Position numbers and translations under genes: made by a program
Part shown: piece after piece, positions 1 through 64,000 of the stretch
How positions within the stretch are numbered: position 1 is the stretch's first letter
How the letters are laid out: each line of letters starts with the position of its first letter
The notes under the pieces: model-generated
What the model was told of the DNA's origin: nothing
Seen by the model: only the letters and a program-made list of their open reading frames with translations
The model's database searches: none
Source of the DNA: Nitrospirales bacterium
GTDB lineage: Bacteria > Nitrospirota > Nitrospiria > Nitrospirales > UBA8639
Assembly: GCA_963555755.3 (NCBI GenBank)
Contig: OY820905.2
Coordinates: 3,328,001 to 3,392,000, forward strand
Length of the DNA stretch: 64,000 nucleotides
Reading direction: 5' to 3'

Positions 1-2
1 GG

Positions 3-1910
3 TTGTCCAAAGAGGGGGCACGGGTGTCGTCGTTTCGTGAGGCGCCACCGCGCATTCGAAAATTTTTGGATCAACTCACGACGTATTTGGGACTGATCGG
101 CCTGACCGCGTTGTTCGTGGGTGGAATTGGTATTGCCTGTACGATTCATGGGTTCATGAAACAAAAGATGACGACGGTGGCAATCCTCAAAACATTAGGT
201 GCGGATTCCGGACTCATCATGCGCGTGTACATTGGACAGAGCATGGTTATGGGATGTGTGGGGAGCCTCACCGGGGCAATATTGGGTATGGGAGTACAAA
301 TGGCAATTCCCTTATTACTTGGTGGACTTATTTCTGTCCCGTTCCCCACGACCGTCACGCTCTTGCCATTAGTCAAAGGCTTCATCCTAGGCGTGGCCAC
401 GACACTCTTCTTTACCCTGTGGCCTTTGTTAACTATCCGAACAATTCCCCCGGCAATCGTGTTCCGGCGAGAAGTGGATCAGGGTTTTGCTCCGACTCAA
501 CAAGCTTCTTTTTGGACAACACTATGGGTGCCGCTATTGAAATTCTGGAAAGACAAACAGCGACTCTTCACCAGTCTGATCATTGGGGTGGGACTCATGC
601 TACTCGCCATGTGGCAAGCACGTTCCGTCTCGTTGGGGTTCGTGTTTATCCTTGCCTTTGCCGCAGCGTTAGTCATTCTTCAGTTTGGAGTATGGCTCCT
701 GCTCAAGGGTTTACGAAAATTGCCGCGGCCTCGATCGTTGGTCGTTCGGCAAGCATTCGGCAACGTACAACGCCCAGGGAATTACACCACGGGCATGGCC
801 GTATCCATCGGCATCGGCGTGATGGTCATTGTGACGGTGGCATTGGTCAAAGCATCCTTACTAGCCGCGATCGGGGATCGCATTCCCGAAGATGCCCCGA
901 CGTTTTTCTTTATTGATATCCAGCCTGATCAAAAGGGCCAGTTTGAACAAATCATTCACACGCACACGCCAACCGCGACCTATACACTCACTCCTGTGGT
1001 TCGTTCACGAATTGGAGCAATTGATGGAAAAGCCATCAATCCGGAGGAGCACAAGGGCAAGCGCAATGGGTGGTATTTCACTCGTGAATATGTGCTGACT
1101 GAGTTATCTGATCTTCCCAGGGATAACACAGTAGTGAAAGGTGAATGGTGGCCAACCAACCAACAACCCGACGTTCAGACCAACTCAGACCGTGCGGCCA
1201 TTCGCCTGTCCGTGGAAAATGAGGCAGCAAAAAAACTCGGCCTGGGTTTGGGCACGACAATAGAATTTGATATTCAAGGAGCCCCCCTGCCGGCTGTGGT
1301 GGAAAGTACACGGAAGGTGGATTGGGGCAGTTTTTCCACTAACTTTTTTATGATTCTCTCGCCCGGCTCGTTGGAAGGCGCGCCACTGACCTATATCTCC
1401 ACAGCCAAGGTCAACCCTGACGAGGAAATACCTCTCCAACAGGCCCTTGTTGGAGCGTTGCCCAATGTGACAGCCATAAAGATTGGGGATGTGCTGGCCA
1501 ACGTAGCACGCTTGCTGGAGCAATTAGCCTGGGCCATTCAAGGCATGGCCTTCTTTAGCCTCATCAGCGGGGCAGTCGTGATGGTCGCAGCCTTATCTTC
1601 GACGCGGTACCGCCGGTTGTATGAATCCGCCATTCTCAAAGCTATTGGCGGAACACGGCAACTGATTGTGCAATCCTTCGCCATCGAATTTGCAATAGTT
1701 GGTTGCCTAGCCGGCCTGATCGGAGTGGGCCTTGCCAGTGTACTGTCCTGGGCCATCCTGCATTTTTTCATGGATTTGTCTTGGGCATTTCAACCAACGG
1801 TTCTCGGCTGGAGCCTCTTGGCCACGATTACTTTAGCCGTGATCGTCGGTTTTCTCAGCACCTTCCGGGTTTTGGGTGAGGCGCCGTTAGCCGTGTTGAG
1901 ACAGGAATAA
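3..1910 (+). CDS. ABC transporter permease, FtsX/YbbP-like (5'-truncated by window edge)
   Basis: Two FtsX-like TM blocks (AILKTLGA / AILKAIGG); PEDAPTFFFIDIQPDQ and RKVDWGSFSTNFF motifs typical of YbbP. Confidence 0.85.
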   Translation: MSKEGARVSSFREAPPRIRKFLDQLTTYLGLIGLTALFVGGIGIACTIHGFMKQKMTTVAILKTLGADSGLIMRVYIGQSMVMGCVGSLTGAILGMGVQMAIPLLLGGLISVPFPTTVTLLPLVKGFILGVATTLFFTLWPLLTIRTIPPAIVFRREVDQGFAPTQQASFWTTLWVPLLKFWKDKQRLFTSLIIGVGLMLLAMWQARSVSLGFVFILAFAAALVILQFGVWLLLKGLRKLPRPRSLVVRQAFGNVQRPGNYTTGMAVSIGIGVMVIVTVALVKASLLAAIGDRIPEDAPTFFFIDIQPDQKGQFEQIIHTHTPTATYTLTPVVRSRIGAIDGKAINPEEHKGKRNGWYFTREYVLTELSDLPRDNTVVKGEWWPTNQQPDVQTNSDRAAIRLSVENEAAKKLGLGLGTTIEFDIQGAPLPAVVESTRKVDWGSFSTNFFMILSPGSLEGAPLTYISTAKVNPDEEIPLQQALVGALPNVTAIKIGDVLANVARLLEQLAWAIQGMAFFSLISGAVVMVAALSSTRYRRLYESAILKAIGGTRQLIVQSFAIEFAIVGCLAGLIGVGLASVLSWAILHFFMDLSWAFQPTVLGWSLLATITLAVIVGFLSTFRVLGEAPLAVLRQE

Positions 1911-1994
1911 CTACCCACCGCCTCACGTCTCGCAACCCCGGTGACAAGCCTCCAGTTGGATCATCCAAGTTTTCAGGTCCGTTTTTTGACTTAT

Positions 1995-2135
1995 GGGCAC
2001 CTCTAAAAACCGTCCTTTTCCGTGATGGCGGCGTCAGCCGCGTGCTCACATCCTCATGTATTCGCCCATACACTCCGGTTTTCCGCGCGCGGCTTCCTTG
2101 CCCTCACAAAAAATGCCTGGTTTTTAGAGGTGCCC
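1995..2135. mobile_element. MITE-like palindromic element, family A (141 bp)
   Basis: 16-bp TIR GGGCACCTCTAAAAAC/GTTTTTAGAGGTGCCC, flanked by TTAT on both sides; near-identical inverted copy at 26651-26792. Confidence 0.85.
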
Positions 2136-2603
2136 TTATATCGTTGTTAAGTAAGAGGCCACCAGCAGGACTGCCAAAGTCATAAGGATGATGGCTTTTT
2201 GCAGATTATCGGCTCGGGACGAAGGTGCTGGGGAAGAGGGATTTGGGGTTTTCTTTAACGACGGCGCATGGGGATCGATAATGAAGTCGTGGATGAGGAT
2301 AAGTCCAAAGGCAATGACAAACAGAAATATTTTGAGCATCAAGACCACACCCCAGGTAGTTTCTATTCGAGCGGATCCGCTTTCGTTCAGCATTTGATAC
2401 GAGCCCGTCAAGATCAACGTGATTAAACAAACCCACGCGATGGTTCGGAAGCGACGGCCTGCTAATCGCACCACTTCTTTGGACTTTTGGTCCGATTGGT
2501 CCTGTTGTGCTGCAGGATTGAGGACAAACTGGGAGAAGACCAAACCACCCATAAGGGTCACTGCGGCGATCAGATGAATCCAGGTGATGAGATAATCAGG
2601 CAT
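2136..2603 (-). CDS. CopD/DUF4149-like membrane protein
   Basis: WIHLIAAVTLMGG, four TM helices, 'WGVVLMLKIFL' and 'IHDF' motifs. Confidence 0.7.
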   Translation of the reverse strand: MPDYLITWIHLIAAVTLMGGLVFSQFVLNPAAQQDQSDQKSKEVVRLAGRRFRTIAWVCLITLILTGSYQMLNESGSARIETTWGVVLMLKIFLFVIAFGLILIHDFIIDPHAPSLKKTPNPSSPAPSSRADNLQKAIILMTLAVLLVASYLTTI

Positions 2604-2915
2604 GTTGGTACGACTCGATGTTGGGCTCTTTTTCTGTAAAAGCCGACGTTATCGTATAGATTTGGGGTTAGTCAAAACACTAGTCCAGATTATACGTAAC
2701 AAGGCTGTTCTCTTTCGTGCGAAATCAACTGAGAGAAATAATGCAGGACGTTAATACGAAAATCGAAGGGAGGGCCAACTGGGTTCTGACCTTACCCAGA
2801 TGGGGCAGGTTCCGATTGAGGAGCGAAAAATAACCCGGCGTCGGATGGGAATTGATTCGGTGATTCTCTGGCAGCCAGAATGCTCAGGAAAGGAAAAGGT
2901 TTCCCTTCCTCGAGC

Positions 2916-3341
2916 TTATCGCTTCATTTCAATAGTGCCGTTAAAGATCACCCCTTCTTCAATGGACAATTGTGGGCTGTTCAGTGATCCGTCCATGTTG
3001 GCGTTTGACAGCAACAGTATTTTTTCCTTGGCGACGATATCGCCGGTGATCTTGCCTTTGCTGATCACGGAACCTGCACTAATCTTCGCGGTAATGACGG
3101 CGTCTTTCCCAACGAGGAGCGTGCCTTCGGTGTGTAACTCGCCTTCTAACCGGCCATCAATTCGTACGCTACCCTTGTAGATGATGGTCCCTTTGAATTC
3201 GACGCCCTGGCCAATGAAGGCGACAATTTTTTCTGTACCAAAGCCAGAGTCATCCGAGCCGTGATCACCTGGAAAGTCAGAAGAGAGGTCGGTTGGGGGA
3301 GTGTACAGGGTTTGGGGTTCTTCCAATTCAACAGCAGACAT
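2916..3341 (-). CDS. Bactofilin / polymer-forming cytoskeletal protein (CcmA family)
   Basis: FIGQGVEFKGTI...VRIDGRLEGEL...IEEGVIFNG beta-helix pattern; AGGAGG RBS upstream. Confidence 0.9.
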   Translation of the reverse strand: MSAVELEEPQTLYTPPTDLSSDFPGDHGSDDSGFGTEKIVAFIGQGVEFKGTIIYKGSVRIDGRLEGELHTEGTLLVGKDAVITAKISAGSVISKGKITGDIVAKEKILLLSNANMDGSLNSPQLSIEEGVIFNGTIEMKR

Positions 3342-3536
3342 GTGAGATCCTCCTTATGGCTGGGAACGGCCTTTGGCTTGAAGTGTTGGAATATTTTCGA
3401 ATGTCTTTAAGATTATCGGTTGTTTTTGAATTTTCTTTATCCTTTTTTTCCGTTATCGTTGATTTCAACGCCTTCCCCTTATCCCCTTAGTCCCAAAAAT
3501 CGCCGAATTAAGGGTTCGCGTAAGAATAACATCCCA

Positions 3537-4543
3537 TATGCCTTCCCATTTGACTAAGGTTAGTCCCTAGACTAGTCTGCTGGACTATGGACACAGGGTA
3601 TGCTGCTGATATCTTGGATTTTTCTGTTAGGTTCCACACCGAAGAAGCGTGCTTCGAGTACTTGCGGGCGATTCGGTGGCCAGACGGGTTTATGTGTCCA
3701 GCTTGCGGTCATCGCGGTGGTTGGTGGCTCAAAAAATATTTCCGGTTTGAGTGTTCGTCGTGTCATAGACAGACATCACCGCTAAGCGGCACAGTGATGC
3801 ATAGATCGCACTTGCCGCTACGGCTTTGGTTTTGGGCTGCCTATTTCGTCTCCACGCACACACCTGGCATCAGTGCTGTGCAATTGCAGCGTCAACTCAG
3901 TATCAAGAAGGTGGATAGCGCCTGGTATTTGCTCCACAGATTGCGACGAGGAATGGTACGACAGAACCGTGAACGGCTCGCAGGAACAGTTGAAGCCGAT
4001 GAAACCCATATCGGTGGACCGGTAAAAGGCAAAACGGGCCGTGGCGTCGCGAAAGCGAAAACCAAGACGTTAATAGCCGGAGCCGTAGAAATTGTCACGT
4101 ACACACAAGGGGATCACTTTCGAGAGAAAGCAGGGCGTTTACGATTAGCGATTCTTCAAGACGCTGGAGAGAACGAGATCAAAGCATTCCTCAATAGCCA
4201 TGTCGCTGAGGGCAGTAAGATCAAGTCCGATGGTTGGAAGGGATACTCGGCAAAAGCCTTGGCAGGATACGAACACCTGAGACGGACCCAGGGTGACCCA
4301 GCAAGTGCTGGGAAGCACGCTCCACACATCCATAGAGCGTTCGGCAATCTGCAGACCTGGCGGGAACGGGATTCACCATGGAGTGGATTGAATACCTGCG
4401 AACCGTCTTGATGAGTTTATCTTTCGCTATAACCGCCGTGAGACTCCAATGTTTTCCAGAGTTTGTTGAAAATCCTGACCAGCAGCTCAAAACCCTTGGG
4501 ATTCAATAAACTGAAGCAACCTTAGTTAAATGCGTAAGGCATA
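3537..4543 (+). mobile_element. IS1595-family element, copy 1 (3' end degraded)
   Basis: TIR TATGCCTTCCCATTTGACTAAGG with a corrupted right TIR; flanked by ACATCCCA at 3529-3536 and 4544-4551. Confidence 0.9.
3587..4411 (+). pseudogene. IS1595 transposase, frameshifted near 4360
   Basis: Matches copy 2 up to ...GNLQTW, then frameshifts and loses the YLDEF motif. Confidence 0.85.
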
Positions 4544-4551
4544 ACATCCCA

Positions 4552-5563
4552 TATGCCTTCCCATTTGACTAAGGTTAGTCCCTAGACTAGTCTGCTGGAC
4601 TATGGACACAGGGTATGCTGCTGATATCTTGGATTTTTCTGTTAGGTTCCACACCGAAGAAGCGTGCTTCGAGTACTTGCGGGCGATTCGGTGGCCAGAC
4701 GGGTTTATGTGTCCAGCTTGCGGTCATCGCGGTGGTTGGTGGCTCAAAAAATATTTCCGGTTTGAGTGTTCGTCGTGTCATAGACAGACATCACCGCTAA
4801 GCGGCACAGTGATGCATAGATCGCACTTGCCGCTACGGCTTTGGTTTTGGGCTGCCTATTTCGTCTCCACGCACACACCTGGCATCAGTGCTGTGCAATT
4901 GCAGCGTCAACTCAGTATCAAGAAGGTGGATAGCGCCTGGTATTTGCTCCACAGATTGCGACGAGGAATGGTACGACAGAACCGTGAACGGCTCGCAGGA
5001 ACAGTTGAAGCCGATGAAACCCATATCGGTGGACCGGTAAAAGGCAAAACGGGCCGTGGCGTCGCGAAAGCGAAAACCAAGACGTTAATAGCCGGAGCCG
5101 TAGAAATTGTCACGTACACACAAGGGGATCACTTTCGAGAGAAAGCAGGGCGTTTACGATTAGCGATTCTTCAAGACGCTGGAGAGAACGAGATCAAAGC
5201 ATTCCTCAATAGCCATGTCGCTGAGGGCAGTAAGATCAAGTCCGATGGTTGGAAGGGATACTCGGCAAAAGCCTTGGCAGGATACGAACACCTGAGACGG
5301 ACCCAGGGTGACCCAGCAAGTGCTGGGAAGCACGCTCCACACATCCATAGAGCGTTCGGCAATCTGCAGACCTGGCTGAACGGGATTCACCATGGAGTGG
5401 ATTCAAAATACCTGCAACACTATCTTGATGAGTTTGTCTTTCGCTATAACCGCCGTGAGACTCCAATGAGTACCTTCCAGAGTTTGTTGAAAATCCTGAC
5501 CAGCAGCTCAAAACCCTTGGGATTCAATAAACTGAAGCAACCTTAGTTAAATGGGAAGGCATA
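4552..5563 (+). mobile_element. IS1595-family element, copy 2 (intact, 1012 bp)
   Basis: 23-bp TIRs with one mismatch; 8-bp direct repeat ACATCCCA at 4544-4551 and 5564-5571. Confidence 0.92.
4602..5546 (+). CDS. IS1595-family DDE transposase
   Basis: Zn ribbon CPAC...CSSC, VEADET, SDGWKGY and HGVDSKYLQHYLDEFVFRYNRR; stop codon lies within the right TIR. Confidence 0.95.
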   Translation: MDTGYAADILDFSVRFHTEEACFEYLRAIRWPDGFMCPACGHRGGWWLKKYFRFECSSCHRQTSPLSGTVMHRSHLPLRLWFWAAYFVSTHTPGISAVQLQRQLSIKKVDSAWYLLHRLRRGMVRQNRERLAGTVEADETHIGGPVKGKTGRGVAKAKTKTLIAGAVEIVTYTQGDHFREKAGRLRLAILQDAGENEIKAFLNSHVAEGSKIKSDGWKGYSAKALAGYEHLRRTQGDPASAGKHAPHIHRAFGNLQTWLNGIHHGVDSKYLQHYLDEFVFRYNRRETPMSTFQSLLKILTSSSKPLGFNKLKQP

Positions 5564-5721
5564 ACATCCCATTTTGGGGTGCTGAGACACCCGTCTGGCA
5601 AGGCGCGAGGACTTCGCATACCCTTGGTATGAAAAGGACGAGCAACGCCGCCAGACGGGATGGATCGACGCCCAAAGATTGGATGCGAGATGTCCAAGTT
5701 ATTTTCTCTCAGGTCCTAAGG

Positions 5722-6294
5722 TCAAAACTCCACTTTGGGTGCGGTTTTCGCCTCTTCTCCGATCTCAAAATACTCCGCTTTTTCGACACGAGCCAATCCC
5801 GCATACAAGCTGCCCAGGAGTTTTCGGGTAAAGGTATTGAGCACTCGAACCGTATCGTTGTATCGCTTCCGTTCCACGGCCAGACGGTTTTCCGTACCTT
5901 CCAGTTGATCTTGAAGTTTCAAGAACGATTTGTCCGATTTTAACTCTGGGTAGGTTTCACGCAATACCAAGAGGCGAGACAGAGCTGATTCAAATCCACC
6001 TGCGGCTCGTGCCTTTTCATTGACGGTAGTGGCCTGAAAATAGGACTTACGCGCTTCGGCTACCCCGAGGAAAATCTTTTCCTCTTGCCCGGCTATGCCC
6101 TTTACCGTCTGAACGAGATTCGGAATCAACTCAAATCGACGTTGCAGCTGGTTTTCCACCTGTGCCCATTGGCTTTTGACACCTTCGTCGAGCATAATCG
6201 CTTGATTATAGCCATTATACACAGCGCATCCGCCCATCAATCCCAAGATAAGGATTACACCAAAGACGATTAATAATATGCGTCCTGCACTCAC
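5722..6294 (-). CDS. lemA: LemA family protein
   Basis: WAQVENQLQRRFELIPNLV, YPELKSD, LEGTENRLAVERKRYN. Confidence 0.95.
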   Translation of the reverse strand: MSAGRILLIVFGVILILGLMGGCAVYNGYNQAIMLDEGVKSQWAQVENQLQRRFELIPNLVQTVKGIAGQEEKIFLGVAEARKSYFQATTVNEKARAAGGFESALSRLLVLRETYPELKSDKSFLKLQDQLEGTENRLAVERKRYNDTVRVLNTFTRKLLGSLYAGLARVEKAEYFEIGEEAKTAPKVEF

Positions 6295-6386
6295 AGATTA
6301 GCCTCCTTTATCTCCTCTTCATCTTACTGACCAACGGCCTACAGTAAATGGAAAATTCATTGGAGCTAGGTTTCGCGTATCACCTT

Positions 6387-7220
6387 TTACCAACTGGCCC
6401 CGCCACCGCCACCGCCAAAACCACCGCCACCACCAAACGATCCTCCGCCGAAGCCGCCACCGAAGCCGCCACCAAACCCGCCCATATGCGTTCTTCGGCC
6501 CATAAGCCCTCCCATCGCTGAACCGAGAAGCATGCCTCCAACGAGGCCCCCGGCTCCGCCACCCCAATTCGAATAATACCGACGCCGGCGCCGCATGTTG
6601 GAAAATAACATGAAGAGGAAAAACAGCGGGACCATCAGGGATCCCAATAAAGATCCCCCGCCTCCACTTCTTCTGGCATTTGGCTGATATCGATAATTAG
6701 GGATGCCCGTGAGTTTCACTTGTTGGGCATCGGCCACTTGATTGGCTGTAATGACCGCTAATTGAAAAATGCCTTCCGAATACTTTCCTTGTTTAAAAAA
6801 CTGTGAGGCCACCGCACGAGAAACCGAACCGGCCCACGAGTCCGGTAGTGCGCCTTCCAGCCCATAACCGGTATGAATACGGACCTTTCGCTCTTTGATG
6901 GCTAACGCGATGAGCGCACCATTGTCCTTTCCCTTCTTCCCAAGCTTCCAGGATTCTGCATGGCGCTGCACAAACCCAAAAAAATCTTCGCCGTCGATGG
7001 TTGGCACGGTAAGCACTTTGACTTGAGCCGAGGTCTTTTGCTCAAGCTCACGAAGCCAGCCTTCTAATTGGCGTTCGGTGGAGGGATCAATGATTCCCGC
7101 GGTATCGACGACAAAGGTGCCAGGGTCTGGAATAGAGACCTCAGCCCATCCAGCGCTAGACGGGAGGAGAAAAAGAAACAAGATTGTGGCGAGCAGTGTT
7201 CGCAAGGAAAGGATTACCAT
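6387..7220 (-). CDS. TPM domain protein (YgcG-like) with Gly-rich tail
   Basis: VVDTAGII, WKLGKKGKDNG, IHTGYGLEGALPD, GGGGAGASW-type end. Confidence 0.92.
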   Translation of the reverse strand: MVILSLRTLLATILFLFLLPSSAGWAEVSIPDPGTFVVDTAGIIDPSTERQLEGWLRELEQKTSAQVKVLTVPTIDGEDFFGFVQRHAESWKLGKKGKDNGALIALAIKERKVRIHTGYGLEGALPDSWAGSVSRAVASQFFKQGKYSEGIFQLAVITANQVADAQQVKLTGIPNYRYQPNARRSGGGGSLLGSLMVPLFFLFMLFSNMRRRRRYYSNWGGGAGGLVGGMLLGSAMGGLMGRRTHMGGFGGGFGGGFGGGSFGGGGGFGGGGGGASW

Positions 7221-7939
7221 TTGTCCGCAAGGGTCTTGAGCCCGTCGATTTCTTCGTACAATCTCATGAAGTCTTCCCAGCCATGTTGCCGCAGATCTTG
7301 AAGCGTCCCACGAATTGCTGGCAACGACCGCTCGGTTTCCTGTTCAATGTGCCCCACCACCTGAATTGCGTCGAGATAGTCCTTCTGATCATGCAGCCAC
7401 AACAGGCCGCGCAAGGTGCGCATGAGGCGTTCAGCAATATCCGACTCCATGGTCCCAAACATTTTCTCACGCCCAGCCGCAGCTAGGAGACCTTGTCGCA
7501 TTGCAATAAGAATGGTTTTGAGTTCCCGCTCACATTGCAGACGAATATGACTTGCGTCAAAGGACAAGTCCGAAAAATGGTCAGGGCCAGCCAGACACAG
7601 GTGGCATTGCTGAATTTCAAGAAATTCCAAAGGAAAGGTGTCAAGCGATCCTTCAATATAAACAGGCGTCATGATCAGGGGAGCGGCAATTTTCGCTTTT
7701 CCAAGCTTCACCCCATCCTTGGCTAACTCTCGGAGCATGGGTAAATCAATGTTGTTGAGGATCACCACGCTTTTGGCAAGTTGTTTCCTAGGATCGAAAG
7801 CTGGGGTCGCGATTGCCCCAAAGCTTGTGATGGCCAGACAATTCGAGCCCGCCAATTCTTGAACACGGAGTACAAACCTTTTCACCGGCTCCTGCATTCC
7901 ACTCGTCAGTTGATCGATATTCACTATGCCTTCAGTCAT
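7214..7939 (-). CDS. Conserved nucleotidyltransferase-fold-like protein in LemA/TPM operon
   Basis: PLIMTPVYI..SLDTFPLEFLEI, IRLQCERELK; ATG 7939 with GGAG RBS; overlaps TPM start. Confidence 0.6.
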   Translation of the reverse strand: MTEGIVNIDQLTSGMQEPVKRFVLRVQELAGSNCLAITSFGAIATPAFDPRKQLAKSVVILNNIDLPMLRELAKDGVKLGKAKIAAPLIMTPVYIEGSLDTFPLEFLEIQQCHLCLAGPDHFSDLSFDASHIRLQCERELKTILIAMRQGLLAAAGREKMFGTMESDIAERLMRTLRGLLWLHDQKDYLDAIQVVGHIEQETERSLPAIRGTLQDLRQHGWEDFMRLYEEIDGLKTLADKW

Positions 7940-8146
7940 TCGTTTACTCCATGTTGTACAGGGTCGATCAAGGCTCAATGGCCTTAATCGTTTGGGTAGG
8001 GTGGCATTTCAATCAGGGTAACGCACAAGGGGTGGCCTGGCAAGCACATTCAGGAGCAACGACAGGTGGAAGATGTCCCTCGACCTCAAAAGAAAAGGAT
8101 GAGGGTAGTGTCTTGAAATGAAAGGGAAGAATATTCGCAGCCTATC

Positions 8147-8965
8147 TTAGGGGACCGCATACACCATGCGCCGAACGGTATGGCCTTTATCTTTCAATAG
8201 TTTCACTAAACCGTCTTCACCGACCAGATGACCAACTCCAACGATTACCAAATAGTTTTCGTCTTTCCCAATATAGGATTCGATTTGCGGCATCCACTTC
8301 TGGTTCCGATCATAGTACACGGTTTTATAGATCTCAGGGGAAGCCTTTTCTTCTTCAATTATCCGTCCTAACTTGTCCTCATCCCCTCTGTGCCACGCGT
8401 CGACAAGCTGATTTAATCTTTGGTAGGCCCGCTTGGCATCCTGACGATTCTGTCCTGCCATGACTTTTTGGCTTTTCAGAATAATGTTGTCTAACACGCT
8501 CATCTGGTATTCCACACTCTCGAGCCCGAGAATCCGTTTTCCGGCGGTTTTGGCTTTCCAGTAGAAATGCTGGTCAACGCCAAACTTCCCCGCGAAATCC
8601 AACTTCATCATCAGGGCATTCTGAGACGTTCGGTTTATCGCAAAGGTTCGTTTTCGTTTGAGGAGTTTTGATTTTTTTCCTGACAGCACCTGGTTCAAGT
8701 CAACCTCGAACACAATGTTGGGCGAATCATAATAGGCATAATAAAATGCGCGGGTGAGGGGATAATACGCGGAGTTCAAAGCATGAATGGAGCCTAGTAA
8801 ATAGACGGTATTCGTTTCCGTTTTGATTTTCCAAATCGGTCCGTTGTTATATCCTTTCCCCATCTGATGGGCCTCAGCCGGTATGGCCAAACATAGTGAG
8901 AGAAGGCCGAGACACAAGAAACTGGACCCCAATCGAGACATTAAAATCATGTTGCTACCCCTCAA
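8147..8965 (-). CDS. TraB/GumN family protein
   Basis: Signal peptide, VYLLGSIH, GVD, GLESVEYQ, RNQKWM, IVGVGHLVG. Confidence 0.85.
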   Translation of the reverse strand: MRGSNMILMSRLGSSFLCLGLLSLCLAIPAEAHQMGKGYNNGPIWKIKTETNTVYLLGSIHALNSAYYPLTRAFYYAYYDSPNIVFEVDLNQVLSGKKSKLLKRKRTFAINRTSQNALMMKLDFAGKFGVDQHFYWKAKTAGKRILGLESVEYQMSVLDNIILKSQKVMAGQNRQDAKRAYQRLNQLVDAWHRGDEDKLGRIIEEEKASPEIYKTVYYDRNQKWMPQIESYIGKDENYLVIVGVGHLVGEDGLVKLLKDKGHTVRRMVYAVP

Positions 8966-9130
8966 TGGATCATCGTCATTTGTTAGGAGAACGATTGAGA
9001 TTTCATCCTTCTTCTATCCTCGGTTGATTCCATACTCTATTGAGTGTTCCCTCTACTTTTCATTGTAGGCAGTCGTTGTTCGTTACTGGAGCCTTAGTCT
9101 TGTTTCCCCTCGATGCTCTGTTTTGAGACA

Positions 9131-9367
9131 GGGAATGTTGAAAAAATCCGCCAGCGGCGTTCTCGCCCTTTTGCCGTGCTCACGTACTATGAGTACGCTC
9201 CGCGCGTCAAAATGGCTGCGGCCTTTCCTTCGACTCTGCTCAGGACAGGACTGGATAGACCCTTCGGAAAGACTCAGGGCATGCTTTTTTGAACATTCCC
9301 TCCCTCTGACGATGTGTGGCTTATCTGAAGCGTGTATTGGCTATTGATGTAATTATTCAACAGCGCC
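9131..9367. mobile_element. MITE-like element, family B, with two inserted REP-like hairpins
   Basis: GGGAATGTTGAAAA...TTTTGAACATTCCC plus an extension ending TTCAACAGCGCC; homologous to 23845, 34994, 36645. Confidence 0.85.
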
Positions 9368-9506
9368 AGATCTTAAGAGTGGTCAGATTCATTCTCAGGT
9401 AACAGACATTGTTGAACAGGTATTGCATACGAAGAGGGGAGCTCCTAGAATGTTGGCCGGGGTTGAAAATAAGAGCTTCATATTCATTGCTTCAGAGAGG
9501 GATGCT

Positions 9507-9896
9507 ATGGCCACAGTAGGACAATTGATGACGAGCAATCTCAGCACCATTCCTGAAGACACTACAATTAAACAGGCCGCTGGCCATATGCATACCCAGC
9601 ACATTGGCAGCCTGTTGGTGAAAAAAGGCGAGGAATTTTCCGGGATTATCACGGAGACGGATGTGGTGCGGGCCGTGGCAGAGGAAGAAAATGTGTCTGG
9701 AATTTCAGTGGCCCAAGTAATGTCAAGCCCGATCTTAACCGTAGAGAAAAAACTGTCTCCTCACTATGCGCGTGACTTGATGGCTGATAAACGGATTCGG
9801 CACTTGGCGGTAACCGAGGAAGGGAAGATTGTAGGGATTATTTCAGCACGCGATCTGCTGGCCTATTTCAAGACCGTTTCGAAAGAAGTTGGCTAA
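9507..9896 (+). CDS. CBS domain protein
   Basis: Tandem CBS pair (GIITETDVVR; RIRHLAV...GIISARDLL); ATG 9507 after GAGAGG. Confidence 0.9.
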   Translation: MATVGQLMTSNLSTIPEDTTIKQAAGHMHTQHIGSLLVKKGEEFSGIITETDVVRAVAEEENVSGISVAQVMSSPILTVEKKLSPHYARDLMADKRIRHLAVTEEGKIVGIISARDLLAYFKTVSKEVG

Positions 9897-10770
9897 CGCC
9901 AATTTTATCAAGCACCGATCCCGTCGATACCAAATTCCGATTCAGGCCTAAGGCTTTTGGATCCATGCCCATGGCTAATCCTAGCAATTGCGGCAAGTGC
10001 AATATTGGAAGATCAATCTCCATGCCATTCTGTTTGGCAGCCTTGGATTGAAGACCATCCAAATTCAAATGACACAAGGGGCAGGGCGTGACCATGAGAT
10101 CAGCCCCATACTCCTTGGCATCTGAGGTATGATGAGCCACCATTTTTAACGAATTCGGTTGGTTGATCGTCAGAAGGGGCAACCCACAACAGCGAGTTTT
10201 CCCGGGGAAATCGACCACCTCCGCACCCAACAAATCTATCACGGTTTCCAGGGATTTAGCCCGAGCGGGTGTTTCATCAAATCCAAGTGCTTCACTTGGA
10301 CGCTGCAAATAACACCCATAAAACGGAGCCGCTCGCAACCCTGTAAGCGGGTGCTTCACAGACTGCCGAATTTTTTGCTCCCCAACATCCTCAATAAGAA
10401 TCCACACAAAATGCTTGACCCTTGTGGTACCACGGTAGGTAAGACCTTCTTCGGCCAATACCGTGTTAATCTCAGCCAAATACTCGGGATTGGACGTAAA
10501 CCGATGATTGGCCTGACTCATCACGCCCTGACAGGTGCTACAAATCGTCATGATGGGTAGACCTTGCTGTTCGGCTAAGGCCAAGGTATGGGCATTGAGA
10601 ATATCTCCCAACCGAAGATCTTTTTCTTGCAACACCCCAGCACCGGTACATGAAGCTGTGGCCATCTCTTCCAGTTCAATGCCTAGCTGTGGGTAGACCT
10701 GCATCACCGATTGGTACAATTCAGGGCATCCCCCTTTTGAGACACACCCTGGAAAGAAGGCATATTTCAT
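9868..10770 (-). CDS. sdhE: Succinate dehydrogenase CCG-domain (HdrB-like) anchor subunit
   Basis: FFPGC, CSTC, FYGC, CCG and TPCPLCH motifs; directly downstream of sdhAB. Confidence 0.8.
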   Translation of the reverse strand: MKYAFFPGCVSKGGCPELYQSVMQVYPQLGIELEEMATASCTGAGVLQEKDLRLGDILNAHTLALAEQQGLPIMTICSTCQGVMSQANHRFTSNPEYLAEINTVLAEEGLTYRGTTRVKHFVWILIEDVGEQKIRQSVKHPLTGLRAAPFYGCYLQRPSEALGFDETPARAKSLETVIDLLGAEVVDFPGKTRCCGLPLLTINQPNSLKMVAHHTSDAKEYGADLMVTPCPLCHLNLDGLQSKAAKQNGMEIDLPILHLPQLLGLAMGMDPKALGLNRNLVSTGSVLDKIGVSQLLSKRS

Positions 10771-11726
10771 GGGAGGTTCCTCGTGTGGCGAAAGAGTCGG
10801 CGGATCCGGTCAATCCCTGGAATCGCGCGATGCAACGGACCAGACCTTGGGAGTTTTCCTCGAACCAAGGCTCGGAGCGTCATTGGTAGAAATGAAAGCA
10901 TTTGCCCAATGTTCTTTAATCCAAACGTCCGCATGGCTAACAAGGGCTCATCCAGCCGGCCTTTGTGTTCAATGAGATCAGCAAACACTTCGGCATGGCG
11001 GGAACCACAGGTGGATGGCATGCCTTGGTCAATGCCTTTGGCACGAAGATCCATGATACGATCCATGGCGCCCACCTCCTTTGGACAGACTTCGATACAC
11101 TCCATGCAACGTGTGCAATCCCACATACCGCCTGGGGTGTTCAGGGCCAATAACCTTGAGGGACTCGCCCCATCTCGAGGATCAGCCACGAACCGATAGG
11201 CCTTGGCTAATGCCGCAGGCCCAATGAATTGGTGATCGACTTCTAACGCGGCACAATCCGACACACAGGCTCCGCACATGATGCACCCCATAACTCCCGT
11301 CAAATGATTCATGGATTCCGGGGAAGCAATGTACTCAGCCTCGGGCTTAGGTCCTGCCGGTTGTAGCCAAGGCTGCACTTGCCGGATTTTGTCCCAAAAT
11401 CCATCCATGTCCGTCACTAGATCCTTGATGACGGGCATATTGTTCATGGGCTCCACTTGGACCGTACCATCCGGAGATTCCAGAGAAACCACTTTTGTTT
11501 TACAAGCCAATGCGGCATGCCCGTTGATGCGCATGCCACACGAGCCGCAAATCGCCCCACGACAGGAACACCGAAGGGTCAAGGAATCATCAACTGATTC
11601 TCGAATCTTAATGAGCGCATCGAGTACGGTATCCGATTGCTCGGTCTCTAATTCATACTCTTGGAAATAGGGTTGGGGAGATTCAGATTCAGGATTGAAT
11701 CGTTTTATGCGAAAGGTGGTTGGCAT
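10767..11726 (-). CDS. sdhB: Succinate dehydrogenase/fumarate reductase Fe-S subunit
   Basis: SCRGAICGSC, CIMCGACVSDC, CTRCMECIEVCP; ATG overlaps sdhA stop. Confidence 0.92.
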   Translation of the reverse strand: MPTTFRIKRFNPESESPQPYFQEYELETEQSDTVLDALIKIRESVDDSLTLRCSCRGAICGSCGMRINGHAALACKTKVVSLESPDGTVQVEPMNNMPVIKDLVTDMDGFWDKIRQVQPWLQPAGPKPEAEYIASPESMNHLTGVMGCIMCGACVSDCAALEVDHQFIGPAALAKAYRFVADPRDGASPSRLLALNTPGGMWDCTRCMECIEVCPKEVGAMDRIMDLRAKGIDQGMPSTCGSRHAEVFADLIEHKGRLDEPLLAMRTFGLKNIGQMLSFLPMTLRALVRGKLPRSGPLHRAIPGIDRIRRLFRHTRNLP

Positions 11727-13441
11727 TAGTAGACTCGTACTTGTGGTTCCCATTGTGTGATCCGAACGGGGAGATAATCCATTCGAGGTAGTCCCTTAGA
11801 ATTATGATAAACCAAAATATGTTTAAGCCAACTCTCATCATCCCGTTGAATATAGTCAGTACGAAAATGCGCACCTCGGCTTTCCGTCCGTGTCAATGCA
11901 CCTAATACAATGGTTTCGGCACAATCTAGCATCATGCTTAACTCCAACCCCTGAACCAGACTTGTGTTAAATACTTGACCTTTATCCTGGATAGCCACCC
12001 GACTCCACCGATCTCGTAATGCCGGCAAATGGGCTTGGGCGGCTTCCATGCCTTCCAGATCGCGAAATACCCCCAAATGTTTATTCATGGTCGTTCCAAG
12101 GTCCAGACGAATAGCCGCCACGGTATCGGTATTGGCCTTACGCTTCAAGAACTCCTGCACCATTTTCTGACCTTTGTCTGAAACGGAATCGGACACTCGT
12201 GGCTCTTCCACCGATTGGGCATAGGCGGCGGCACATGCCCCGGCCCGTCGGCCAAACACGACCGTATCCAAAAGAGAGTTCGCGCCCAATCGATTTCCAC
12301 CGTGTAAACTCAAGCAGGCCGTTTCACCCGCCGCAAATAATCCGGTGACGCCTTCCCACTTTCCCTGTATATCCCAACAGCGACCATCCACATCGGTTTT
12401 GATGCCACCCATATTGTAGTGCATTCCCGGCCGAATCGGAATGGGCTCTTCGGTCAAATCAATATTCGCGAAGGTTTTGGCTTCTTCAAATATTTGCCCA
12501 AGCCGTTCTTGAATGAGCCGTTTGCCCAAATTGCGACAGTCTAACAATACACACCCATTGATCCCCCGCCCTTCATTAATTTCAATTTGCTCTGCCCGCG
12601 ACACGACATCCCGCGAGGCAAGCTCCATCATGTTGGGGGCATACTGCTCCATGAATCGTTCCCCGTCGCCATTGATAAGATAGGCCCCTTCTCCCCGTGC
12701 CGCCTCAGTGATCAGGAGCCCCTTCCCCTTCAACGTCGTCGGATGATACTGCACCATCTCCATATCCATCAGAGGGGCCCCGGCACGATAGGCAATGGCC
12801 ATGCCATCGCCTGTACAAATCATGGCATTCGTACTTGGCTCAAACACGCGCCCTAATCCCCCTGCCGCAATGATGACCGCCTTGGCTTTGACAAAGGCAA
12901 ACTGGCCTGATCGGATTTCAAAGGCCACGACTCCGGCGCATCGGCCATCATTGTCGCGGACAACGGATGTTGCAAACCATTCTTCAAACACTGGGAGATT
13001 GGCTTTGAGGATTTGTTCATACAATACATGGAGTATGGCTTGCCCGGTAAAATCCGAGACAAAAAACGTTCGTGCTCGCTTTTGCCCACCAAACCGTCGC
13101 GTGCCCAATCGACCTTCATCGTTACGATTAAAAATGACTCCCATATGTTCCAGGGCAAGAATATCCTGGCCCGCTTCTTCCGCCAGAATTTCAATAGCAT
13201 CCTGGTCGCCTAAAAAATCGCTTCCCTTGACCGTATCAAATGCATGATCCTCCCATGTATCACCACGATCCGTGAGCGCGGCATTGATGCCGCCTTGGGC
13301 CGCATTGGAATGACTCCGAACGGGATGGACCTTCGTCAGGATCGCGACCTTTGCCCCGCCTTCATGCGCGGCCAACGCCGCCCGCATGCCCGCCAATCCG
13401 GCACCAAGAACCAGAATGTCAAATGTGTATGCGGTGGTCAT
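11726..13441 (-). CDS. sdhA: Succinate dehydrogenase/fumarate reductase flavoprotein
   Basis: GAGLAG, RSHSNAAQGG (FAD His), QYHPT, HYNMGG, HGGNRLGANSL, ESRGAH. Confidence 0.95.
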   Translation of the reverse strand: MTTAYTFDILVLGAGLAGMRAALAAHEGGAKVAILTKVHPVRSHSNAAQGGINAALTDRGDTWEDHAFDTVKGSDFLGDQDAIEILAEEAGQDILALEHMGVIFNRNDEGRLGTRRFGGQKRARTFFVSDFTGQAILHVLYEQILKANLPVFEEWFATSVVRDNDGRCAGVVAFEIRSGQFAFVKAKAVIIAAGGLGRVFEPSTNAMICTGDGMAIAYRAGAPLMDMEMVQYHPTTLKGKGLLITEAARGEGAYLINGDGERFMEQYAPNMMELASRDVVSRAEQIEINEGRGINGCVLLDCRNLGKRLIQERLGQIFEEAKTFANIDLTEEPIPIRPGMHYNMGGIKTDVDGRCWDIQGKWEGVTGLFAAGETACLSLHGGNRLGANSLLDTVVFGRRAGACAAAYAQSVEEPRVSDSVSDKGQKMVQEFLKRKANTDTVAAIRLDLGTTMNKHLGVFRDLEGMEAAQAHLPALRDRWSRVAIQDKGQVFNTSLVQGLELSMMLDCAETIVLGALTRTESRGAHFRTDYIQRDDESWLKHILVYHNSKGLPRMDYLPVRITQWEPQVRVY

Positions 13442-13494
13442 AATGAAAAACTATACTGAGGTTAACTAATTTCCATTCCCTCTGCTGATGGCGT

Positions 13495-13599
13495 AAATCC
13501 GAATCTCGAATATCGAAATCCGAAACAAATTTCAATGACCAAATAGAGAATTTAGGATTTCGGATTTGTTTCGGATTTCGATATTCGGATTTCGAGTTT
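13495..13599. repeat. Inverted heptamer cassette (AAATCCG-type), no enclosed gene
   Basis: AAATCCG AATCTCG AATATCG AAATCCG AAACAAAT ... ATTTGTTT CGGATTT CGATATT CGGATTT CGAGTTT. Confidence 0.85.
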
Positions 13600-13678
13600 A
13601 TGAAACGTATTTGGAATCACTATAGCAAAAGGAGAAAGGTGTGTTGGGAAAAAGAAGAACGGAAAGCTGACAGAGCAG

Positions 13679-15286
13679 CTAACCCATTTCAAGAAGATCA
13701 TGATCGGGATTTCGTTCTTTGGCAAAGTTTTTTGACCAGGGCGAGCGGAAGAGAACGACGGGACGATCCTGTTGATCTTTCACCACCATCCCATCTGACG
13801 GAGCACGAAAGGTGTTGACGTCTCCCACCAGCCAGGAGCTGCACTCAAAAGACAGCGCTTCCAATCTCGTTTCCACTCGGTATTCATTCCGAAGGCGATA
13901 TTGAAGCACATCAAATTGCAGGCGACCGACCGCAGCGACAAAGAATTCCAATTCATCCAGGCTTTTCATAATCTGGACCGTTCCTTCAGCCGCCATCTGG
14001 ACCATGCCTTTATCAAAGGCCTTGCGCTTCCCCACATCGGTCGGATGAATCCGGGCAAATACTTCGGCTTGAAATTGTGGAAGGGGTTTGTAATTGAACT
14101 CTTCTTGCAGTGAAATGGTGTCCCCAATGGCGAACTGTCCCGGATTAATAATCCCGAGGATATCGCCGGGATACGCTATATCCACCGTGGTTCGTTCCTT
14201 GGCCACGAGACTGTGTGGCCGAGAAAGGCGCACGTCACGGCCTAACCGATGGTGCTTCACGACCATGTCGCGTTCAAATCGTCCGGAGCAGACTCGAAGA
14301 AACGCAGTGCTGTCGCGGTGACGTGGGTTCATGTTCGCTTGGAGCTTGAACACATAGGCGCTAAACGGTGTGTCGATCGGGTCAACGACGATTTCCTCGC
14401 CATCGGGTTGATCCGCAGCGCGTGGTGTGGCCGAAGGCGCCAAATCTACAAACGCATCAAAAAAGTTTTCAATCCCGAAGTTGGTGAGGGCCGAGGCAAA
14501 AAAGACCGGGGTGACTTCTCCTCGCAAAAACTCTTCTTGGGAAAATGGATTGCCGGCGATTTCCAGAAGCTCCAAGTCATGATGGACTTGCGTGAGCAGC
14601 TCTTCCTCAATAAGGGATGTGGCCTCCGAGCGGTCTAACGTTATTTCCGTTCGGCTTGCTTTTGCGGCTCCACCGGCGGCCATTTTTTTAAAGAGGGAGA
14701 CTTGCTTCGTGGCGCGATCGACCACGCCGACAAACTGTTGACCTGAACCAACGGGCCAGTTCATGGCACTCGCATGGATGCCCAAGACCTCTTCGACCTC
14801 GGCCATGAGATCAAGGGGCGCACGGCCAGGCAAATCCATTTTGTTGATGAGAGTCAGGACCGGGATTTTTCTGAGGCGGCAGACTTCGAACAATTTTCGG
14901 GTCTGGGTTTCGACGCCTTTGGCCGCATCGATGACCATGATGGCACTATCCGCTGCAGTGAGGGTGCGATAGGTGTCTTCGCAAAAATCCTGGTGGCCCG
15001 GGGTGTCCAGTACATTGATCACGGCATCTTTGTATTTGAACTGCATGGCCGAGGCCGTAATGGAAATGCCGCGTTCTTGCTCCATGCCCATCCAATCGGA
15101 TGTGGCGGTCGTGGCGCTTTTTCGGCTCCCGACCATGCCGGCGGTACGGACCATGCCGGAATACAGCAACAGTTTTTCGGTGACCGTGGTCTTCCCGGCA
15201 TCCGGGTGACTGATGATGGCAAACGTGCGGCGTTTTTTCGCCTGAGCACGAACGTCGTTTTGTATTTGGATGTCGTAGGGAGGCAT
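13679..15286 (-). CDS. prfC: Peptide chain release factor 3
   Basis: RRTFAIISHPDAGKTT, DTPGHQDF, NKMD, KLQANMNPRHRD. Confidence 0.95.
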   Translation of the reverse strand: MPPYDIQIQNDVRAQAKKRRTFAIISHPDAGKTTVTEKLLLYSGMVRTAGMVGSRKSATTATSDWMGMEQERGISITASAMQFKYKDAVINVLDTPGHQDFCEDTYRTLTAADSAIMVIDAAKGVETQTRKLFEVCRLRKIPVLTLINKMDLPGRAPLDLMAEVEEVLGIHASAMNWPVGSGQQFVGVVDRATKQVSLFKKMAAGGAAKASRTEITLDRSEATSLIEEELLTQVHHDLELLEIAGNPFSQEEFLRGEVTPVFFASALTNFGIENFFDAFVDLAPSATPRAADQPDGEEIVVDPIDTPFSAYVFKLQANMNPRHRDSTAFLRVCSGRFERDMVVKHHRLGRDVRLSRPHSLVAKERTTVDIAYPGDILGIINPGQFAIGDTISLQEEFNYKPLPQFQAEVFARIHPTDVGKRKAFDKGMVQMAAEGTVQIMKSLDELEFFVAAVGRLQFDVLQYRLRNEYRVETRLEALSFECSSWLVGDVNTFRAPSDGMVVKDQQDRPVVLFRSPWSKNFAKERNPDHDLLEMG

Positions 15287-15350
15287 TTCGATTACGTGCT
15301 TTTGGATCTAATCGTCAAAGTTGTGGTCGTAATTTAGGAAAAATTCAAAC

Positions 15351-15383
15351 CTGGATTCCCGCTAAAAACCGCGGGAATGACGG
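15351..15383. repeat. Short REP-like palindrome CTGGATTCCCG-N-CGGGAATGAC
   Basis: Second copy at 36943-36976. Confidence 0.7.
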
Positions 15384-15500
15384 TTGGATTTGTTGGAGGC
15401 CCGGTGCCACAACGAATCTCAATTTTCGTAGTTACATTTCGTATTGGCCCTTCTACCCGATTCATCTCTATCAAAAGGATTGCAGGTTTGGCAATGGTAA

Positions 15501-15590
15501 AAGCGTGAAACGAATTACGCTTGCACGCCGGAGCGCTGCAGCGCGCAGGCACGAAAATACGTCTCACGCTTCACGCCTTACGCTTCACGT
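15501..15590. repeat. Inverted heptamer cassette (CGTGAAG-type) after TolC stop, with small GC hairpin inside
   Basis: Minus strand reads CGTGAAG CGTAAGG CGTGAAG CGTGAGA just after TAG; short complementary arm at 15501-15512. Confidence 0.75.
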
Positions 15591-15593
15591 CCC

Positions 15594-16967
15594 CTAGAGT
15601 GTATCAAGCTGCCCCTGGGCTCGGGCCAGATTCACGCGCGACGCATTAAAATTGAATAATCCTTCGATCAGATTATCACGAGCTTGCGCTACCGAGGTCT
15701 GTGCAGTCGTGACTTCGATATTGGTCGCGACCCCAACGGCAAACCGTTGGCGGGCAAGGTCAAGTTCCTTGAGTGACAGACGAAGACCTTTCTGAGCCAC
15801 GGCGACCTGTTGTTGTGTGGATTCCAGGGTGAGCATCGCATCTCGCACTTCCAAGGCGACTTGGTAACGAATATCTCGGGTGCGAATGGCTTCTTGCCGA
15901 ACCAGGCTCCGGCTTTCTGAAATGCGGCCCTCACGTTGTCCTCCGTCGAAAATCGGAATCGACAACAGCAATTGCACGTTGTCCGTCGTCAACGCATCGG
16001 GAATTTGATTGCCAATCATGCCTACATCCCCGCTACCGATTAATGAGGGTACTCGCTCCATGGTCACCGAACTCAAGGAGAGTTCGGCTAATCGTTCGCG
16101 CTTCTTTTGCGCTTTGAATTCAACACGGTTTTCTGTTGCGACTTGCAGCGCTTCTTCAACGGTTTGTTCAGGAACCTTGTGCAAGATGAGTTCGTCCGTG
16201 AGGACCAGCGACACGGTAAAGGACAAACCCATGGCACGAATAAGATTGAGCTTCGCGCGATCATGGTCGTTACGCGCGACTAACAAACGTTGTTTTTCAT
16301 TTTCCAATTGGACTTTGGCTCGTATCACATCCAGGCTGGTCGCCATCCCCGCATATTTTCGTTCAACGGCCAATCGGAGGAGTTCATTGTTGAGCTTCAC
16401 ATCTGCCAAACGAGCCTTGCCGGCAGCTTGAGCCCGCAGGGTTTCCAAATATGCCAACCCGACGGTGGCCATCGTATCCATCCTGGTAGTGGCGGAATCG
16501 AGGGTTGACACCTCTACATTGGTACGAGCGGCGCGCCATTTTTGGATGAGACTGAGGCTGAAGATGTTCTGAGTGAAGGATACGCGAGCTTGGTAAAAAT
16601 CGCGTGGGCTTGAGACCCCAGCCCCGCCCGCAAAGGAGCCCAGAAAAAACCGTCGTCTGGCTGCACTGGCAGTAGCAGAAAGATTCGGGAGTAACGTGCC
16701 AAGTTGGGTAAAGGCTTGGTCTTGTGCCTGGGTGATGCGCTCCTTAAACAACTGGACCGTCGGGTTTTCATCGACCGCCGCTTTCATCGCGTCCTGCAGG
16801 CTTAAGCGGAGCTCAGAGGGAATCTTAATCGAAGGGGAATTATCTTGTGCCAAGGCAGGGCTTGAAATGCCTGACAGTAAAACAAGACCGCCTAAAAAAA
16901 TGAACGTTCGGATGCATGGCTGGATGCGCCACGGCTTACTCGCATGGTGTACATTCATTGAATGCAT
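15594..16967 (-). CDS. TolC-family outer membrane efflux protein
   Basis: Signal peptide, LSLQDAM...ENP, IPIFDGG, RFAVGVAT; last gene of RND operon. Confidence 0.92.
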   Translation of the reverse strand: MHSMNVHHASKPWRIQPCIRTFIFLGGLVLLSGISSPALAQDNSPSIKIPSELRLSLQDAMKAAVDENPTVQLFKERITQAQDQAFTQLGTLLPNLSATASAARRRFFLGSFAGGAGVSSPRDFYQARVSFTQNIFSLSLIQKWRAARTNVEVSTLDSATTRMDTMATVGLAYLETLRAQAAGKARLADVKLNNELLRLAVERKYAGMATSLDVIRAKVQLENEKQRLLVARNDHDRAKLNLIRAMGLSFTVSLVLTDELILHKVPEQTVEEALQVATENRVEFKAQKKRERLAELSLSSVTMERVPSLIGSGDVGMIGNQIPDALTTDNVQLLLSIPIFDGGQREGRISESRSLVRQEAIRTRDIRYQVALEVRDAMLTLESTQQQVAVAQKGLRLSLKELDLARQRFAVGVATNIEVTTAQTSVAQARDNLIEGLFNFNASRVNLARAQGQLDTL

Positions 16968-16969
16968 GA

Positions 16970-19900
16970 TTAGGTTTCTTGCACTCCCTGTTGCGCAGCC
17001 TCATCAGGAGTCACCGTGCCTTGTCTTTTGAGTTTCCATTCCATGACCAAACTGAATAGCGCCGGAACCACCAGAAGGGTAAACACCGTGGATAGCATAA
17101 GCCCGCCCAACACCACACTCCCGATGCCTCGGTAGAGTTCCGATCCTGCGCCGGAGGATAACACTAATGGGAGGAGTCCAAATGTCGTAGTCAGCATGCT
17201 CATCATGATCGGACGGACCCGGGATCGAACCGATTCCGTAATGGCCTGACGCACTGACATGCCTCCCACCGTTTCGACTTCTCCTGACGTAAAGAGGTTT
17301 CGACGATTGGGATCCATGAAATTCAATGCTTGATGCACCACCAGGATGGCATTGTTCACCACAACCCCAATCAAAATAATAAAGCCGAGCATCGTCAACA
17401 CATCGAGTGGTTGATAGGTGACGAAGAGGTTGACAAGATATAGGCCCAGGATTCCTCCAGCCGCGGCCAATGGCACACTGAAAATGATCACAAAGGGGTA
17501 CACAAAACTTTCGAACAAGGCCGCCATGAGCAAATAGGTGATGAGCAAGGCCAAAAGAAAATTGTATTTGAGCGCGTCATACGTGTTGGTCAGCTCATCG
17601 GCAGCGCCGGATAATTGAATGTGATACAGCCGCCCCACACTGCCGCCTTCTTTAAGGGGAAGCAGAACCTGCTGTTCAATCAAGTCCATGGCGGTTTCCA
17701 ACGGCATTTGGCCAGAAGGAATAACCTGGATGGTAATGGCTCGCTCACGTTCTATGTGATTGATCTGTTCAGGTCCGGCCACCAATTTCACATCCGCAAT
17801 ATCGCCCACTGTTGTCAGTTTCCCACTTCGAGTATAGATCGGCAGGTTTTCCAGCTCTTGCGTCCGATCTGCATAGTGATCCACCCCTCGAATGGTCAGA
17901 TCAATTTCATCCCCTTCAAACTGATAATCACTCGCCTTGGTGCCATCGACTAAGGCATCAATAATAAAGCCCAATTCCTGATTGGTCATTTGTACATCGG
18001 CCGCACGGTGGCGTTTGAGGCTGATGCGGACTTCGGGGCTTCCTAGATCAAGGCTTGGCTTGGGACGAACTTGAGCACCAGGTAACACTTCCTGGACCTG
18101 CCCAAATATCTGTCTACCCAGAGCCACGAGTGTATCCAATTCTGGTCCGGTGATTTCGATATCGATATTCCGTCCTTCCCCAAGTCCGCGTTGAAACAGA
18201 CTACTTTGGGTGACAATGGCGATGACCCCAGGAATATCTGCCATGGCGCGCCGGAATACGGGTATCAAATCTCGGATTTGGGAATCGTCATTCGTGCGAC
18301 CCCCCATAAAGACGGACCTGCCGCGTGCCACATAGAAAAAGTTTAGAATGCTTGGACCGTCCAAGGCCGCCTCCTCAGGACTGCCGGGTTGGGCATCCCA
18401 GTGTGGTGCGAGAACTCTTTCCATCGTCTCACCCATACGGATGAATTCCCCGATATTGTAGCCTGGTGGAGGAAGCACAATGCCAATAATCAGATTACGG
18501 TTTCCTTCTGGCAGGTACTCGGCTTTAGGTAGGAGGAGCCACGTCATGCCAATTGCCAAGGTGGTCAACCCCAACACAATCCCAATCCGCCAAGGCACGC
18601 TGCCGGACATCCAGTAAATGAAGTTTCCTAATCGGTCTGAACTCACACCCATCCGCTCAACCATCCGGTGAACGCCATCAACCAACTCATGGGCTAAGAT
18701 TTTCATCCGTGAGGTCGGGATCTCTGAACTCCGTTCATGATGGCTCCTCGTTTTTAACAAACGTGCGGAAAGACAGGGGATCACGGTAATCGATACGATC
18801 AAGCTCAGTCCGACTCCGGCGCTGATGGCAATCGCGATATCCCGAAATAATTGCCCGGCTTGTTCTTCGATGAACACGATGGGCACAAACACCGCGATGG
18901 TCGTCAACGTACTCGCAAGCACCGCGCCCCAGACTTCGGTTGTGCCATCATAGGCGGCTTGAAACAGCGGCTTTCCCGCCTCTCGGTGACGGTAGATGTT
19001 TTCCAGCACGACAATGGAGTTATCGACTAACATGCCGGCGGCGAAGGTCATCCCGGCGAGACTGATGACATTGACGTTCCGATCCAATAACCACAAGGCA
19101 ATGAACGTACCCATAATGCTGATCGGAATGGCCAGACCAATCACAAGAGTGGTGCTACCGGTTCGCAAAAAGAGAAACAGAATCGTAATGGCGAGAATGC
19201 TGCCGATGATGAGGTTTTGTTGGACCAATTTCAGTGAGCTGTAGACATAGTCCGTCTCATCATAGATTTGAAAGAGTTTGAACCCTTGCCCTTTAAGAAG
19301 GTCTTCGTTGAGGTCGTCAACCGCTTCTCTGAGTTGGGTCATCGTGTCCAATATATTCGCGCCGGTTTCACGAATGGCATTGACCGCAATGGAATTTCGT
19401 CCCATTTCCCGCACGACGTGCGCGGGATCTTTATACGCGATGCTGACCTGGGCCACATCGCGAACATATACCGGAGCGCCGTTGCGCCGGGCGATGATGA
19501 CATTCGCCACGTCTTCGGGGCTTTGGTATTCCCCAACGGTTCGAACGACATACGAGCGTTTGCCTTCGTCGAAATCACCGGCACTGAAGTCACGATTCTC
19601 TTGATCCAGCGCTTGTGCGAGTTCACGGACTGTGAGAGATCGCATGGCTAACTTACCGGGATCAACCAGGACTCGAAGTTCCCGCTCTCGCCCTCCATAC
19701 ACGTTGGAAGCGGCCACCCCGGGAATCCGCTCGAATCGAGCCTTGATCACATCTTCCGCAAAGTCTCGCATGGTTTCGATATTGACTGGGTTACCTTCTA
19801 ACGGCTCAAAGATAAACCACGCCATGGCATTTCCGCGCGTATCCGCGCTGCTAATGACGGGCTCATCAACTTCATCAGGGTATTCTTTGACTTGGTTTAA

Positions 19901-20233
19901 ACGATTCGACACCCGAAGTAGTGCCGTATCGTTGTTTGTGCCTGCAGGAAAGCGAAGAACAATTTTGGCGGAATTGTACGAACTCTCTCCAAGCATCTTT
20001 TCGAGACCCTCAACGCCTTTGAGCTGTTCTTCCTGTTCATCAACGATTTCACGCTCGACTTCATGCGGACTGGCCCCTTCCCATCGTGTTTCTATCGTGA
20101 TCTCAGGTTTGGACACATCAGGGGTCAGCTGGATTGGGAGTTTGGTCAGAGACACCACGCCGAACAAAACAAGGAGAATCACCCCGACCGTCGTGGTCAC
20201 TGGATATCGGATGGCAGATTGAATAATGGTCAT
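16970..20233 (-). CDS. RND efflux permease (AcrB/CzcA superfamily)
   Basis: 1087 aa; GMLVDNSIVVLENI, GVVVNNAIL, RVRPIMM. Confidence 0.95.
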   Translation of the reverse strand: MTIIQSAIRYPVTTTVGVILLVLFGVVSLTKLPIQLTPDVSKPEITIETRWEGASPHEVEREIVDEQEEQLKGVEGLEKMLGESSYNSAKIVLRFPAGTNNDTALLRVSNRLNQVKEYPDEVDEPVISSADTRGNAMAWFIFEPLEGNPVNIETMRDFAEDVIKARFERIPGVAASNVYGGRERELRVLVDPGKLAMRSLTVRELAQALDQENRDFSAGDFDEGKRSYVVRTVGEYQSPEDVANVIIARRNGAPVYVRDVAQVSIAYKDPAHVVREMGRNSIAVNAIRETGANILDTMTQLREAVDDLNEDLLKGQGFKLFQIYDETDYVYSSLKLVQQNLIIGSILAITILFLFLRTGSTTLVIGLAIPISIMGTFIALWLLDRNVNVISLAGMTFAAGMLVDNSIVVLENIYRHREAGKPLFQAAYDGTTEVWGAVLASTLTTIAVFVPIVFIEEQAGQLFRDIAIAISAGVGLSLIVSITVIPCLSARLLKTRSHHERSSEIPTSRMKILAHELVDGVHRMVERMGVSSDRLGNFIYWMSGSVPWRIGIVLGLTTLAIGMTWLLLPKAEYLPEGNRNLIIGIVLPPPGYNIGEFIRMGETMERVLAPHWDAQPGSPEEAALDGPSILNFFYVARGRSVFMGGRTNDDSQIRDLIPVFRRAMADIPGVIAIVTQSSLFQRGLGEGRNIDIEITGPELDTLVALGRQIFGQVQEVLPGAQVRPKPSLDLGSPEVRISLKRHRAADVQMTNQELGFIIDALVDGTKASDYQFEGDEIDLTIRGVDHYADRTQELENLPIYTRSGKLTTVGDIADVKLVAGPEQINHIERERAITIQVIPSGQMPLETAMDLIEQQVLLPLKEGGSVGRLYHIQLSGAADELTNTYDALKYNFLLALLITYLLMAALFESFVYPFVIIFSVPLAAAGGILGLYLVNLFVTYQPLDVLTMLGFIILIGVVVNNAILVVHQALNFMDPNRRNLFTSGEVETVGGMSVRQAITESVRSRVRPIMMSMLTTTFGLLPLVLSSGAGSELYRGIGSVVLGGLMLSTVFTLLVVPALFSLVMEWKLKRQGTVTPDEAAQQGVQET

Positions 20234-21339
20234 TGTATTGTTTGCGGTGACTCAAGTATCCGAACAGGTTGTCCTGGAAATAGACGCTCGTTGCCTTCCA
20301 CCACAACGGTCATCCCTTCCTGCACGTCGCCAGTCACTTCGACGAGTTCATCTAAATGCACGACTGACTTCACGGGTACTTGCCCGACCCTGCCTTCATG
20401 AACCAGAAAGACGAATTCCCGCTCTCCGCGAAGAACGAGCGCGTCTTTGGGAATCACCACTCCCTCATGGGGCCGGCCAACCTGAAGGGTGACGCGTGAC
20501 ACCATGCCGCTTTTAATGATGAGGTGAGGATTGGGAATATCGATTTTGACCGGAAAGGTCCTCGCCACTCGATCGGCTTGTGCTACTAACGAAAAGACCT
20601 GGCCTTGGGCTGGAAAATCCGGCAACCCATCGAATGAAGCCTGAACTGGATCTCCAATGTGAATGCCCTGCACGTAGCGTTCCGGGAGCGGCACCTCGAC
20701 TTGCACATGAGACAAATCAACTAATTCAAGGATTGGTCCACCCTCTTCTACCCATTGGCCAATTTCAGTAAATTCTTGTGTGATCCAGCCATCAAACGGC
20801 GCGACAATTTGAGATTTCCTTCGCTGATCTTTCACGCGTCGAATCTCGGCACCTAATTGAAAGAGCCGTTCCCGCAATGCGCCTTCTTCGGTTTGGGCAT
20901 CGTCAAATTCCTTTTGGGTGACGAGTTCTTTGTCAAAGAGGACCCGCACCCGCCCAAGATCTTGTTTAGCTTGACGATAGCGAGTTCGCGCTTCTCGATG
21001 CGAAGCCAAAGCGGAATCCATTTGAATGTTCAACGTCTCGGTGTGCAATCGTGCTAAGAGTTGGCCTTTTGTGACCTGCATGCCTTCTTCCACGGGAAAC
21101 ACATGGACAAGCCCTTTGATTTCACTGGCGACGATGCTACGTTTCCATGGCTCAACCGTGCCGACGAGCGTCACGGATTGTTGAATCAATTGCTTTAAAA
21201 CTGGGGCTACTCGCACTGGCGAAGGCGGGCGGCCTGGTGGGGGCGGGGCCGCTTGCTGTTCGCTGCATGCCGCCGTGATCAAGAGCAGTCCCGCACTGAA
21301 GATGGCAACTAGAATCTGTTGAAATCGAGAGGTGTTCAT
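20230..21339 (-). CDS. RND periplasmic adaptor (membrane fusion lipoprotein)
   Basis: Lipobox TAAC, IVAPFDG, IPKDAL. Confidence 0.92.
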   Translation of the reverse strand: MNTSRFQQILVAIFSAGLLLITAACSEQQAAPPPPGRPPSPVRVAPVLKQLIQQSVTLVGTVEPWKRSIVASEIKGLVHVFPVEEGMQVTKGQLLARLHTETLNIQMDSALASHREARTRYRQAKQDLGRVRVLFDKELVTQKEFDDAQTEEGALRERLFQLGAEIRRVKDQRRKSQIVAPFDGWITQEFTEIGQWVEEGGPILELVDLSHVQVEVPLPERYVQGIHIGDPVQASFDGLPDFPAQGQVFSLVAQADRVARTFPVKIDIPNPHLIIKSGMVSRVTLQVGRPHEGVVIPKDALVLRGEREFVFLVHEGRVGQVPVKSVVHLDELVEVTGDVQEGMTVVVEGNERLFPGQPVRILESPQTIQ

Positions 21340-21366
21340 GGTTTTTGGGACTACGACAATGATATT

Positions 21367-22017
21367 TTACACGACACGCCTGATGATGCCTGAATGGGTG
21401 TCCTTTTCGATCCCGCTCAAAAATAAGGTACTGATCAGCTCGCATTTATCAACCAAGGACCCACTTGGCTTTGCCTGTAAAATCCCAACATACATGGTGG
21501 AGTTCAACATCCCATGCAGGGCAAAGGCCGCATCTTTTGGGTCAATTTTCCTAAATTCTTTCCTGCGAATCCCTTGGCGAATCAGATCCGTCACCAAGTC
21601 AACCTGGGCCATATACAGTTTCCACACACGTTCTCCAAACGCACTTTTGATGGTCCATTCAAACCCACTCCATTCTGACACGTAAATGCGAAAAAAGTCC
21701 CGGTTGCGGTCCGCGTAATCAAGTTTGACTTGAATGAACGCATTGATTTTGTCACTGGCGGTTTTCGCGAGACTAACTTTTTTATCCAGCAGGCCAGCTA
21801 ATTCTTCTACCTTGTCCTCGACGATGGAGATATAAATCTCTTCCTTGCTTTTGAAGAAGCGGTAGACCGTCCCCATGGCAAACTGCGAAGCCGTGGCAAT
21901 TTCCGCCATGCTGGTTTTAAAAAACCCATTCTTTGAAAACAGGGACTCCGCTGCCGACAGAATGTCTTGCCGCCGAGCCTCGTATTCCCGTTGCTTGCGT
22001 TTGGTCCGTGGGTCCAT
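21367..22017 (-). CDS. TetR/AcrR family regulator
   Basis: ILSAAESLFSKNGF..TSMAEIA...GTVYRFFKSKEEI helix-turn-helix. Confidence 0.93.
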   Translation of the reverse strand: MDPRTKRKQREYEARRQDILSAAESLFSKNGFFKTSMAEIATASQFAMGTVYRFFKSKEEIYISIVEDKVEELAGLLDKKVSLAKTASDKINAFIQVKLDYADRNRDFFRIYVSEWSGFEWTIKSAFGERVWKLYMAQVDLVTDLIRQGIRRKEFRKIDPKDAAFALHGMLNSTMYVGILQAKPSGSLVDKCELISTLFLSGIEKDTHSGIIRRVV

Positions 22018-22043
22018 CAAAAATGAATCAGGTCAATAATAGG

Positions 22044-22098
22044 TGAAGAACTATTCTAGTCTATGAGGAGGAATTCTACAAGCTAGAATAGACATTCA
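22044..22098. promoter_or_regulatory. Candidate TetR operator pair
   Basis: TGAAGAACTATTCTAG and CTAGAATAGACATTCA are imperfect inverted copies immediately upstream of tetR. Confidence 0.45.
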
Positions 22099-22177
22099 TT
22101 GTGTAAAGATTTGACAGCCTAGGAGCAAGCTGTGACGTGAGAAAAAATATTATTCTGAGGACTTGGAAGAATCGTTA

Positions 22178-22951
22178 GGGTCCGTAAAGAAATAAGTGGT
22201 ACATGAAGACACGTAGATTTAGGTCAGATTTGGTCGATCTGAATGAGAGGAACCGGAGGAATAGTTGTGCTATTTTGAACCTAGAAACGGCAGTTGGGCG
22301 CAAAAAAGACGTGTAAGATATTGGTGTGCATGGTGAAATACAAAAAGTCGTGGTCACCTTAGGGTTCGCGCAAGAATACCTTCCCCGGTTTGGGCGTCGA
22401 TCCATCCCGTCTGACGGCGTTGCTCGTTCTTTCCATACGAGGAGTATGCGCAGTCCTCGCGCCTTGCCAGACAGGTGTCTCAGCACCCAAACCGGGGAAG
22501 GTATTCTTGCGCGAACCCTCCGTGGTGATGAGACATTTTTGTATTTTATCAGGTGCGCTCAGGGTCCGTCATGAAATAACCAGTACAATTGGGAGGCCCA
22601 GATTTGTGATCGGGGCAAGGCGCGACGAGAGAGCCTAGCGGGGCTATGTGATCGAGGAGCAACGCCGCCCCGGGCCAAAGATGGGCCTCCCCGGAGGGCC
22701 GGACGCTTTTGGGCTCGGCCGGCGTTGCTCATCGCTTCCATACTCCCGGTATGCGCGCTCTTCGCTCCTTGGCTCGCTTCAAAATCCTCTCGGCCAATTG
22801 TACTGGTTATTTTCTCGCAGGTCCTAAGAGCTTGCGCGGACTTTTGTGATCCAACTGCGGTTTCTAGGTTGAAGGTTTCTCGATTGAAGATCGGCCAAAG
22901 ATGGCCTGAAGATGAGATGTGTAAATGTACGACTTATTTCTTTACGGACCC
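22178..22951. mobile_element. Nested MITE cluster (outer element with inserts at 22279-22869, 22362-22518, 22562-22824)
   Basis: Outer TIR GGGTCCGTAAAGAAATAAGT flanked by TTA/TTA; second TIR ACCTAGAAAC(G/C)GCAGTTGG flanked by TGA/TGA; two further TIR-bounded units inside. Confidence 0.8.
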
Positions 22952-23622
22952 TTAGGTCCAGGAAGAGCGGGGATTTCGGAATTCGATGGGGAATCGTTGT
23001 CAGAACCATTATTGACTCCACCAGACACCCCACCAGAGACGATAAAGGCCATGACTTCTGAACTCTCGGCGTCGAGGGGTCGAACTTGATCTTTGGGAAA
23101 CACCAATAAATTACCGGCGAAATTGTACGACTGCGGGAAATAGACGGCCACATGATCTTTCAGGCCAAACATATCCATACTTTTCCTCGTGACAAACCCG
23201 ATGGCCTTAGCATGTCCACCAGGAATTAGGGAAACCATGACTGGCTCATTAAACCGCTTTTTTTCACCCATAAACGCGTCAATGAGGTCTTTCAGTGAGG
23301 TATAGAGCAGTTTGATAAAGGGCGTTCGAGTCAACAATTTCTCAAACGATCCGAGTGCCCCTTGGAAAAACACATTTGAAGCCAGCCGTCCAGTCAGGGT
23401 AATCAAAATGATGGTGATCAGAAATCCCAGTCCTGGGATGGGGAGGTTCAACCATCCGTCAATCAATTCGAACACTTTGAGTACGACGACAATGGTGACG
23501 ACGACGGGAACTAAAAGAAAGAGGCCTTCAAAGAAATTCTTCGTCAGATCGTTAATATCCCAACGTTTGGGGACGGCTTCGTTTTTGAGAGATTTGAGGA
23601 CTTCTTTCCAGTCAACAGCCAT
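22942..23622 (-). CDS. DUF502 membrane protein
   Basis: FFEGLFLLVPVVVT, TPFIKLLYTSLKD, IGFVT, VAVYFP, MAFIVSGG. Confidence 0.9.
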   Translation of the reverse strand: MAVDWKEVLKSLKNEAVPKRWDINDLTKNFFEGLFLLVPVVVTIVVVLKVFELIDGWLNLPIPGLGFLITIILITLTGRLASNVFFQGALGSFEKLLTRTPFIKLLYTSLKDLIDAFMGEKKRFNEPVMVSLIPGGHAKAIGFVTRKSMDMFGLKDHVAVYFPQSYNFAGNLLVFPKDQVRPLDAESSEVMAFIVSGGVSGGVNNGSDNDSPSNSEIPALPGPKGP

Positions 23623-23660
23623 GTCTATTGTCCTTCCAGATGAATTTCTATCACATCTAA

Positions 23661-24143
23661 GGGGCCGTCACGAAATAACCGGTACAATTGGGAGGCCAAG
23701 ATTTGTGATCGGGGCAAGGCGCGACGAGGGGAGCCTAGCGGGGCTCTGTGACCGAGGAGCAACGCCACCCTGGGCCAAAGATGGGTCTCCCCGAAGGGCC
23801 GGACGCTTGTGGGCTGCGCCGGCGTCGCTCATCGCTTCCATACTGGGAATGTTGAAAAAAGCCGCCAGCGGCGTTCTCGCCCTTTTGCCGTGCTCACGTA
23901 CTGAGAGTACGCTCCGCGCGTCAAAAGGGCTGCGGCCTTGCTGGATAGACCCTTCGGAAAGACTCAGGGCATGCTTTTTTGAACATTCCCTCCAGCTGAT
24001 GATGGCTGTCTCCTCTTGGGCATGTATTTGCCCTGGGAATGAAATTTTCAACAGTTCCATACTCCCGGTATGCGCGTTCTTCGCTCCTTGGCTCGCTCCA
24101 AAATCGTCTCGGTCAATTGTCCCGGTTATTTCGTGACGGACCC
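23661..24143. mobile_element. MITE (GGGNCCGTCACGAAATAACCGG TIR) carrying a family-B MITE at 23845-24058
   Basis: Uninterrupted sister at 22562-22824; insert flanked by duplicated ATACT. Confidence 0.85.
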
Positions 24144-24225
24144 TTTGTATTCATCGAGCAAATCCTCGTGATTCTTGACTCTACCCCCCAATGATGGTTG
24201 AGACAAGGGGGTAGAAAATGCCTAA

Positions 24226-24546
24226 GGGTTCGCGCAAGAATAACTTCCCCTGTTTGGGTGCTGAGACGCCTGTCTAGGAGCCTGTCCGACATTAGCGGAT
24301 CTACTGCGATTGCGCTGGATTTGGCCAGCTTTTCCGATCGTTTTCGTTAAATAGTCACCACTATTCGCCTCAAACGATCGAAAAAGCTGCCTCAAACCAG
24401 CACAATCTCGCGATGATCCCTAATGTCGGACAGGCTCCTAGCAAGGCGCGAGGACTGCGCATACTCTTGGTATGGAAAGGACGAGCAACGCCGCCAGGCG
24501 GGATGGATCGACGTCCAAACAGGGGAAGTTATTCTTGCGCGAACCC
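24226..24546. mobile_element. Family-C MITE carrying a 160-bp MITE at 24278-24437
   Basis: Outer TIR GGGTTCGCGCAAGAATAACTTCCCCTGTTTGG flanked by TAA/TAA; inner TIR GAGCCTGTCCGACATTAG flanked by CTAG/CTAG. Confidence 0.88.
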
Positions 24547-24635
24547 TAACTCGGCGAGTTTTCACAATTTGACACACAGGACTGGAAGTCGTCAGATTAG
24601 AGACAAATCATTGTTCACAAAGAAGGAGAATCGTC

Positions 24636-24905
24636 TTGGGAGAAAAACAACCTCCAGCCCAACAGTCTGAAACCTCGGAACCTCAGAAGCGTCCCGTTGA
24701 AACGGAGATTCTCAACGTTAACGTGGAACGGAAAGGACAGCAAGTCAGCGCCAAGTGGGGATTGCATCCGAGCCTAAAAAGCGAGTTAACCCCAGAGGAA
24801 TGGAACGAGCTCACCGACGCGATGGGCAAAGTCACAGATATTGTCGGCAAACGTTTCGTGGAAGTCTTGGCCCGAGGGCAGAAGGAAGCGGGCGGCACCG
24901 CCTAA
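24636..24905 (+). CDS. Hypothetical protein (89 aa)
   Basis: TTG start with AAGGAG RBS; protein-like composition. Confidence 0.65.
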   Translation: MGEKQPPAQQSETSEPQKRPVETEILNVNVERKGQQVSAKWGLHPSLKSELTPEEWNELTDAMGKVTDIVGKRFVEVLARGQKEAGGTA

Positions 24906-24946
24906 TCACGTAACGGTTCCCACCTTATCAATAATGATTTTAGGTT

Positions 24947-25312
24947 TTAGCTGGGTTTAGTTCCAGCAAAGGCGGCCCCTAACCCCCGTGGATCGCCACC
25001 TTCCAATCCGACCACCTTTGCGGTTAAGGGACGATTCGGTCTGGAAAAGAAGGACACCTTGGGATGTTGATCCCCTTCGATGACATGGGAAGTGGTCACG
25101 ATATACGCGGCATCAGTTTCCACCCGAATAAAGATCCCGGTACCAACTTGCCGTTTCCCGTCAACCGTTGAGGTGATGTTCACCACGCCCTGTTTGAGTT
25201 CTTGAATCGGAGGCGCGGAACTCGAATCAGAGAGGGGCCATACACCGGTCAGGAGCACAAAGATAGTAACTGAAATCGATAACTTAGGAAAAAGAATTTT
25301 CGGAAGGCCCAT
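24947..25312 (-). pseudogene. Truncated secreted trypsin-like serine protease
   Basis: Signal peptide, GVVNI...GTGIF...IVTTSHVI (catalytic His); ORF ends before any GxSGG serine motif. Confidence 0.7.
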
Positions 25313-25469
25313 GCTTCAATCTTTGACAAAGGTGCTAGGTTTTCGAAGCCATAAGATTACCATCTTTAGGGGAAAAATGAGAACGGTGTTTCTGGGGAAG
25401 AATCCCATCTTTTAACGAGGCGAGAGTGTGGTGTTGAGGGACCTGACAAAATAGTTGCTTCGCTACGTG

Positions 25470-25635
25470 TCAGAATAAATGCTGCTCTGGCGGAAATTCA
25501 CAACCCACTTTGGTCTTTCCATTAACAGGTGCGACGATTTTCACCACGGAGGAGTTCACATCTCCGATCAACTGTGCATCTGCCTGATGAGGGTACAAAA
25601 AGGTCCCAAGACTGAACACTAGTAGCCACAGGCTC
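25470..25635 (-). pseudogene. Second remnant of a paralogous protease N-terminus
   Basis: Hand translation SLWLLVFSLGTFLYPHQADAQLIGDVNSSVVKIVAPVNGKTKVG resembles IQELKQGVVNITSTVDGKRQVG; no start codon. Confidence 0.5.
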
Positions 25636-25642
25636 CTAGGGG

Positions 25643-26563
25643 TTATAATCCTCCCCGGTCTTTCCGCGGAATCGTTAATTTCGCGTTGATGAATTCTTGA
25701 TGTGGGAGTTCGAGTGCCTTGGCGATGTGGCGGATTTCTTCAATCTCCGCATGGGAGGTTTGATCGGCTGCGTTGGCAATGGCAAAAAGGCATCTCAAAA
25801 ACGCTTTCCGTTCATCGACTGTTGTGTAGTTGCAAAAGCCCCAGGTGAGCCGAACGATATCAAGGCCGTGCATGATCCGGGCATGACTCATTTCCGTGAT
25901 GAGGTCGGCTTCCTCCTTCGGCATGTTCCATATTTGTTGGAGTGTCAGGCTCATGACTTCCCGTTCTCTATCACACACCTCATTGTCCACCCAGGCCACA
26001 TGGGCCATCAAGCCTGCGGCCAAACATATTTTTCGCACTTCTTCTTCAGGCAGATTGATGGCGTGGCCCCGAGCCTCCAATTCTGAAGACAGTTGAAAGT
26101 AAATTGTGTTCTTGATGAAATCTTCGATCCGGTCTTCGCGAGAGGACTTGCCTGTATAATGGCTGGCCCGAGATTGCAGCGTTTTCCGAAACGGGCTCAG
26201 GAGATGCGCCAACAGGCCTGGACTCTTTGTGTCCAAATCTTGTCGAATCGTTTTGATTACCTCGGCATTGGCTGCCCCGCCTTCAACGGCAACCAGCTTT
26301 TCGAGGGTATCGAGTACCAGTTGCTTCTCCCCGGATGTCCGAATGCCATTCAACACCCGATCCAACAGGTCCTGGCGTTCCGCGTCGGTGACTGCATGGG
26401 TCATATAGATTTCGAGTTGGCTCCAATCCTCGCCGGAAATATCCGGGAGTAGAAAGAGGAGTTCTTTTAGGGCATTCATTTCTTCTGGATGCAGTTTCCC
26501 ATCAGCCCACGCAATGCCAATCATGAGTTTTCCCAGGTCTAAAATAAAGTCCTTGTTCGCCAT
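25643..26563 (-). CDS. Double TerB-domain protein
   Basis: IAWADGKLHPEE and VAWVDNEVCDRE repeats, LFAIANAD...EIEEIRHIAKAL; ATG 26563 after AAGGAG. Confidence 0.85.
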   Translation of the reverse strand: MANKDFILDLGKLMIGIAWADGKLHPEEMNALKELLFLLPDISGEDWSQLEIYMTHAVTDAERQDLLDRVLNGIRTSGEKQLVLDTLEKLVAVEGGAANAEVIKTIRQDLDTKSPGLLAHLLSPFRKTLQSRASHYTGKSSREDRIEDFIKNTIYFQLSSELEARGHAINLPEEEVRKICLAAGLMAHVAWVDNEVCDREREVMSLTLQQIWNMPKEEADLITEMSHARIMHGLDIVRLTWGFCNYTTVDERKAFLRCLFAIANAADQTSHAEIEEIRHIAKALELPHQEFINAKLTIPRKDRGGL

Positions 26564-26650
26564 TATGTACTCCTTTTCGTGTGAAAGACGTGGTCGCGTT
26601 GACACTCAAAAGAGTCTTTCTATAGCATCTTTTCCTTGGGTTTGTCTTGA

Positions 26651-26792
26651 GGGCACCTCTAAAAACCAGGCATTTTTTGTGAGGGCTAAGGAAGCCGCGC
26701 GCGGAAAACCGGAGTGTATGGGCGAATACATGAGGATGTGAGCACGCGACTGACGCCGCCATCACGGAAAAGGACGGTTTTTAGAGGTGCCC
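26651..26792. mobile_element. Family-A MITE (inverted copy of 1995-2135)
   Basis: Same 16-bp TIR; flanked by TTGA/TTGA. Confidence 0.88.
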
Positions 26793-26917
26793 TTGAGTCT
26801 TTAATTAGGGTCCACCCATCTTGGTGGTTTAGGGATTTGTGTGCCTGATTCATCTTCATCAACTTAATGGATTGAAACTCTTCAGAATTTCCTTTTTTCC
26901 AGCCTAATGCATCTTCT

Positions 26918-28462
26918 ATGAGTACACCTTCGACGACAGCCTTTTCTTCCTGCTCACGCTGGTGGTTTTTCGCCACGGCTTTTACGACCGGGGGCGTAGT
27001 CATGGCCTTGGAGATCCTGGGCAGCCGATTATTGGCTCCGGTCTTTGGCACGTCCCTTTTTGTGTGGGGTGCCTTGATTGGCGTGGTATTAGCCGCGATG
27101 AGCACCGGCTATGCCACGGGTGGATGGTTAGCCGATCGTCGATCGCCCGGCGTCGTGATAACCGTTCTTCTTCTCGGGTCTGGGGTGTGGACGCTCATAT
27201 TGGCGGGAGTGGGACAGCCTGTGGTCTTTACCGTTTCACAATGGGTCGATGATCCACGTTGGGGGCCCTGTTTTGCTGCAGGAGTGTTACTGGCAGTCCC
27301 GGCATTTTGCTTGAGCGGCGTCCTGCCTGCCTTGCTGCGTTTGGCTACGGCAGACATGGGTCATTTGGGTCGGCATACGGGAGGAATGATTGCTGTCTCA
27401 ACCGTAGGGAGCCTCGTTGGCACGTGGGGCACATCGTTTTTTCTACTTACCTGGATGGGGAGTCTCAAGCTGATTGCGGCTCTGGGGGTCGTCTTAATCG
27501 TGTTTGGACTGTGTTGGTGGGTGTGGACGGGTCGGGCCAAAGCGTTGGTGCTGGTACCGGTGATCGGCAGTCTGAGTATGGCGATTTGGTTTGGGTTTCA
27601 CCCGATCTTGATTCAACTGCCTGCGATTTATCAGGAAGATAGCCCCTATCAGCAGGTGCGCGTTCGCGATGAGAAAGGCCTGAGATTTCTAATCTTGGAT
27701 AACACATTCCATGCCATCATGTGGCAGCCGGATCCAGTTCGTCTCGCGTTGCCATACAGCCAAATGATGATGGCGGTGCTTGGCCTTCACCCCGACCCTC
27801 AGCAAGGGTTGATTCTTGGACAAGGTGGTGGATCATTGGCTAAATGGCTGCAGAAATATTGGCCGAAATTGGAAATGGATGTTGTGGAAATGGATCCGTC
27901 AGTAGTGAAAGCGGCGGAAGAGTTTTTTGAATATACCCCTGGCGATGGTCATCAGGTCTATGTTCAAGATGCTCGTGTATTTTTACGACACACGGAGAAA
28001 CACTACGATATTATTTGGGTGGACGTGTTTGCCCGTCACCAAATCCCTTTTCATCTCACCACCCAAGAATTTTTCTCGGAACTGCGTGCCCGTCTCACGC
28101 CTCAAGGGGTTATCGCGGTCAACCTGGCCTCATCGGATTCAGCGTTAGATCGGAGACGAGCCGAAGCGGTGGTGACCACCATGAAAACGTCGTTCCCGCA
28201 TGTGGAATCTTTTAGCATCCCTGGCCCCTCATGGTTACGAACGACAAAAGGATCGGCAAATGTGATCTTTTTCGCGTCGTCGGATCCCTTGAACATGCGT
28301 TCTCCGGATTTTGCGAATGCCACCATCAGCCTGTTGAACCAAGGAAAGATGCCACATGAAGTGTTCCCCCTTTTAAACTCAGCAGAATCCCCTCAATGGC
28401 AACCCGGCCTGATTCTCACCGACGACTTTTCTCCCTTCAATATTCTTCTTGGTAGTGGATGA
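26918..28462 (+). CDS. Fused membrane/spermidine synthase-like protein
   Basis: MALEILGSRLLAPVFG, SPYQQVRV, LILGQGGG, VEMDP, QDAR, LTDDFSP. Confidence 0.9.
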   Translation: MSTPSTTAFSSCSRWWFFATAFTTGGVVMALEILGSRLLAPVFGTSLFVWGALIGVVLAAMSTGYATGGWLADRRSPGVVITVLLLGSGVWTLILAGVGQPVVFTVSQWVDDPRWGPCFAAGVLLAVPAFCLSGVLPALLRLATADMGHLGRHTGGMIAVSTVGSLVGTWGTSFFLLTWMGSLKLIAALGVVLIVFGLCWWVWTGRAKALVLVPVIGSLSMAIWFGFHPILIQLPAIYQEDSPYQQVRVRDEKGLRFLILDNTFHAIMWQPDPVRLALPYSQMMMAVLGLHPDPQQGLILGQGGGSLAKWLQKYWPKLEMDVVEMDPSVVKAAEEFFEYTPGDGHQVYVQDARVFLRHTEKHYDIIWVDVFARHQIPFHLTTQEFFSELRARLTPQGVIAVNLASSDSALDRRRAEAVVTTMKTSFPHVESFSIPGPSWLRTTKGSANVIFFASSDPLNMRSPDFANATISLLNQGKMPHEVFPLLNSAESPQWQPGLILTDDFSPFNILLGSG

Positions 28463-28693
28463 TCATCACTGATTAGCCTGATCTTCTCTCAATTCACATC
28501 ACAATCTTCCTTCTCTCCCAACCCGCCTATAATAAAGGAATGAGTCTCAGAAGCCGAAGGAACGTCGTAGGGTGTCCTATTTTGGGGTCACGTGAGCCCA
28601 AAATGTCACTCCTAGTCTCCAGCTAGCGGTCTAGGGGTATGACGTCTACCTATTATGAATGGATTGGCCTTGAATTTGGAGGGGTAGAGAAAC

Positions 28694-29416
28694 ATGAGTA
28701 CTGAAAAAATGACCATGCCTCAAGGTGGTACTGTGGATGCTTCCCCAGAGACGCAGTCTGGCATGTGGCCGCGCATCTTTCCATTTGCGGCTTATATGGG
28801 GTTTATCGGCCTCAGTGCGGTGTTAGTTGGCAGTGAAGCTGAAGGAACCTTCGATTTATGGTCATACCCAATCAAAACACTAGTGGTCGCCGGCCTGTTG
28901 GTGTTTTTCTGGTCTCGATTTCAGGAATTGAAGTCGCCTATTTTTGTGAATTGGCAGGAAGCGTTGGTCACGGTTGGGGTGGGGTTGGGTGTCTACGCAC
29001 TTTGGGTTCGTATGGATTGGCCCTGGGCCATTCAAGGGGAATTATCAGATTACAATCCCTTTGTGGCGGGTTCCACGCTTGGACTGGTCCTGGCAATCAT
29101 TCGCATTTTTGGCGCCTCGGTGATCGTTCCAATTATGGAAGAACTGTTTTGGCGATCGTTTTTGATTCGCTATATCGTCAATGCCAATTTTGAAACGGTT
29201 CGATTGGGCACCTTCACCATTGGATCGTTTGCGGCGACGGTGGTGCTCTTCGGGTTAGAACATAATCTTTGGCTGGCCGGAATGATGGCGGGAATCTGCT
29301 ACAGCGGGCTGTTGTATTGGACGGGTCGTTTGTGGCCCTGCATTATCGCGCACGGTATTACAAATTTCGTACTTGGCATTCATGTCCTCACCACCGGAGA
29401 ATGGTACTGGTGGTGA
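28694..29416 (+). CDS. CAAX prenyl protease-related (CPBP) intramembrane protease
   Basis: VPIMEELFWRSFL, FGLEH, IIAHGITN. Confidence 0.9.
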   Translation: MSTEKMTMPQGGTVDASPETQSGMWPRIFPFAAYMGFIGLSAVLVGSEAEGTFDLWSYPIKTLVVAGLLVFFWSRFQELKSPIFVNWQEALVTVGVGLGVYALWVRMDWPWAIQGELSDYNPFVAGSTLGLVLAIIRIFGASVIVPIMEELFWRSFLIRYIVNANFETVRLGTFTIGSFAATVVLFGLEHNLWLAGMMAGICYSGLLYWTGRLWPCIIAHGITNFVLGIHVLTTGEWYWW

Positions 29417-29440
29417 GGCAGGTTGTTCAATCTTGGCGGG

Positions 29441-29776
29441 TCATTCGTGCCAATCAGCTTGGACAGCCCAAAATTTGTAACGGACTGCCGGGTTTTGCCT
29501 GCCTTCCATGTTGGGGATGTCATAGAGACATTGGTCGACCGTCTCCACTTCTTCTCTGGTGAACTCATAAACTTTTGTGGTTTTCCAAAACTGGTCGTAG
29601 GTGAAATAATCACCTTTTACAGGTTTTTCTTTCAACGCCGCTTGCATTTCTTTAAACACAGTGGTGTCTGTACCAGGGATCCGACCGTTATTTCTGTCGA
29701 TACACCATTTGAGTATTTCGACAACACCATACATAGACAATTCAATTTTAAATTTGGTCGCTTGAGATTCTACCAT
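29441..29776 (-). CDS. Hypothetical protein (111 aa)
   Basis: ATG with GAGGAGG RBS; protein-like composition. Confidence 0.7.
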   Translation of the reverse strand: MVESQATKFKIELSMYGVVEILKWCIDRNNGRIPGTDTTVFKEMQAALKEKPVKGDYFTYDQFWKTTKVYEFTREEVETVDQCLYDIPNMEGRQNPAVRYKFWAVQADWHE

Positions 29777-30077
29777 TGCTTCCTCCTCTTGCTCTTGGTA
29801 ATTAAGAGAAAAGCTATAGCATATTTCTCTTTCCTTCTTCCAGTCGTTTTAGGCAATCAGGACTTTTCATTACACATTTCCCAGGCATTATGGGACCAAT
29901 CGCGCTAGTTTCGGGTCCAGACAGTAGGTCTTTGGCCTCACTATAGTGGGCGTTATATCAATCCGAGAAAAAAAATCGTATACTTCGCTACTTGTGTCCT
30001 CTCTGACAGAATTCAAAGAGAAAATCCGTCTCTTACGTGAGGGCGAGTGCCTGCCTTTTCCCCGATTGGTTGGAATA

Positions 30078-31235
30078 ATGATCCGAAACCTCACAGTCTT
30101 TCTTCTGTTCCTCTCCCTTACGGGGTGCCCGCCTGGCAATCCTTACGTTCCTCCGGATCTGCTCTATCTTTTTAAGAATTATGAGGTAGAAAAAAACCCC
30201 ACGGCCATTCGAGCCGGTGACTATAACAACGATGGGTTTACCGACTTGGTGACCAGTAATATTTCGTCCAATTCCCTATCTTTGTTATTTGGTAATGGAG
30301 ATGGGAGTTTCCAAACCCAGGTTCCCATCCGGGTTTGTCAGGAACCACGAAACCTGGCGGTTGAAGATTTTAATCAAGACACGCATCTCGATTTAGCCAT
30401 TGCTTGTTACGGCAGCGACCAAATCTCGATTCTTTCCGGGCGAGGCGATGGGACCTTTGAAAAGGTTTCTCAATACCATGTCAATCGAGGCCCTGTGTCC
30501 ATTGCGACGGGAGACTTTAATAGTGACCGGTTCCTGGACCTCGTCGTGGCGCTTCGCAACGACAAACTTCAATTGTTTTTTGGCAATGGCATGGGAAAAT
30601 TTCTCCGCGGTCCCCTGTATGTACATGGTGACACCCCAACGTCCGTGGTTACCGCCGACGTGAACGGAGACGGACACTTAGATTTGGCTGTTTCCAATGG
30701 TGGCCCCATGAGCAGTGCGGTCTCGATTTGGCTAGGACACGGCAATGGGAACTTTTCTCATGCCCACGATTATTGGACCGGCAAACGACCTGTATCCGTC
30801 TCGTTTGCCGACTTTAATAATGATGGCTTGCTGGACCTATTCGTGATCAATGGCCAAATGAACACCATTACCGTGTTTCTGGGAAACGGGGATGGCACGT
30901 TTCAGGATGGCATTGATTCGGGAGGGGATGCTGGCCCGAATCATGGGCTTGCTCAAGACTTTGATGGGGATAAAATTTTGGATATTGCCGTGGTGAATAT
31001 CCAATCAGGAAGCCTGTCCGTTCTGTTCGGAAAAGGGGATGGAAGCTTTCAGTATCCTCCGCGCCTTTACCCGACCCCGTACGCCCCTTTTGCGATCACC
31101 TCCCTGACACTGGCCAAGGATCGGGACGAACAGCCCGGTTTGGCCATCGTGAATAATGCGAAACATAGCGTATCGATTTTTCTCCACCATGGGCTTAACT
31201 CACGGAAAGTCTTAGGAAGCGTCACTGAGGGATAG
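30078..31235 (+). CDS. FG-GAP/VCBS repeat lipoprotein
   Basis: Lipobox LTGC; about six DxNxDGxxDL...GNGDGxF repeats. Confidence 0.9.
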   Translation: MIRNLTVFLLFLSLTGCPPGNPYVPPDLLYLFKNYEVEKNPTAIRAGDYNNDGFTDLVTSNISSNSLSLLFGNGDGSFQTQVPIRVCQEPRNLAVEDFNQDTHLDLAIACYGSDQISILSGRGDGTFEKVSQYHVNRGPVSIATGDFNSDRFLDLVVALRNDKLQLFFGNGMGKFLRGPLYVHGDTPTSVVTADVNGDGHLDLAVSNGGPMSSAVSIWLGHGNGNFSHAHDYWTGKRPVSVSFADFNNDGLLDLFVINGQMNTITVFLGNGDGTFQDGIDSGGDAGPNHGLAQDFDGDKILDIAVVNIQSGSLSVLFGKGDGSFQYPPRLYPTPYAPFAITSLTLAKDRDEQPGLAIVNNAKHSVSIFLHHGLNSRKVLGSVTEG

Positions 31236-31362
31236 TCTGTGATGGGTCATTCACCGCAGGTCTTTTTCTTGACACTCCACCGGATACCTGGATACATTAA
31301 CAGCTCGCCTAGGAAACCTTGCCAGGGTGTTCATGCCACGGTCACACTGCTCGTGAGGTAAT

Positions 31363-31563
31363 ATGCGGACGTTCGTATGGTGGTTCGGAATGGGGTCGCT
31401 GTTGACTCTTGCCGTATTGATGGTACAAGGAGGTGTTAGAGACCTTCTTGCTGGCACACCGGACTCCAGTTCGGTTGAAGCGTTTTTTTCAATAGGATCA
31501 ACCACCCTTGGAGGTGGGCTTCTGGCTGGCTGCATCGCGGTTATATTGAATCGGCTTCGTTAG
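31363..31563 (+). CDS. Small two-TM membrane protein
   Basis: GAGGT RBS, two hydrophobic segments. Confidence 0.55.
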   Translation: MRTFVWWFGMGSLLTLAVLMVQGGVRDLLAGTPDSSSVEAFFSIGSTTLGGGLLAGCIAVILNRLR

Positions 31564-31620
31564 GTTGAACATTGTGGCCCTCGCATGGGTCAGTGAGAGT
31601 AGGACAGGAAAGAATTTGTA

Positions 31621-31803
31621 ATGGAATGTCTCAAATGCAAGGGCTTCATGATGGTCGACCACCATTACACGACCATGGCAAAGCGTCTGTATGCCCGATG
31701 CCTCAATTGCGGCTTTTGGTTTGACCTCGTGGATGTACTCCGATTTTTTCATCGAGTCCTGGACAGCGCGTATCGTGGCGCAAAAATTCGCGATACCCTG
31801 TAA
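31621..31803 (+). CDS. Small zinc-ribbon protein
   Basis: CLKCKG...RCLNCG (CxxC...CxxC). Confidence 0.7.
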   Translation: MECLKCKGFMMVDHHYTTMAKRLYARCLNCGFWFDLVDVLRFFHRVLDSAYRGAKIRDTL

Positions 31804-31894
31804 TCCTTCCTTATTTCGGCAACGGCTCTCCTCCCCCCTACATTTCGGTTTTAGAACGTGTGTTTCCCTCTGTTTGGAAAATCGTGAGCGACTG

Positions 31895-32497
31895 CTAATG
31901 CTTCGATAGCAATTTAAGAGCCTCTCGAATGAGGTCATCCAGTGGTAATGGGGAGGCGTGGTCCCGGGAAATTTTCGTAATCGTGTCTTTCACATCTCGT
32001 GGGCGATAGCCTAAATTGACCAGTGCTGAGGCGGCATCGTCCTGGATTTGATCTGGGAGCGCAGGTCGTGTGGGTAAATCCGATCCTGGATCTAGGCGGG
32101 CGACTTTATCTTTCAGCTCTAAGGCAATACGACTCGCTGACTTTTTCCCAATCCCCGGCACAGACGACAATTTTTCCCCGTCATCGGTTTGAATGGCGGT
32201 GATGAGATCGGGAACGCTGAGCGTGGACAGGACACTGAGGGCTAATTTTCCCCCAACGCCGGAAATGCTCGTGAGCAGGACGAATGCCTCTTTCTCCGGA
32301 AGGGTCAAAAAACCAAACAGTTGAATGGCATCTTCCCGTACGTGGGTCAGAATATTGATCGTCAACGAGGCGCGGAGATCCGGAAGGGCAAAGTAGGTAC
32401 TGAGCGGGATGAATGCCTCATACCCAACACCCTGGACATCGAGAATGATGCGTGACGGTGCCTTGGCAGCTAATTGGCCCGTCAGTTTAGCAATCAT
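31895..32497 (-). CDS. ruvA: Holliday junction branch migration protein RuvA
   Basis: MIAKLTG, GVGYE, VREDAIQLFGF, VPGIGKKSASRIALELKDK, ALVNLGY. Confidence 0.95.
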   Translation of the reverse strand: MIAKLTGQLAAKAPSRIILDVQGVGYEAFIPLSTYFALPDLRASLTINILTHVREDAIQLFGFLTLPEKEAFVLLTSISGVGGKLALSVLSTLSVPDLITAIQTDDGEKLSSVPGIGKKSASRIALELKDKVARLDPGSDLPTRPALPDQIQDDAASALVNLGYRPRDVKDTITKISRDHASPLPLDDLIREALKLLSKH

Positions 32498-32498
32498 A

Positions 32499-32677
32499 GG
32501 ACCTGAGAGAAAATACCTTGGACAATCTCGCGCCAAGATTTGGGTCGGATTTGGACGGAACGATTGAGAAAAACCCGAGGCATAGCACAGCTATGTTGAG
32601 GGTTCTTCGATTGAGGCCCGTTCAAAGATGGCCTGAAGATTGGATGCGAGATGTCCAAGGTATTTTCTCTCAGGTCC
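32499..32677. mobile_element. Family-D MITE, 1 bp from ruvA start codon
   Basis: TIR GGACCTGAGAGAAAATACCTTGGACA / TGTCCAAGGTATTTTCTCTCAGGTCC. Confidence 0.85.
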
Positions 32678-32706
32678 GTAGGGGTTACACCGGCAAGGTG
32701 GTTTAT

Positions 32707-32965
32707 GGGTCTGTTGAAAAATTAAAAATTTTTCATTTTGGCGACGACTGTCTAACACGCTCATTGGTCAGAAGAAAAGGGGCTGTTCAAAAAGGCCCAT
32801 TGTCTGACCCGCCCAACCCAGGCGCGCCAAGACGCGCCCTTCCACAGGCAAGGCCGCAGGGGATTTGGCGCGCGGAGCGTACAGCAGTACGTGAGCACGA
32901 CAAAGGCCCGAGAACGCCGCTGGGACCCTTCGGAAAGACTCAGGGCATGCTTTTTCAACAGCCCC
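32707..32965. mobile_element. Family-B MITE variant
   Basis: GGGTCTGTTGAAAA...TTTTCAACAGCCCC flanked by TTTA/TTTA; internal end at 32779; core shared with 57476. Confidence 0.8.
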
Positions 32966-32971
32966 TTTAAA

Positions 32972-33724
32972 TTATTCCGATGCGGCGACCTTTTCCATCA
33001 CCTCATCCGAGATATCAAAATTGGCATGAACTTTTTGAACATCTTCCTGATCATCAAGGATTTCCATCAATTTCAACATCTGCACGGCTGGCCTTTCCTC
33101 GAGTTTCACGAGGTTCTGTGGGAGGAAGGTCACTTCGGCCAAGGACGTTTCAATGTGTGCGGTTTGAAGGGCTTCTTTCACCGCTTCGAAATCGGCAAGA
33201 TCCGTCGTGACTTCAAATCCGGTAGGGGTCTGTTGGACATCTTCGGCCCCGGCTTCCAACGCCAACGTCATGAGTCGATCTTCGTCAGTTTGACTTCCTT
33301 CCACAATTAACAGGCCTTTTTTATGGAATTGCCAGGCTACGGCACCCGCTTCCGCCATGTTACCATGGTTTTTCCCGAATATATTTCGAATTTCCGCTAC
33401 GGTCCGATTCCGATTGTCTGTCGTAATTTCCAGGAGCACCCCGGTCCCGCTGGGGCCATAGCCCTCAAGCGTAAATTCTTCATAGTTTACCCCGGGAAGT
33501 TCTCCGGTGCCTCGCTGAATCGCGCGCTTGATGGTATCGGCGGGCATATTGACTTCTTTGGCCTTGGCAATAAAGGTTCGAAGCGTGGGGTTGGCATCCG
33601 GGTCGCCACCGGCTCTCGACGAAATGGTGATTTCGCGGATGATTTTGGTAAAGATTTTACCTCGCTTGGCATCGATGGCACCTTTATGCCGCTTGATTGT
33701 TGACCAATGACTATGTCCACCCAT
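32972..33724 (-). CDS. yebC: YebC/PmpR family protein
   Basis: MGGHSHWSTIKRHK, EGYGPSG, TDNRNRT, DVQKVHAN. Confidence 0.95.
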   Translation of the reverse strand: MGGHSHWSTIKRHKGAIDAKRGKIFTKIIREITISSRAGGDPDANPTLRTFIAKAKEVNMPADTIKRAIQRGTGELPGVNYEEFTLEGYGPSGTGVLLEITTDNRNRTVAEIRNIFGKNHGNMAEAGAVAWQFHKKGLLIVEGSQTDEDRLMTLALEAGAEDVQQTPTGFEVTTDLADFEAVKEALQTAHIETSLAEVTFLPQNLVKLEERPAVQMLKLMEILDDQEDVQKVHANFDISDEVMEKVAASE

Positions 33725-33965
33725 TGAATAATCCTTTGATTAGGCCTTCGGTTTGGCTGCCAGTTACCATGACGATTTCGCCCGCATCCTAGGCGTGGGC
33801 TTGTATCACAGAGTCAAAACAGGTGTCAATGATAAGTACGTATTTTTAATTAGGTTTTTATTCTATTTTCGCAATTGCGGATACGCAGTTTTTCCGGAAA
33901 CCTTTCCGGACAATCCGTTGCTTGAGGCAGTTGCTTCAGGTCGAGAAGGATGGTATGGAAATCCC

Positions 33966-34940
33966 ATGCGCATTATATTTATGGGTACGCCAGAGTTTGC
34001 AGTTCCCTCTTTAGAATCATTGCTCAACCATGGGTTCCAGGTGGTAGGCGTCGTGACCCAACCCGATCGCCCGAAAGGTCGAGGGCAGACGGTTGGGGTC
34101 TCTCCAATCAAGCAACTCGCACAAGCTCAGGGTTTGCCCGTTCTCCAACCCGAAAAAATGAAAAGCCCCGAACTGCTTCAGGCTCTTGCTGCCTGGCGTT
34201 CTGATGTGATAACGGTCACAGCCTTCGGGCGGATTCTTCCAAAAAGTATATTGGACCTGCCCCCGGGAGGATGTATCAACGTGCATGGGTCGTTGTTGCC
34301 TCGATATCGGGGGGCGGCTCCGATCCAATGGTCCTTAATCAATGGGGATCTGGAAACTGGCATTACAACTATGCTCATGGACGAAGGTATGGATACGGGG
34401 GCCATGCTGCTCCAACGGGCTATTTCGATTGAACCGGATGATACGGCGGCGGAATTAGGCAATCGGCTCGCCAGGGTCGGGGGCGATCTATTGGTCGAAA
34501 CGCTCAAGGGTTTGGCCAACAAGACCGTCGCCCCCCAAGAGCAGGATCACGACAAGGTCACGTACGCACCCCTGTTAACCAAAGATGCGGGAATGATAGA
34601 CTGGACTCAATCGGCAAACGGTCTCGCCAACCGGATTCGAGGGTTATCCCCCTGGCCCGGGTGTTTTACCTTTCTTAGAGATCAACGGTTGGTTATTTGG
34701 AAGGCCAAGGCAGAGACAAAAAAATTCGATGAGGCAAAATCAGAACACAGGCCCGGTACGATTGTGGATGAAAACAAAAAAGAGTTTTGGGTCCTGACCG
34801 GCGAAGGGACATTAGGAGTTACAGAGGTTCAACCGGCCAACAAAAAGCGAATGACCGTGGCGCAATTTCTTCAAGGGCGATCGGTATCAATTGGCGAAGT
34901 GTTTACCTCTGGACCAGCATCGGCTTCTTCGCCTTCGTAA
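33966..34940 (+). CDS. fmt: Methionyl-tRNA formyltransferase
   Basis: MRIIFMGTPEFA, TQPDRPKGRG, NVHGSLLPRYRGAAPIQW, MDEGMDTG. Confidence 0.96.
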   Translation: MRIIFMGTPEFAVPSLESLLNHGFQVVGVVTQPDRPKGRGQTVGVSPIKQLAQAQGLPVLQPEKMKSPELLQALAAWRSDVITVTAFGRILPKSILDLPPGGCINVHGSLLPRYRGAAPIQWSLINGDLETGITTMLMDEGMDTGAMLLQRAISIEPDDTAAELGNRLARVGGDLLVETLKGLANKTVAPQEQDHDKVTYAPLLTKDAGMIDWTQSANGLANRIRGLSPWPGCFTFLRDQRLVIWKAKAETKKFDEAKSEHRPGTIVDENKKEFWVLTGEGTLGVTEVQPANKKRMTVAQFLQGRSVSIGEVFTSGPASASSPS

Positions 34941-34993
34941 AAATGGAACCGTGACATCGAAAGATATTTCGCAACTGGCTCCACATGTTGAAA

Positions 34994-35207
34994 GAGACTG
35001 TTGAATATTTCACTCCAATGGCCAATACATGCTCAGGAGGAGCCGGACAGCATCAGCTGGGGGGAATGTTCAAAAAAGCATGCCCTGAGTCTTTCCGAAG
35101 GGTCCGTCCAGCAAGGCCGCAGCCATTTTGACGCGCGGAGCGTACTCTCAGTACGTGAGCACGGCAAAATGGCGAGAACGCCGCTGGCGACTTTTTTCAA
35201 CATTCCC
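34994..35207. mobile_element. Family-B MITE
   Basis: Reverse-complement homolog of 23845-24058; flanks TGAAA/TGAAT. Confidence 0.85.
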
Positions 35208-35237
35208 TGAATTGAAATCAAGAATAGAGAGACAACC

Positions 35238-35585
35238 ATGACCGATCGCGAACAAGCCGCTGTAGAATTTCTCAAGAAACAATTGCAGGATTTAGAAATT
35301 ATACAACCGCATGCCCTCAAAACCACCAATGCCATCCGTGCGAAGGAGCAATTCCATAAATGGAAACTATATGTGATTGGGGCGGTGGCGGAAAGACTGG
35401 GTCCCACCTATGGCGAACGCCTACAAATAGAATGGATCGACACCGCATATGCTGGGGGAGACATGTATGATGAAATCGCCGATGACATCGAGATGTGCCT
35501 TCGCCAACTTAAACATCTTATCAGGGAAGTGGGCACGAAAGGGCTTGAGCCGCAAGATACCAATGACGCACCCGCATCGCAATAA
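35238..35585 (+). CDS. Hypothetical protein (115 aa)
   Basis: Clean ORF between fmt and rsmA on the same strand; helical composition. Confidence 0.7.
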   Translation: MTDREQAAVEFLKKQLQDLEIIQPHALKTTNAIRAKEQFHKWKLYVIGAVAERLGPTYGERLQIEWIDTAYAGGDMYDEIADDIEMCLRQLKHLIREVGTKGLEPQDTNDAPASQ

Positions 35586-35600
35586 ACCCTGGCTGGGAAG

Positions 35601-36461
35601 ATGCTAAGGTCTTCTCCCCCTCCTCCACTCAAACGACTCGGTCAGCATTTCCTCATTGATCCCAATATCGTGAGAAAAATCCTTGGTGAAGCCGCGATTC
35701 GTCCAGAGGAAACGGTGTTTGAAATTGGGCCGGGACGTGGGGTGCTCACAGAGCCGTTGTGTGGCGTGGCGTCCCGGGTCATTGCGGTCGAAATCGACAA
35801 GAAGTTGGCGGCCTACTTATCTAGCGTCTGCCATCAATCCAATTTGGACCTTCGCACTGGCGATGCGCTGGAGTTCAACTACGACACCTTGCCACAAGGA
35901 ACGGTGGTGGTGGCGAATTTACCGTATTATGTCTCGACCCCCTTGTTGTTTCAGTTGCTGGAACACCGATCCCGGATCAGCCGGATGGTCCTAATGTTAC
36001 AGCTCGAGGTGGCCAAACGATTAGCGGCGAAGCCTGGGAGTTGCGACTACGGATCCCTATCGGTGTTGAGCCAATACTGTGCCGACTCGCGATTGGCCTT
36101 CAAAATCCCCGCCACCTGTTTTCGCCCACGGCCTGATGTTGATTCGGCGGTCGTGACTCTTTCCCTGCATCCTGGCAAAACGGACGATGATGCATTTGAT
36201 CGAGATTTCATGCGGACCGTTCGCGCGGCTTTTGCCCATCGAAGAAAAACGTTGGTGAATTCGTTTCGCGATTCGGGTTGGCCCCTATCCCCAATTCGGG
36301 ACGCGTTAGGCTCAGTGAACATTGATCCCACACGTCGTGCCGAAACGATGGCCCTCCAAGAATTCATCGACCTGACCCACGCCCTTCGCCATCACGCCCC
36401 TGACGAAAACACCCCTCCCGGCAAGGTCAACATCAGCGTTGCTCCAGATAGTACCTCTTAA
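35601..36461 (+). CDS. rsmA: 16S rRNA m6,2A dimethyltransferase
   Basis: KRLGQHFL, EIGPGRG, VANLPYY, FRPRPDVDS, RRKTL. Confidence 0.96.
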   Translation: MLRSSPPPPLKRLGQHFLIDPNIVRKILGEAAIRPEETVFEIGPGRGVLTEPLCGVASRVIAVEIDKKLAAYLSSVCHQSNLDLRTGDALEFNYDTLPQGTVVVANLPYYVSTPLLFQLLEHRSRISRMVLMLQLEVAKRLAAKPGSCDYGSLSVLSQYCADSRLAFKIPATCFRPRPDVDSAVVTLSLHPGKTDDDAFDRDFMRTVRAAFAHRRKTLVNSFRDSGWPLSPIRDALGSVNIDPTRRAETMALQEFIDLTHALRHHAPDENTPPGKVNISVAPDSTS

Positions 36462-36644
36462 TTCGTCACGAAATATCCGTGGCCAATTCGAGGGTATGGT
36501 TGTCGCCTTTATCCGATAAAGGGTAGCGTCTCTTTTTTTTGGATCCAGGTTTTCTATGGTTTGGGATCGTCTTGGTAAGTTTGGGGTTTTGTGGTTTGTC
36601 TTTTGGTTTAGGAATTATATTGCGGGGTGTCGCCCCTGCATATA

Positions 36645-36872
36645 GGGTCTGTTGAATATCTCCTTCCCATAGCCAATAAAAGCTCCGGAGGAGCCAAGCG
36701 TCGTCAATTGGAGGGAAGGTTCAAAAAAGCATGCCCTGAGTCTTTCCGAAGGGTCTCTCCAGCCCTGTCCTGAGCGAAAGGCCGCAGCCCTTTTGACGCG
36801 CGGAGCGTACTCTCAGTACGTGAGCACGGCAAAAGGGCGAGAACGCCGCTGGCGGCTTTTTTCAACATTCCC
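36645..36872. mobile_element. Family-B MITE
   Basis: GGGTCTGTTGAA...TTCAACATTCCC flanked by ATATA/ATATA. Confidence 0.85.
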
Positions 36873-36942
36873 ATATAATAAAACCTTCCAGAGCGAGATC
36901 AACAGAAGGCTGAAACGGGACATGAGAAAAGAGTGGGAGAAC

Positions 36943-36976
36943 CTGGATTCCCGATTAAGGATGTCGGGAATGACGG
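36943..36976. repeat. Short REP-like palindrome CTGGATTCCCG-N-CGGGAATGAC
   Basis: Same arms as 15351-15383. Confidence 0.7.
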
Positions 36977-37508
36977 CTTTCGATTGGGGAGGCAATGGGT
37001 CAACCTGTGCCTAAGGCGTGGCTTCGAATCCATTTGTTGCTTTCTCTGTTCAGACGCTACTACCATATAGTATGAGCACCCTTCCTCCAAAATCCAAACT
37101 GGAAAAGCCCTCTGACGGAGACCCGCCCCGCCGCATTCAAACACAGATCCATCGGCGGAATAAGGCGAAGGCGGTGTATCCTATGACCGATGAATGGGAA
37201 AATTCTCAAGATTCTCCTCCAAAGGGCTTAAAGCGGCCTCCCGAGGATATGCCCAAAAAAAAGTAGACTATCTCGTGCCTGTCTTTCTCTTCATTTTTTT
37301 TACGGCTTCCCGCAAGCATTTCCTTTTGGTGTAGAGTTCCCGATCTGAAAGGTAACGCGTCCATTCTTCCCTAAGTGTACTATGAAGTTGGGGCTTTTGA
37401 TGGCATTTTGGTAGGTCTTTTGTTCTCTTGATTCGTTAAAAAACGCGGTGTTACGATGGTAAATTCTGCAGAAAACTTGATGTTTTTTGCTTTTTGGGGG
37501 AGGTCAGT

Positions 37509-37892
37509 ATGAGTGGTTATGATATTCTACTTGCCTATTTGGATAATTATTCTCCCATCCTGATTTTTATCATCCTTGCCTTGGGCTTTGGGCTGGTGAC
37601 CTTGGGTCTCAGTTACTTAGTCCAACCGAAATATCCAGAAGATGAAAAATTGAGTGTATATGAATGTGGAAGCGAGCCGTTCTCGGACTCTCGTATACCC
37701 TTTCCCGTTCGCTATTACGTGATTGCCATGCTGTTTGTGATTTTCGATATTGAAGTAATTTTTCTCTATCCCTGGGCTATTACCTTCCATGAGTTGGGGG
37801 TGATAGGCCTGATTGAAATGATGATTTTCATTGGATTGTTTGTTGTTGCGTATGTCTATGCGTGGCGCAAGGGCGCTCTTGAGTGGGATTAA
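37509..37892 (+). CDS. nuoA: NADH-quinone oxidoreductase subunit A
   Basis: KLSVYECG, FVIFDIE, WRKGALEW; ATG after GGAGG. Confidence 0.96.
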   Translation: MSGYDILLAYLDNYSPILIFIILALGFGLVTLGLSYLVQPKYPEDEKLSVYECGSEPFSDSRIPFPVRYYVIAMLFVIFDIEVIFLYPWAITFHELGVIGLIEMMIFIGLFVVAYVYAWRKGALEWD

Positions 37893-37986
37893 TGAACGTG
37901 AAGCGTGATCCGTGAAGCGTAAGGCGTAAAGGAATGAAAGAAACGGCATTTTCCCACCCATCACGCATGACGCATCACGCATAACG
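37893..37986. repeat. Inverted heptamer cassette at nuoA-nuoB junction
   Basis: CGTGAAG CGTGATC CGTGAAG CGTAAGG ... TCACGCA TGACGCA TCACGCA TAACG. Confidence 0.85.
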
Positions 37987-37995
37987 AGGAAAAGA

Positions 37996-38535
37996 ATGGG
38001 TTTAATCCAAATAGGTAAGAAGCACGAGCGAGATGGCGATCTTGGCGTCATGACGCTTTCATTAGAGAAAGTCGTGAATTGGGCGCGGAAAGGGTCGCTG
38101 TGGCCGATGACATTTGGGTTGGCGTGTTGCGCGATTGAAATGATTGCAGCGGTGTCGTCTCGCTATGATATTGATCGGTATGGCGCCGGTGTGTTTCGCG
38201 GATCACCTCGGCAATCGGATGTCATGATTGTGGCGGGTACGGTGTGTCGCCGCATGGCGCCGGTTATTCGAAAAATTTATGATCAAATGCCGGAACCCAA
38301 ATACGTCATTTCCATGGGATCGTGCGCCACGTCTGGAAATATCTACGACAGTTATAGCGTGGTTCAGGGTGTTGATCGGTTTGTGCCCGTGGATATTTAT
38401 GTTCCGGGGTGCCCACCAACCCCCGAGGCATTGTTCGACGCCATTTTGAAACTTCAAGACCAAATCATGCAGAAGCGGGTGTTTACCAAGCAGCCTGATG
38501 AAGTGAAACCTGGTGCGAAAAGTAGAATGGTCTAA
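37996..38535 (+). CDS. nuoB: NADH-quinone oxidoreductase subunit B
   Basis: [22 protein letters not shown]. Confidence 0.97.
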
Positions 38536-39032
38536 TGCATCCATTAGCTGAATCCATTCAGACTCGATTCCCCCAGGGGGTGGTCTCTGTGTATGAATGG
38601 CGCGGGGATGTGGCGGTGACGGTCACGCGTGACCAGGTACACGATGTGTGTCGGTATTTGCGGGATGACCCGAGCATGGATTTCGATTACATGGTACATG
38701 TGAGTTCCGTGGATTGGCCTGATGAAGAGGAACGGTTTGAGGTAGTGTGGGAAGTGTACTCGATTCGAAACCGTCATCGAATTCGGATTAAAACGCGGGT
38801 GCCTGAACATGATTGTTTTGTGGATTCGATGACGGATATTTGGCATGGGGCGGATTTTATGGAGCGGGAAGTGTTTGACATGATGGGCATTCGCTTCAAC
38901 AACCATCCTGACCTCCGTCGGATCTTGATGCCCGATGAATATACTGAAGGCTGGCCGTTGCGGAAGGATTTTCCGCTGCAAGGCAAGGGCTGGCGAGATA
39001 CGTTTGAATTTTTAGATGAACCGACAGCCTGA
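38535..39032 (+). CDS. nuoC: NADH-quinone oxidoreductase subunit C
   Basis: EREVFDMMGIRF..HPDLRRIL, PLRKDFP. Confidence 0.96.
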   Translation: MHPLAESIQTRFPQGVVSVYEWRGDVAVTVTRDQVHDVCRYLRDDPSMDFDYMVHVSSVDWPDEEERFEVVWEVYSIRNRHRIRIKTRVPEHDCFVDSMTDIWHGADFMEREVFDMMGIRFNNHPDLRRILMPDEYTEGWPLRKDFPLQGKGWRDTFEFLDEPTA

Positions 39033-39150
39033 TTTTTTTGTGAATGGCAATATATCGTCAATCTTCAAAAGATAAATCCCCCTCTTTCCCCCTTTTTCAA
39101 AGAGGGAGGAATCCTGTGAAGAGGGGAACTAAGAGAGTAACGCGGCGAAT

Positions 39151-40401
39151 ATGGCGCATTTAGAAGATCAACGCGAGACGATTTATAAAGTCGATCCGGA
39201 GCATCCGGCGACCAAGGATCTTCCGGTTCTGCGGAGTGAAGAGCTGTTGCTTAACATGGGGCCGCAGCATCCGGCGACACATGGTGTGCTCAAGGTCATT
39301 CTCGCTCTCGAAGGTGAGCGCATTACCAAGTCTACGGTGGTCATGGGCTTTTTGCATCGCGGAGTCGAGAAACTTGCGGAGTATGGCACCTACCATCAGT
39401 TTATTCCCCATACCGATCGTCTTGATTACGTCTGCGCGATGTACAACAACTTTGCGTACTGCCGTGCTGTTGAAAAATTGATGAACATCACCCTGCCCGA
39501 AAAGGCAGAATATTTACGCACCATTGTCGCAGAAGTGCAGCGGATTATCGGCCATTTGTTTTGGCTTGGCACGCAGGCGTTGGATATCGGCGCGATGACC
39601 GTCTTTTTTTATACGTTCCGTGATCGCGAGATTCTCCTGGATTGGTTTGATGAATTATGCGGTGCACGTCTGACTACAAGCTGGTATCGCATTGGTGGCG
39701 TCGAGCGGGATTTCACGGATTCGTTAGAAGATAAAGTTCGACGGTTCTTGGATTATTTCCCTCCGAAGATCGAAGAATATGTGGTGTTCTTGGAGAAGAA
39801 TCGAATTTGGCTAGCTCGCACCGTGGGGGTCGCGGTCATCACTGCCGAAGATGCCTTAAGTTTTGGATTGAGTGGACCTACGTTGCGCGGGTCAGGTGTG
39901 GATTACGATTTGCGCAAATACGAATCATATGGGGCCTATCCCAAATGTGAGTTTAGCGTGCCAGTGGGGAAAAATGGTGATACTTATGACCGGTATTGGA
40001 TTCGCATAGAAGAAATGCGGGAAAGCATCAAAATCGTTCGGCAATGTATGGAGCAGATGCCGAAGGAAGGGGCGATCATGGCGGATGTGCCGAGTGTCAC
40101 CTTACCGCCGAAAGATCGTGTGTTTACCAATCTCGAATCCATGATTCAGCAGTTCAGGCTTTTTTCTCAAGGGTTCGATGCTCCGGCTGGAGAAATTTAT
40201 TGCGGAACGGAAGCGCACAAAGGTGAACTCGGCTTTTATATTGTGAGTACCGGTGGAGGAAATCCCTATCGGTTAAAAATTCGATCGCCTTCCTTTATTC
40301 ATATGGGTGCCTTCGATCATATGGCCAGAGGCTATATGATTGCCGATGCCGTCACGATCTTCGGATCCTACGATATTGTAATGGGGGAGTGCGACAGATG
40401 A
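39151..40401 (+). CDS. nuoD: NADH-quinone oxidoreductase subunit D
   Basis: NMGPQHPATHGVL, LHRGVEK, DRLDY, DIVMGECDR. Confidence 0.97.
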   Translation: MAHLEDQRETIYKVDPEHPATKDLPVLRSEELLLNMGPQHPATHGVLKVILALEGERITKSTVVMGFLHRGVEKLAEYGTYHQFIPHTDRLDYVCAMYNNFAYCRAVEKLMNITLPEKAEYLRTIVAEVQRIIGHLFWLGTQALDIGAMTVFFYTFRDREILLDWFDELCGARLTTSWYRIGGVERDFTDSLEDKVRRFLDYFPPKIEEYVVFLEKNRIWLARTVGVAVITAEDALSFGLSGPTLRGSGVDYDLRKYESYGAYPKCEFSVPVGKNGDTYDRYWIRIEEMRESIKIVRQCMEQMPKEGAIMADVPSVTLPPKDRVFTNLESMIQQFRLFSQGFDAPAGEIYCGTEAHKGELGFYIVSTGGGNPYRLKIRSPSFIHMGAFDHMARGYMIADAVTIFGSYDIVMGECDR

Positions 40402-40406
40402 AAAGA

Positions 40407-40493
40407 CGTGAAGCGTAACGCGTGATCCGTAATGCGTAAGGAACACGGCCATTCTTTATTTTACGCATCACGCATCACGGGTTACGCATTTCG
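40407..40493. repeat. Inverted heptamer cassette at nuoD-nuoG junction
   Basis: CGTGAAG CGTAACG CGTGATC CGTAATG CGTAA ... TTACGCA TCACGCA TCACGGG TTACGCA. Confidence 0.85.
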
Positions 40494-40519
40494 AAATTGA
40501 GAAGAGCGGGAGAGATAAT

Positions 40520-43213
40520 ATGGGACTAAAACTAGTCACAACACCAGATGTTGAAGCGGTGAAGATCGAGCTCAGCATTGATGGGGAAACAGTCACCGCG
40601 AACGAAGGTGTGTCGCTCTACGAGGTGATTTCGAGCACGGGCAAGATTATTCCGGCCATGTGCTATCACTATACCTTTGATCCCTTTGGTTCCTGCGGTA
40701 TGTGTTTAGTCCTGCAGGAAGGGAAAAAATCTCCGGTGCGGTCATGCACAGCCAAAGCAGCGGCTGGCATGGTTATTACCACGGAAGGGGATGACCTCTT
40801 TGCTGCCCGAAAGAAGGGCGTAGAAAAACACTTGTTGGTTCATCCATTGGATTGCCCTGTGTGTGATGCCGATGGGCATTGCGAATTACAAGACATGGCC
40901 TTCGAGCATCAGGTCACCGACCTGGCCAATGCCAAACAGAAAAATATCCCTGAAGACACAAGAAGCCTCGTTCTCGATTTCAATATGAATCGCTGCATCG
41001 TGTGTGGTGAGTGCATCAATATTTGCAAAGACGTTCAGCGCATTGATGCGCTGCAGTTTATAAAAAAGGATGGGTTTACCCAGGTCGTGGCCAAAGGGGA
41101 TCAAGCCCTCGATTGCGAATTTTGCGGGGATTGTTTAGCAGTCTGTCCTGTTGGCGCGATTACCAATAAATTTTCTAAATATGTGTACAAGCCATGGCAG
41201 CTCAGAAAGACGACGACGACCTGCAATTATTGTGGTGATGGTTGTCAGATGTATATCGAGACGAAAGATACGGAAGTCGTTCGTGTGACCTCGCCACTCT
41301 CATGGAAAAACAAATGGGGTGATCGGACCGATACGGACAATGGGCATGATGGGTTGTGTGTTCGTGGACGATTCGGGTTTCAATTCATCGATAGCAAAGA
41401 TCGGCTCAAGCAGCCGTTGATGCGCAAAGACAATGCCTTAGTTGATGCCCCATGGATCGAGGCATTGGATACGGCGGCTGAGCGATTGAAGGAGATTAAA
41501 GAAAAATATGCCCCTGATGCTATTGCCGGATTGATTACCGCGCGTTGTACGAATGAAGAACTCTATGTCTTTCAAAAATTCATGCGAACGGTGATCGGGA
41601 CGAATAACGTTGATAGCAGCGCTCGGTACGGACACGTGAATTTCGTACGAGCCGTTCATCATGCCTTAGGCATTCATCGGACGATGAACACGTCGGCGGA
41701 TATCACGAAAGCCACGGCCATTTTGGTGGTGGGATCCAACATCACGGAAACCAATCCTGTGGCCAGCCTGCGAATCAAAGCTGCGCTGGGGACCTATAAA
41801 GCCTCGGTGATTGTGGTGGATTCGATGCAGACGAATCTAGCCAAACTCGCATCCCACCCCATTATGGTCAGACCGGGGACAGAAGGCCTCTTGGTCAAAG
41901 GGTTAGTCAAGTCAGTCTTGGATCAAGACCTTGTGGATTCGGATGTGACCGCGCAGGCGCCTCCAGCGTTCGATGCGCTCAAACAGGCGGCGAATGCTAT
42001 CTCCCTCGAGGCCGTCGCCCAGCAGACGGGCATTGCGGTGGAGCAGATCAATGAAATTGCCAAGATTTTTGCCGAAGCGTCTCGCTCTATCATTCTGTGC
42101 GGCGAAGGAATCGTTCGACAGCATGATGGCTACAATAATGTGTTGAATCTAGTGGACTTGGCTTGGATCACCGGAAAATTAAATGCTGAGGGATCGGGCA
42201 TCAATACGGTTGTGGAAGAAGGCAATGAGCAGGGAGCCTTAGATATGGGGGTGGCCCCGGAATTCCTTCCTGGTCCCATGGCTTTTGATGATACAACGGC
42301 CCAGGAAAAATTCTCTCAAGCTTGGGGTGGGGCATTGCCAGCGTCTCACCATGGCTCGACCCTCATGGATATTTTGCAGGGTTGCCGTGATGGAAAAATT
42401 AAGGCCTTGTATGTCGTTGGAGAAAATCCGTTGGCCACGCTTCCGAAGTCTTATGGTGTTGACGAAGCCTTAGGACAGTTAGAATTGTTGATCTGCCAAG
42501 ATCCGTTCCTCACCGAAACCGCGCAACAGGCGCATATCGTGTTCCCGGCCTGCACCTTTGCGGAAAAGGACGGCACCGTGACCAATCAAGAAGGGAAGGT
42601 GCAGTTTGTCAGGCCGGCGCTCGATCCTCTGGGTGAGAGTGCTTTGGACTGGCATATCATCGTCGGCATCGCCGATAGCATGGGGCATATGATGCCGTAT
42701 GAAAATACGCAGGATATTCAGGATGAAATTCGCAAGCTTCTTCCCGGGTATTACAATCTTGGCCAACCCAAGAAAGTTGAGGCCAATCCAACTGCGTATT
42801 TGAATAATGGATTCGCGAATGAGGCGACTGGCCGCTATGCAAGTTCGGGAAATGCCCTAAACCAGGCCCGGCCGGTTGGCTTAAAACTCATTCAGCTACT
42901 TTACCATTCCGGAAAACTCTCCACGAAAGCATCGGGCCTAATGGATATCTCTCCAAACACCAAATGTTTGCGCATGGCGCCTGAGGAACTTGAACGGTTG
43001 GGGTTAACAGAGGGAGGGCGTGTTCGAGTCACGTCTGACCACGGCCAAGTGGAATTGGGTGTTGAAGCTGATCTTGCGGTGTTGCCGGGTACCTGTGTGT
43101 TCCCGGAGCATTTCACCGATCCTCCGGTCAAAGATTTGATGTTGGTTGAACTCGATCAAGTGACCCGGGTGCCCTATTTTAAATTGGCTCAGGTTTCCAT
43201 CGATAAAGTTTAA
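40520..43213 (+). CDS. nuoG: NuoG-like Fe-S subunit (FdhF-like fold, no Mo ligand)
   Basis: 2Fe-2S motif, HPLDCPVC, two CxxCxxCxxxC, CNYCGDGC; NNVDSSARYGH lacks the Cys/Sec. Confidence 0.8.
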   Translation: MGLKLVTTPDVEAVKIELSIDGETVTANEGVSLYEVISSTGKIIPAMCYHYTFDPFGSCGMCLVLQEGKKSPVRSCTAKAAAGMVITTEGDDLFAARKKGVEKHLLVHPLDCPVCDADGHCELQDMAFEHQVTDLANAKQKNIPEDTRSLVLDFNMNRCIVCGECINICKDVQRIDALQFIKKDGFTQVVAKGDQALDCEFCGDCLAVCPVGAITNKFSKYVYKPWQLRKTTTTCNYCGDGCQMYIETKDTEVVRVTSPLSWKNKWGDRTDTDNGHDGLCVRGRFGFQFIDSKDRLKQPLMRKDNALVDAPWIEALDTAAERLKEIKEKYAPDAIAGLITARCTNEELYVFQKFMRTVIGTNNVDSSARYGHVNFVRAVHHALGIHRTMNTSADITKATAILVVGSNITETNPVASLRIKAALGTYKASVIVVDSMQTNLAKLASHPIMVRPGTEGLLVKGLVKSVLDQDLVDSDVTAQAPPAFDALKQAANAISLEAVAQQTGIAVEQINEIAKIFAEASRSIILCGEGIVRQHDGYNNVLNLVDLAWITGKLNAEGSGINTVVEEGNEQGALDMGVAPEFLPGPMAFDDTTAQEKFSQAWGGALPASHHGSTLMDILQGCRDGKIKALYVVGENPLATLPKSYGVDEALGQLELLICQDPFLTETAQQAHIVFPACTFAEKDGTVTNQEGKVQFVRPALDPLGESALDWHIIVGIADSMGHMMPYENTQDIQDEIRKLLPGYYNLGQPKKVEANPTAYLNNGFANEATGRYASSGNALNQARPVGLKLIQLLYHSGKLSTKASGLMDISPNTKCLRMAPEELERLGLTEGGRVRVTSDHGQVELGVEADLAVLPGTCVFPEHFTDPPVKDLMLVELDQVTRVPYFKLAQVSIDKV

Positions 43214-43229
43214 GGAGCAGGTTCTTTCT

Positions 43230-43805
43230 ATGGATTCAGGCAACACGACCAAAAAAATCTTTGACGCGGTCTTATTCCGGGAAATCTGGACGGCCATGAA
43301 GGTGACGTTTAAGCATATGTTTCATCGTCCCATCACGTTTGAATACCCTCGTGAAAAGCGAATAATTCCCGATGCCCACCGAGGAGCGCTGGGGCTCTTA
43401 CGATACGATAATGGGGTGGAGCGGTGTGTCGGCTGCGATTTATGTGAGGTGGCTTGCCCTTCTCACTGCATCAAGGTGATTAGTGAGGAAGATAAGTCCA
43501 TGCCGCTCCAAAGAATTGCGACGGAGTTTTATATTGACATCACCAAATGCGTGTTTTGTGGATATTGTGTGGAAGCCTGCCCGGTCAATGCACTCGCCAT
43601 GACCAAAATGTATGAGTATTCAACCCATGACAAGCGAACGCTCATGTTCGACAAAAAGCGGCTCTATGAAATTGGCGACATCCATATAGAAGATGCCAAA
43701 AAATATTTATATGCCCATAACCAAGAAAAGGACGATCAGGAGAGCCGCGCCTACCGCTATCAATTCCCGCAACCTGTAGGAAAAGCTGAAGCTTCTGACT
43801 CTTAA
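43230..43805 (+). CDS. nuoI: NADH-quinone oxidoreductase subunit I
   Basis: CVGCDLCEVACP and CVFCGYCVEACP. Confidence 0.96.
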   Translation: MDSGNTTKKIFDAVLFREIWTAMKVTFKHMFHRPITFEYPREKRIIPDAHRGALGLLRYDNGVERCVGCDLCEVACPSHCIKVISEEDKSMPLQRIATEFYIDITKCVFCGYCVEACPVNALAMTKMYEYSTHDKRTLMFDKKRLYEIGDIHIEDAKKYLYAHNQEKDDQESRAYRYQFPQPVGKAEASDS

Positions 43806-43814
43806 CACTTCACG

Positions 43815-44345
43815 ATGATCTATTTATTGTTCGGGTACTTCGCGACGGTGAGCATCGTGGCCGGTGTCTTCACGATCGCGTTGAAAAATCCTGTTCATTG
43901 CGGCATGAGTCTGTTGACGTTGCTTCTGCACGTCGCGGGGTTGTTCGTCCTGCTCAATGCGGAATTCTTGTTTGCCGTACAGATCATTGTCTATGCGGGA
44001 GCCATTTTGATTCTGTATTTGTTTGTCTTGATGCTATTGAACCTCAAAACTGAAGAGCAATTTCTTCATAAAAAATATCCATTCGCCCTGTTTGCCGGGA
44101 TCGCCATTCTTGGGGAACTTCTTATTCTGATTTTCCAAACGCCCTATAGTGGAGTGAAGGGGAAGGCCACGACGGAGGTCATTTTAACCACCGGACCGAG
44201 TCATGCGATTGGCCTGGTCATGTTTAGCGATTATTTGCTGTTGTTCGAGATTGTCGGAGTGTTTCTCTTGGGAGCCGTGATTGGTGCGATCGTGTTAGCC
44301 AAGACACCATCGTCGCCGGTGCCGAAGGCGGATGGATCTAATTAA
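43815..44345 (+). CDS. nuoJ: NADH-quinone oxidoreductase subunit J
   Basis: NPVH, QIIVYAGAI..LYLFVLM, FEIVG. Confidence 0.95.
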   Translation: MIYLLFGYFATVSIVAGVFTIALKNPVHCGMSLLTLLLHVAGLFVLLNAEFLFAVQIIVYAGAILILYLFVLMLLNLKTEEQFLHKKYPFALFAGIAILGELLILIFQTPYSGVKGKATTEVILTTGPSHAIGLVMFSDYLLLFEIVGVFLLGAVIGAIVLAKTPSSPVPKADGSN

Positions 44346-44369
44346 CGTCGCGGGGTTTACCATTACACC

Positions 44370-44672
44370 ATGATTCCTCTTTCTGCATATGTGGGGTTGA
44401 GTGCAATTCTGTTTATGACAGGACTCATTGGAGTGCTGATTCGTCGGAACTTCATCATTATCTTGATGTCCGTGGAGATTATGCTCAATGCCGCCAATAT
44501 CAATCTCGTGGCGTTTTCCCATTACTTGGATTCGATGGCTGGGCAAGTAGCAGCCCTATTTGTCATTGCCATTGCCGCCGGAGAAGCGGCCATAGGCTTG
44601 GCCATCATCATCGTGGTGTTCCGTGGAAAAATTGCGACCAATGTGGATCAGATCAATTTGTTGAAATGGTAA
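44370..44672 (+). CDS. nuoK: NADH-quinone oxidoreductase subunit K
   Basis: RRN..LMSVEIMLNA, AAGEAAIGLA. Confidence 0.96.
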   Translation: MIPLSAYVGLSAILFMTGLIGVLIRRNFIIILMSVEIMLNAANINLVAFSHYLDSMAGQVAALFVIAIAAGEAAIGLAIIIVVFRGKIATNVDQINLLKW

Positions 44673-44673
44673 C

Positions 44674-46665
44674 GTGTCAGATCTTCTCGTAATTCTTATC
44701 CCAGTCTTTCCGCTCATTGCCGTCCTGGTGAATGGGCTCGTCGGTCATCGATATTCTCATGACCTAGCTGGCCGTATTGCCTTAGGATCTGTGGGTTTAT
44801 CCTTCCTCTGTTCACTCAATGTTCTCGTGGGTGTCATGTCCGATCCGACCCCTCGCGAAGTCATTGCCTACTCTTGGATCTTTGGGGGTGACCTCAACAT
44901 CAATCTCGGATTCCTGATCGATCCGTTAACCGCTATCATGTTGATGGTAGTGACAGGAGTTGGATTTCTGATTCATGTGTACTCGGTTGGGTATATGCAT
45001 GGCGAAGAAGGGTTTACCCGTTTCTTCGTGTATATGAATTTGTTCATGGTCTCGATGCTCCTGCTGGTGATGGGCAACAACTATTTGGTGCTCTTCATCG
45101 GGTGGGAGGGTGTCGGACTGTGCTCCTATCTGTTGATCGGGTACTACTTCACCAAAGTGTCGGCGTCGAAAGCGGCCACCAAGGCCTTTGTGGTCAATCG
45201 CATTGGTGATGCCGGGTTCCTTCTGGCTATCTTCTTAATCTTCGTGAATTTTAAGACATTGGATTACACCAAAGTATTTGCCAATGCGGACCAACTCTCT
45301 ACAGAAATGGCCACGGCGATCGCCCTGTGCTTGTTAGTCGGAGCCATAGGAAAGTCGGCGCAACTGCCTCTGTTCACGTGGTTGCCTGATGCCATGGAAG
45401 GTCCCACGCCGGTGAGTGCCCTGATTCATGCGGCCACTATGGTAACGGCTGGTGTCTACATGGTGGTTCGAAACCACGTGTTATTCGATATGGCGCCGGT
45501 GGCTATGGCCACGGTGGGCCTCGTTGGAGGCATCACCGCGTTATTTGCCGCCACGATTGGACTAGTTCAGAACGACATCAAGCGTGTGTTGGCCTACTCA
45601 ACCGTCAGTCAGTTGGGCTACATGTTTTTGGCCTGTGGGGTAGGTGCGTATACTGCCGCCATCTTTCATCTGGTCACCCATGCGTTTTTCAAGGCGCTCC
45701 TCTTCCTGACTGCCGGGGCGGTGATTCATTCGCTGAATGGCGAGCAAGACATTCGGAAGATGGGCGGGCTCTCTAAAAGGATTCCGATTACGCATACGGT
45801 GTTTCTCATCGGCACCCTGGCCATTGCGGGGATTCCGCCGTTGGCCGGATTCTGGAGTAAAGATGAGATCATGGCGCATGCGTTTCTTCAGGGAGATTTT
45901 TTGGGATACGTGTTGTACGCTTTTGCGGCCATTGGCGCATTTTTGACGTCTTTTTACATGTTCCGTCTCATGTATCTTACGTTTTACGGGCAGTCGCGAG
46001 TTGATCCTGAAGTCGATCATCATATCCATGAATCGCCGCCGGTGATGACGGTGCCGCTTATGGTGTTGGCTGGCCTCGCGATTGTTGGTGGTTTTTTAGG
46101 TGTTCCGCCCGAGCATGGATGGTTCCATGGATTTTTATCGACTGTGGCAACACCGCTTGGCGCAGTGCCTCATGAAGTGAGTACGGGGACGTTGATCGGT
46201 TTAATGGCTGTGGCCATTAGTATTGCGCTGGGTGGTTGGGGATTGGCGCACTATATGTATTCCGTGAACACGACGTTGGCAGAAGAGTGGTCGGAACGAT
46301 TCGCTGGGGCCTATCGCACCGTGTTGAATAAATACTATGTGGATGAAATTTACGATGCGATCATTGTTGAACCGTGTAAACGTCTTGGCCAAATATGGGA
46401 TTGGGTCGATCAGAATATTATCGATCGCTTCATTCGCGGGATAGGTCACGGAGCCGATGTCAGTGGGGCCGGGGTCACGTGGACGGAGAAACACGTGATT
46501 TATGCGGGTCTCAATGTGATTGGGTTCGCCAATCATTTTGCGGCCCGGTCGTGGCGGAAAATGCAAACGGGTCTGGTGAATCATTACGCTGCGGTGTTTG
46601 TGATTGGACTGTTTATTCTTGTGCATTTAATTATTGTGTGGCTGACCGGAACATCGTTCTTATAA
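44674..46665 (+). CDS. nuoL: NADH-quinone oxidoreductase subunit L (extended lateral helix)
   Basis: GKSAQLPL..WLPDAMEGPTPVSALIHAATMV, HAFFKALLF; 663 aa. Confidence 0.96.
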   Translation: MSDLLVILIPVFPLIAVLVNGLVGHRYSHDLAGRIALGSVGLSFLCSLNVLVGVMSDPTPREVIAYSWIFGGDLNINLGFLIDPLTAIMLMVVTGVGFLIHVYSVGYMHGEEGFTRFFVYMNLFMVSMLLLVMGNNYLVLFIGWEGVGLCSYLLIGYYFTKVSASKAATKAFVVNRIGDAGFLLAIFLIFVNFKTLDYTKVFANADQLSTEMATAIALCLLVGAIGKSAQLPLFTWLPDAMEGPTPVSALIHAATMVTAGVYMVVRNHVLFDMAPVAMATVGLVGGITALFAATIGLVQNDIKRVLAYSTVSQLGYMFLACGVGAYTAAIFHLVTHAFFKALLFLTAGAVIHSLNGEQDIRKMGGLSKRIPITHTVFLIGTLAIAGIPPLAGFWSKDEIMAHAFLQGDFLGYVLYAFAAIGAFLTSFYMFRLMYLTFYGQSRVDPEVDHHIHESPPVMTVPLMVLAGLAIVGGFLGVPPEHGWFHGFLSTVATPLGAVPHEVSTGTLIGLMAVAISIALGGWGLAHYMYSVNTTLAEEWSERFAGAYRTVLNKYYVDEIYDAIIVEPCKRLGQIWDWVDQNIIDRFIRGIGHGADVSGAGVTWTEKHVIYAGLNVIGFANHFAARSWRKMQTGLVNHYAAVFVIGLFILVHLIIVWLTGTSFL

Positions 46666-46671
46666 GGGGAA

Positions 46672-46767
46672 GTGAAGCGTGATCCGTAAAGCGTTATGCG
46701 GGAGTAAAGATTGCGGCGAATTTTAAACGTGACCCCATTCTTTTCATATCACGCATTACTCATTACG
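46672..46767. repeat. Inverted heptamer cassette at nuoL-nuoM junction
   Basis: GTGAAG CGTGATC CGTAAAG CGTTATG CG ... ATCACGC ATTACTC ATTACG. Confidence 0.75.
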
Positions 46768-46848
46768 ATCTTTTAAGCCAATGGCAAATAGAGCAATACT
46801 GAATAAATCAAATGGACGTTTTAAATAGAAATACAGCAGGCAGCATTC

Positions 46849-48420
46849 ATGCTTGAAGAACTGCAATTTGGATTTCCCCTACTATCGGTCCTGATTTTCT
46901 TGCCGTTCGTCGGAGCGCTCTTGCTGTGGACGCAGAAGGATCCGGATCTTCTCAAGAAGTCGGCCCTCGGGATCGCCGTACTTGAGCTCATCCTAGCTGC
47001 GTTGCTTTTATGGCGATTCATTCCCGATTCTGCCGCCATGCAATTCAGTGAACGGCATGAATGGATTCCTCCACTGGGAATTTCCTATCACCTCGCCGTC
47101 GATGGCATTAGTATTTTGTTCGTCGGTCTGACGGCCTTTCTCACCGTTCTGATTGTGCTCTATTCCTGGGATGCGGTGTCCCAGAATCTCAAAACCTATT
47201 TCATGAGCATCCTGGTCTTGGAAACGATGATCATGGGCATTTTCGTGTCCATCGATTTAATCCTGTTCTTCGTCTTCTGGGAACTGATGCTGATTCCCAG
47301 CTACTTCCTCATCAAAATGTGGGGGGTGGGAGAAGAGAGGGAGTATGCCGCGTTAAAGTATGTCCTCTACACGTTGTTGGGCAGCGTCTTTATGTTGGTG
47401 GGGTTCGCGCTGCTGAGCTTGAATTATCATGATATCACGAATACGTATAGTTTCGACTTCCTCGAATTGCTGACGGTTCCCGTGCCGGTCGGACAACAGT
47501 TTCTAATTTTTTGGTTCATCTTCATGGGGCTGGCCTTTAAGGCTCCGATATTTCCTTTTCACACCTGGTTGCCGGATGCACTTGTTCAAGGGCCCATCGG
47601 CATGTCGGTAGTATTGGCGGGCGTCAAACTGGGAACGTATGGATTCCTACGCTTCAGTTTTCCGTTGCTCCCTGAAGCCTCCACGAATGAAACAGTGGTT
47701 GTGATACTCATGGTCCTCGGCCTTTCTGCAATTGTGTATGGCGCGATCATTGCGATTGTGCAGGCCGACTTTCGCCGTCTCTTGGTCTATAGCAGCATTA
47801 GCCATTTAGGCTTCATCGTGATCGGTCTGTTTGCGCTGAACTTTCAAGGCATTCAAGGCAGCTTGTTGCAGATGATCAACTTGGGCTTTACGACCGCTGG
47901 CCTCTTTTTCATAGCAGGCTTTCTGTATGACCGAACGGGAAATACCCTTGTGGATCAAGCCGGAGGCATTGCGGCCAAGATGCCCTTGTTCGCGACGTTC
48001 TTTCTCATCATTGGCATGGCGTCAATTGGGTTGCCCGGAACGAATGGGTTTATTGGAGAGTTTCTAATTCTGCTTGGCGCCTTTCAAGCGCATTGGGTCT
48101 ATGGGACTGTGGCGGTATCCGGTGTGATTTTCGCGGCAGCGTATTTCCTGTGGTATTACGAACGAGCGATCTTTGGTCCGTTGGGAGAAAAAGTGCCGCA
48201 AGTGCTACAAGATTTAACTCAACGCGAGACCATTATTGCGGTGTCGCTGTGCGTCATGATTTTTTGGATCGGCTTGTATCCGTCACCATTTTTGCGAATG
48301 ATCAATGGCTCGGTGCAAGCGGTCGTCGATAGATTAGAGCGAGGTTCCGTGGCAAGTATTGAGTTCGACAAACGATTCGCGATGGATTCTCCGAATACAC
48401 GCCTTCTGGTGAAAGAATAG
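46849..48420 (+). CDS. nuoM: NADH-quinone oxidoreductase subunit M (copy 1)
   Basis: FWELMLIP, KAPIFPFHTWLPDA, KLGTYG, YSSISH, GLPGTNGFIGE. Confidence 0.95.
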   Translation: MLEELQFGFPLLSVLIFLPFVGALLLWTQKDPDLLKKSALGIAVLELILAALLLWRFIPDSAAMQFSERHEWIPPLGISYHLAVDGISILFVGLTAFLTVLIVLYSWDAVSQNLKTYFMSILVLETMIMGIFVSIDLILFFVFWELMLIPSYFLIKMWGVGEEREYAALKYVLYTLLGSVFMLVGFALLSLNYHDITNTYSFDFLELLTVPVPVGQQFLIFWFIFMGLAFKAPIFPFHTWLPDALVQGPIGMSVVLAGVKLGTYGFLRFSFPLLPEASTNETVVVILMVLGLSAIVYGAIIAIVQADFRRLLVYSSISHLGFIVIGLFALNFQGIQGSLLQMINLGFTTAGLFFIAGFLYDRTGNTLVDQAGGIAAKMPLFATFFLIIGMASIGLPGTNGFIGEFLILLGAFQAHWVYGTVAVSGVIFAAAYFLWYYERAIFGPLGEKVPQVLQDLTQRETIIAVSLCVMIFWIGLYPSPFLRMINGSVQAVVDRLERGSVASIEFDKRFAMDSPNTRLLVKE

Positions 48421-48425
48421 TTTTC

Positions 48426-50021
48426 ATGGGTTCTTTAGCCTTACTCACAGTATTGTTTTCGCCATTTTTTGGCGCCATTGCGTTGATCTTTGTCCCGAAT
48501 CGGGAAGCCCTCATGGTGCGCATGGTGGCTGCGGCGTCTGCTGGCCTTTCCCTCTTGGCCTCGTTGTATGTGTTTATGGCCTACGACCCGAATGTCGGCG
48601 GGTTTCAGTTTAAGACCCATTGGCCGTGGTCTGAGGAACTAGGCATTGCCTTTTATATTGGCGTGGATGGCATTGGGGCGCCCTTGGTTTTTGCCTCGGC
48701 GCTCTTACTCTTCGCGGGTATTTTTGTTTCGTGGCATATCAAAGATCGAACCAAAGAATTTTATATCTTTTTGTTGATCCTCGCAGCGGCGACCATTGGG
48801 GTCTTCATGTCGCTGGACCTGTTCTTCCTCTACTTCTTCTATGAAATGTCCGTGCTGCCTATGTACTTGCTGTTGGGGGTGTGGGGCAGTCACACCAAGG
48901 GCTACTTGGGCATGACGGATGCAGAAGGCTTGAAGCTGAGGGATTCCACCAAATTCTTTTTAAACTTTGGGTCGAACAGCAAAGAATACGCGGCCATGAA
49001 GCTGACGCTGTTCTTGTCGGCAGGTGCCGTGTTCGCACTCATGGGCATCCTCTTGATTTACCATTTCTCGCCCGTGCATACGTTCAACATTTTGGTGCTG
49101 CGAGAGCAGGCAAAATTTGATGGCCTGTTGGGCAACATTATTTGGCTACTCATCTTTTTTGGATTTGCCTCGATCGCGCCGATTTGGCCGTTGCATTCCT
49201 GGTCGCCCGTCGGCCATGCCGCGGCGCCTGCTGCGACAAGCATGTTGCATGCCGGCGTGCTGATGAAGCTGGGCCACTTCTCCATTATCCGTGTAGCCTT
49301 TGAAATAATGCCGGAGATCACACGCGAACTCATGCCCATTGCGGCGGTCCTGTGTGTCTTCAGTATTCTCTATGGCGGTTTTGTGTCCTATTATGCCAAG
49401 GACACCAAATACGTCATTGGGTATTCCAGTTCGAGCCACATGGGCTACATTTTTTTAGGCATGGCAGCGTTGGACTACATCAGTTTGACCGGGGCGGTCA
49501 TTTATATGTTTGCCCATGCCCTGGCCACGGGAATGCTCTTCGCCATGGCGGGATGGATCTATGACCAAACGCACTCGCGTGACATCCCGTCATTAGGAGG
49601 GTTGGCACAGAAGATGCCCTTCCTTGCCGGTGCGTTTCTTGTGGCCTGTATGGCCTCAGTCGGCATGCCCGGCACCATAAATTTTATCGCCGAAGTGATG
49701 ATTATCGTGGGCAGTTGGGAGAAATATCCCTTCCAAGTCATCGTCGCGGTGTTGGGAATTGTGCTGACCCTCGCCTATTTGTTCAAAATGATGCGGGGCC
49801 TCTTCTACGGAAAGCTGTCACCGGAATTTGAGCATGTGAGTGATACCTCGCAATGGGTGGATCGAATGCCACTGCTGCTGATGATCACCGCCAGTATTTT
49901 CTTTGGCATTTTCCCGATGCACTTTTATCACGTGGTCCGGTCAACGGTAGAACCCATGCTAGATCGAATCAACCAAGTGGCGCCGGCGATTGCGCAGAAT
50001 ACAGCGGGGATTTTTCCGTAA
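48426..50021 (+). CDS. nuoM: NADH-quinone oxidoreductase subunit M (copy 2, divergent)
   Basis: FFYEMSVLP, WPLHSWSP, MKLG, YSSSSHMG, GMPGTINFIAE. Confidence 0.9.
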   Translation: MGSLALLTVLFSPFFGAIALIFVPNREALMVRMVAAASAGLSLLASLYVFMAYDPNVGGFQFKTHWPWSEELGIAFYIGVDGIGAPLVFASALLLFAGIFVSWHIKDRTKEFYIFLLILAAATIGVFMSLDLFFLYFFYEMSVLPMYLLLGVWGSHTKGYLGMTDAEGLKLRDSTKFFLNFGSNSKEYAAMKLTLFLSAGAVFALMGILLIYHFSPVHTFNILVLREQAKFDGLLGNIIWLLIFFGFASIAPIWPLHSWSPVGHAAAPAATSMLHAGVLMKLGHFSIIRVAFEIMPEITRELMPIAAVLCVFSILYGGFVSYYAKDTKYVIGYSSSSHMGYIFLGMAALDYISLTGAVIYMFAHALATGMLFAMAGWIYDQTHSRDIPSLGGLAQKMPFLAGAFLVACMASVGMPGTINFIAEVMIIVGSWEKYPFQVIVAVLGIVLTLAYLFKMMRGLFYGKLSPEFEHVSDTSQWVDRMPLLLMITASIFFGIFPMHFYHVVRSTVEPMLDRINQVAPAIAQNTAGIFP

Positions 50022-50099
50022 ACCAAAAACGCAACGGGAGAAAAATGATAGACCTTTTAGCTTGTATTTCCTGCACCTTGCGACGTGGTGACCATTCAG

Positions 50100-50205
50100 T
50101 CCCCCCTTTGGAAAAGGGGGTTAGGGGGATTTATAGTTTTTTAACTTTCAACTAGTACATCCCAAACCTCCCTCGCCCCTGAGGGGAGAGGGTTGGGGTG
50201 AGGGG
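50100..50205. repeat. Two short REP-like hairpins (CCCCCCTTT-N-AAAGGGGG and CCCTCGCCC-N-GGGAGAGGG types)
   Basis: Related copies at 39075-39110 and, inverted, at 52253-52288. Confidence 0.7.
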
Positions 50206-50265
50206 TTAGCCCATGAGGAAGTTAAAATACCCTACTCACAAAAACTACGATTAACTGAATTTCTT

Positions 50266-51762
50266 ATGACCTTTGATCTCACACTATCCGTCTCCGACCT
50301 CCTCCTTCTCGCACCAGAGATTTTTCTCACACTCTGGCTGTGTGTGGTGTTGGCCGTCGATTTTTCAATCAAAAATATAGATCACGAAAATCTCGCGTAC
50401 CTTTCGGTTGGCGGAATTATTGCCACGCTCATCAATCTGATTTGGTTCGATTATATCGGGGTCCACGGTGCATTGTTTAAGGACACGTTTGTCCTGGACG
50501 GCATGGCGATCTTCTTTAAAATCCTCATTCTGCTGTCCACCGCGCTCGTCTTGTTGATGTCTATCGATTACGTCAAGAATTTCCGCTTCTTTCGTGGCGA
50601 ATATTATTTCCTCGTCATGATGTCGGCCCTGGGCATGATGTTTATGGCATCAGCCCAGGATCTGTTGTCGGTGTTCGTGACGTTAGAGTTTTCCACATTC
50701 GGGTTTTATGTGTTGGTCGCGTACCTCAGAGAAGATGAACGGTCCAGCGAAGCGGGGCTGAAATTTTTTATTCTGGGAGTGTTTGCCGCGGGCCTATTGG
50801 CATACGGGATCAGTCTGGTCTACGGAGAAACCGGAACCTTTACATTCTCTGAAATGACATCGTCACCTGGAAGCTACGGTTTGGCAATTGGCTTTATCAT
50901 GATCTTTGCCGCCCTCGGTTTCAAAATCGGTGCGGTGCCATTTCACTCTTGGATTCCTGATACGTACCAAGGCGCTCCGACACCCGTTACCGCGTTTCTC
51001 TCCATCGCTCCGAAGGCAGCGGCATTAGCTATTCTCATTCGCATGTTCTATGTCGCGCTCATCACGTTTAAGCCGATGTGGGTGTTGCTGTTTGTCGTTG
51101 CCTCGATTGTCTCGATGACCTATGGCAACATTGTGGCCATAGCGCAGAAAAATATTAAACGGCTGCTGGCGTATTCCGGCATCGCCCAAATTGGCACTGT
51201 GATGATTGGGTTGGCCGCGGGAACCAAGCGCGGAAGTGATGCGATTCTGTTCTTTCTGTTAACCTACCTGTTCGCCAATCTCGGCGCGTTTGCTGTGGTT
51301 GTCGGCGTAAGTAACCTAATCAAGAGTGATGAAATCGAGGACTACAATGGCTTGAATCGCCGATCACCCTTCCTCGCAGCGGCCATGCTGCTCTTTCTTC
51401 TGTCGTTGGCAGGCGTGCCACCACTCGCTGGATTTATCGGGAAACTCTACATCTTTCTCGCCGCCATTGAACAAGAACTCTATACGCTGTTGATTGTCGG
51501 TCTGATCAACATCGTGATCTCACTGTATTACTACCTTATTGTGGTCAAAAAGATGTACATCAACGAACCCACCGATCCCACCCCTCTCACCGTCTCAGCC
51601 CCCCTCAAAACCGTCATCTTCGTCAGCATCGCTGGTACGCTGATCCTCGGCATCTACCCCAAACCCTTCATCGACTGGGCCGTCTCAGCCACCCTCATGT
51701 TTTCCAATCTTGTAGCTCCAACAGCAGCAGTGCCTGCCGTGAGTCATTTGGTGGGCGGCTGA
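50266..51762 (+). CDS. nuoN: NADH-quinone oxidoreductase subunit N
   Basis: SEAGLKFFILG, FKIGAVPFHSWIPDTYQGAPTP, KRLLAYSGI, SLAGVPP. Confidence 0.96.
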   Translation: MTFDLTLSVSDLLLLAPEIFLTLWLCVVLAVDFSIKNIDHENLAYLSVGGIIATLINLIWFDYIGVHGALFKDTFVLDGMAIFFKILILLSTALVLLMSIDYVKNFRFFRGEYYFLVMMSALGMMFMASAQDLLSVFVTLEFSTFGFYVLVAYLREDERSSEAGLKFFILGVFAAGLLAYGISLVYGETGTFTFSEMTSSPGSYGLAIGFIMIFAALGFKIGAVPFHSWIPDTYQGAPTPVTAFLSIAPKAAALAILIRMFYVALITFKPMWVLLFVVASIVSMTYGNIVAIAQKNIKRLLAYSGIAQIGTVMIGLAAGTKRGSDAILFFLLTYLFANLGAFAVVVGVSNLIKSDEIEDYNGLNRRSPFLAAAMLLFLLSLAGVPPLAGFIGKLYIFLAAIEQELYTLLIVGLINIVISLYYYLIVVKKMYINEPTDPTPLTVSAPLKTVIFVSIAGTLILGIYPKPFIDWAVSATLMFSNLVAPTAAVPAVSHLVGG

Positions 51763-51970
51763 TATCCCTTCCTTCCTAAGTATATTCTCACTTATGAAAA
51801 ACTCATTGTAGTTGTAAAAGAAGCTTCAAGGAAAAATATTTCTCAAGCAGAGCTTGGACAACGAATCAAACAGCTTGGAGAAGTGGCGATTACCATTGCC
51901 AAAAAGGTAGGTGTCTTGGCTGCGACCATAGCCCTATAATGAGCTGAAGGGAGAGTTGCGTAGGGGAGGG

Positions 51971-52216
51971 TTACTTCGATTTCCTTACATAAGCCTTATA
52001 GACCATTTTAGGATCGGCTTCTTCTTCTTCAAGTCCTACCATTTCATGGCCGGTGGTTTGGCACCAGGCGGGCATGTCTTTTTTGATGCCTTCGTCGTCG
52101 GATAGTACTTCGAGGACTTGGCCCATGGTGAGTTGTTTGATTTTCTTTGAAGTCATTATTATGGGCATGGGGCAGAAATAACCTAGGGTATCAAGTGTGG
52201 TGTCGGATTCGATCAT
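51971..52216 (-). CDS. tusA: TusA family sulfur carrier
   Basis: LDTLGYFCPMP, LEVLSDD, DMPAWC. Confidence 0.9.
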   Translation of the reverse strand: MIESDTTLDTLGYFCPMPIIMTSKKIKQLTMGQVLEVLSDDEGIKKDMPAWCQTTGHEMVGLEEEEADPKMVYKAYVRKSK

Positions 52217-52307
52217 TTAATTAGCTCCAATTTAATCATGAAAAAAGATTAACCCCTCACCCTTCCCTCTCCCCTCAGTGGCGAGGGTAGTTCTCTATAC
52301 TTATTTC

Positions 52308-52838
52308 TCAAATAAACAAATTCACAGCGCCGTCTTTGGCTTCCGCAAGATAGGTGGAGACGCCGGCAAGTTGGTCAATGCCATCAATCAGCGTATCTTT
52401 TGAAATCCCGAGTAAGCCAAGGGTCGTTGTGCACGCGATCATGTTCACGCCAAGATCTTGAGCAGTTTCCAGCAGCTCAGGAACAGAGGGCATCCGGTTG
52501 TCTTTCATGACCTTCTTCATCATGATGGAGCCCAAGCCGCCAAAGTGAAATCTTGACAGTGGAAGGTTCTTCGCGCCTCCTTTGTTCAGCCAACCAAAGG
52601 CCTTGCGGAGAAAGTCTTTGGCAGAACTTGTGGCGCCTTCCTTTCGAATGACATTCAATCCCCAGAAGGTAAAAAACATGGTGACTTGCATGCCCATGGC
52701 CGCGGCGCCGGTGGCGATGATAAAGGCGGCCATGGCTTTATCCATATCTCCACTCAGAAGCACGATCGTTACCTTATCAGGTTTGGTTTCTTGAAGTTGA
52801 GCGAGAGTTGTAGCGGGTTCAACTTGTGTCATACTCAT
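52308..52838 (-). CDS. DsrE/DsrF/DrsH-like (DsrE2) sulfurtransferase
   Basis: SGDMDKAMAAFIIATGAAAMG, FFTFWGL, IACTTT, NLFI. Confidence 0.9.
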   Translation of the reverse strand: MSMTQVEPATTLAQLQETKPDKVTIVLLSGDMDKAMAAFIIATGAAAMGMQVTMFFTFWGLNVIRKEGATSSAKDFLRKAFGWLNKGGAKNLPLSRFHFGGLGSIMMKKVMKDNRMPSVPELLETAQDLGVNMIACTTTLGLLGISKDTLIDGIDQLAGVSTYLAEAKDGAVNLFI

Positions 52839-53056
52839 AAGTTCACCTATCGCATTGTATGGGAGTTAGCATGTATCTTTTCACTCTACCCCACTTTTTT
52901 TGTGCACAGAAAGCCCAGGCTCTGAAGGTGGAGAAAGAAGGAAAAGCCAGTATTTTCAACTATAATATGGCCTTTTGGGGGTTGTCAAGAAAGAGGGTTT
53001 GGGGTATGAATCCTTAGCCCAACAAATCTACGCTTGTTAGAAATGGATATCCCAGA

Positions 53057-53980
53057 ATGGCAGCACCCATCATCGAATGTGTGGCAAACTGCAGTGAGGG
53101 GCGCAATAGCGAAACGATTCATGCGCTCGCCCACGCGATCAATACCGTCAAAGACGTAAGCCTTTTGGACCAACACCATGATGTTGACCATCATCGGTGT
53201 GTGTTGACCTTTGCCGGGTCGCCTGAGGGGGTGGCCCAAGCCGCATTTAAATTAGTGAAAACGTCAACCAGGTTGATCGATATGCGTCACCATACGGGGC
53301 AGCATCCACGAATTGGCGCCACCGATGTTCTGCCATTTATCCCGCTTGACGGCGCAACGATGGGCCAGTGTGTGGATCTGGCCAGGAGCCTGGGAAAACG
53401 CATTGGCGATGAGCTTGAAATCCCCGTGTTCCTCTATGAGGAAGCGTGTGATCAACCTCACCGCAAACCGCTTGAAGCCATTCGCCGTGGGGGCTTACCT
53501 GATCTTGCGTCACGGATGGAGTCCGATCCGGCCTGGCTGCCTGATTTCGGTCCGGAGCATCCCCACCCCACGGCCGGGGCGGTAGCGATTGGAGTGCGTC
53601 ATTCGCTGATTGCCTATAATATCGTGCTGAACACGAGCGACCTAGCTATTGCCCAAGCCATTGCCAAGGTCATTCGGGCGTCCAGCGGCGGTTTGCCAGC
53701 GGTGAAGGCACTGGGCATGGAGCTAAAAACTCAAGGCTTCGTCCAGGTATCCATGAATCTCACGAATTATCGCAAAACCCCGCTCCATGTGGTGTTTGAA
53801 AAAGTCAAAGAAGAAGCGGAACAACGTGGAGTGTCGATCAAGGGGAGTGAGCTGGTTGGGTTAATCCCACAAGAGGCGGCCACTCAGGCTGCGGCACACG
53901 ATCTGAAATGTGATTCATTGGATTCCGATCACATTCTTGAGTCTCGCTTGCGCCGTTGTCAGACGGACAAATTGGAATGA
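53057..53980 (+). CDS. ftcd: Glutamate formiminotransferase
   Basis: IECVANCSEGR, DHHRCVLT, HPRIGATDV, QVSMNL, SELVGL. Confidence 0.92.
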   Translation: MAAPIIECVANCSEGRNSETIHALAHAINTVKDVSLLDQHHDVDHHRCVLTFAGSPEGVAQAAFKLVKTSTRLIDMRHHTGQHPRIGATDVLPFIPLDGATMGQCVDLARSLGKRIGDELEIPVFLYEEACDQPHRKPLEAIRRGGLPDLASRMESDPAWLPDFGPEHPHPTAGAVAIGVRHSLIAYNIVLNTSDLAIAQAIAKVIRASSGGLPAVKALGMELKTQGFVQVSMNLTNYRKTPLHVVFEKVKEEAEQRGVSIKGSELVGLIPQEAATQAAAHDLKCDSLDSDHILESRLRRCQTDKLE

Positions 53981-54111
53981 ACAATAGTGAACGCGGGCTG
54001 GATCCGCGGGTTTTGTGATTGTGGAATCACAGTGTATTTCATGATATGGTTTCCTAAGGGTCAAGTAAGGGTATTTTTCGGCCCTTATTTGTACAAAGAA
54101 ATCACAGCAAC

Positions 54112-54152
54112 TTCTGAGGTTCTGAGTTCATGGGGTTCAAGGTTCAGGGTTT
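54112..54152. repeat. Left arm of heptamer cassette (GGTTCAG-type) upstream of four-helix-bundle gene
   Basis: GGTTCTG AGTTCAT GG GGTTCAA GGTTCAG GGTT; reverse complement of downstream array units. Confidence 0.75.
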
Positions 54153-54159
54153 ATGAAAG

Positions 54160-54552
54160 ATGAAAATTGAACGATTTGAAGATATTGAAGCATGGCAACT
54201 GGCGCGTGAGTTGACCCGAAAAGTGTATGGACTGGCGAAGAAGCCAGTATTTGCCAAAGATTATGGGTTAAAGAAACAGATACAAAATGCTGCTGGATCG
54301 TCGATGCATAATATCGCTGAAGGGTTCGATTCAGAGACGAATCCTGAATTTATCCGGTTCTTACGGTACGCCAAGCGGTCTTGCACGGAAGTTCAGAGTG
54401 AGTTGTATTTAGCTTTGGACGAAGAGTACATCTCGTCCGATGAATTCAAAGAAACCTTCGAGCTTGCTGGACGAACCCGTGCTGCTGTTAGGGGATTCAT
54501 TAACTATCTCAAGAAATTTGAGGAACACAACAAGGCGATCCATGAACGGTGA
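54160..54552 (+). CDS. Four helix bundle protein (23S rRNA IVP / S23-like, Avd-like fold)
   Basis: FEDIEAWQLAREL, YGLKKQIQNAAGSSMHNIAEGF, FIRFLRYAKRSCTEVQSEL. Confidence 0.93.
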   Translation: MKIERFEDIEAWQLARELTRKVYGLAKKPVFAKDYGLKKQIQNAAGSSMHNIAEGFDSETNPEFIRFLRYAKRSCTEVQSELYLALDEEYISSDEFKETFELAGRTRAAVRGFINYLKKFEEHNKAIHER

Positions 54553-54827
54553 CCCCTGAACCATGAACGGTGACCCCTGAACCATGAACGGTGACCCCTG
54601 AACCATGAACGGTGAACCCTGAACCCTGAACCTTGAACCCTGAACCTTGAACCCTGAACCTTGAACGGTGACCCCTGAACCTTGAACGGTGACCCCTGAA
54701 CCTTGAACGGTGACCCCTGAACCTTGAACGGTGACCCCTGAACCTTGAACGGTGACCCCTGAACCATGAACGGTGACCCCTGAACCTTGAACGGTGAACC
54801 CTGAACCTTGAACGGTGAACCCTGAAC
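54541..54827 (+). repeat. Tandem array of 41 heptamers (NNTGAMC) with 21-bp higher-order period
   Basis: Units CATGAAC/CTTGAAC, GGTGACC/GGTGAAC, CCTGAAC; array begins in the last codons of the gene. Confidence 0.95.
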
Positions 54828-54884
54828 CTGACAGCCTGAGTCGTTAACAATCATCCAACCCTTGTTTCCCTAAAGGAGAGTCGT

Positions 54885-55304
54885 ATGCCAGGAACGAATA
54901 TTCGAGAGACTAAGTTTGGACAAATGACAGTCGGGCAATTGATGGAAAAATGCGTGCAGTCTGCCAACAGGGACTCGAAGGCGGAATTGCTCGCTTCGTA
55001 TATGATGGAGGGGTTTGGCTCGGTGCCGATCATTGACAATTCGGAAAATTTAGTTGGCATTGTGTCAGAGTTTGACTTATTGAAAGCCCTGAGAAAAGGC
55101 AACAAACTAGGCGAGGTCTTGGCTGGTGATATCATGACTCCGAATCCTATTTCAGCCTTTCAGGGTATGGATGTGCCAGCGCTCATTGATATTTTGCAAA
55201 ACAATCATCTCATTCGGGTGCCGGTGATCGATGGTAATGGAAAATTGATCGGGATTGTCGCTCGACGGGATATCCTCCGCGGTTACCTCCAATCTGGCAG
55301 CTAA
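54885..55304 (+). CDS. CBS domain protein
   Basis: LVGIVSEFDLL, RVPVID..GKLIGIVARRDIL; AAGGAG RBS. Confidence 0.9.
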   Translation: MPGTNIRETKFGQMTVGQLMEKCVQSANRDSKAELLASYMMEGFGSVPIIDNSENLVGIVSEFDLLKALRKGNKLGEVLAGDIMTPNPISAFQGMDVPALIDILQNNHLIRVPVIDGNGKLIGIVARRDILRGYLQSGS

Positions 55305-55317
55305 ATCCACAACCAAC

Positions 55318-55438
55318 GGGCCTGCTGCAAAAGCCCGCCAGCGGCGTTCTCAGGCCTTTGTCGTGCTCACGTACTTCATGTACGCTCCGCGCGCCAAAGT
55401 CCCTGCGGCCTTGCTGGACGAACTTTTTCAACAAGCCC
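55318..55438. mobile_element. Minimal family-B MITE (121 bp)
   Basis: Core GCCAGCGGCGTTCTC...GCTCACGTAC..GTACGCTCCGCGCG...CTGCGGCCTTGCTGG with imperfect TIRs. Confidence 0.8.
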
Positions 55439-55453
55439 AAAAGAGGCTTTCAC

Positions 55454-56275
55454 GTGCGACAGTTTGCCGATCGAATCGTTAAGACTGCTGGTTTTGAATA
55501 TTTCATCATTGCCCTCATTATCGGCAATGGCGCATTGCTTGGAATGGAAACGTCTCCGGCATTGGTTCAGGCCTATGGGGATTGGTTTCACCTGGGCAAT
55601 CAACTCGTTCTTGGCGTATTTATCATTGAAGCATTATTAAAGATGACGGCCGTCGCGCCTCGAGTCGGGCGCTATTTCCAGGATAGCTGGAACATCTTTG
55701 ACTTTTCAGTCATTGTCTTTTCTCTCATTCCGGCAACTGGGGATTTTGCCATGATTGCTCGGCTTGCCCGCTTGTTGCGGGTTGTCCGTCTGATTTCCAC
55801 GATCCCCGAGCTTCGGCTTATTGTCTCGACCTTGGTTCGCTCAATCCCCAGCATGGGGCATGTGATGCTCTTAATGGGGGTGATTTTTTATATCTATGCC
55901 ATCACCGGGTATCAGCTGTTTCATGAACACGATCCCACTCACTGGCGATCGCTGGGCATTGCCCTGCTCACACTCTTCCGCGTGGTCACGCTCGAAGATT
56001 GGACGGACATCATGTACACCGCCATGGAATTTCATGACCTCGCCTGGATCTATTTTGTGAGTTTCGTGGTGGTAGGAACTTTCGTGGTGGTCAATTTATT
56101 CATCGCGGTCGTGATCAATAACCTAGACGAAGCCAAGGCAGAGCGTCTTCGAGAGTTGGAGCCACCAGTCTCGCGAGAAGAAATCTTGAGTGATTTGCGG
56201 TCAACTCAAAAAGCCTTACAACGGTTAGAGGAACGATTGGAACGCCACGGTCAGCATATACCTGAAGGGAACTAA
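55454..56275 (+). CDS. Bacterial voltage-gated cation channel (BacNav-like)
   Basis: WNIFDF (S3), RLARLLRVVR (S4), filter TLEDWTD, NLFIAVVIN (S6), coiled-coil tail; GTG after AGAGG. Confidence 0.92.
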   Translation: MRQFADRIVKTAGFEYFIIALIIGNGALLGMETSPALVQAYGDWFHLGNQLVLGVFIIEALLKMTAVAPRVGRYFQDSWNIFDFSVIVFSLIPATGDFAMIARLARLLRVVRLISTIPELRLIVSTLVRSIPSMGHVMLLMGVIFYIYAITGYQLFHEHDPTHWRSLGIALLTLFRVVTLEDWTDIMYTAMEFHDLAWIYFVSFVVVGTFVVVNLFIAVVINNLDEAKAERLRELEPPVSREEILSDLRSTQKALQRLEERLERHGQHIPEGN

Positions 56276-56316
56276 CTATAGATCAAGTCCAGGCAATCAA
56301 TGTGACAAGAATATGG

Positions 56317-57405
56317 TTAGTACTGGAGCTGTTTGCCAATCGTCGAAAGTCCCTTCTGAAAATCCTCTTGCTTCAACATAGAAGCCCATGATAGGCGAAT
56401 CGCCGGCATGTCATTTGCTGGATAGTCTACAAATGGTTTCACAATAATTCCAAAGTCTAAGGCAAGCTGCTTGGCAAATTGGACATGATCTAAGTCAGAC
56501 TTTCCTTTGAATGTGAGGATGCCAGGGGCATGTGGTCCCTCCCATTCCAGGACATGACAACCTTGAATCCGGCCTAACTGTTCTTTTGCCTCCTTCTGAA
56601 AATTTAGGAGTTGTTCTGTCTCGATTCCCTTTTGATGTCTGTGTTCACAGGCCTGAGCCAACCCCGCAATGAGTCCGATGTTGTGTGTTCCGATTTCAAA
56701 TTGGGAGGCTAGCGGCCACCCTGGATTTTCCGATTGAATCTGTTGGTAATTCGGGTGCTGGAAAAAGCCATCTCGCACCACCATCGCCCCCGTGCCGAGG
56801 GGGCCCTGACACCACTTGTGTCCAGTAAGCAGGTAGACATCGAAATCCAACATGCTCAGGTCTACAGCGATATGTCCCACAGCTTGCGCACCATCGATGA
56901 TGACCACACACTGGTGTTCTTTGGCTAAAACTGAAATGTCGTGTATGGGAAAAACCCGGCCATCCACGTGAGACACATGGCTCATTACGAGGGCTTTGGG
57001 GTGGTGTTGGTTGATTTGATGTTTGAATTCTTTGATGAATTCGCCAGGGCTGACCGGCTTAATCGCGTGAATGTGAATGCCTCGGGGCTCAAGGGCGAAC
57101 AGTTGACTCGTGATGGAAGGATTTTCGTGCGTGGTGGTCAGAATGGTATCGCCCGATTTCCAATTCAATGAGGAGAGTATGAGAAAATGAGCGGTAGATG
57201 CATTCGAGACGAATGCAATGGTCGAGGGATCCGAAACATGTAATAACGAGCCAACCTTTTGCCGGCAATCACGAATTTTGTTGAGATACCACTCAATGCC
57301 GGCATCGGAATACAGATAGTGCTTGAACTCGGTCAGCGTACGTTCAACTTCCTGTTCAGCCTCTGGGAGAGTCGGGCACAATGCCGCGTAATTGAGATAG
57401 ATCAT
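56317..57405 (-). CDS. Class-V PLP enzyme, probable ergothioneine C-S lyase (EgtE-like)
   Basis: YLNYAA, IDGAQAVG, TGHKW..GP.GTG; directly downstream of egtD. Confidence 0.7.
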   Translation of the reverse strand: MIYLNYAALCPTLPEAEQEVERTLTEFKHYLYSDAGIEWYLNKIRDCRQKVGSLLHVSDPSTIAFVSNASTAHFLILSSLNWKSGDTILTTTHENPSITSQLFALEPRGIHIHAIKPVSPGEFIKEFKHQINQHHPKALVMSHVSHVDGRVFPIHDISVLAKEHQCVVIIDGAQAVGHIAVDLSMLDFDVYLLTGHKWCQGPLGTGAMVVRDGFFQHPNYQQIQSENPGWPLASQFEIGTHNIGLIAGLAQACEHRHQKGIETEQLLNFQKEAKEQLGRIQGCHVLEWEGPHAPGILTFKGKSDLDHVQFAKQLALDFGIIVKPFVDYPANDMPAIRLSWASMLKQEDFQKGLSTIGKQLQY

Positions 57406-57475
57406 GCGTGATCACGCAAAGAAAGAAAATTCATGAGCCAAGTAGCTCAAGGAAGCGAGTACAAGAAATAGCCAA

Positions 57476-57641
57476 GGGGCTGTTCAAAAAGGCCGTTGTC
57501 TGACCCGCCCAACCCAGGCGCGCCAAGACGCGCCCTTCCACAGGCAAGGCCGCAGGTACTTTGGCGCGCGGAGCGTACTCACAGTACGTGAGCACGACAA
57601 AGGGCCGAGAACGCCGCTGGGCGGCCTTTTTGAACAGCCCC
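57476..57641. mobile_element. Family-B MITE abutting egtD stop codon
   Basis: TIR GGGGCTGTTCAAAAAGGCCG / CGGCCTTTTTGAACAGCCCC. Confidence 0.88.
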
Positions 57642-58619
57642 TTATCGCTTTTTCGCTAAGGCGAGACCGTGAAGATGGTTGGAATCAGTGTACCACTCAA
57701 CAGGACTAAAACCTGCCCCGGTTAACAGGGCTTCTACCTGGTGCCGGGTATATTTCGTGCTGATTTCCGTGAGAATCTCTTCGCCTTCGTGGAGATGAAG
57801 GTTTAAATCCAATTCGGGAATGGGAATGACTTGCTCTCGAATCGATCGAAGATGCATTTCAATACGGTGCATGTCATGATTGAAACGAGCCACATGTTGA
57901 AAAGCATCCTGGTCAAACTCGGCCCCAATGACAGATTGTAAGACGCGCAACATATTTTTGTTAAAGGCGGCCGTGATTCCTGCTGAATCATTGTAGGCGG
58001 CTTCTAAACGATCGACATGGGTGATGAGTTGGACCCCAAGAAGGAAAAAATCTCCTTGGTCCATTTCATCATAGATCGATGACAAAAAGGCCTGGCTGGC
58101 CTCAGGTCCCAGGTTGCCGATGGTGCCACCTAAAATAACGACCAAGCGTCGTCCGCCATCGGGAATGTGTTCCAAGTGTGCAAGAAAATCTCCAACCACG
58201 CCATGAACCTGTAAACCTTCATATTCCTCAGCAAGTTCTTGAGCCACTCGTCGTACAATACCTTCGCTGAAATCAAACGGTACATAGAACCGGAGCTGTT
58301 TCGCGCGAGTCATGGCATCCAATAACACCCGGGTTTTGGTGGCGGCGCCTGATCCCAACTCCACTAATTCATCCGCGCCCGTTTTGGCGACGACATCATC
58401 GGCTACGGCTTCAAGTAATTGGTGCTCGGTTCGAGTTTGATAGTATTCCGGCAATTCGCAAATTTGCTCAAAGAGGGTAGACCCCCGATCATCGTAGAAA
58501 TATTTGGTCGGGAATTTTTTTGGTGTCGAAAGTAATCCATCACGAATTTCTTCTTTAATGGCTTCAGGGTCTTGGGTGTGCACATGGACATCGATAATGA
58601 CATTGGATTGATCAAGCAT
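57642..58619 (-). CDS. egtD: L-histidine N-alpha-trimethyltransferase
   Basis: KYFYDDRGS.LFEQICELPEYYQTRTE, ELGSG, GGTIGN, AYNDSAG.TAAFN, EISTKY. Confidence 0.93.
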   Translation of the reverse strand: MLDQSNVIIDVHVHTQDPEAIKEEIRDGLLSTPKKFPTKYFYDDRGSTLFEQICELPEYYQTRTEHQLLEAVADDVVAKTGADELVELGSGAATKTRVLLDAMTRAKQLRFYVPFDFSEGIVRRVAQELAEEYEGLQVHGVVGDFLAHLEHIPDGGRRLVVILGGTIGNLGPEASQAFLSSIYDEMDQGDFFLLGVQLITHVDRLEAAYNDSAGITAAFNKNMLRVLQSVIGAEFDQDAFQHVARFNHDMHRIEMHLRSIREQVIPIPELDLNLHLHEGEEILTEISTKYTRHQVEALLTGAGFSPVEWYTDSNHLHGLALAKKR

Positions 58620-58784
58620 GGAATCGATTCCTTAACAGTGATGAAAACGTGATGGGTAATGGTGTTGAGAAGAGTCAGCCTAGAAACTGCCATTCTAGGT
58701 TCAGTCAGCAGGTCTCAAACTGTATCGCGTTGCTCAAAATTATGCAAGACTTGAGAGACGCGTGATTTCTCCTGCTTGGTCAAT

Positions 58785-60362
58785 TTACAATTGTAAACCA
58801 CGCGGTCTGACCCAGTTTTCCACTTTGCTCAGAGAGCCATCGATCATTAACGCTAGCGCTGCGGCTGGCAATGCTCCGGAAAGGATGACGGTGGTGTTGG
58901 CCATTTGCAACCCGGCGACAATGGGAACGCCCAATCCGCCTGCTCCAATAAACGCCGCAAGCGTGGTGGTGCCAACCGTGATCACTCCAGCGGTTCGGAC
59001 GCCTGCCATAATAACGGGGGCAGCTAATGGCAGTCGAACCCAATAGAGAATTTGCCATTCCGTCATCCCAAGCGCACGCGCGGATTCCACAGCCTGAGGC
59101 GCCGCATCGCGGAGGCCTGAATACGTATTTCTGACAATCGGATACAGAGAATATAGCCATAGGGCCATGACGGCGGGCAGCATGCCGATTCCGAACACCG
59201 GGATCATAAAGGCTAGCAACGCGATGGAGGGGATAGTTTGTGTCAGTCCAATGGCTCGGATAATAGGTTCGGCAACAGTTGGGTGGCGTTCGAGAATTAA
59301 GCCCAACGGGACGGCCAGAAGAATTCCCAATCCTAACGCTAGGCCTGCTAGTGTGAGATGTTCGACTGTTCGATTCATCAGCGACGATCGGTTCGACCAT
59401 AAGTAGGAGAAGAGTCCTTCTCGATTGGTTGTGGGGCCAGCAATGCTCTCATCTGTTGCGAAGAGTCCGAGTGATGCCAACGCATCGTGGGCTACGACTT
59501 CTACCGGTTCTCCACCTTCTTGTAGACGATAATTCAATTTCCGCATGGTCTTGGCATCAAAGGCGTTGCCTAACAATCCTAGGACCGCTCCCAACTCAGG
59601 ATGCTGCTTAAGCGTGGAACCTCTCAATAACCCTGCGGCCTCATAGGGTGGGAAAAATTTTTGATCATCCTCGAGTACCACAAAGTCATACACAGACAGA
59701 CGTCCATCAGTGGTATACACATCAAGCACGTCAATCTCACCTGCGGCAGCCGCTTGGTATTTTAACGATTGTTGCATGGCCTGAACGTGTTGAAATGTGA
59801 GGCCGTACTGCGTTTCCAGGCCAGGGAGCCCATCAGGCCGTTTGAGAAACTCATATCCGACTCCGGCCTTAAGGGATGAGGATACCTTGGCGAGATCGGA
59901 AATGGTTCGTAGTGACGGTTCGTGTGCCTGAGCCCGAGGCACCGCAAGTGCATAGGAATTTTCAAAACCCAAAGGATTCAGCCACCATAGATTCCACCGT
60001 TTTAAAAACTCTGAACGCACGGTGTTGAGTGCGGTTCGTGGATCTCCGGTGGGTGGATACTGAAGAATACTGACAAGCCCAGTGCCGGTATATTCTGGGT
60101 AGAGGTCAATGGCTCCCGTGCGTAAGGCTTCAAAGCAGACTTGCGTGCCGGCTAACCCTAATCGCCGTTCGACAATCAAATCAGTGCGGGCTTCAATGAG
60201 TTGCGCGAAGATTTCAGCCAGGAGTTTGTTCTCCATAAAATTTTTTGACCCCACGACAATACGACCGTCCTGAGAAAAGACAGGTGTGCCCAACCACATC
60301 AGCATGGCGAAGGCCAAGAAGACGACGAGGCTAATAGGAAGTGACCGTCCAAACTTCGTCAT
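58785..60362 (-). CDS. Fused substrate-binding/permease ABC subunit, OsmF/EgtU-like
   Basis: GSKNF.E, YPEYTGT, GFENSYALA, FFPPY, then QTIPSIALL and ESARALGM. Confidence 0.88.
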   Translation of the reverse strand: MTKFGRSLPISLVVFLAFAMLMWLGTPVFSQDGRIVVGSKNFMENKLLAEIFAQLIEARTDLIVERRLGLAGTQVCFEALRTGAIDLYPEYTGTGLVSILQYPPTGDPRTALNTVRSEFLKRWNLWWLNPLGFENSYALAVPRAQAHEPSLRTISDLAKVSSSLKAGVGYEFLKRPDGLPGLETQYGLTFQHVQAMQQSLKYQAAAAGEIDVLDVYTTDGRLSVYDFVVLEDDQKFFPPYEAAGLLRGSTLKQHPELGAVLGLLGNAFDAKTMRKLNYRLQEGGEPVEVVAHDALASLGLFATDESIAGPTTNREGLFSYLWSNRSSLMNRTVEHLTLAGLALGLGILLAVPLGLILERHPTVAEPIIRAIGLTQTIPSIALLAFMIPVFGIGMLPAVMALWLYSLYPIVRNTYSGLRDAAPQAVESARALGMTEWQILYWVRLPLAAPVIMAGVRTAGVITVGTTTLAAFIGAGGLGVPIVAGLQMANTTVILSGALPAAALALMIDGSLSKVENWVRPRGLQL

Positions 60363-61114
60363 GGGTGATCTCTATTTGACCGATGGTGCAGCAACTGTGA
60401 AATGTAATCGTGTGCAGGAGTGTGAATCAGTTCGGTGGGACTCCCAATTTGCAGGAGTTGCCCATCTTTCAGCACGGCGATTCGATCGCCGAGTTGTAAT
60501 GCCTCATCGATATCGTGCGTGACCATGATCATGGTCTTATTGAGGTGTTGTTTAAGCCCGAGAAATTGCTCTTGGATTTCGTGACGAGTAATCGCGTCGA
60601 GTGCACCAAAGGGTTCATCGAGTAATACGATTTCAGGGTCAGCCGCGAGGGCTCGTGCAAAGGCGACCCGTTGCCGTTGTCCCCCGGAAAGTTCGATCGG
60701 GTATCGTGCTTGGTACTGTTCGGGATCAAGATGAACGAGTTCAAGAAGTGCGTGTATTCGGCTCGTTCTTTGTGCAGCGTCCCAGCCGAGTAATAGCGGC
60801 ACAAGGCCGATGTTTTCTTCGACCGTCCAATGGGGCAACAACCCACCATCCTGTTGCACATACCCGATGTGACGACGGATCTGAATGGGATCTTTCCCTT
60901 CTAGCGCTTCTCCATGAATGCGAACCTCTCCTGAGGTAGGAGAATCCAGCCCATTCAACATTCGAAGCAGGGTCGTTTTTCCGGATCCACTTTCCCCAAT
61001 GAGCACCACGGTCTCACCCTGAAGGACTTCAAGATCAATGTGTTGGAGGGCTCGAACATCAGCTCCAAATTCTTTACACACATTGTGGACACTGAGGGCA
61101 GGAAATGGCATCAT
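60359..61114 (-). CDS. ABC ATPase, OpuA/ProV-like
   Basis: GESGSGKTT, YPIELSGGQRQRV, LLDEPFGALD. Confidence 0.92.
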   Translation of the reverse strand: MMPFPALSVHNVCKEFGADVRALQHIDLEVLQGETVVLIGESGSGKTTLLRMLNGLDSPTSGEVRIHGEALEGKDPIQIRRHIGYVQQDGGLLPHWTVEENIGLVPLLLGWDAAQRTSRIHALLELVHLDPEQYQARYPIELSGGQRQRVAFARALAADPEIVLLDEPFGALDAITRHEIQEQFLGLKQHLNKTMIMVTHDIDEALQLGDRIAVLKDGQLLQIGSPTELIHTPAHDYISQLLHHRSNRDHP

Positions 61115-61242
61115 TAAATATTCTTGACAAGCATGGCTATGGATATATTACAAAAGACGAGTTACGCCCGTAATATAGATTTTGGGAATATCCAAAGGTC
61201 GTTTCCTTGAAGACATTCATTCACCTCGTCGAGTAAGGGATT

Positions 61243-62457
61243 ATGCCGAGTTTACTTGAAATGCGAAAGGAATTATCCGCGGCGCGGGCCTGTACCGATC
61301 ACATCTTTTCGCTATTTACACCAGAGGCGCTTTATGAGCGCCCCATTCCTGAACGCCATCGTGTGATTTTTTATGTGGGTCATTTGGAGGCGTTCGATTG
61401 GAATCAAATCTGTCGATGGAGCCTCGGCCATTCTTCGTTTCACCGTACCTTTGATTCCCTCTTTGAGGCTGGTATCGATCCGGAAGTTGGCTCTTCACCA
61501 AAAGATACACCAGCGGATTGGCCCTCGCCCGAGGAAGTCCAGGAGTATAATACCCAGGTTCGTGAAAAAGTTGACCAGGCGCTGGAAGAGGCTCCTGATC
61601 CGATTGTCCAGATGGCCATTGAGCATCGATGGATGCATGCCGAAACGACCGCGTATATTTTGCACCATGTCTCCTCAACAGGAAAGCAGCCTCCGACTCT
61701 ACCTCTATCACCAGTGTGTCCATCGCCAAAGCATGCGATGATCGACATTTCAAGCGGAAAGGTCACCTTAGGACAAAAGGTCCGGGACGGATTCGGCTGG
61801 GATAATGAATTTGGGGAACGCCAAGAAGAGGTCGCGGATTTTGCCATCAGCAAGTATAAAGTGACCAACGCTCAATATCAGCAATTTGTGCAAGAAGGCG
61901 GACCGGTTCCCCCGTTTTGGGTAAAGCGAGATCACCGCTGGTTTCTTCTCACCATGTTTCAAGAAATACCACTGCCTGAGGATTGGCCAGTGTATGTGTC
62001 GTTGAAGGAAGCTCGGGCATATGCCGAATGGGCAGGGCTTTCGCTTCCAACAGAAGCGCAATATCATCGAGCCGCCTATGGGACTCCTTCTGGGGAGGAA
62101 CGTGCCTATCCATGGGGAAATGAGGTGTCCAACGGCATACATGGGAATTTTAATTTCCACCATTGGGACCCGGTTCCGGTCACGGCGCATCCCCAAGGCA
62201 CCAGTGCCTTTGGCGTCTCGCAACTTGTTGGGAATGGATGGGAGTGGACAAGCACACCCTTTCATCCGTTTGAAGGGTTCAAACCCTATGCGACCTATCC
62301 CGAGTATTCAAACCGATTCTTTGATGACGATCACTTCATCGTCAAAGGCGGATCCCCCACCACGGCATCGTGTTTATTACGTCGGTCTTTCCGAAATTGG
62401 TTCCGCCAGGGTTATCCGTATGCCCATGCCGGGTTTCGCTGTGTGAATCCCACGTAG
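61243..62457 (+). CDS. egtB: EgtB-family non-heme iron sulfoxide synthase (DinB + FGE domains)
   Basis: FYVGHLEAF, HRWMHAE (HxxxHxE), GWDNE, RLPTEA-like, GNGWEW, FRNWF, AGFRC; clustered with egtD. Confidence 0.8.
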   Translation: MPSLLEMRKELSAARACTDHIFSLFTPEALYERPIPERHRVIFYVGHLEAFDWNQICRWSLGHSSFHRTFDSLFEAGIDPEVGSSPKDTPADWPSPEEVQEYNTQVREKVDQALEEAPDPIVQMAIEHRWMHAETTAYILHHVSSTGKQPPTLPLSPVCPSPKHAMIDISSGKVTLGQKVRDGFGWDNEFGERQEEVADFAISKYKVTNAQYQQFVQEGGPVPPFWVKRDHRWFLLTMFQEIPLPEDWPVYVSLKEARAYAEWAGLSLPTEAQYHRAAYGTPSGEERAYPWGNEVSNGIHGNFNFHHWDPVPVTAHPQGTSAFGVSQLVGNGWEWTSTPFHPFEGFKPYATYPEYSNRFFDDDHFIVKGGSPTTASCLLRRSFRNWFRQGYPYAHAGFRCVNPT

Positions 62458-62622
62458 CTGACTGTTATCCTTTCCTTCCTCAAATCAAATAACTCGATGA
62501 ATTCCTCACTCTTCTGCTAGAGTTCGCGTCGATTCGTAGGAGATTCGTTTATCAAATTCCGTTATAATTGCTGAGTCGCTTATTGACCCTGGTACCGAAA
62601 TATTGGTTGCCGCATTCACGGG

Positions 62623-63399
62623 GTGAAGAAAGAGATAAAGAGGGACACCTCTGAATCGGTGCGTAATACCGTTAAGGCTATCAGTTCTATGGAGAAAATC
62701 GAACCTCTCAAGGTTGCCTATGCGGAAGCACTTTTGGAAGTTGAAAGAAAAGGGGTAACAACCATGCAGCTCGGGGCAGGCACGGATTACATCCGTTTTC
62801 AGGGTGCGATTCCTGATATTGTCGCCTACCTTTAACATGAAACCGAGTTGACGCGAGCAAGGATCGTGCGAATCTTGAAGGAATCCGGGCGGCTAAGCGA
62901 CCTCCTGGTTAACCCACAAAATTTTATTGATACGGTTTCGGCAATTCTGAAGTGGGAACTGCGCCGTCTCATGATTGACTGGGTCAAGTATGAAAAGCTT
63001 TCGGATCAGGAATATAGTATGCGGTTGTTTGAGGAAGAGGAGATCGTGGGTTACCTCAACAGCCATGTTGAAGTGAGCAAAAGCGTGTATGACGCGGTGG
63101 TTTACGACAGTGAAGTTGAACGAGAGTTCGCGGAAAAGCTCGAAAAACGGGAGGATATAAAATTATTCGCCAAGCTTCCCAAGTGGTTTACAATCGATAC
63201 TCCTATTGGGACTTACAACCCTGATTGGGCTATTCTCAAACGCGATGATACGGTGCTGTACCTCCTGTGCGAGACCAAACACACGAAAGACTTCGAAAAA
63301 CTCCGCAACAGCGAAGCTGAAAAAGTCCGATGTGGACGAAGACATTTTGAAGAACTGGGTGTTGATTTTGCCGTGGTGACTTCCTCTTCAGAGATTTAA
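62623..63399 (+). pseudogene. Type III restriction enzyme Res subunit, C-terminal remnant
   Basis: IPDIVAYL*HETELTR with in-frame TAA at 62833; YDSEVEREFA, KLPKWF.IDTPIG.YNPDWA, ETK; no N-terminal helicase region. Confidence 0.8.
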
Positions 63400-63557
63400 T
63401 CGTCTACACAAAAAAAAAGGTCATCTGGAAATGAATTCTTTAACGAATAGATCAGTTCCGTGCATCATGAGGTAGCTTTGAAATCGCTGAAGATACCTGA
63501 CCCTGTCCTCATCCGCGCCTTGATTACCTCTCGTGATGTGGAGAAAGGCGTACGGAT

Positions 63558-64000
63558 GTGAATTTCACGCTGTCAGAAATTCGCCATGATCAGCATGGCT
63601 ACGAAACACTGGTCCGTCTCAATGCTGATATCGAAGCGCTCCACTTTACACACGTCGAAATTGATTTGTCCTCAACCACGTGGTTTGACGCAGACATGTG
63701 TGCACCCTTTGGAGCTATCCTCTATCGAATTGGACAACTTGGAAATCAGGTTCATCTGACGAATTTCCGGCCAGGGGTTGAGAAGATTTTATCCAAGAAC
63801 GGGTTTCTCAGCCATTACGGATGCTTGCTTCTACCGGATACCTATGGCACCACGATCCCCTATCAACGCTTCGATGTGAAAGATGATCGGTTCTTTGCGA
63901 GCTATGTCGAGTCGAGATTCGTCCGACGATCCGAGATGCCGCATATGTCCCCTGGATTAGTGAAGCGGTTTCGGGAGAGCGTCTTTGAAATTTTCAGCAA
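63558..64000 (+). CDS. STAS-like + GHKL/HATPase protein (runs off window; absent from ORF track)
   Basis: GTG after GGAGAAAGG; hand translation ...IDLSSTTWFDADMCAPFG...EKILSKNGF...FRESVFEIFS, open to the window end. Confidence 0.6.
   Translation, partial: MNFTLSEIRHDQHGYETLVRLNADIEALHFTHVEIDLSSTTWFDADMCAPFGAILYRIGQLGNQVHLTNFRPGVEKILSKNGFLSHYGCLLLPDTYGTTIPYQRFDVKDDRFFASYVESRFVRRSEMPHMSPGLVKRFRESVFEIFS

Follow-up and report, generated by a model that had tools for sequence, protein, structure and literature searches.

Mini-transposons of a Nitrospirales-like genome share an ERIC- and RPE-type core between ends of different transposase families

Introduction

MITE interiors are usually taken for decayed IS sequence. 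In one source, the interiors of type II MITEs are handled as family-specific decay products (PMC10969869). ERIC is described as a 127-bp enterobacterial MITE, also named IRU or RU-1 (PMC2229807), which alters transcript stability via RNase E in dependence on its orientation (PMC2229807; PMC10969869). Rickettsia palindromic elements (RPEs) often lie in frame inside genes and are also located in tmRNA and M1 RNA (PMC2229807). Repeats with two hairpin arms and a linker are represented by CIR of Caulobacter and Brucella and bcr1 of Bacillus (PMC2229807, PMC3184786). In the literature searched outside the original CIR, RPE and ERIC papers, we found no description of a core that is shared across families. 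The work of Chen and Shapiro 2003 (CIR), Ogata 2002 (RPE), De Gregorio 2005 (ERIC) and Hulton 1991 may note a likeness between ERIC, RPE and CIR.

Results

The window, a stretch of 64,000 nucleotides from a Nitrospirales-like genome, contains 18 mini-elements that are bounded by TIRs and lie between positions 1995 and 57641; their ends fall into 8 types (Table 1). The initial annotation had counted about 15 elements in at least six TIR types, and all seven target duplications that it named (TTAT, TTGA, TTA, TAA, CTAG, ATACT, ATATA) are present. The end types of the window elements are A (GGGTTCGCG), B (GGGCACCTCT), C (GGACCTGAGAG), D (GGGTCCGT), E (GAGCCTGTCC), F (GGGAATGTT), G (GGGGCTGTT) and I (CCTAGAAAC); they begin with GG, GA, CC or GT. 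The elements resemble type II MITEs in their size (units of 120-263 bp, below the 500-bp limit), TIRs, duplications, the lack of an ORF or transposase gene, an intergenic location and a likeness to IS in the TIR only. The copies of the window are intergenic or overlap ORF ends only, a statement that holds for the window, since gene calling of the genome masked repeats. Judged by these traits, the mini-elements are non-autonomous mini-transposons. They depart from type II MITEs in that the interior is common to ends of several IS families.

Table 1. Mini-elements of the window and the IS1595 pair among them (positions in the 64,000-nt window).
Feature	Position	Strand	Remarks
B element	1995..2135	-	IS5-type ends; TSD TTAT; core 2021-2109
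Hybrid element	3512..5716	+	left end A-type, right end C-type; TSD TAA; short core 5590-5658; split by two IS1595 copies
Tandem IS1595	3536..5562	+	ORFs 3587-4411 and 4602-5546; not cognate; 8-bp repeat before, between and after the two copies
F unit with additional outer end	9131..9368	-	core 9147-9235; imperfect duplication
L element, outermost of four-element nest	22178..22951	+	D-variant ends (14/18 to ISAzo13 of G126); TSD TTA; AATAG/CTATT stem inside a C-like interior, without full core
I element within L	22280..22868	+	TSD TTGAA; without core; IS1634-like ends weak (12/18); joined empty form found
A element in tip of I	22362..22518	-	short core 22407-22475
D element within I	22562..22824		left end D, right end C-type; each strand has one short core (22607-22675 +, 22713-22780 -)
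D element	23661..24143	+	first core 23706-23775; second core disrupted by F unit
F unit, 214 bp	23845..24058	-	TSD ATACT; core 23861-23949
A element with E element inside	24226..24546	+	TSD TAA; short core 24433-24501
E element	24278..24437	-	IS1182 ends (17/18); TSD CTAG; by eye, basal loop only, with AATAG/CTATT cap; missed by covariance models
B element	26651..26792	+	TSD TTGA; core 26677-26766
C element	32499..32677	+	only GAG/TGA loop under CATAGC/GCTATG; missed by covariance models
G element	32779..32965	+	core 32840-32927; another G-type end at 32707
F unit, 214 bp	34994..35207	+	core 35103-35191
F unit, 228 bp	36645..36872	+	TSD ATATA; core 36768-36856
G element, 121 bp	55318..55438	-	core 55334-55422
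G element plus extra hairpin	57476..57641	+	core 57536-57624

Target site duplications were found for 71/126 A, 82/102 B, 50/73 C, 37/51 I, 11/30 E and 8/35 D copies, and around units with an added outer end a 5-bp duplication accompanies 53/225 F/G cores (control 1-3). For the B element at 1995, an empty orthologous site with a single TTAT in the genome G130 confirms the duplication. The 68-nt extra end of the F units contains no second core and is seen without F in only 2/47 places. A blastn search with an F element gave 1 partial match among 72,556 plasmid records. Elements are nested in one another, and hybrids combine A-left or D-left ends with C-right ends.

The ends point to several transposase families. 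Those of B agree in 16/16 positions with a 1256-bp IS5 in relatives, those of E in 17/18 with IS1182, and those of J, a family located elsewhere in the genome and accompanied by 8-bp duplications, in 17/18 with IS66. The F/G ends, which agree with an IS5 of this genome in 14/18 and 13/18 positions, are probably IS5-type, the duplication being 5 bp long versus a 6-bp repeat at the IS5 copy checked. The ends of A, C, D and L match ISAzo13 of relatives in 12-14/18 positions, a comparison in which B ends also score 12/18, and both ISAzo13 copies examined show a TWA duplication; these four types probably fit ISAzo13, with no ISAzo13 transposase in G000. ISNCY was considered as a partner of C (13/18), and ISAzo13 was preferred because ISNCY has repeats of 6-7 bp versus 3 bp for C. 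The attribution of TWA and CTAG targets to IS5 by the initial annotation thus has to be revised: CTAG belongs to IS1182, TWA probably to ISAzo13, IS66 ends occur elsewhere in the genome, and IS5 accounts for B and probably F/G. Its statement that the window lacks a cognate transposase holds, as the two IS1595 copies, whose transposase genes do lie in the window, interrupt one of the elements and have ends that reach at most 10/18 to any mini-element family. Family H, which is absent from the window and lacks the core, has its ends in common with a tyrosine transposase element and makes no duplication; a REP/RAYT system agrees with this family only, not with the core-bearing ones.

Fourteen of the 18 window elements share a core of 52-72 nt. 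It combines an AAGGC/AACGC loop at the base with a GAG/TGA loop that lies under a stem of 5-6 bp. A covariance model recovered 15 cores in these elements (seven F/G, two B, three A, and three cores in two D), of which two D cores are weak (E 0.31 and 1.0) and three window copies belonged to the training set. No core was found by this model in the C, L, E and I elements of the window, and these types have part of the design at most; hence the stems CATAGC..GCTATG and AATAG..CTATT belong only partly to the one central hairpin design proposed in the initial annotation. Genome-wide, the core pattern is matched 477 times versus 0 in an equal-length Markov control, so the core is not a product of chance. 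Near-full copies of mini-elements number about 790 and make up 3.5% of the genome's DNA. Families without the full core are also present in many full copies (C 93, I 69, E 47), which shows that the core is not required for spread.

Cores from different end types align with z-scores of 2.6-11; those of the IS5-ended B and the IS66-ended J are 76% identical, while their ends agree in 3/18 positions. Beyond the TIR, the interiors match neither the 30 IS types of the genome, save for one 18-nt match at E 0.015, nor 7 IS loci of relatives, cognate IS included. The elements are therefore not internal deletions of any tested IS.

Covariation, whose absence would have spoken against a conserved structure, is present in the core: at free positions it is found in 79/83 cases versus 46 expected, and three pairs covary in 61/65, 62/65 and 53/65 diverse loci. 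Pairing amounts to 82.5%, compared with 65.3% after shuffling and 23-39% after sliding. We conclude that covariation of the core extends across phyla. The apical stem makes use of each of the four Watson-Crick pair types, and its loop varies in length from 3 to 7 nt and deviates from the consensus at 15.7% of positions; the unpaired AAGG and ACGC deviate at 1.3-1.4%. An A-A mismatch is retained in 48/65 diverse loci. The two loops are spaced 23-26 nt apart in 62/85 cores, with free sequence in the intervening stem. In this genome the basal-loop span is either 44 or 64 nt, and these two classes differ by two duplex turns. When viral contigs were scanned for basal loops, the lengths were spread evenly, and 15 of the 160 loci listed passed the helix filter; as these lengths are mostly due to chance, helical phasing rests on the two classes, on E (23, by eye) and on short cores elsewhere (3/85). 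A kink-turn is defined by a 3-nt bulge adjoining tandem G-A pairs; it was rejected, since the bulge measures 0 or 1 nt in the core alignment. Within the phylum, the strict pattern occurs patchily, in 7/121 genomes. Rfam yielded no match in the window at the gathering threshold, only sub-threshold matches to microRNA precursors, and for the core of 20 foreign loci no match that passed the threshold.

The closest named relatives of the core are ERIC and RPE. Escherichia coli K-12 contains 20 matches to the pattern (control 0), four of which are recovered at a genome-wide E<=0.05 by a covariance model built from the present genome alone. A 127-bp TA-ended element of K-12, which we call ERIC from its length, termini and host, not from annotation, shares with the present core the GAG/TGA loop, topped by a C-N-TAC/GTA-N-G stem of 5 bp, and has AAGGC about 25 nt upstream. 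ERIC differs in its TA termini and TIR, which the present elements lack, in length, and in that the latter make duplications of 3, 4, 5 or 8 bp; the short core class of A and D is also a feature of the present genome, and ERIC's orientation-dependent effect contrasts with the lack of an orientation effect here. In a Rickettsia genome, 66 pattern matches (control 0) and 76 matches with the model built from the present Nitrospirales-like genome were obtained; these copies are called RPE as a group, not by RPE number, and a 152-bp TA-ended element of the Rickettsia genome has the same apical module and spacing. The resemblance to RPEs noted in the initial annotation is thus real, with the centre of ERIC equally close. 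RPEs differ in their TA-type ends and in-frame insertion into genes, as opposed to the different ends and intergenic window copies described here. The core possesses both the central inverted repeat of ERIC/IRU and the central palindrome of RPEs. Like CIR and bcr1, D elements consist of two hairpin arms and a linker, and they differ from these repeats, CIR being compared by its description only, in having TIRs and one core per strand (PMC2229807, PMC3184786).

Mismatched pairs reveal a polarity of the core strand. G-T exceeds A-C by 735:302 when copies are counted, which are not independent because subfamily variants are linked, and by 225:159 for distinct events, in 9/9 families. The ratio is 111:92 for singletons (not significant) and 35:13 for events in at least five copies, and the excess is found in sense (250:87) and antisense copies (253:117) alike. 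Inside the core zone alone the distinct events are 76:66 (not significant); the flanking arms and TIRs carry the excess. That it reaches the TIR zone (73:47) weakens a hinge model in which the TIRs stay duplex and folding is confined to the centre. Judging from these counts, selection is acting on one strand only, more strongly among amplified variants and irrespective of the direction of host genes.

Among 497 copies between co-oriented genes, 246 are sense and 251 antisense, without bias, and no sense bias appears near the upstream gene (135:144) or in older copies (76:91). With 11 families compared, the ratio of 15:31 for G alone (p 0.026) is not significant after correction. The lagging-strand excess is small (405:346). 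Scans for promoters (15 vs 11.6) and terminators (15 vs 18.7) remained at chance. The repeats are present in the RNA library X1 as contigs, from which strand, ends and level are not readable.

Discussion

We tentatively favour, as an explanation that we place somewhat below an even chance, that ends from several unrelated transposase families enclose a shared ERIC/RPE-type core, which folds on one strand and thereby aids the spread of the element. What was proposed as a conserved structured cargo thus holds as a folded core between ends of different transposase families; its delivery to the host is unsupported, given the lack of orientation bias to genes and of an Rfam family, and the observations agree with a part that works for the element.

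The most serious competitor, which we nevertheless regard as rather unlikely, is that the core acts as RNA in host transcripts, through insertion tolerance or RNase-tuned mRNA decay, with carrier lineages persisting. The one-strand G-U pairs, tandem G-A and A-rich loops resemble RNA motifs, D elements offer a core on either strand, and the RNase E effect of ERIC (PMC2229807; PMC10969869) and the RPEs within tmRNA and M1 RNA (PMC2229807) fit such a role; yet sense copies are not preferred in any of the three comparisons, antisense copies show the G-T excess too, and no Rfam family was matched. It is improbable that the core has no function at all and is one abundant ancestral hairpin passed on by end swapping, in which template switching from arm to arm maintains pairing. 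Such switching agrees with variants borne by both arms (position 25 of A: both arms 41, one arm 9; position 8 of C: 23 and 4), and nesting, end swapping and the patchy distribution in the phylum are in line with passive inheritance. However, template switching should remove mismatches, whereas the unpaired motifs are the best kept and the A-A mismatch persists; loop spacing is fixed though stem sequence is free, and strand polarity is unexpected.

The IHF site in Correia elements may bring their ends together, and the core could likewise be a duplex-DNA site at which a host bending protein joins the two close ends. The shortness of the elements (120-180 bp) and the 44- and 64-nt spans would suit this role, but the variable apical stem and loop would not, the two basal motifs form no inverted repeat in duplex, and G-T over A-C is meaningless in duplex DNA; we consider this still less probable. 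That every family arose from its own IS by simple internal deletion, the likeness of cores being convergence, appears scarcely tenable: the ends do match IS ends, but likeness stops at the TIR, cores of different end types align, and the findings on B, E, J and F/G contradict the idea.

Under the favoured explanation of a core that aids the element's own spread, the folded core is predicted to be a rod that helps a copy to serve as donor to any transposase able to read the ends of that copy. The fold would form while the core strand is exposed, during replication or transcription of the donor, and a putative host factor, not the transposase, may read the two purine-rich loops. The working form could be single-stranded DNA or RNA, DNA of the donor copy being favoured. 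Against this explanation stand the success of families that lack the full core, the non-significant G-T excess inside the core zone, the linkage of subfamily variants, the small lagging-strand excess and the RNA-level effects of ERIC (PMC2229807). DDE transposases act on duplex ends, and we are aware of no path by which a folded strand would increase transposition. New families would arise when a core-bearing element acquires new ends by nested insertion and hybrid end use. Possibly, and with similar reserve, ERIC, RPE, rhizobial repeats and hundreds of unnamed MITE families form one lineage. Its old, transposase-independent core would have moved between wrappers with IS5, IS66, ISAzo13 or TA-type ends, and it would be kept because a widespread host factor, which promotes the spread of the element, reads the one-strand fold with its two loops in helical phase.

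If one core is common to unrelated transposase ends across phyla, ERIC and RPE would represent one class defined by its interior. The present genome offers natural pairs with the same core and different ends, as well as with the same ends and different cores, and is hence a good test bed.

Mini-elements in the window and across the genome

Repeat searches and direct reading of the window reveal 18 elements bounded by terminal inverted repeats (TIRs), which fall into eight end types and span positions 1995-57641. The initial annotation had counted about 15 elements in at least six types; all seven target duplications that it named were recovered on direct reading. The window occupies G000:C1:3328001-3392000, and NuoD of this genome groups with Nitrospirota/Nitrospirales entries. 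The host genome, G000, is near-complete (4.62 Mb) and IS-rich, with 70 PF01609 matches alone. Throughout it, the consensuses of 11 mini-element families match 1325 places (159,950 bases, 3.5% of the genome), and 791 of these matches span at least 80% of the consensus length. The elements are mobile: target duplications accompany A (3 bp, 71/126 copies), B (4 bp, 82/102), C (3 bp, 50/73), I (5 bp, 37/51), E (4 bp, 11/30) and D (3 bp, 8/35), and 5-bp duplications occur at 53 of 225 F/G cores, compared with 1-3 in shifted controls. The orthologous site of the B element at 1995-2135 is empty in the relative G130, with a single TTAT.

Positions of nested elements and further features (window positions unless prefixed)
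Feature	Position	Remarks
L element	22178-22951	contains I, itself containing A and D
A element	24226	contains E
D element	23661	contains F unit
Hybrid element	3512-5716	contains two IS1595 copies
IS1595 pair	3536-5562	tandem, three 8-bp repeats; first ORF 274 aa vs 314 aa; ~45 copies in genome
Added small F/G hairpins	9225-9275, 23948-23979, 32924-32955, 36725-36775	22-25 nt; one or two per element, hence forms of 121, 146 and 170 bp
Extra hairpin of two G elements	32799-32848, 57498-57545	same 50-nt hairpin in both, left arm
IS110 in F element (L028)	G000:C1:1893133-1894492	NF033542
Tyrosine-transposase-like gene (L027)	G000:C1:761600-762615	NF047646, 73.5 bits, under cut-off 80
Heptamer tandem repeats and heptamer-based hairpins	54481-54900; 37887-37987, 40397-40494, 46661-46768, 15500-15590; 13494-13600	one array adjoins 23S_rRNA_IVP-family gene; several between nuo genes
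Complex I operon	37494-51762	two NuoM-like genes; no NuoE/F match among scanned ORFs
Short palindromes ending in GACG	15355-15385, 36945-36975	presumably similar to CGTC-type REPs

In all five copies viewed, IS110 is inserted in F elements at one spot outside the core, a CT within the small hairpin that the 146-bp form has in addition. B elements of the relatives G141 and G134 (loci L628 and L629) carry a 41-nt extra branch directly after the GAG/TGA loop and retain the core motifs.

Ends and their IS families

The ends were compared with 30 IS types chosen from long repeats of the genome. Most of their family labels are our presumption from the encoded proteins; those behind the E, J, F/G and I matches were confirmed in later family checks. 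E ends agree with IS1182 and J ends with IS66 at 17/18 positions, an IS5 reaches 14/18 with F and 13/18 with G, and I ends score 12/18 against IS1634 over a background of 10-11. B ends match a 1256-bp IS5 present in the relatives G136 and G139 at 16/16. A, C, D and L ends may be linked to ISAzo13, two copies of which (in genomes G126 and G166) have 12-14/18 and a TWA duplication in common with them; this link is weaker than the others, because B ends also score 12/18 against these copies and no ISAzo13 transposase was found in G000. The IS5 assignment of the initial annotation hence stands for B and probably for F/G, not for E and J, nor for A, C, D and L, which may be nearer ISAzo13. Between the TIRs, no likeness to the 30 IS types or the relatives' IS was detected save one 18-nt match at E 0.015; therefore the families are not simple internal deletions.

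The L027 gene is flanked by 18/18 matches to the ends of family H, whose mini-elements have neither duplication nor core. Gene and mini-elements may represent the TIRYT type, a name used in PMC3733652.

A folded core shared between end types

The pattern CAAGG - apical stem - ACGCC has 477 matches in the genome and none in a Markov control, with pattern-matched cores in families F/G, A, B, D, J and K. Ends and cores are mixed. Cores from differing end types align (z 2.6-11). The B core, between IS5 ends, is 76% identical to the J core, between IS66 ends, and the ends of the two agree at 3/18 positions. Conversely, IS66 ends occur both with and without a core, and a C-like interior lies between A-like ends.

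The core has a conserved two-loop fold. At its base, AAGGC faces AACGC with a further C or A in an internal loop flanked by covarying helices. Above this loop come a free middle stem and then the GAG/TGA loop, which can be interpreted as tandem G-A together with G-U; an apical stem of 5-6 bp tops the structure. An unbiased genome scan found basal-loop spans of 44 (136 matches) and 64 (127) and no others (control: 0 at both), and E has a 23-nt version by eye; the steps of ~20 nt would correspond to a single turn of the hairpin helix, with few independent families behind the pattern.

Covariance model R1, trained on three window copies and 45 of 61 candidate loci (leaving out 12 viral and four metagenome loci), located cores in 14 of the 18 window elements, 15 cores in all; A and D elements are among the 14, and neither type contributed to the training. 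The proposed common hairpin design is model-supported in these 14; R1 found no core in C, L, E and I, where a GAG/TGA loop in C and a basal loop in E are seen by eye only. Because the R1 training included ERIC-like sequences, a second model, R2, was built from 20 cores, all from G000; it ranks the window elements as R1 does.

Covariation and relationship to ERIC and RPE

An apical-pattern scan of GTDB returned at least 121 stretches, of which 80 are listed; their record titles point to many phyla. Among the matches listed, two free stem positions pair in 79/83 (46 expected), three further pairs are kept in 62, 53 and 48 of 65 dereplicated loci, and an A-A mismatch in 48. The basal motifs each occur in 25 of these 65 listed loci (8-9 expected) and are therefore absent from many foreign copies. 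Among metagenome and viral matches to a longer pattern, the basal motif lies 23-26 nt upstream in 62 of 85 dereplicated loci and 14 nt upstream in three. In an alignment of core loci, where AAGGC, GAG, TAC, GTA and TGA are invariant by construction of the search pattern, 82.5% of cells pair (65.3% shuffled, 23-39% slid) and 17/23 pairs show double changes; RNAalifold independently recovers the same helices. Covariation, uncorrected for relatedness, supports the core at free stem positions and across this alignment. Within the phylum, the distribution of the strict pattern is patchy (7/121 genomes).

In E. coli K-12 the apical pattern occurs at 20 places, in the Rickettsia genome G001 at 66 (controls 0). 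One match in each, a 127-bp and a 152-bp TA-ended element respectively, fits ERIC and RPE as tabulated in PMC2229807. In the ERIC copy AAGGC is spaced as in the G000 core, and most of the Rickettsia copies listed have AAGG in that place. At E<=0.05, R2 finds four places in E. coli K-12, each also an apical-pattern match, 76 in G001 and none in Agrobacterium G004. The likeness to Rickettsia palindromic elements noted earlier is therefore borne out. In the literature covered (PMC10969869, PMC2229807, PMC3184786, PMC2759123, PMC2267715, PMC3733652, PMC12983561), ERIC, RPE, CIR and Bru-RS are handled as separate families and the conserved central inverted repeat of ERIC is already known; neither there nor in literature searches did we find a description of a single core that occurs with the ends of several IS families. 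The elements described here are new members of the type II MITEs, and their ERIC/RPE-type core is shared across transposase families.

Strand selection and possible function

Selection acts on one strand. In 10/10 single-arm families, one strand is rich in purines at the unpaired positions, and changes at consensus pairs, read on that strand in 639 near-complete copies, favor G-T over A-C: 735 vs 302 by copy and 225 vs 159 as distinct events (same sign in 9/9 families), counts inflated by subfamily linkage. It is stronger among amplified variants: under the same inflation, the ratio is 111:92 for singletons (p 0.21) and 35:13 for events in at least five copies (p 0.002), the latter beside 37 compensatory and nine pyrimidine-pyrimidine events. 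By zone, the excess is 73:47 in the TIR and 76:46 in the middle, and not significant in the core alone (76:66). Neutral inheritance of the core is unlikely in our judgment; copies depart from the consensus at 1.3-1.4% of positions in AAGG and ACGC and at 15.7% in the apical loop. Still less probable is a protein site in duplex form, set beside a preference that concerns one strand.

This selection is blind to host gene direction. According to our own gene calls, 246 sense and 251 antisense copies make up the 497 between co-oriented genes, without bias, and both classes show the G-T excess; 405 of 751 copies are on the lagging side, a count inflated by subfamily linkage. A role of the core at the RNA level appears somewhat less probable than the donor-strand model favored below.

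Core-less families reach 47-93 copies each; therefore the core is at most an advantage and no requirement. We tentatively favor a model in which the donor-strand fold of the core, read by a host factor, helps the element to spread under changing ends. Selection would act on donor copies, because new copies land in random orientation and the donor alone needs the exposed strand. A host factor would be the reader of the loops, because a motif common to transposases from different families is unlikely. The ends may be replaced through nesting and hybrid end use, as observed in the hybrids of types A/C and D/C and in the F units that have gained an outer end.

Follow-up and report, generated by a model that had tools for sequence, protein, structure and literature searches.

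The window (the whole 64-kb stretch of DNA analysed) carried a complex I operon, the genes of which were assigned by Pfam to NuoA, B, C, D, a NuoG-like protein, I, J, K, L, M, an M-like protein, and N; the NuoG-like protein scored below the NCBIfam NuoG cut-off. When the sequence was read directly, three gaps of this operon, nuoA|B, nuoD|G, and nuoL|M, each showed four or five tandem CGTRAnn heptamers, followed by a spacer and by three or four complementary units. The left arm began 4 nt behind the stop codon of nuoA and 5 nt behind those of nuoD and nuoL, and across the three elements there were 3–5 units per arm and spacers of 18–49 nt (18 nt in nuoD|G). The ribosome-binding site of nuoB (GAGGA) directly adjoined the right arm of nuoA|B, with the nuoB ATG at 37996, and the ATG codons of nuoG (40520) and nuoM (46849) lay downstream of the respective elements. 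The features at the three junctions, the arms and spacer having no assigned strand, were as follows:

37890–37892: stop codon TAA of nuoA
37897–37931: left arm of nuoA|B, five heptamers, CGTGAAG CGTGATC CGTGAAG CGTAAGG CGTAAAG
37932–37959: spacer (loop) of nuoA|B, 28 nt
37960–37986: right arm of nuoA|B, ATCACGC ATGACGC ATCACGC ATAACG
40399–40401: stop codon TGA of nuoD
40407–40441: left arm of nuoD|G, five heptamers
40460–40494: right arm of nuoD|G, TTTACGC ATCACGC ATCACGG GTTACGC (40460–40487) and a degenerate fifth unit
46663–46665: stop codon TAA of nuoL
46671–46705: left arm of nuoL|M, AGTGAAG CGTGATC CGTAAAG CGTTATG (46671–46698) and a degenerate CGGGAGT
46748–46768: right arm of nuoL|M, three units, ATCACGC ATTACTC ATTACGA, a decayed copy

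A search of the 64-kb window for three phased CGTRA cores with at most one mismatch gave 16 matches, against 0.03 expected, and none of 100 dinucleotide shuffles reached 16. All 16 matches belonged to the three nuo junctions and to a fourth, decayed copy of the same family, located directly behind the stop codon of the minus-strand gene at 15594–16967:

15500–15591, no assigned strand: fourth CGTRA-family copy, with a clear arm at 15557–15591 and a decayed partner at about 15503–15530

These results confirmed the inverted heptamer arrays that a preliminary description of this DNA had reported at the three nuo junctions. The same description had suspected the trace of a further right arm before nuoJ, where we found a single heptamer that formed part of a 9-nt spacer and was not an arm:

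43806–43812, no assigned strand: lone CTTCACG before nuoJ

The heptamer CTTCACG occurred 473 times in the genome, and near-identical 9-nt spacers preceded nuoJ in relatives of other genera (TACTTCACG at locus L018 and TCTCTCACG at locus L006). The spacer is ancestral, and the suspected trace was discarded.

The elements were not specific to nuo. Throughout the genome there were 85 elements in which a forward arm was followed by a reverse arm, nearly all of them intergenic and most of them right behind stop codons, whereas the reverse arrangement was found 0 times, and the shuffled genome contained none. The members of this family were palindromes of roughly 90 nt, each arm consisting of about five tandem CGTRAWG heptamers, with a modal count of five units. 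Arrays with a period of 7 numbered 199 in the genome versus 1 in the shuffle, and lags of 8–11 yielded 1 to 9. According to gene calls made with a purpose-built codon-usage caller, 84 of the 85 elements were outside genes, and they were found at 57 of the 2807 junctions between co-directional genes, 22 of the 621 between convergent genes, and 4 of the 620 between divergent genes. Of 102 stop-side ends, 64 were no more than 15 nt away from the stop codon, and the elements filled the short gap separating a stop codon from the ribosome-binding site of the following gene or lay between two convergent stop codons. Every heptamer unit contained TGA or TAA; because the period is 7, reading frames entering from either side meet stops in all three frames. 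Of the 85 elements, 69 had such three-frame inbound stops in the left arm and 65 in the right arm, and three-frame outbound stops occurred in none of the 85. The spacers were mostly 7–60 nt long and partly palindromic (A-rich, then T-rich), and an A-rich flank, AAA[GA][AT], was common to both sides of the elements. The elements also clustered (16 neighbouring pairs versus 8.0 ± 2.6 expected). They occupied 3 of the 11 junctions of the complex I operon described above (operon 1) and the junctions A|B, B|CD, and CD|E of a second complex I operon (operon 2), compared with about 2% of co-directional junctions genome-wide.

The window also contained a heptamer-armed cassette filled with a gene for a four-helix-bundle protein, in which the downstream arm was complementary to the upstream arm:

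54112–54152, plus strand: upstream arm, GGTTCAG-type heptamers
54160–54552, plus strand: PF05635/TIGR02436 four-helix-bundle gene of 130 aa, carried as cargo by the cassette
54543–54829, plus strand: downstream arm, about 41 heptamers of the TGAACCN type, which form 14 copies of a 21-nt triple unit

The PF05635/TIGR02436 family is very large, and to our knowledge a function is known for it only in diversity-generating retroelements. Within 400 nt of each of the four PF05635 genes of this genome (G000) there were 2–9 period-7 segments. One of these genes, at C1:3789354–3790011, was bracketed by the CGTGAWG word of the hairpins, as was a 74%-identical homologue in the congener G002 (L045). These two loci supported the proposal of the preliminary description that the nuo elements are gene-less counterparts of the four-helix-bundle cassette. 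The G000 gene, the sole PF05635 gene with this word in that genome, was split by an insertion of roughly 190 nt, and the CGTGAWG word was present in 85 empty copies and 1 filled copy. The association of PF05635 with heptamers extended well beyond this genome: heptamer arrays accompanied 28 of 35 PF05635 loci of the order (7 of 35 had no array at the threshold used), and among 80 loci from other phyla arrays at lag 7 were found in 51 and none at the threshold used in 29, the control lags 5, 6, 8, and 9 giving 1, 4, 17, and 0. In 33 of 42 loci the upstream arm was complementary to the downstream arm at a consensus distance of no more than 2, compared with about 10 of 42 after permutation. Word similarity was correlated with PF05635 protein identity at r = −0.365, a value reached by 0 of 500 permutations. 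In 400-kb samples from four relatives, which are kin to one another, the two genomes without PF05635 had 0 and 3 period-7 segments and the two with 5 and 8 PF05635 genes had 17 and 16; the G000 genome had 6–35 per 400 kb.

The word of the nuo hairpins was the same as that of a resident cassette in four genomes, G000, G002, G003, and G031. The units of nuoD|G were CGTGAWG in G000, CGTATCT in G003, the sole cassette of which had CGTATYT arms, and a mixture of the two in G002. The second complex I operon of G031 carried a frameshifted PF05635 gene between heptamer arms at nuoE|F, and close to this filled junction, nuoA|B and nuoCD|E held gene-less hairpins of that word. A relative holding a four-helix-bundle ORF between the arms, as envisaged in the preliminary description, was therefore found. 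From these data, we consider it reasonably probable that the nuo elements, as copies of the 85-member family, are gene-less members of the PF05635 heptamer-armed cassette family. The hairpins would descend from, or be maintained together with, a cassette carrying the same word. When the 38 spacers of at least 30 nt were compared with 119 PF05635 proteins, only matches of 16 residues or fewer were obtained, and comparison of the same spacers with the cassette interior gave a single 10-nt match. Since the spacers held no gene remnant, derivation from a cassette rests on the shared words and layout and not on intermediates in G000.

There was no sign of current mobility, in that most copies were common to G002 and no target-site duplication was found; the lengths of direct repeats in the flanks equalled those of permuted flanks, 42 of the 85 elements having none and the longest, of 5 nt, occurring once. 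Fourteen G002 elements could be mapped by their flanks, and both arms were present at the orthologous G000 site in 10 of them; among the other four, one was found at a different threshold, one had a single arm, and two had none. The flanks of the shared copies were about 80% identical. Loop identity was 60% between orthologous copies versus 43% between unrelated ones, and arm identity was 66% versus 65%. At nuoA|B, the loop had diverged between G000 and the orthologous G002 copy, and the right arm had 4 versus 8 units. The core word CGT-A was therefore kept at old orthologous sites while the number and order of units changed and the loops drifted. The nuoA|B copy was absent from the congeners G003 and G004, in which NuoD was 96–97% identical, and G003 also had no nuoL|M copy; the contig of G004 ends before nuoL|M. 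The empty gaps in these two genomes were 46, 31, and 20 nt. In other lineages, the same nuo junctions held other words, an unrelated MITE, or nothing.

In the polycistronic nuo RNA, the elements would fold into stems of 25–35 bp with a mismatch at about every seventh base. The predicted fold energies were −28.0, −37.6, and −23.8 kcal/mol for nuoA|B, nuoD|G, and nuoL|M, respectively. The nuoD|G element was the best folder of the three (z −4.4), nuoA|B folded marginally better than its shuffles (4 of 200 as good), and nuoL|M folded no better than its shuffles (z −0.25; 69 of 200 as good). By analogy with the stem of the Coxiella intervening sequence (IVS) discussed below, the stems would likely be cut by RNase III, a gene for which was present in the genome, or would stall 3' exonucleases. 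The resulting segmentation of the transcript would be a side effect of the stems and not a conserved regulator of complex I. No covariation was detected between paired arms: identity at variable positions was 0.571 within elements versus 0.599 ± 0.012 for permuted pairs, and native arm pairs were less stable than chimeras by 0.77 kcal/mol (31 more stable versus 50 less). Each arm is a mosaic of unit variants, independent of its partner. Folding showed no bias toward the sense strand, the sense being better in 20 elements and the antisense in 34 (p = 0.45), with 116 versus 135 G-U pairs. Rfam gave no rRNA or other family anywhere in the window, and an identity as a conserved structured RNA was rejected on the grounds that there were no compensatory arm changes and no Rfam family. 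Intrinsic terminators were likewise rejected, because 0 of the 16 terminator-like sites in 37000–52500 were at the three elements (shuffles gave 18.5).

These data bore on a second proposal of the preliminary description, namely co-opted mRNA processing or stability hairpins that tune subunit stoichiometry. In the form considered here, stems fixed by host selection would set how stable the mRNAs of the complex I subunits are, relative to one another, or how well they are translated, the likeness to cassette arms being secondary. REP elements affect mRNA stability, and translation near stop codons; in E. coli, REP hairpins about 15 nt or less from a stop codon influence translation and mRNA decay, which would favor this proposal, as would the enrichment of elements in both complex I operons, their clustering, and the retention of the word at old orthologous sites despite loop drift. 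It is nevertheless an unlikely explanation. The absence of nuoA|B from G003 and G004 and of nuoL|M from G003, the turnover of words at the same junctions in other lineages, the lack of a sense-strand advantage in folding, native arm pairs no more stable than chimeras, and the shuffle-like folding of nuoL|M all argue against it, and the stems are not conserved as part of nuo regulation. The same description had also proposed scars of such cassettes. If these were deletion scars, the nuo junctions and most of the 85 sites would once have held a full cassette and lost the gene between the arms. Cassettes do decay in place, as seen in the frameshifted gene at nuoE|F of G031 and the G000 gene split by an insertion (C1:3789k), and the gene-less and filled forms are alike in their words and in their stop-to-start placement. 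However, a PF05635 gene was present at a nuo junction in 0 of 32 orthologous operon-1 loci of relatives, the 38 longer spacers held no credible remnant, empty copies far outnumbered the one filled copy in G000, and short, partly palindromic spacers are unlike the products of random internal deletion. The scar explanation is accordingly improbable. Of the preliminary interpretation, the gene-less counterpart of the cassette was supported, the scars were not, and the co-opted stoichiometry hairpins were not supported by the tests made.

Local microsatellite growth, in which heptamer arrays arise by independent slippage and inverted pairs persist because they are harmless, would fit the difference in unit number between orthologous copies (4 versus 8 in the right arm of nuoA|B), and heptanucleotides are reported to be the most abundant class of long repeats in most genomes (cited in PMC4679880). 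We regard it as very improbable, since it fails to explain 85 sites with one word in the same forward-then-reverse arrangement, the modal five units per arm, the A-rich flank on both sides, and the match of the word to a resident PF05635 cassette in four genomes. Repeats of the REP/RAYT or classical MITE type, moved by a transposase with no relation to the four-helix-bundle gene, can be set aside as exceedingly improbable: high copy number, extragenic location, a bias toward the 3' ends of genes, and scarcity in divergent (promoter) spacers are as in REP, the lack of target-site duplication fits Y1/HUH elements, and the genome has 17 Y1_Tnp matches, but a CGTRA array was within 1.5 kb of 0 of these 17 (any period-7 segment, 1 of 17), which led us to reject a REP/RAYT identity, in contrast with the 4 of 4 PF05635 genes flanked by period-7 segments, tandem-heptamer arms are unlike the REP design, and the lack of target-site duplication in the flanks of the 85 elements speaks against DDE-type MITEs, which were also rejected.

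Beyond the reading of the nuo elements as gene-less cassette relatives, it is conceivable, though doubtful, that the four-helix-bundle protein, which is a five-subunit ring in relatives, reads the arms of about five units, both those of its own cassette and those of the gene-less hairpins, and so keeps or rewrites their word. The hairpins would then serve as cis sites for a selfish system that is guided by a protein other than a transposase, and within mRNA they would act like "intervening sequences" of operons that RNase III cuts. If the hairpins and the cassettes are one system, the function of the four-helix-bundle protein and the heptamer excess become jointly testable. Heptanucleotides have been reported to be the commonest long simple repeats in prokaryotes, and we know of no accepted reason for this; if the protein does read the word, the long-unexplained heptanucleotide excess of bacteria would gain a protein partner. 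Long stems are predicted to interrupt the complex I transcripts at three junctions of operon 1 and three of operon 2, and these predicted stems should be considered when transcript and subunit levels of complex I are read.

The closest published precedents that we found are the IVS of Coxiella and the inverted heptamer arrays of Xanthomonas. The IVS in helix 45 of Coxiella burnetii 23S rRNA contains tandem heptameric repeats together with an S23p (PF05635) ORF (Warrier et al. 2016, PMC4990558); the same account describes a decaying ORF, GACAGAT heptamers at the 5' end in strain-variable number, cleavage by RNase III at the first repeat, and the existence of ORF-less IVS forms (PMC4990558). As in the ORF-bearing IVS, the PF05635 ORF of the present cassettes is enclosed by complementary ends able to pair in a stem, and the filled and empty forms parallel the ORF-bearing and ORF-less IVS. 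Unlike the IVS, the present elements lie between protein-coding operon genes and not in a 23S rRNA helix; compared with the Coxiella IVS as described there, the nuo copies lack an ORF, each of the two arms is a complete array of about five units, and there are 85 copies per genome. In Xanthomonas campestris and X. axonopodis, inverted arrays of the heptamer GGGAATC have been described (Rehm et al. 2015, PMC4692102). According to that report, these arrays are likewise intergenic tandem heptamers, with 70–75 convergent pairs per genome capable of forming stem-loops, and are mostly kept between the two species with changing repeat number, whereas the word is a different, G-rich one, studied as a G-quadruplex former (PMC4692102). 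The terms "S23" and "four-helix" each had 0 occurrences in the text of PMC4692102, and our literature search found no paper linking the Coxiella IVS with the Xanthomonas inverted heptamer repeats.

The present elements resemble REP/BIME sequences (PMC2817692) in being short, abundant, imperfect extragenic palindromes without target-site duplication, in occupying 3' UTR and intercistronic sites and being rare in divergent promoter regions, and in the stem-loop behavior expected in mRNA. They differ from REP/RAYT in that the arms are tandem 7-nt words and the associated gene encodes a four-helix bundle of roughly 120–130 aa and not a Y1 transposase. Direct repeats of the heptamer TAACTGA in Beggiatoaceae, cyanobacteria, and Bacteroidetes (PMC4679880) and the intergenic heptanucleotide elements of Geobacter metallireducens (PMC2700814) are similar to our elements in being intergenic tandem arrays of 2–6 units near gene ends, with stop codons inside the words and a patchy distribution among lineages. 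As described there, those repeats are for the most part single, direct arrays located upstream of start codons, whereas ours are inverted pairs behind stop codons; in the Beggiatoa genome, a single inverted case is reported (PMC4679880).

The window contained one further gene-less hairpin, which belonged to a different word family and had a predicted fold energy of −45.5 kcal/mol (z −4.8):

13495–13595, no assigned strand: gene-less hairpin of the AAATCCG/CGGATTT family

Direct reading of the sequence confirmed inverted heptamer arms at three junctions of the complex I operon, nuoA/B, nuoD/G and nuoL/M, in the layout claimed by the preliminary description.

Arms of the heptamer hairpins at the three nuo junctions (window positions)
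37897-37931, nuoA/B left arm, CGTGAAG CGTGATC CGTGAAG CGTAAGG CGTAAAG, starting 4 nt past the nuoA TAA
28-nt spacer between the nuoA/B left and right arms
37960-37986, nuoA/B right arm, ATCACGC ATGACGC ATCACGC ATAACG, abutting GAGGA, with the nuoB ATG at 37996
40407-40441, nuoD/G left arm, five units, starting 5 nt past a TGA
40460-40494, nuoD/G right arm, four to five complementary units
46671-46705, nuoL/M left arm, four to five units, starting 5 nt past a TAA
46748-46768, nuoL/M right arm, three complementary units

A search for three CGTRA cores in phase, one mismatch being allowed, gave 16 matches in the window versus 0.03 expected; 0 of 100 shuffles reached 16, and all 16 fell in these three junctions and a fourth, decayed copy at 15557-15591. 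The right-arm trace suggested before nuoJ was a single CTTCACG in a 9-nt spacer; because that spacer was near-identical in relatives of other genera, CTTCACG is not an arm. Neither nuoE, nuoF nor nuoH was present in the operon (37494-51762), whose gene order was nuoA-B-C-D-G(like)-I-J-K-L-M-M(like)-N. Pfam confirmed each of these proteins, the G and the second M as NuoG-like and M-like, and the NuoG-like protein scored under the NCBIfam NuoG cut-off. In a second complex I operon, at C1:1206000-1218500, nuoC and nuoD were fused, and nuoE and nuoF came next.

Period-7 self-similarity across the whole source genome (G000, 4.6 Mb) gave 199 segments versus 1 in a shuffle, and lags 8-11 gave 1 to 9. 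When each arm had to match 14 or more of the 15 core positions in three phased units and the arms could be no more than 120 nt apart, the genome contained 85 elements, all with the CGTRA arm before the TYACG arm; none in the opposite order was present in the genome, and the same criteria gave no element in a shuffled genome. When gene context was assigned with a custom codon-usage gene caller, 84 of the 85 were outside called genes, and the 83 that could be assigned were spread over three junction types: co-directional (57 of 2807 occupied), convergent (22 of 621) and divergent (4 of 620). Stop-side ends were no more than 15 nt from the stop codon in 64 of 102 cases, and 16 neighbouring pairs of elements lay within five junctions of each other (8.0 ± 2.6 expected). 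The second operon of G000 carried one element each at nuoA/B, nuoB/CD and nuoCD/E, so that both complex I operons were element-rich. The nuo hairpins are ordinary members of this genome-wide family.

The unit consensus was CGT[GA]A[TA]G, and the commonest variants (CGTGATG, CGTGAAG, CGTAATG, CGTGATC and CGTAAAG) had the same frequency in left arms as in the complement of right arms. Arms contained 3-10 units with a mode of five (left, 42/85; right, 39/85); the innermost unit was A-rich, and AAA[GA][AT] adjoined the outermost unit on both flanks. Since each unit has TGA or TAA and 7 = 1 mod 3, inbound frames from either side hit stops; all three frames were closed in 69 left and 65 right arms out of 85 each, versus 0 of 85 in outward reading.

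The preliminary description had also proposed that the hairpins act in mRNA processing or stability and tune the stoichiometry of complex I subunits. Predicted RNA folds were -28.0 kcal/mol for nuoA/B (z -1.9), -37.6 for nuoD/G (z -4.4) and -23.8 for nuoL/M, the last no better than shuffles as judged from its z of -0.25, and the predicted stems had an unpaired position at about every seventh base. Strand asymmetry was not detected among 54 co-directional copies, the sense strand folding better in 20 and the antisense strand in 34 (p = 0.45), with 116 versus 135 G-U pairs. Nor did the arms covary: the match at variable positions was 0.571 within elements versus 0.599 ± 0.012 between elements, and 993 of 1000 permutations equalled or exceeded the observed value. 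Exchanging the native right arm for a foreign one made the elements more stable by a mean of 0.77 kcal/mol (native form more stable in 31 and less stable in 50 among 81 of the 85; p = 0.046); the arms are, if anything, slightly less complementary than chance. No site in the terminator scan coincided with an element, Rfam gave no match in the window at gathering thresholds, and at E ≤ 0.01 three stretches of G000 gave tRNA only. In assembled Logan contigs from three runs, two of them metatranscriptomes, a contig spanning 40383-41013 contained the whole nuoD/G hairpin joined to nuoG; such contigs show no ends, strand or level, and DNA is a possible source. A dedicated role in tuning subunit stoichiometry was not supported.

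G000 encoded four PF05635 four-helix-bundle genes, all among heptamer arrays, and two of them lay among GAAAAAT/ATTTTTC hairpins. The other two and a gene-less hairpin with a different word are as follows.

PF05635 cassettes and a further hairpin of G000 (window positions unless prefixed C1)
54160-54552, window cassette gene, PF05635 / TIGR02436, with GGTTCAG-type units on one side and about 41 TGAACCN units on the other
54543-54829, downstream arm of the window cassette, a 21-nt triple heptamer repeated 14 times (about 41 units)
C1:3789354-3790011, fourth PF05635 gene, between CGTGAWG arms, split by an insertion of about 190 nt
13495-13595, gene-less hairpin of another word (AAATCCG / CGGATTT), near-perfect, -45.5 kcal/mol, z -4.8

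The window cassette was lopsided, with about 41 units in an unusually long downstream arm and only about 5 upstream. The insertion in the CGTGAWG-word gene, at C1:3789460-3789650 (about 260-450 of locus L234), was a repeat of about 190 nt with the inverted ends GGGAATGTTGAAAAAAG ... CTTTTTTCAACATTCCC, which also occurred in the loop of a heptamer hairpin beside a tRNA gene (C1:3835712-3836019, L236). At C1:3933694-3934740 (L233), a CGTGA-type left arm lay behind an integrase/XerD-like gene with the matching right arm 977 nt off, and neither a called gene nor an Rfam match at E ≤ 0.01 was found between them. The AAATCCG / CGGATTT hairpin sat between minus-strand genes at 11726-13441 and 13679-15286; its word also flanked PF05635 gene fragments in two congeners (L241 and L242 of G005 and G006), and no cognate PF05635 gene was found in G000.

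The PF05635 family was present in 28 of 61 sampled genomes of the order, and a period-7 array lay beside the gene at 28 of the 35 loci with an ORF (both sides in 15). Among 80 loci that an alignment of five proteins retrieved from many phyla, 51 had lag-7 arrays (on both sides in 31), and lags 5, 6, 8 and 9 gave 1, 4, 17 and 0. Upstream and downstream words were complementary at 33 of 42 loci, versus about 10 after permutation. The closer two proteins were, the more alike were their words (r = -0.365, a value that 0 of 500 permutations attained), and 44% of the pairs with at least 75% identity had a word in common, versus 1-2% of those below 45%; because the loci are kin, this correlation indicates that gene and arms are inherited together and does not show recognition. 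A four-helix-bundle protein that reads its own arms is a speculative idea. The window protein was 74-82% identical to homologues with the same GGTTCA-type arms in MAGs labelled Desulfobacterota, Verrucomicrobiota, Cytophagia, Cloacimonadota and Acidobacteriota (loci L073-L152), a likeness indicative of whole-cassette transfer across phyla.

Among 32 loci orthologous to the window operon, junction lengths ranged from -10 to 170 nt at A/B, -1 to 275 nt at D/G and 5 to 229 nt at L/M, and no PF05635 gene was found at any nuo junction of these loci. The congener G002 had orthologous CGTGAWG elements at A/B and L/M, in which the outer units were kept; the number of units differed from that in G000, as did the loops and the units further in. 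The A/B element was absent in G003 and G004, where single units may be remnants, and the L/M element was absent in G003 (the G004 contig ends before L/M). At D/G, G003 had a CGTATCT-type hairpin, and G002 had CGTATCT and CGTGAAG units mixed in one arm; the sole PF05635 gene of G003 was flanked by CGTATYT arrays. Nuo junctions of other lineages had other words or an unrelated GTTGAAAAA...TTTTTCAACA repeat of about 120-170 nt. This repeat, similar to GGGAATGTTGAAAAAAG ... CTTTTTTCAACATTCCC, was found at nuo junctions of L001, L004, L005, L006 and L010, at I/J of L003 and at K/L of L022-L025.

A filled form was found in the second complex I operon of another relative, G031, where CGTTAAn arms at nuoE/F enclosed a frameshifted PF05635 gene and gene-less hairpins with the same arms stood at nuoA/B and nuoCD/E. 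The closest relatives of the nuoE/F gene (59-60% identity) also had CGTTAAn arms. This is the kind of filled junction for which the preliminary description had proposed to look. Scars at every site are unlikely because no credible gene remnants were found in the spacers of the elements. The reading that fits best is of the hairpins as relatives of the PF05635 cassette that lack its gene. The absence of target-site duplications at the flanks of the elements argues against a DDE-type MITE, and the arrays are not a REP/RAYT system because no Y1 transposase match (0/17) lay near them.

Four phased CGTRA units occurred 109 times in G000, 80 in G002, 13 in G031, 5 in G025 and 0 in G003 and G004; the incomplete genomes G005 and G006 had 38 and 26, and the other 33 genomes had 0-1, as did the reversed control. 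In 400-kb samples, two genomes without PF05635 had 0 and 3 period-7 segments, genomes with 5 and 8 PF05635 genes had 17 and 16, and G000 had 6-35 per 400 kb, the comparison with four related genomes being a small sample. For 14 G002 elements with mapped flanks, both arms were present at the orthologous G000 site in 10, one was found at another threshold, one was single-armed and two had no arms; therefore, most copies are older than the split of the two species. Identity between G002 and G000 was about 81% in flanks, 60% in orthologous loops (43% in unrelated loops) and 66% in orthologous arms (65% in unrelated arms). Retention of the word while loops drifted and unit order was lost calls for constraint on the word or continuing homogenisation; the pattern is not one of compensatory stem evolution.

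Comparable repeats have been described. In the Coxiella IVS (PMC4990558), an S23p ORF is accompanied by tandem heptameric repeats of varying number, the first of which is cut by RNase III, and the same paper cites a pentameric ring of the Xanthomonas homologue. Xanthomonas genomes have 70-75 convergent GGGAATC array pairs each (Rehm et al., PMC4692102), and the four-helix-bundle gene family is unmentioned in that paper. TAACTGA repeats (PMC4679880) and Geobacter heptanucleotide elements (PMC2700814) are related phenomena. In a literature search with subscription journals mostly outside its scope, only the Coxiella IVS paper linked four-helix-bundle genes to heptamer repeats, and no publication joining the Coxiella IVS, the Xanthomonas pairs and other heptamer repeats was found.

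Inserts of other kinds were present in the complex I operons of relatives. Those at nuoB/C in L012, L014, L017 and L018 (G017, G022, G016 and G020, respectively) were rejected as cassettes since the encoded protein was not PF05635; they were about 570-620 nt long and encoded a conserved protein of 172-189 aa with a signal-like N-terminus, and in L012 four AAACCTG heptamers followed the insert. Between nuoC and nuoD of family f4 relatives (L030-L032), about 1.9 kb contained an ORF of 527-546 aa on the opposite strand, by which the operon is interrupted in these loci.
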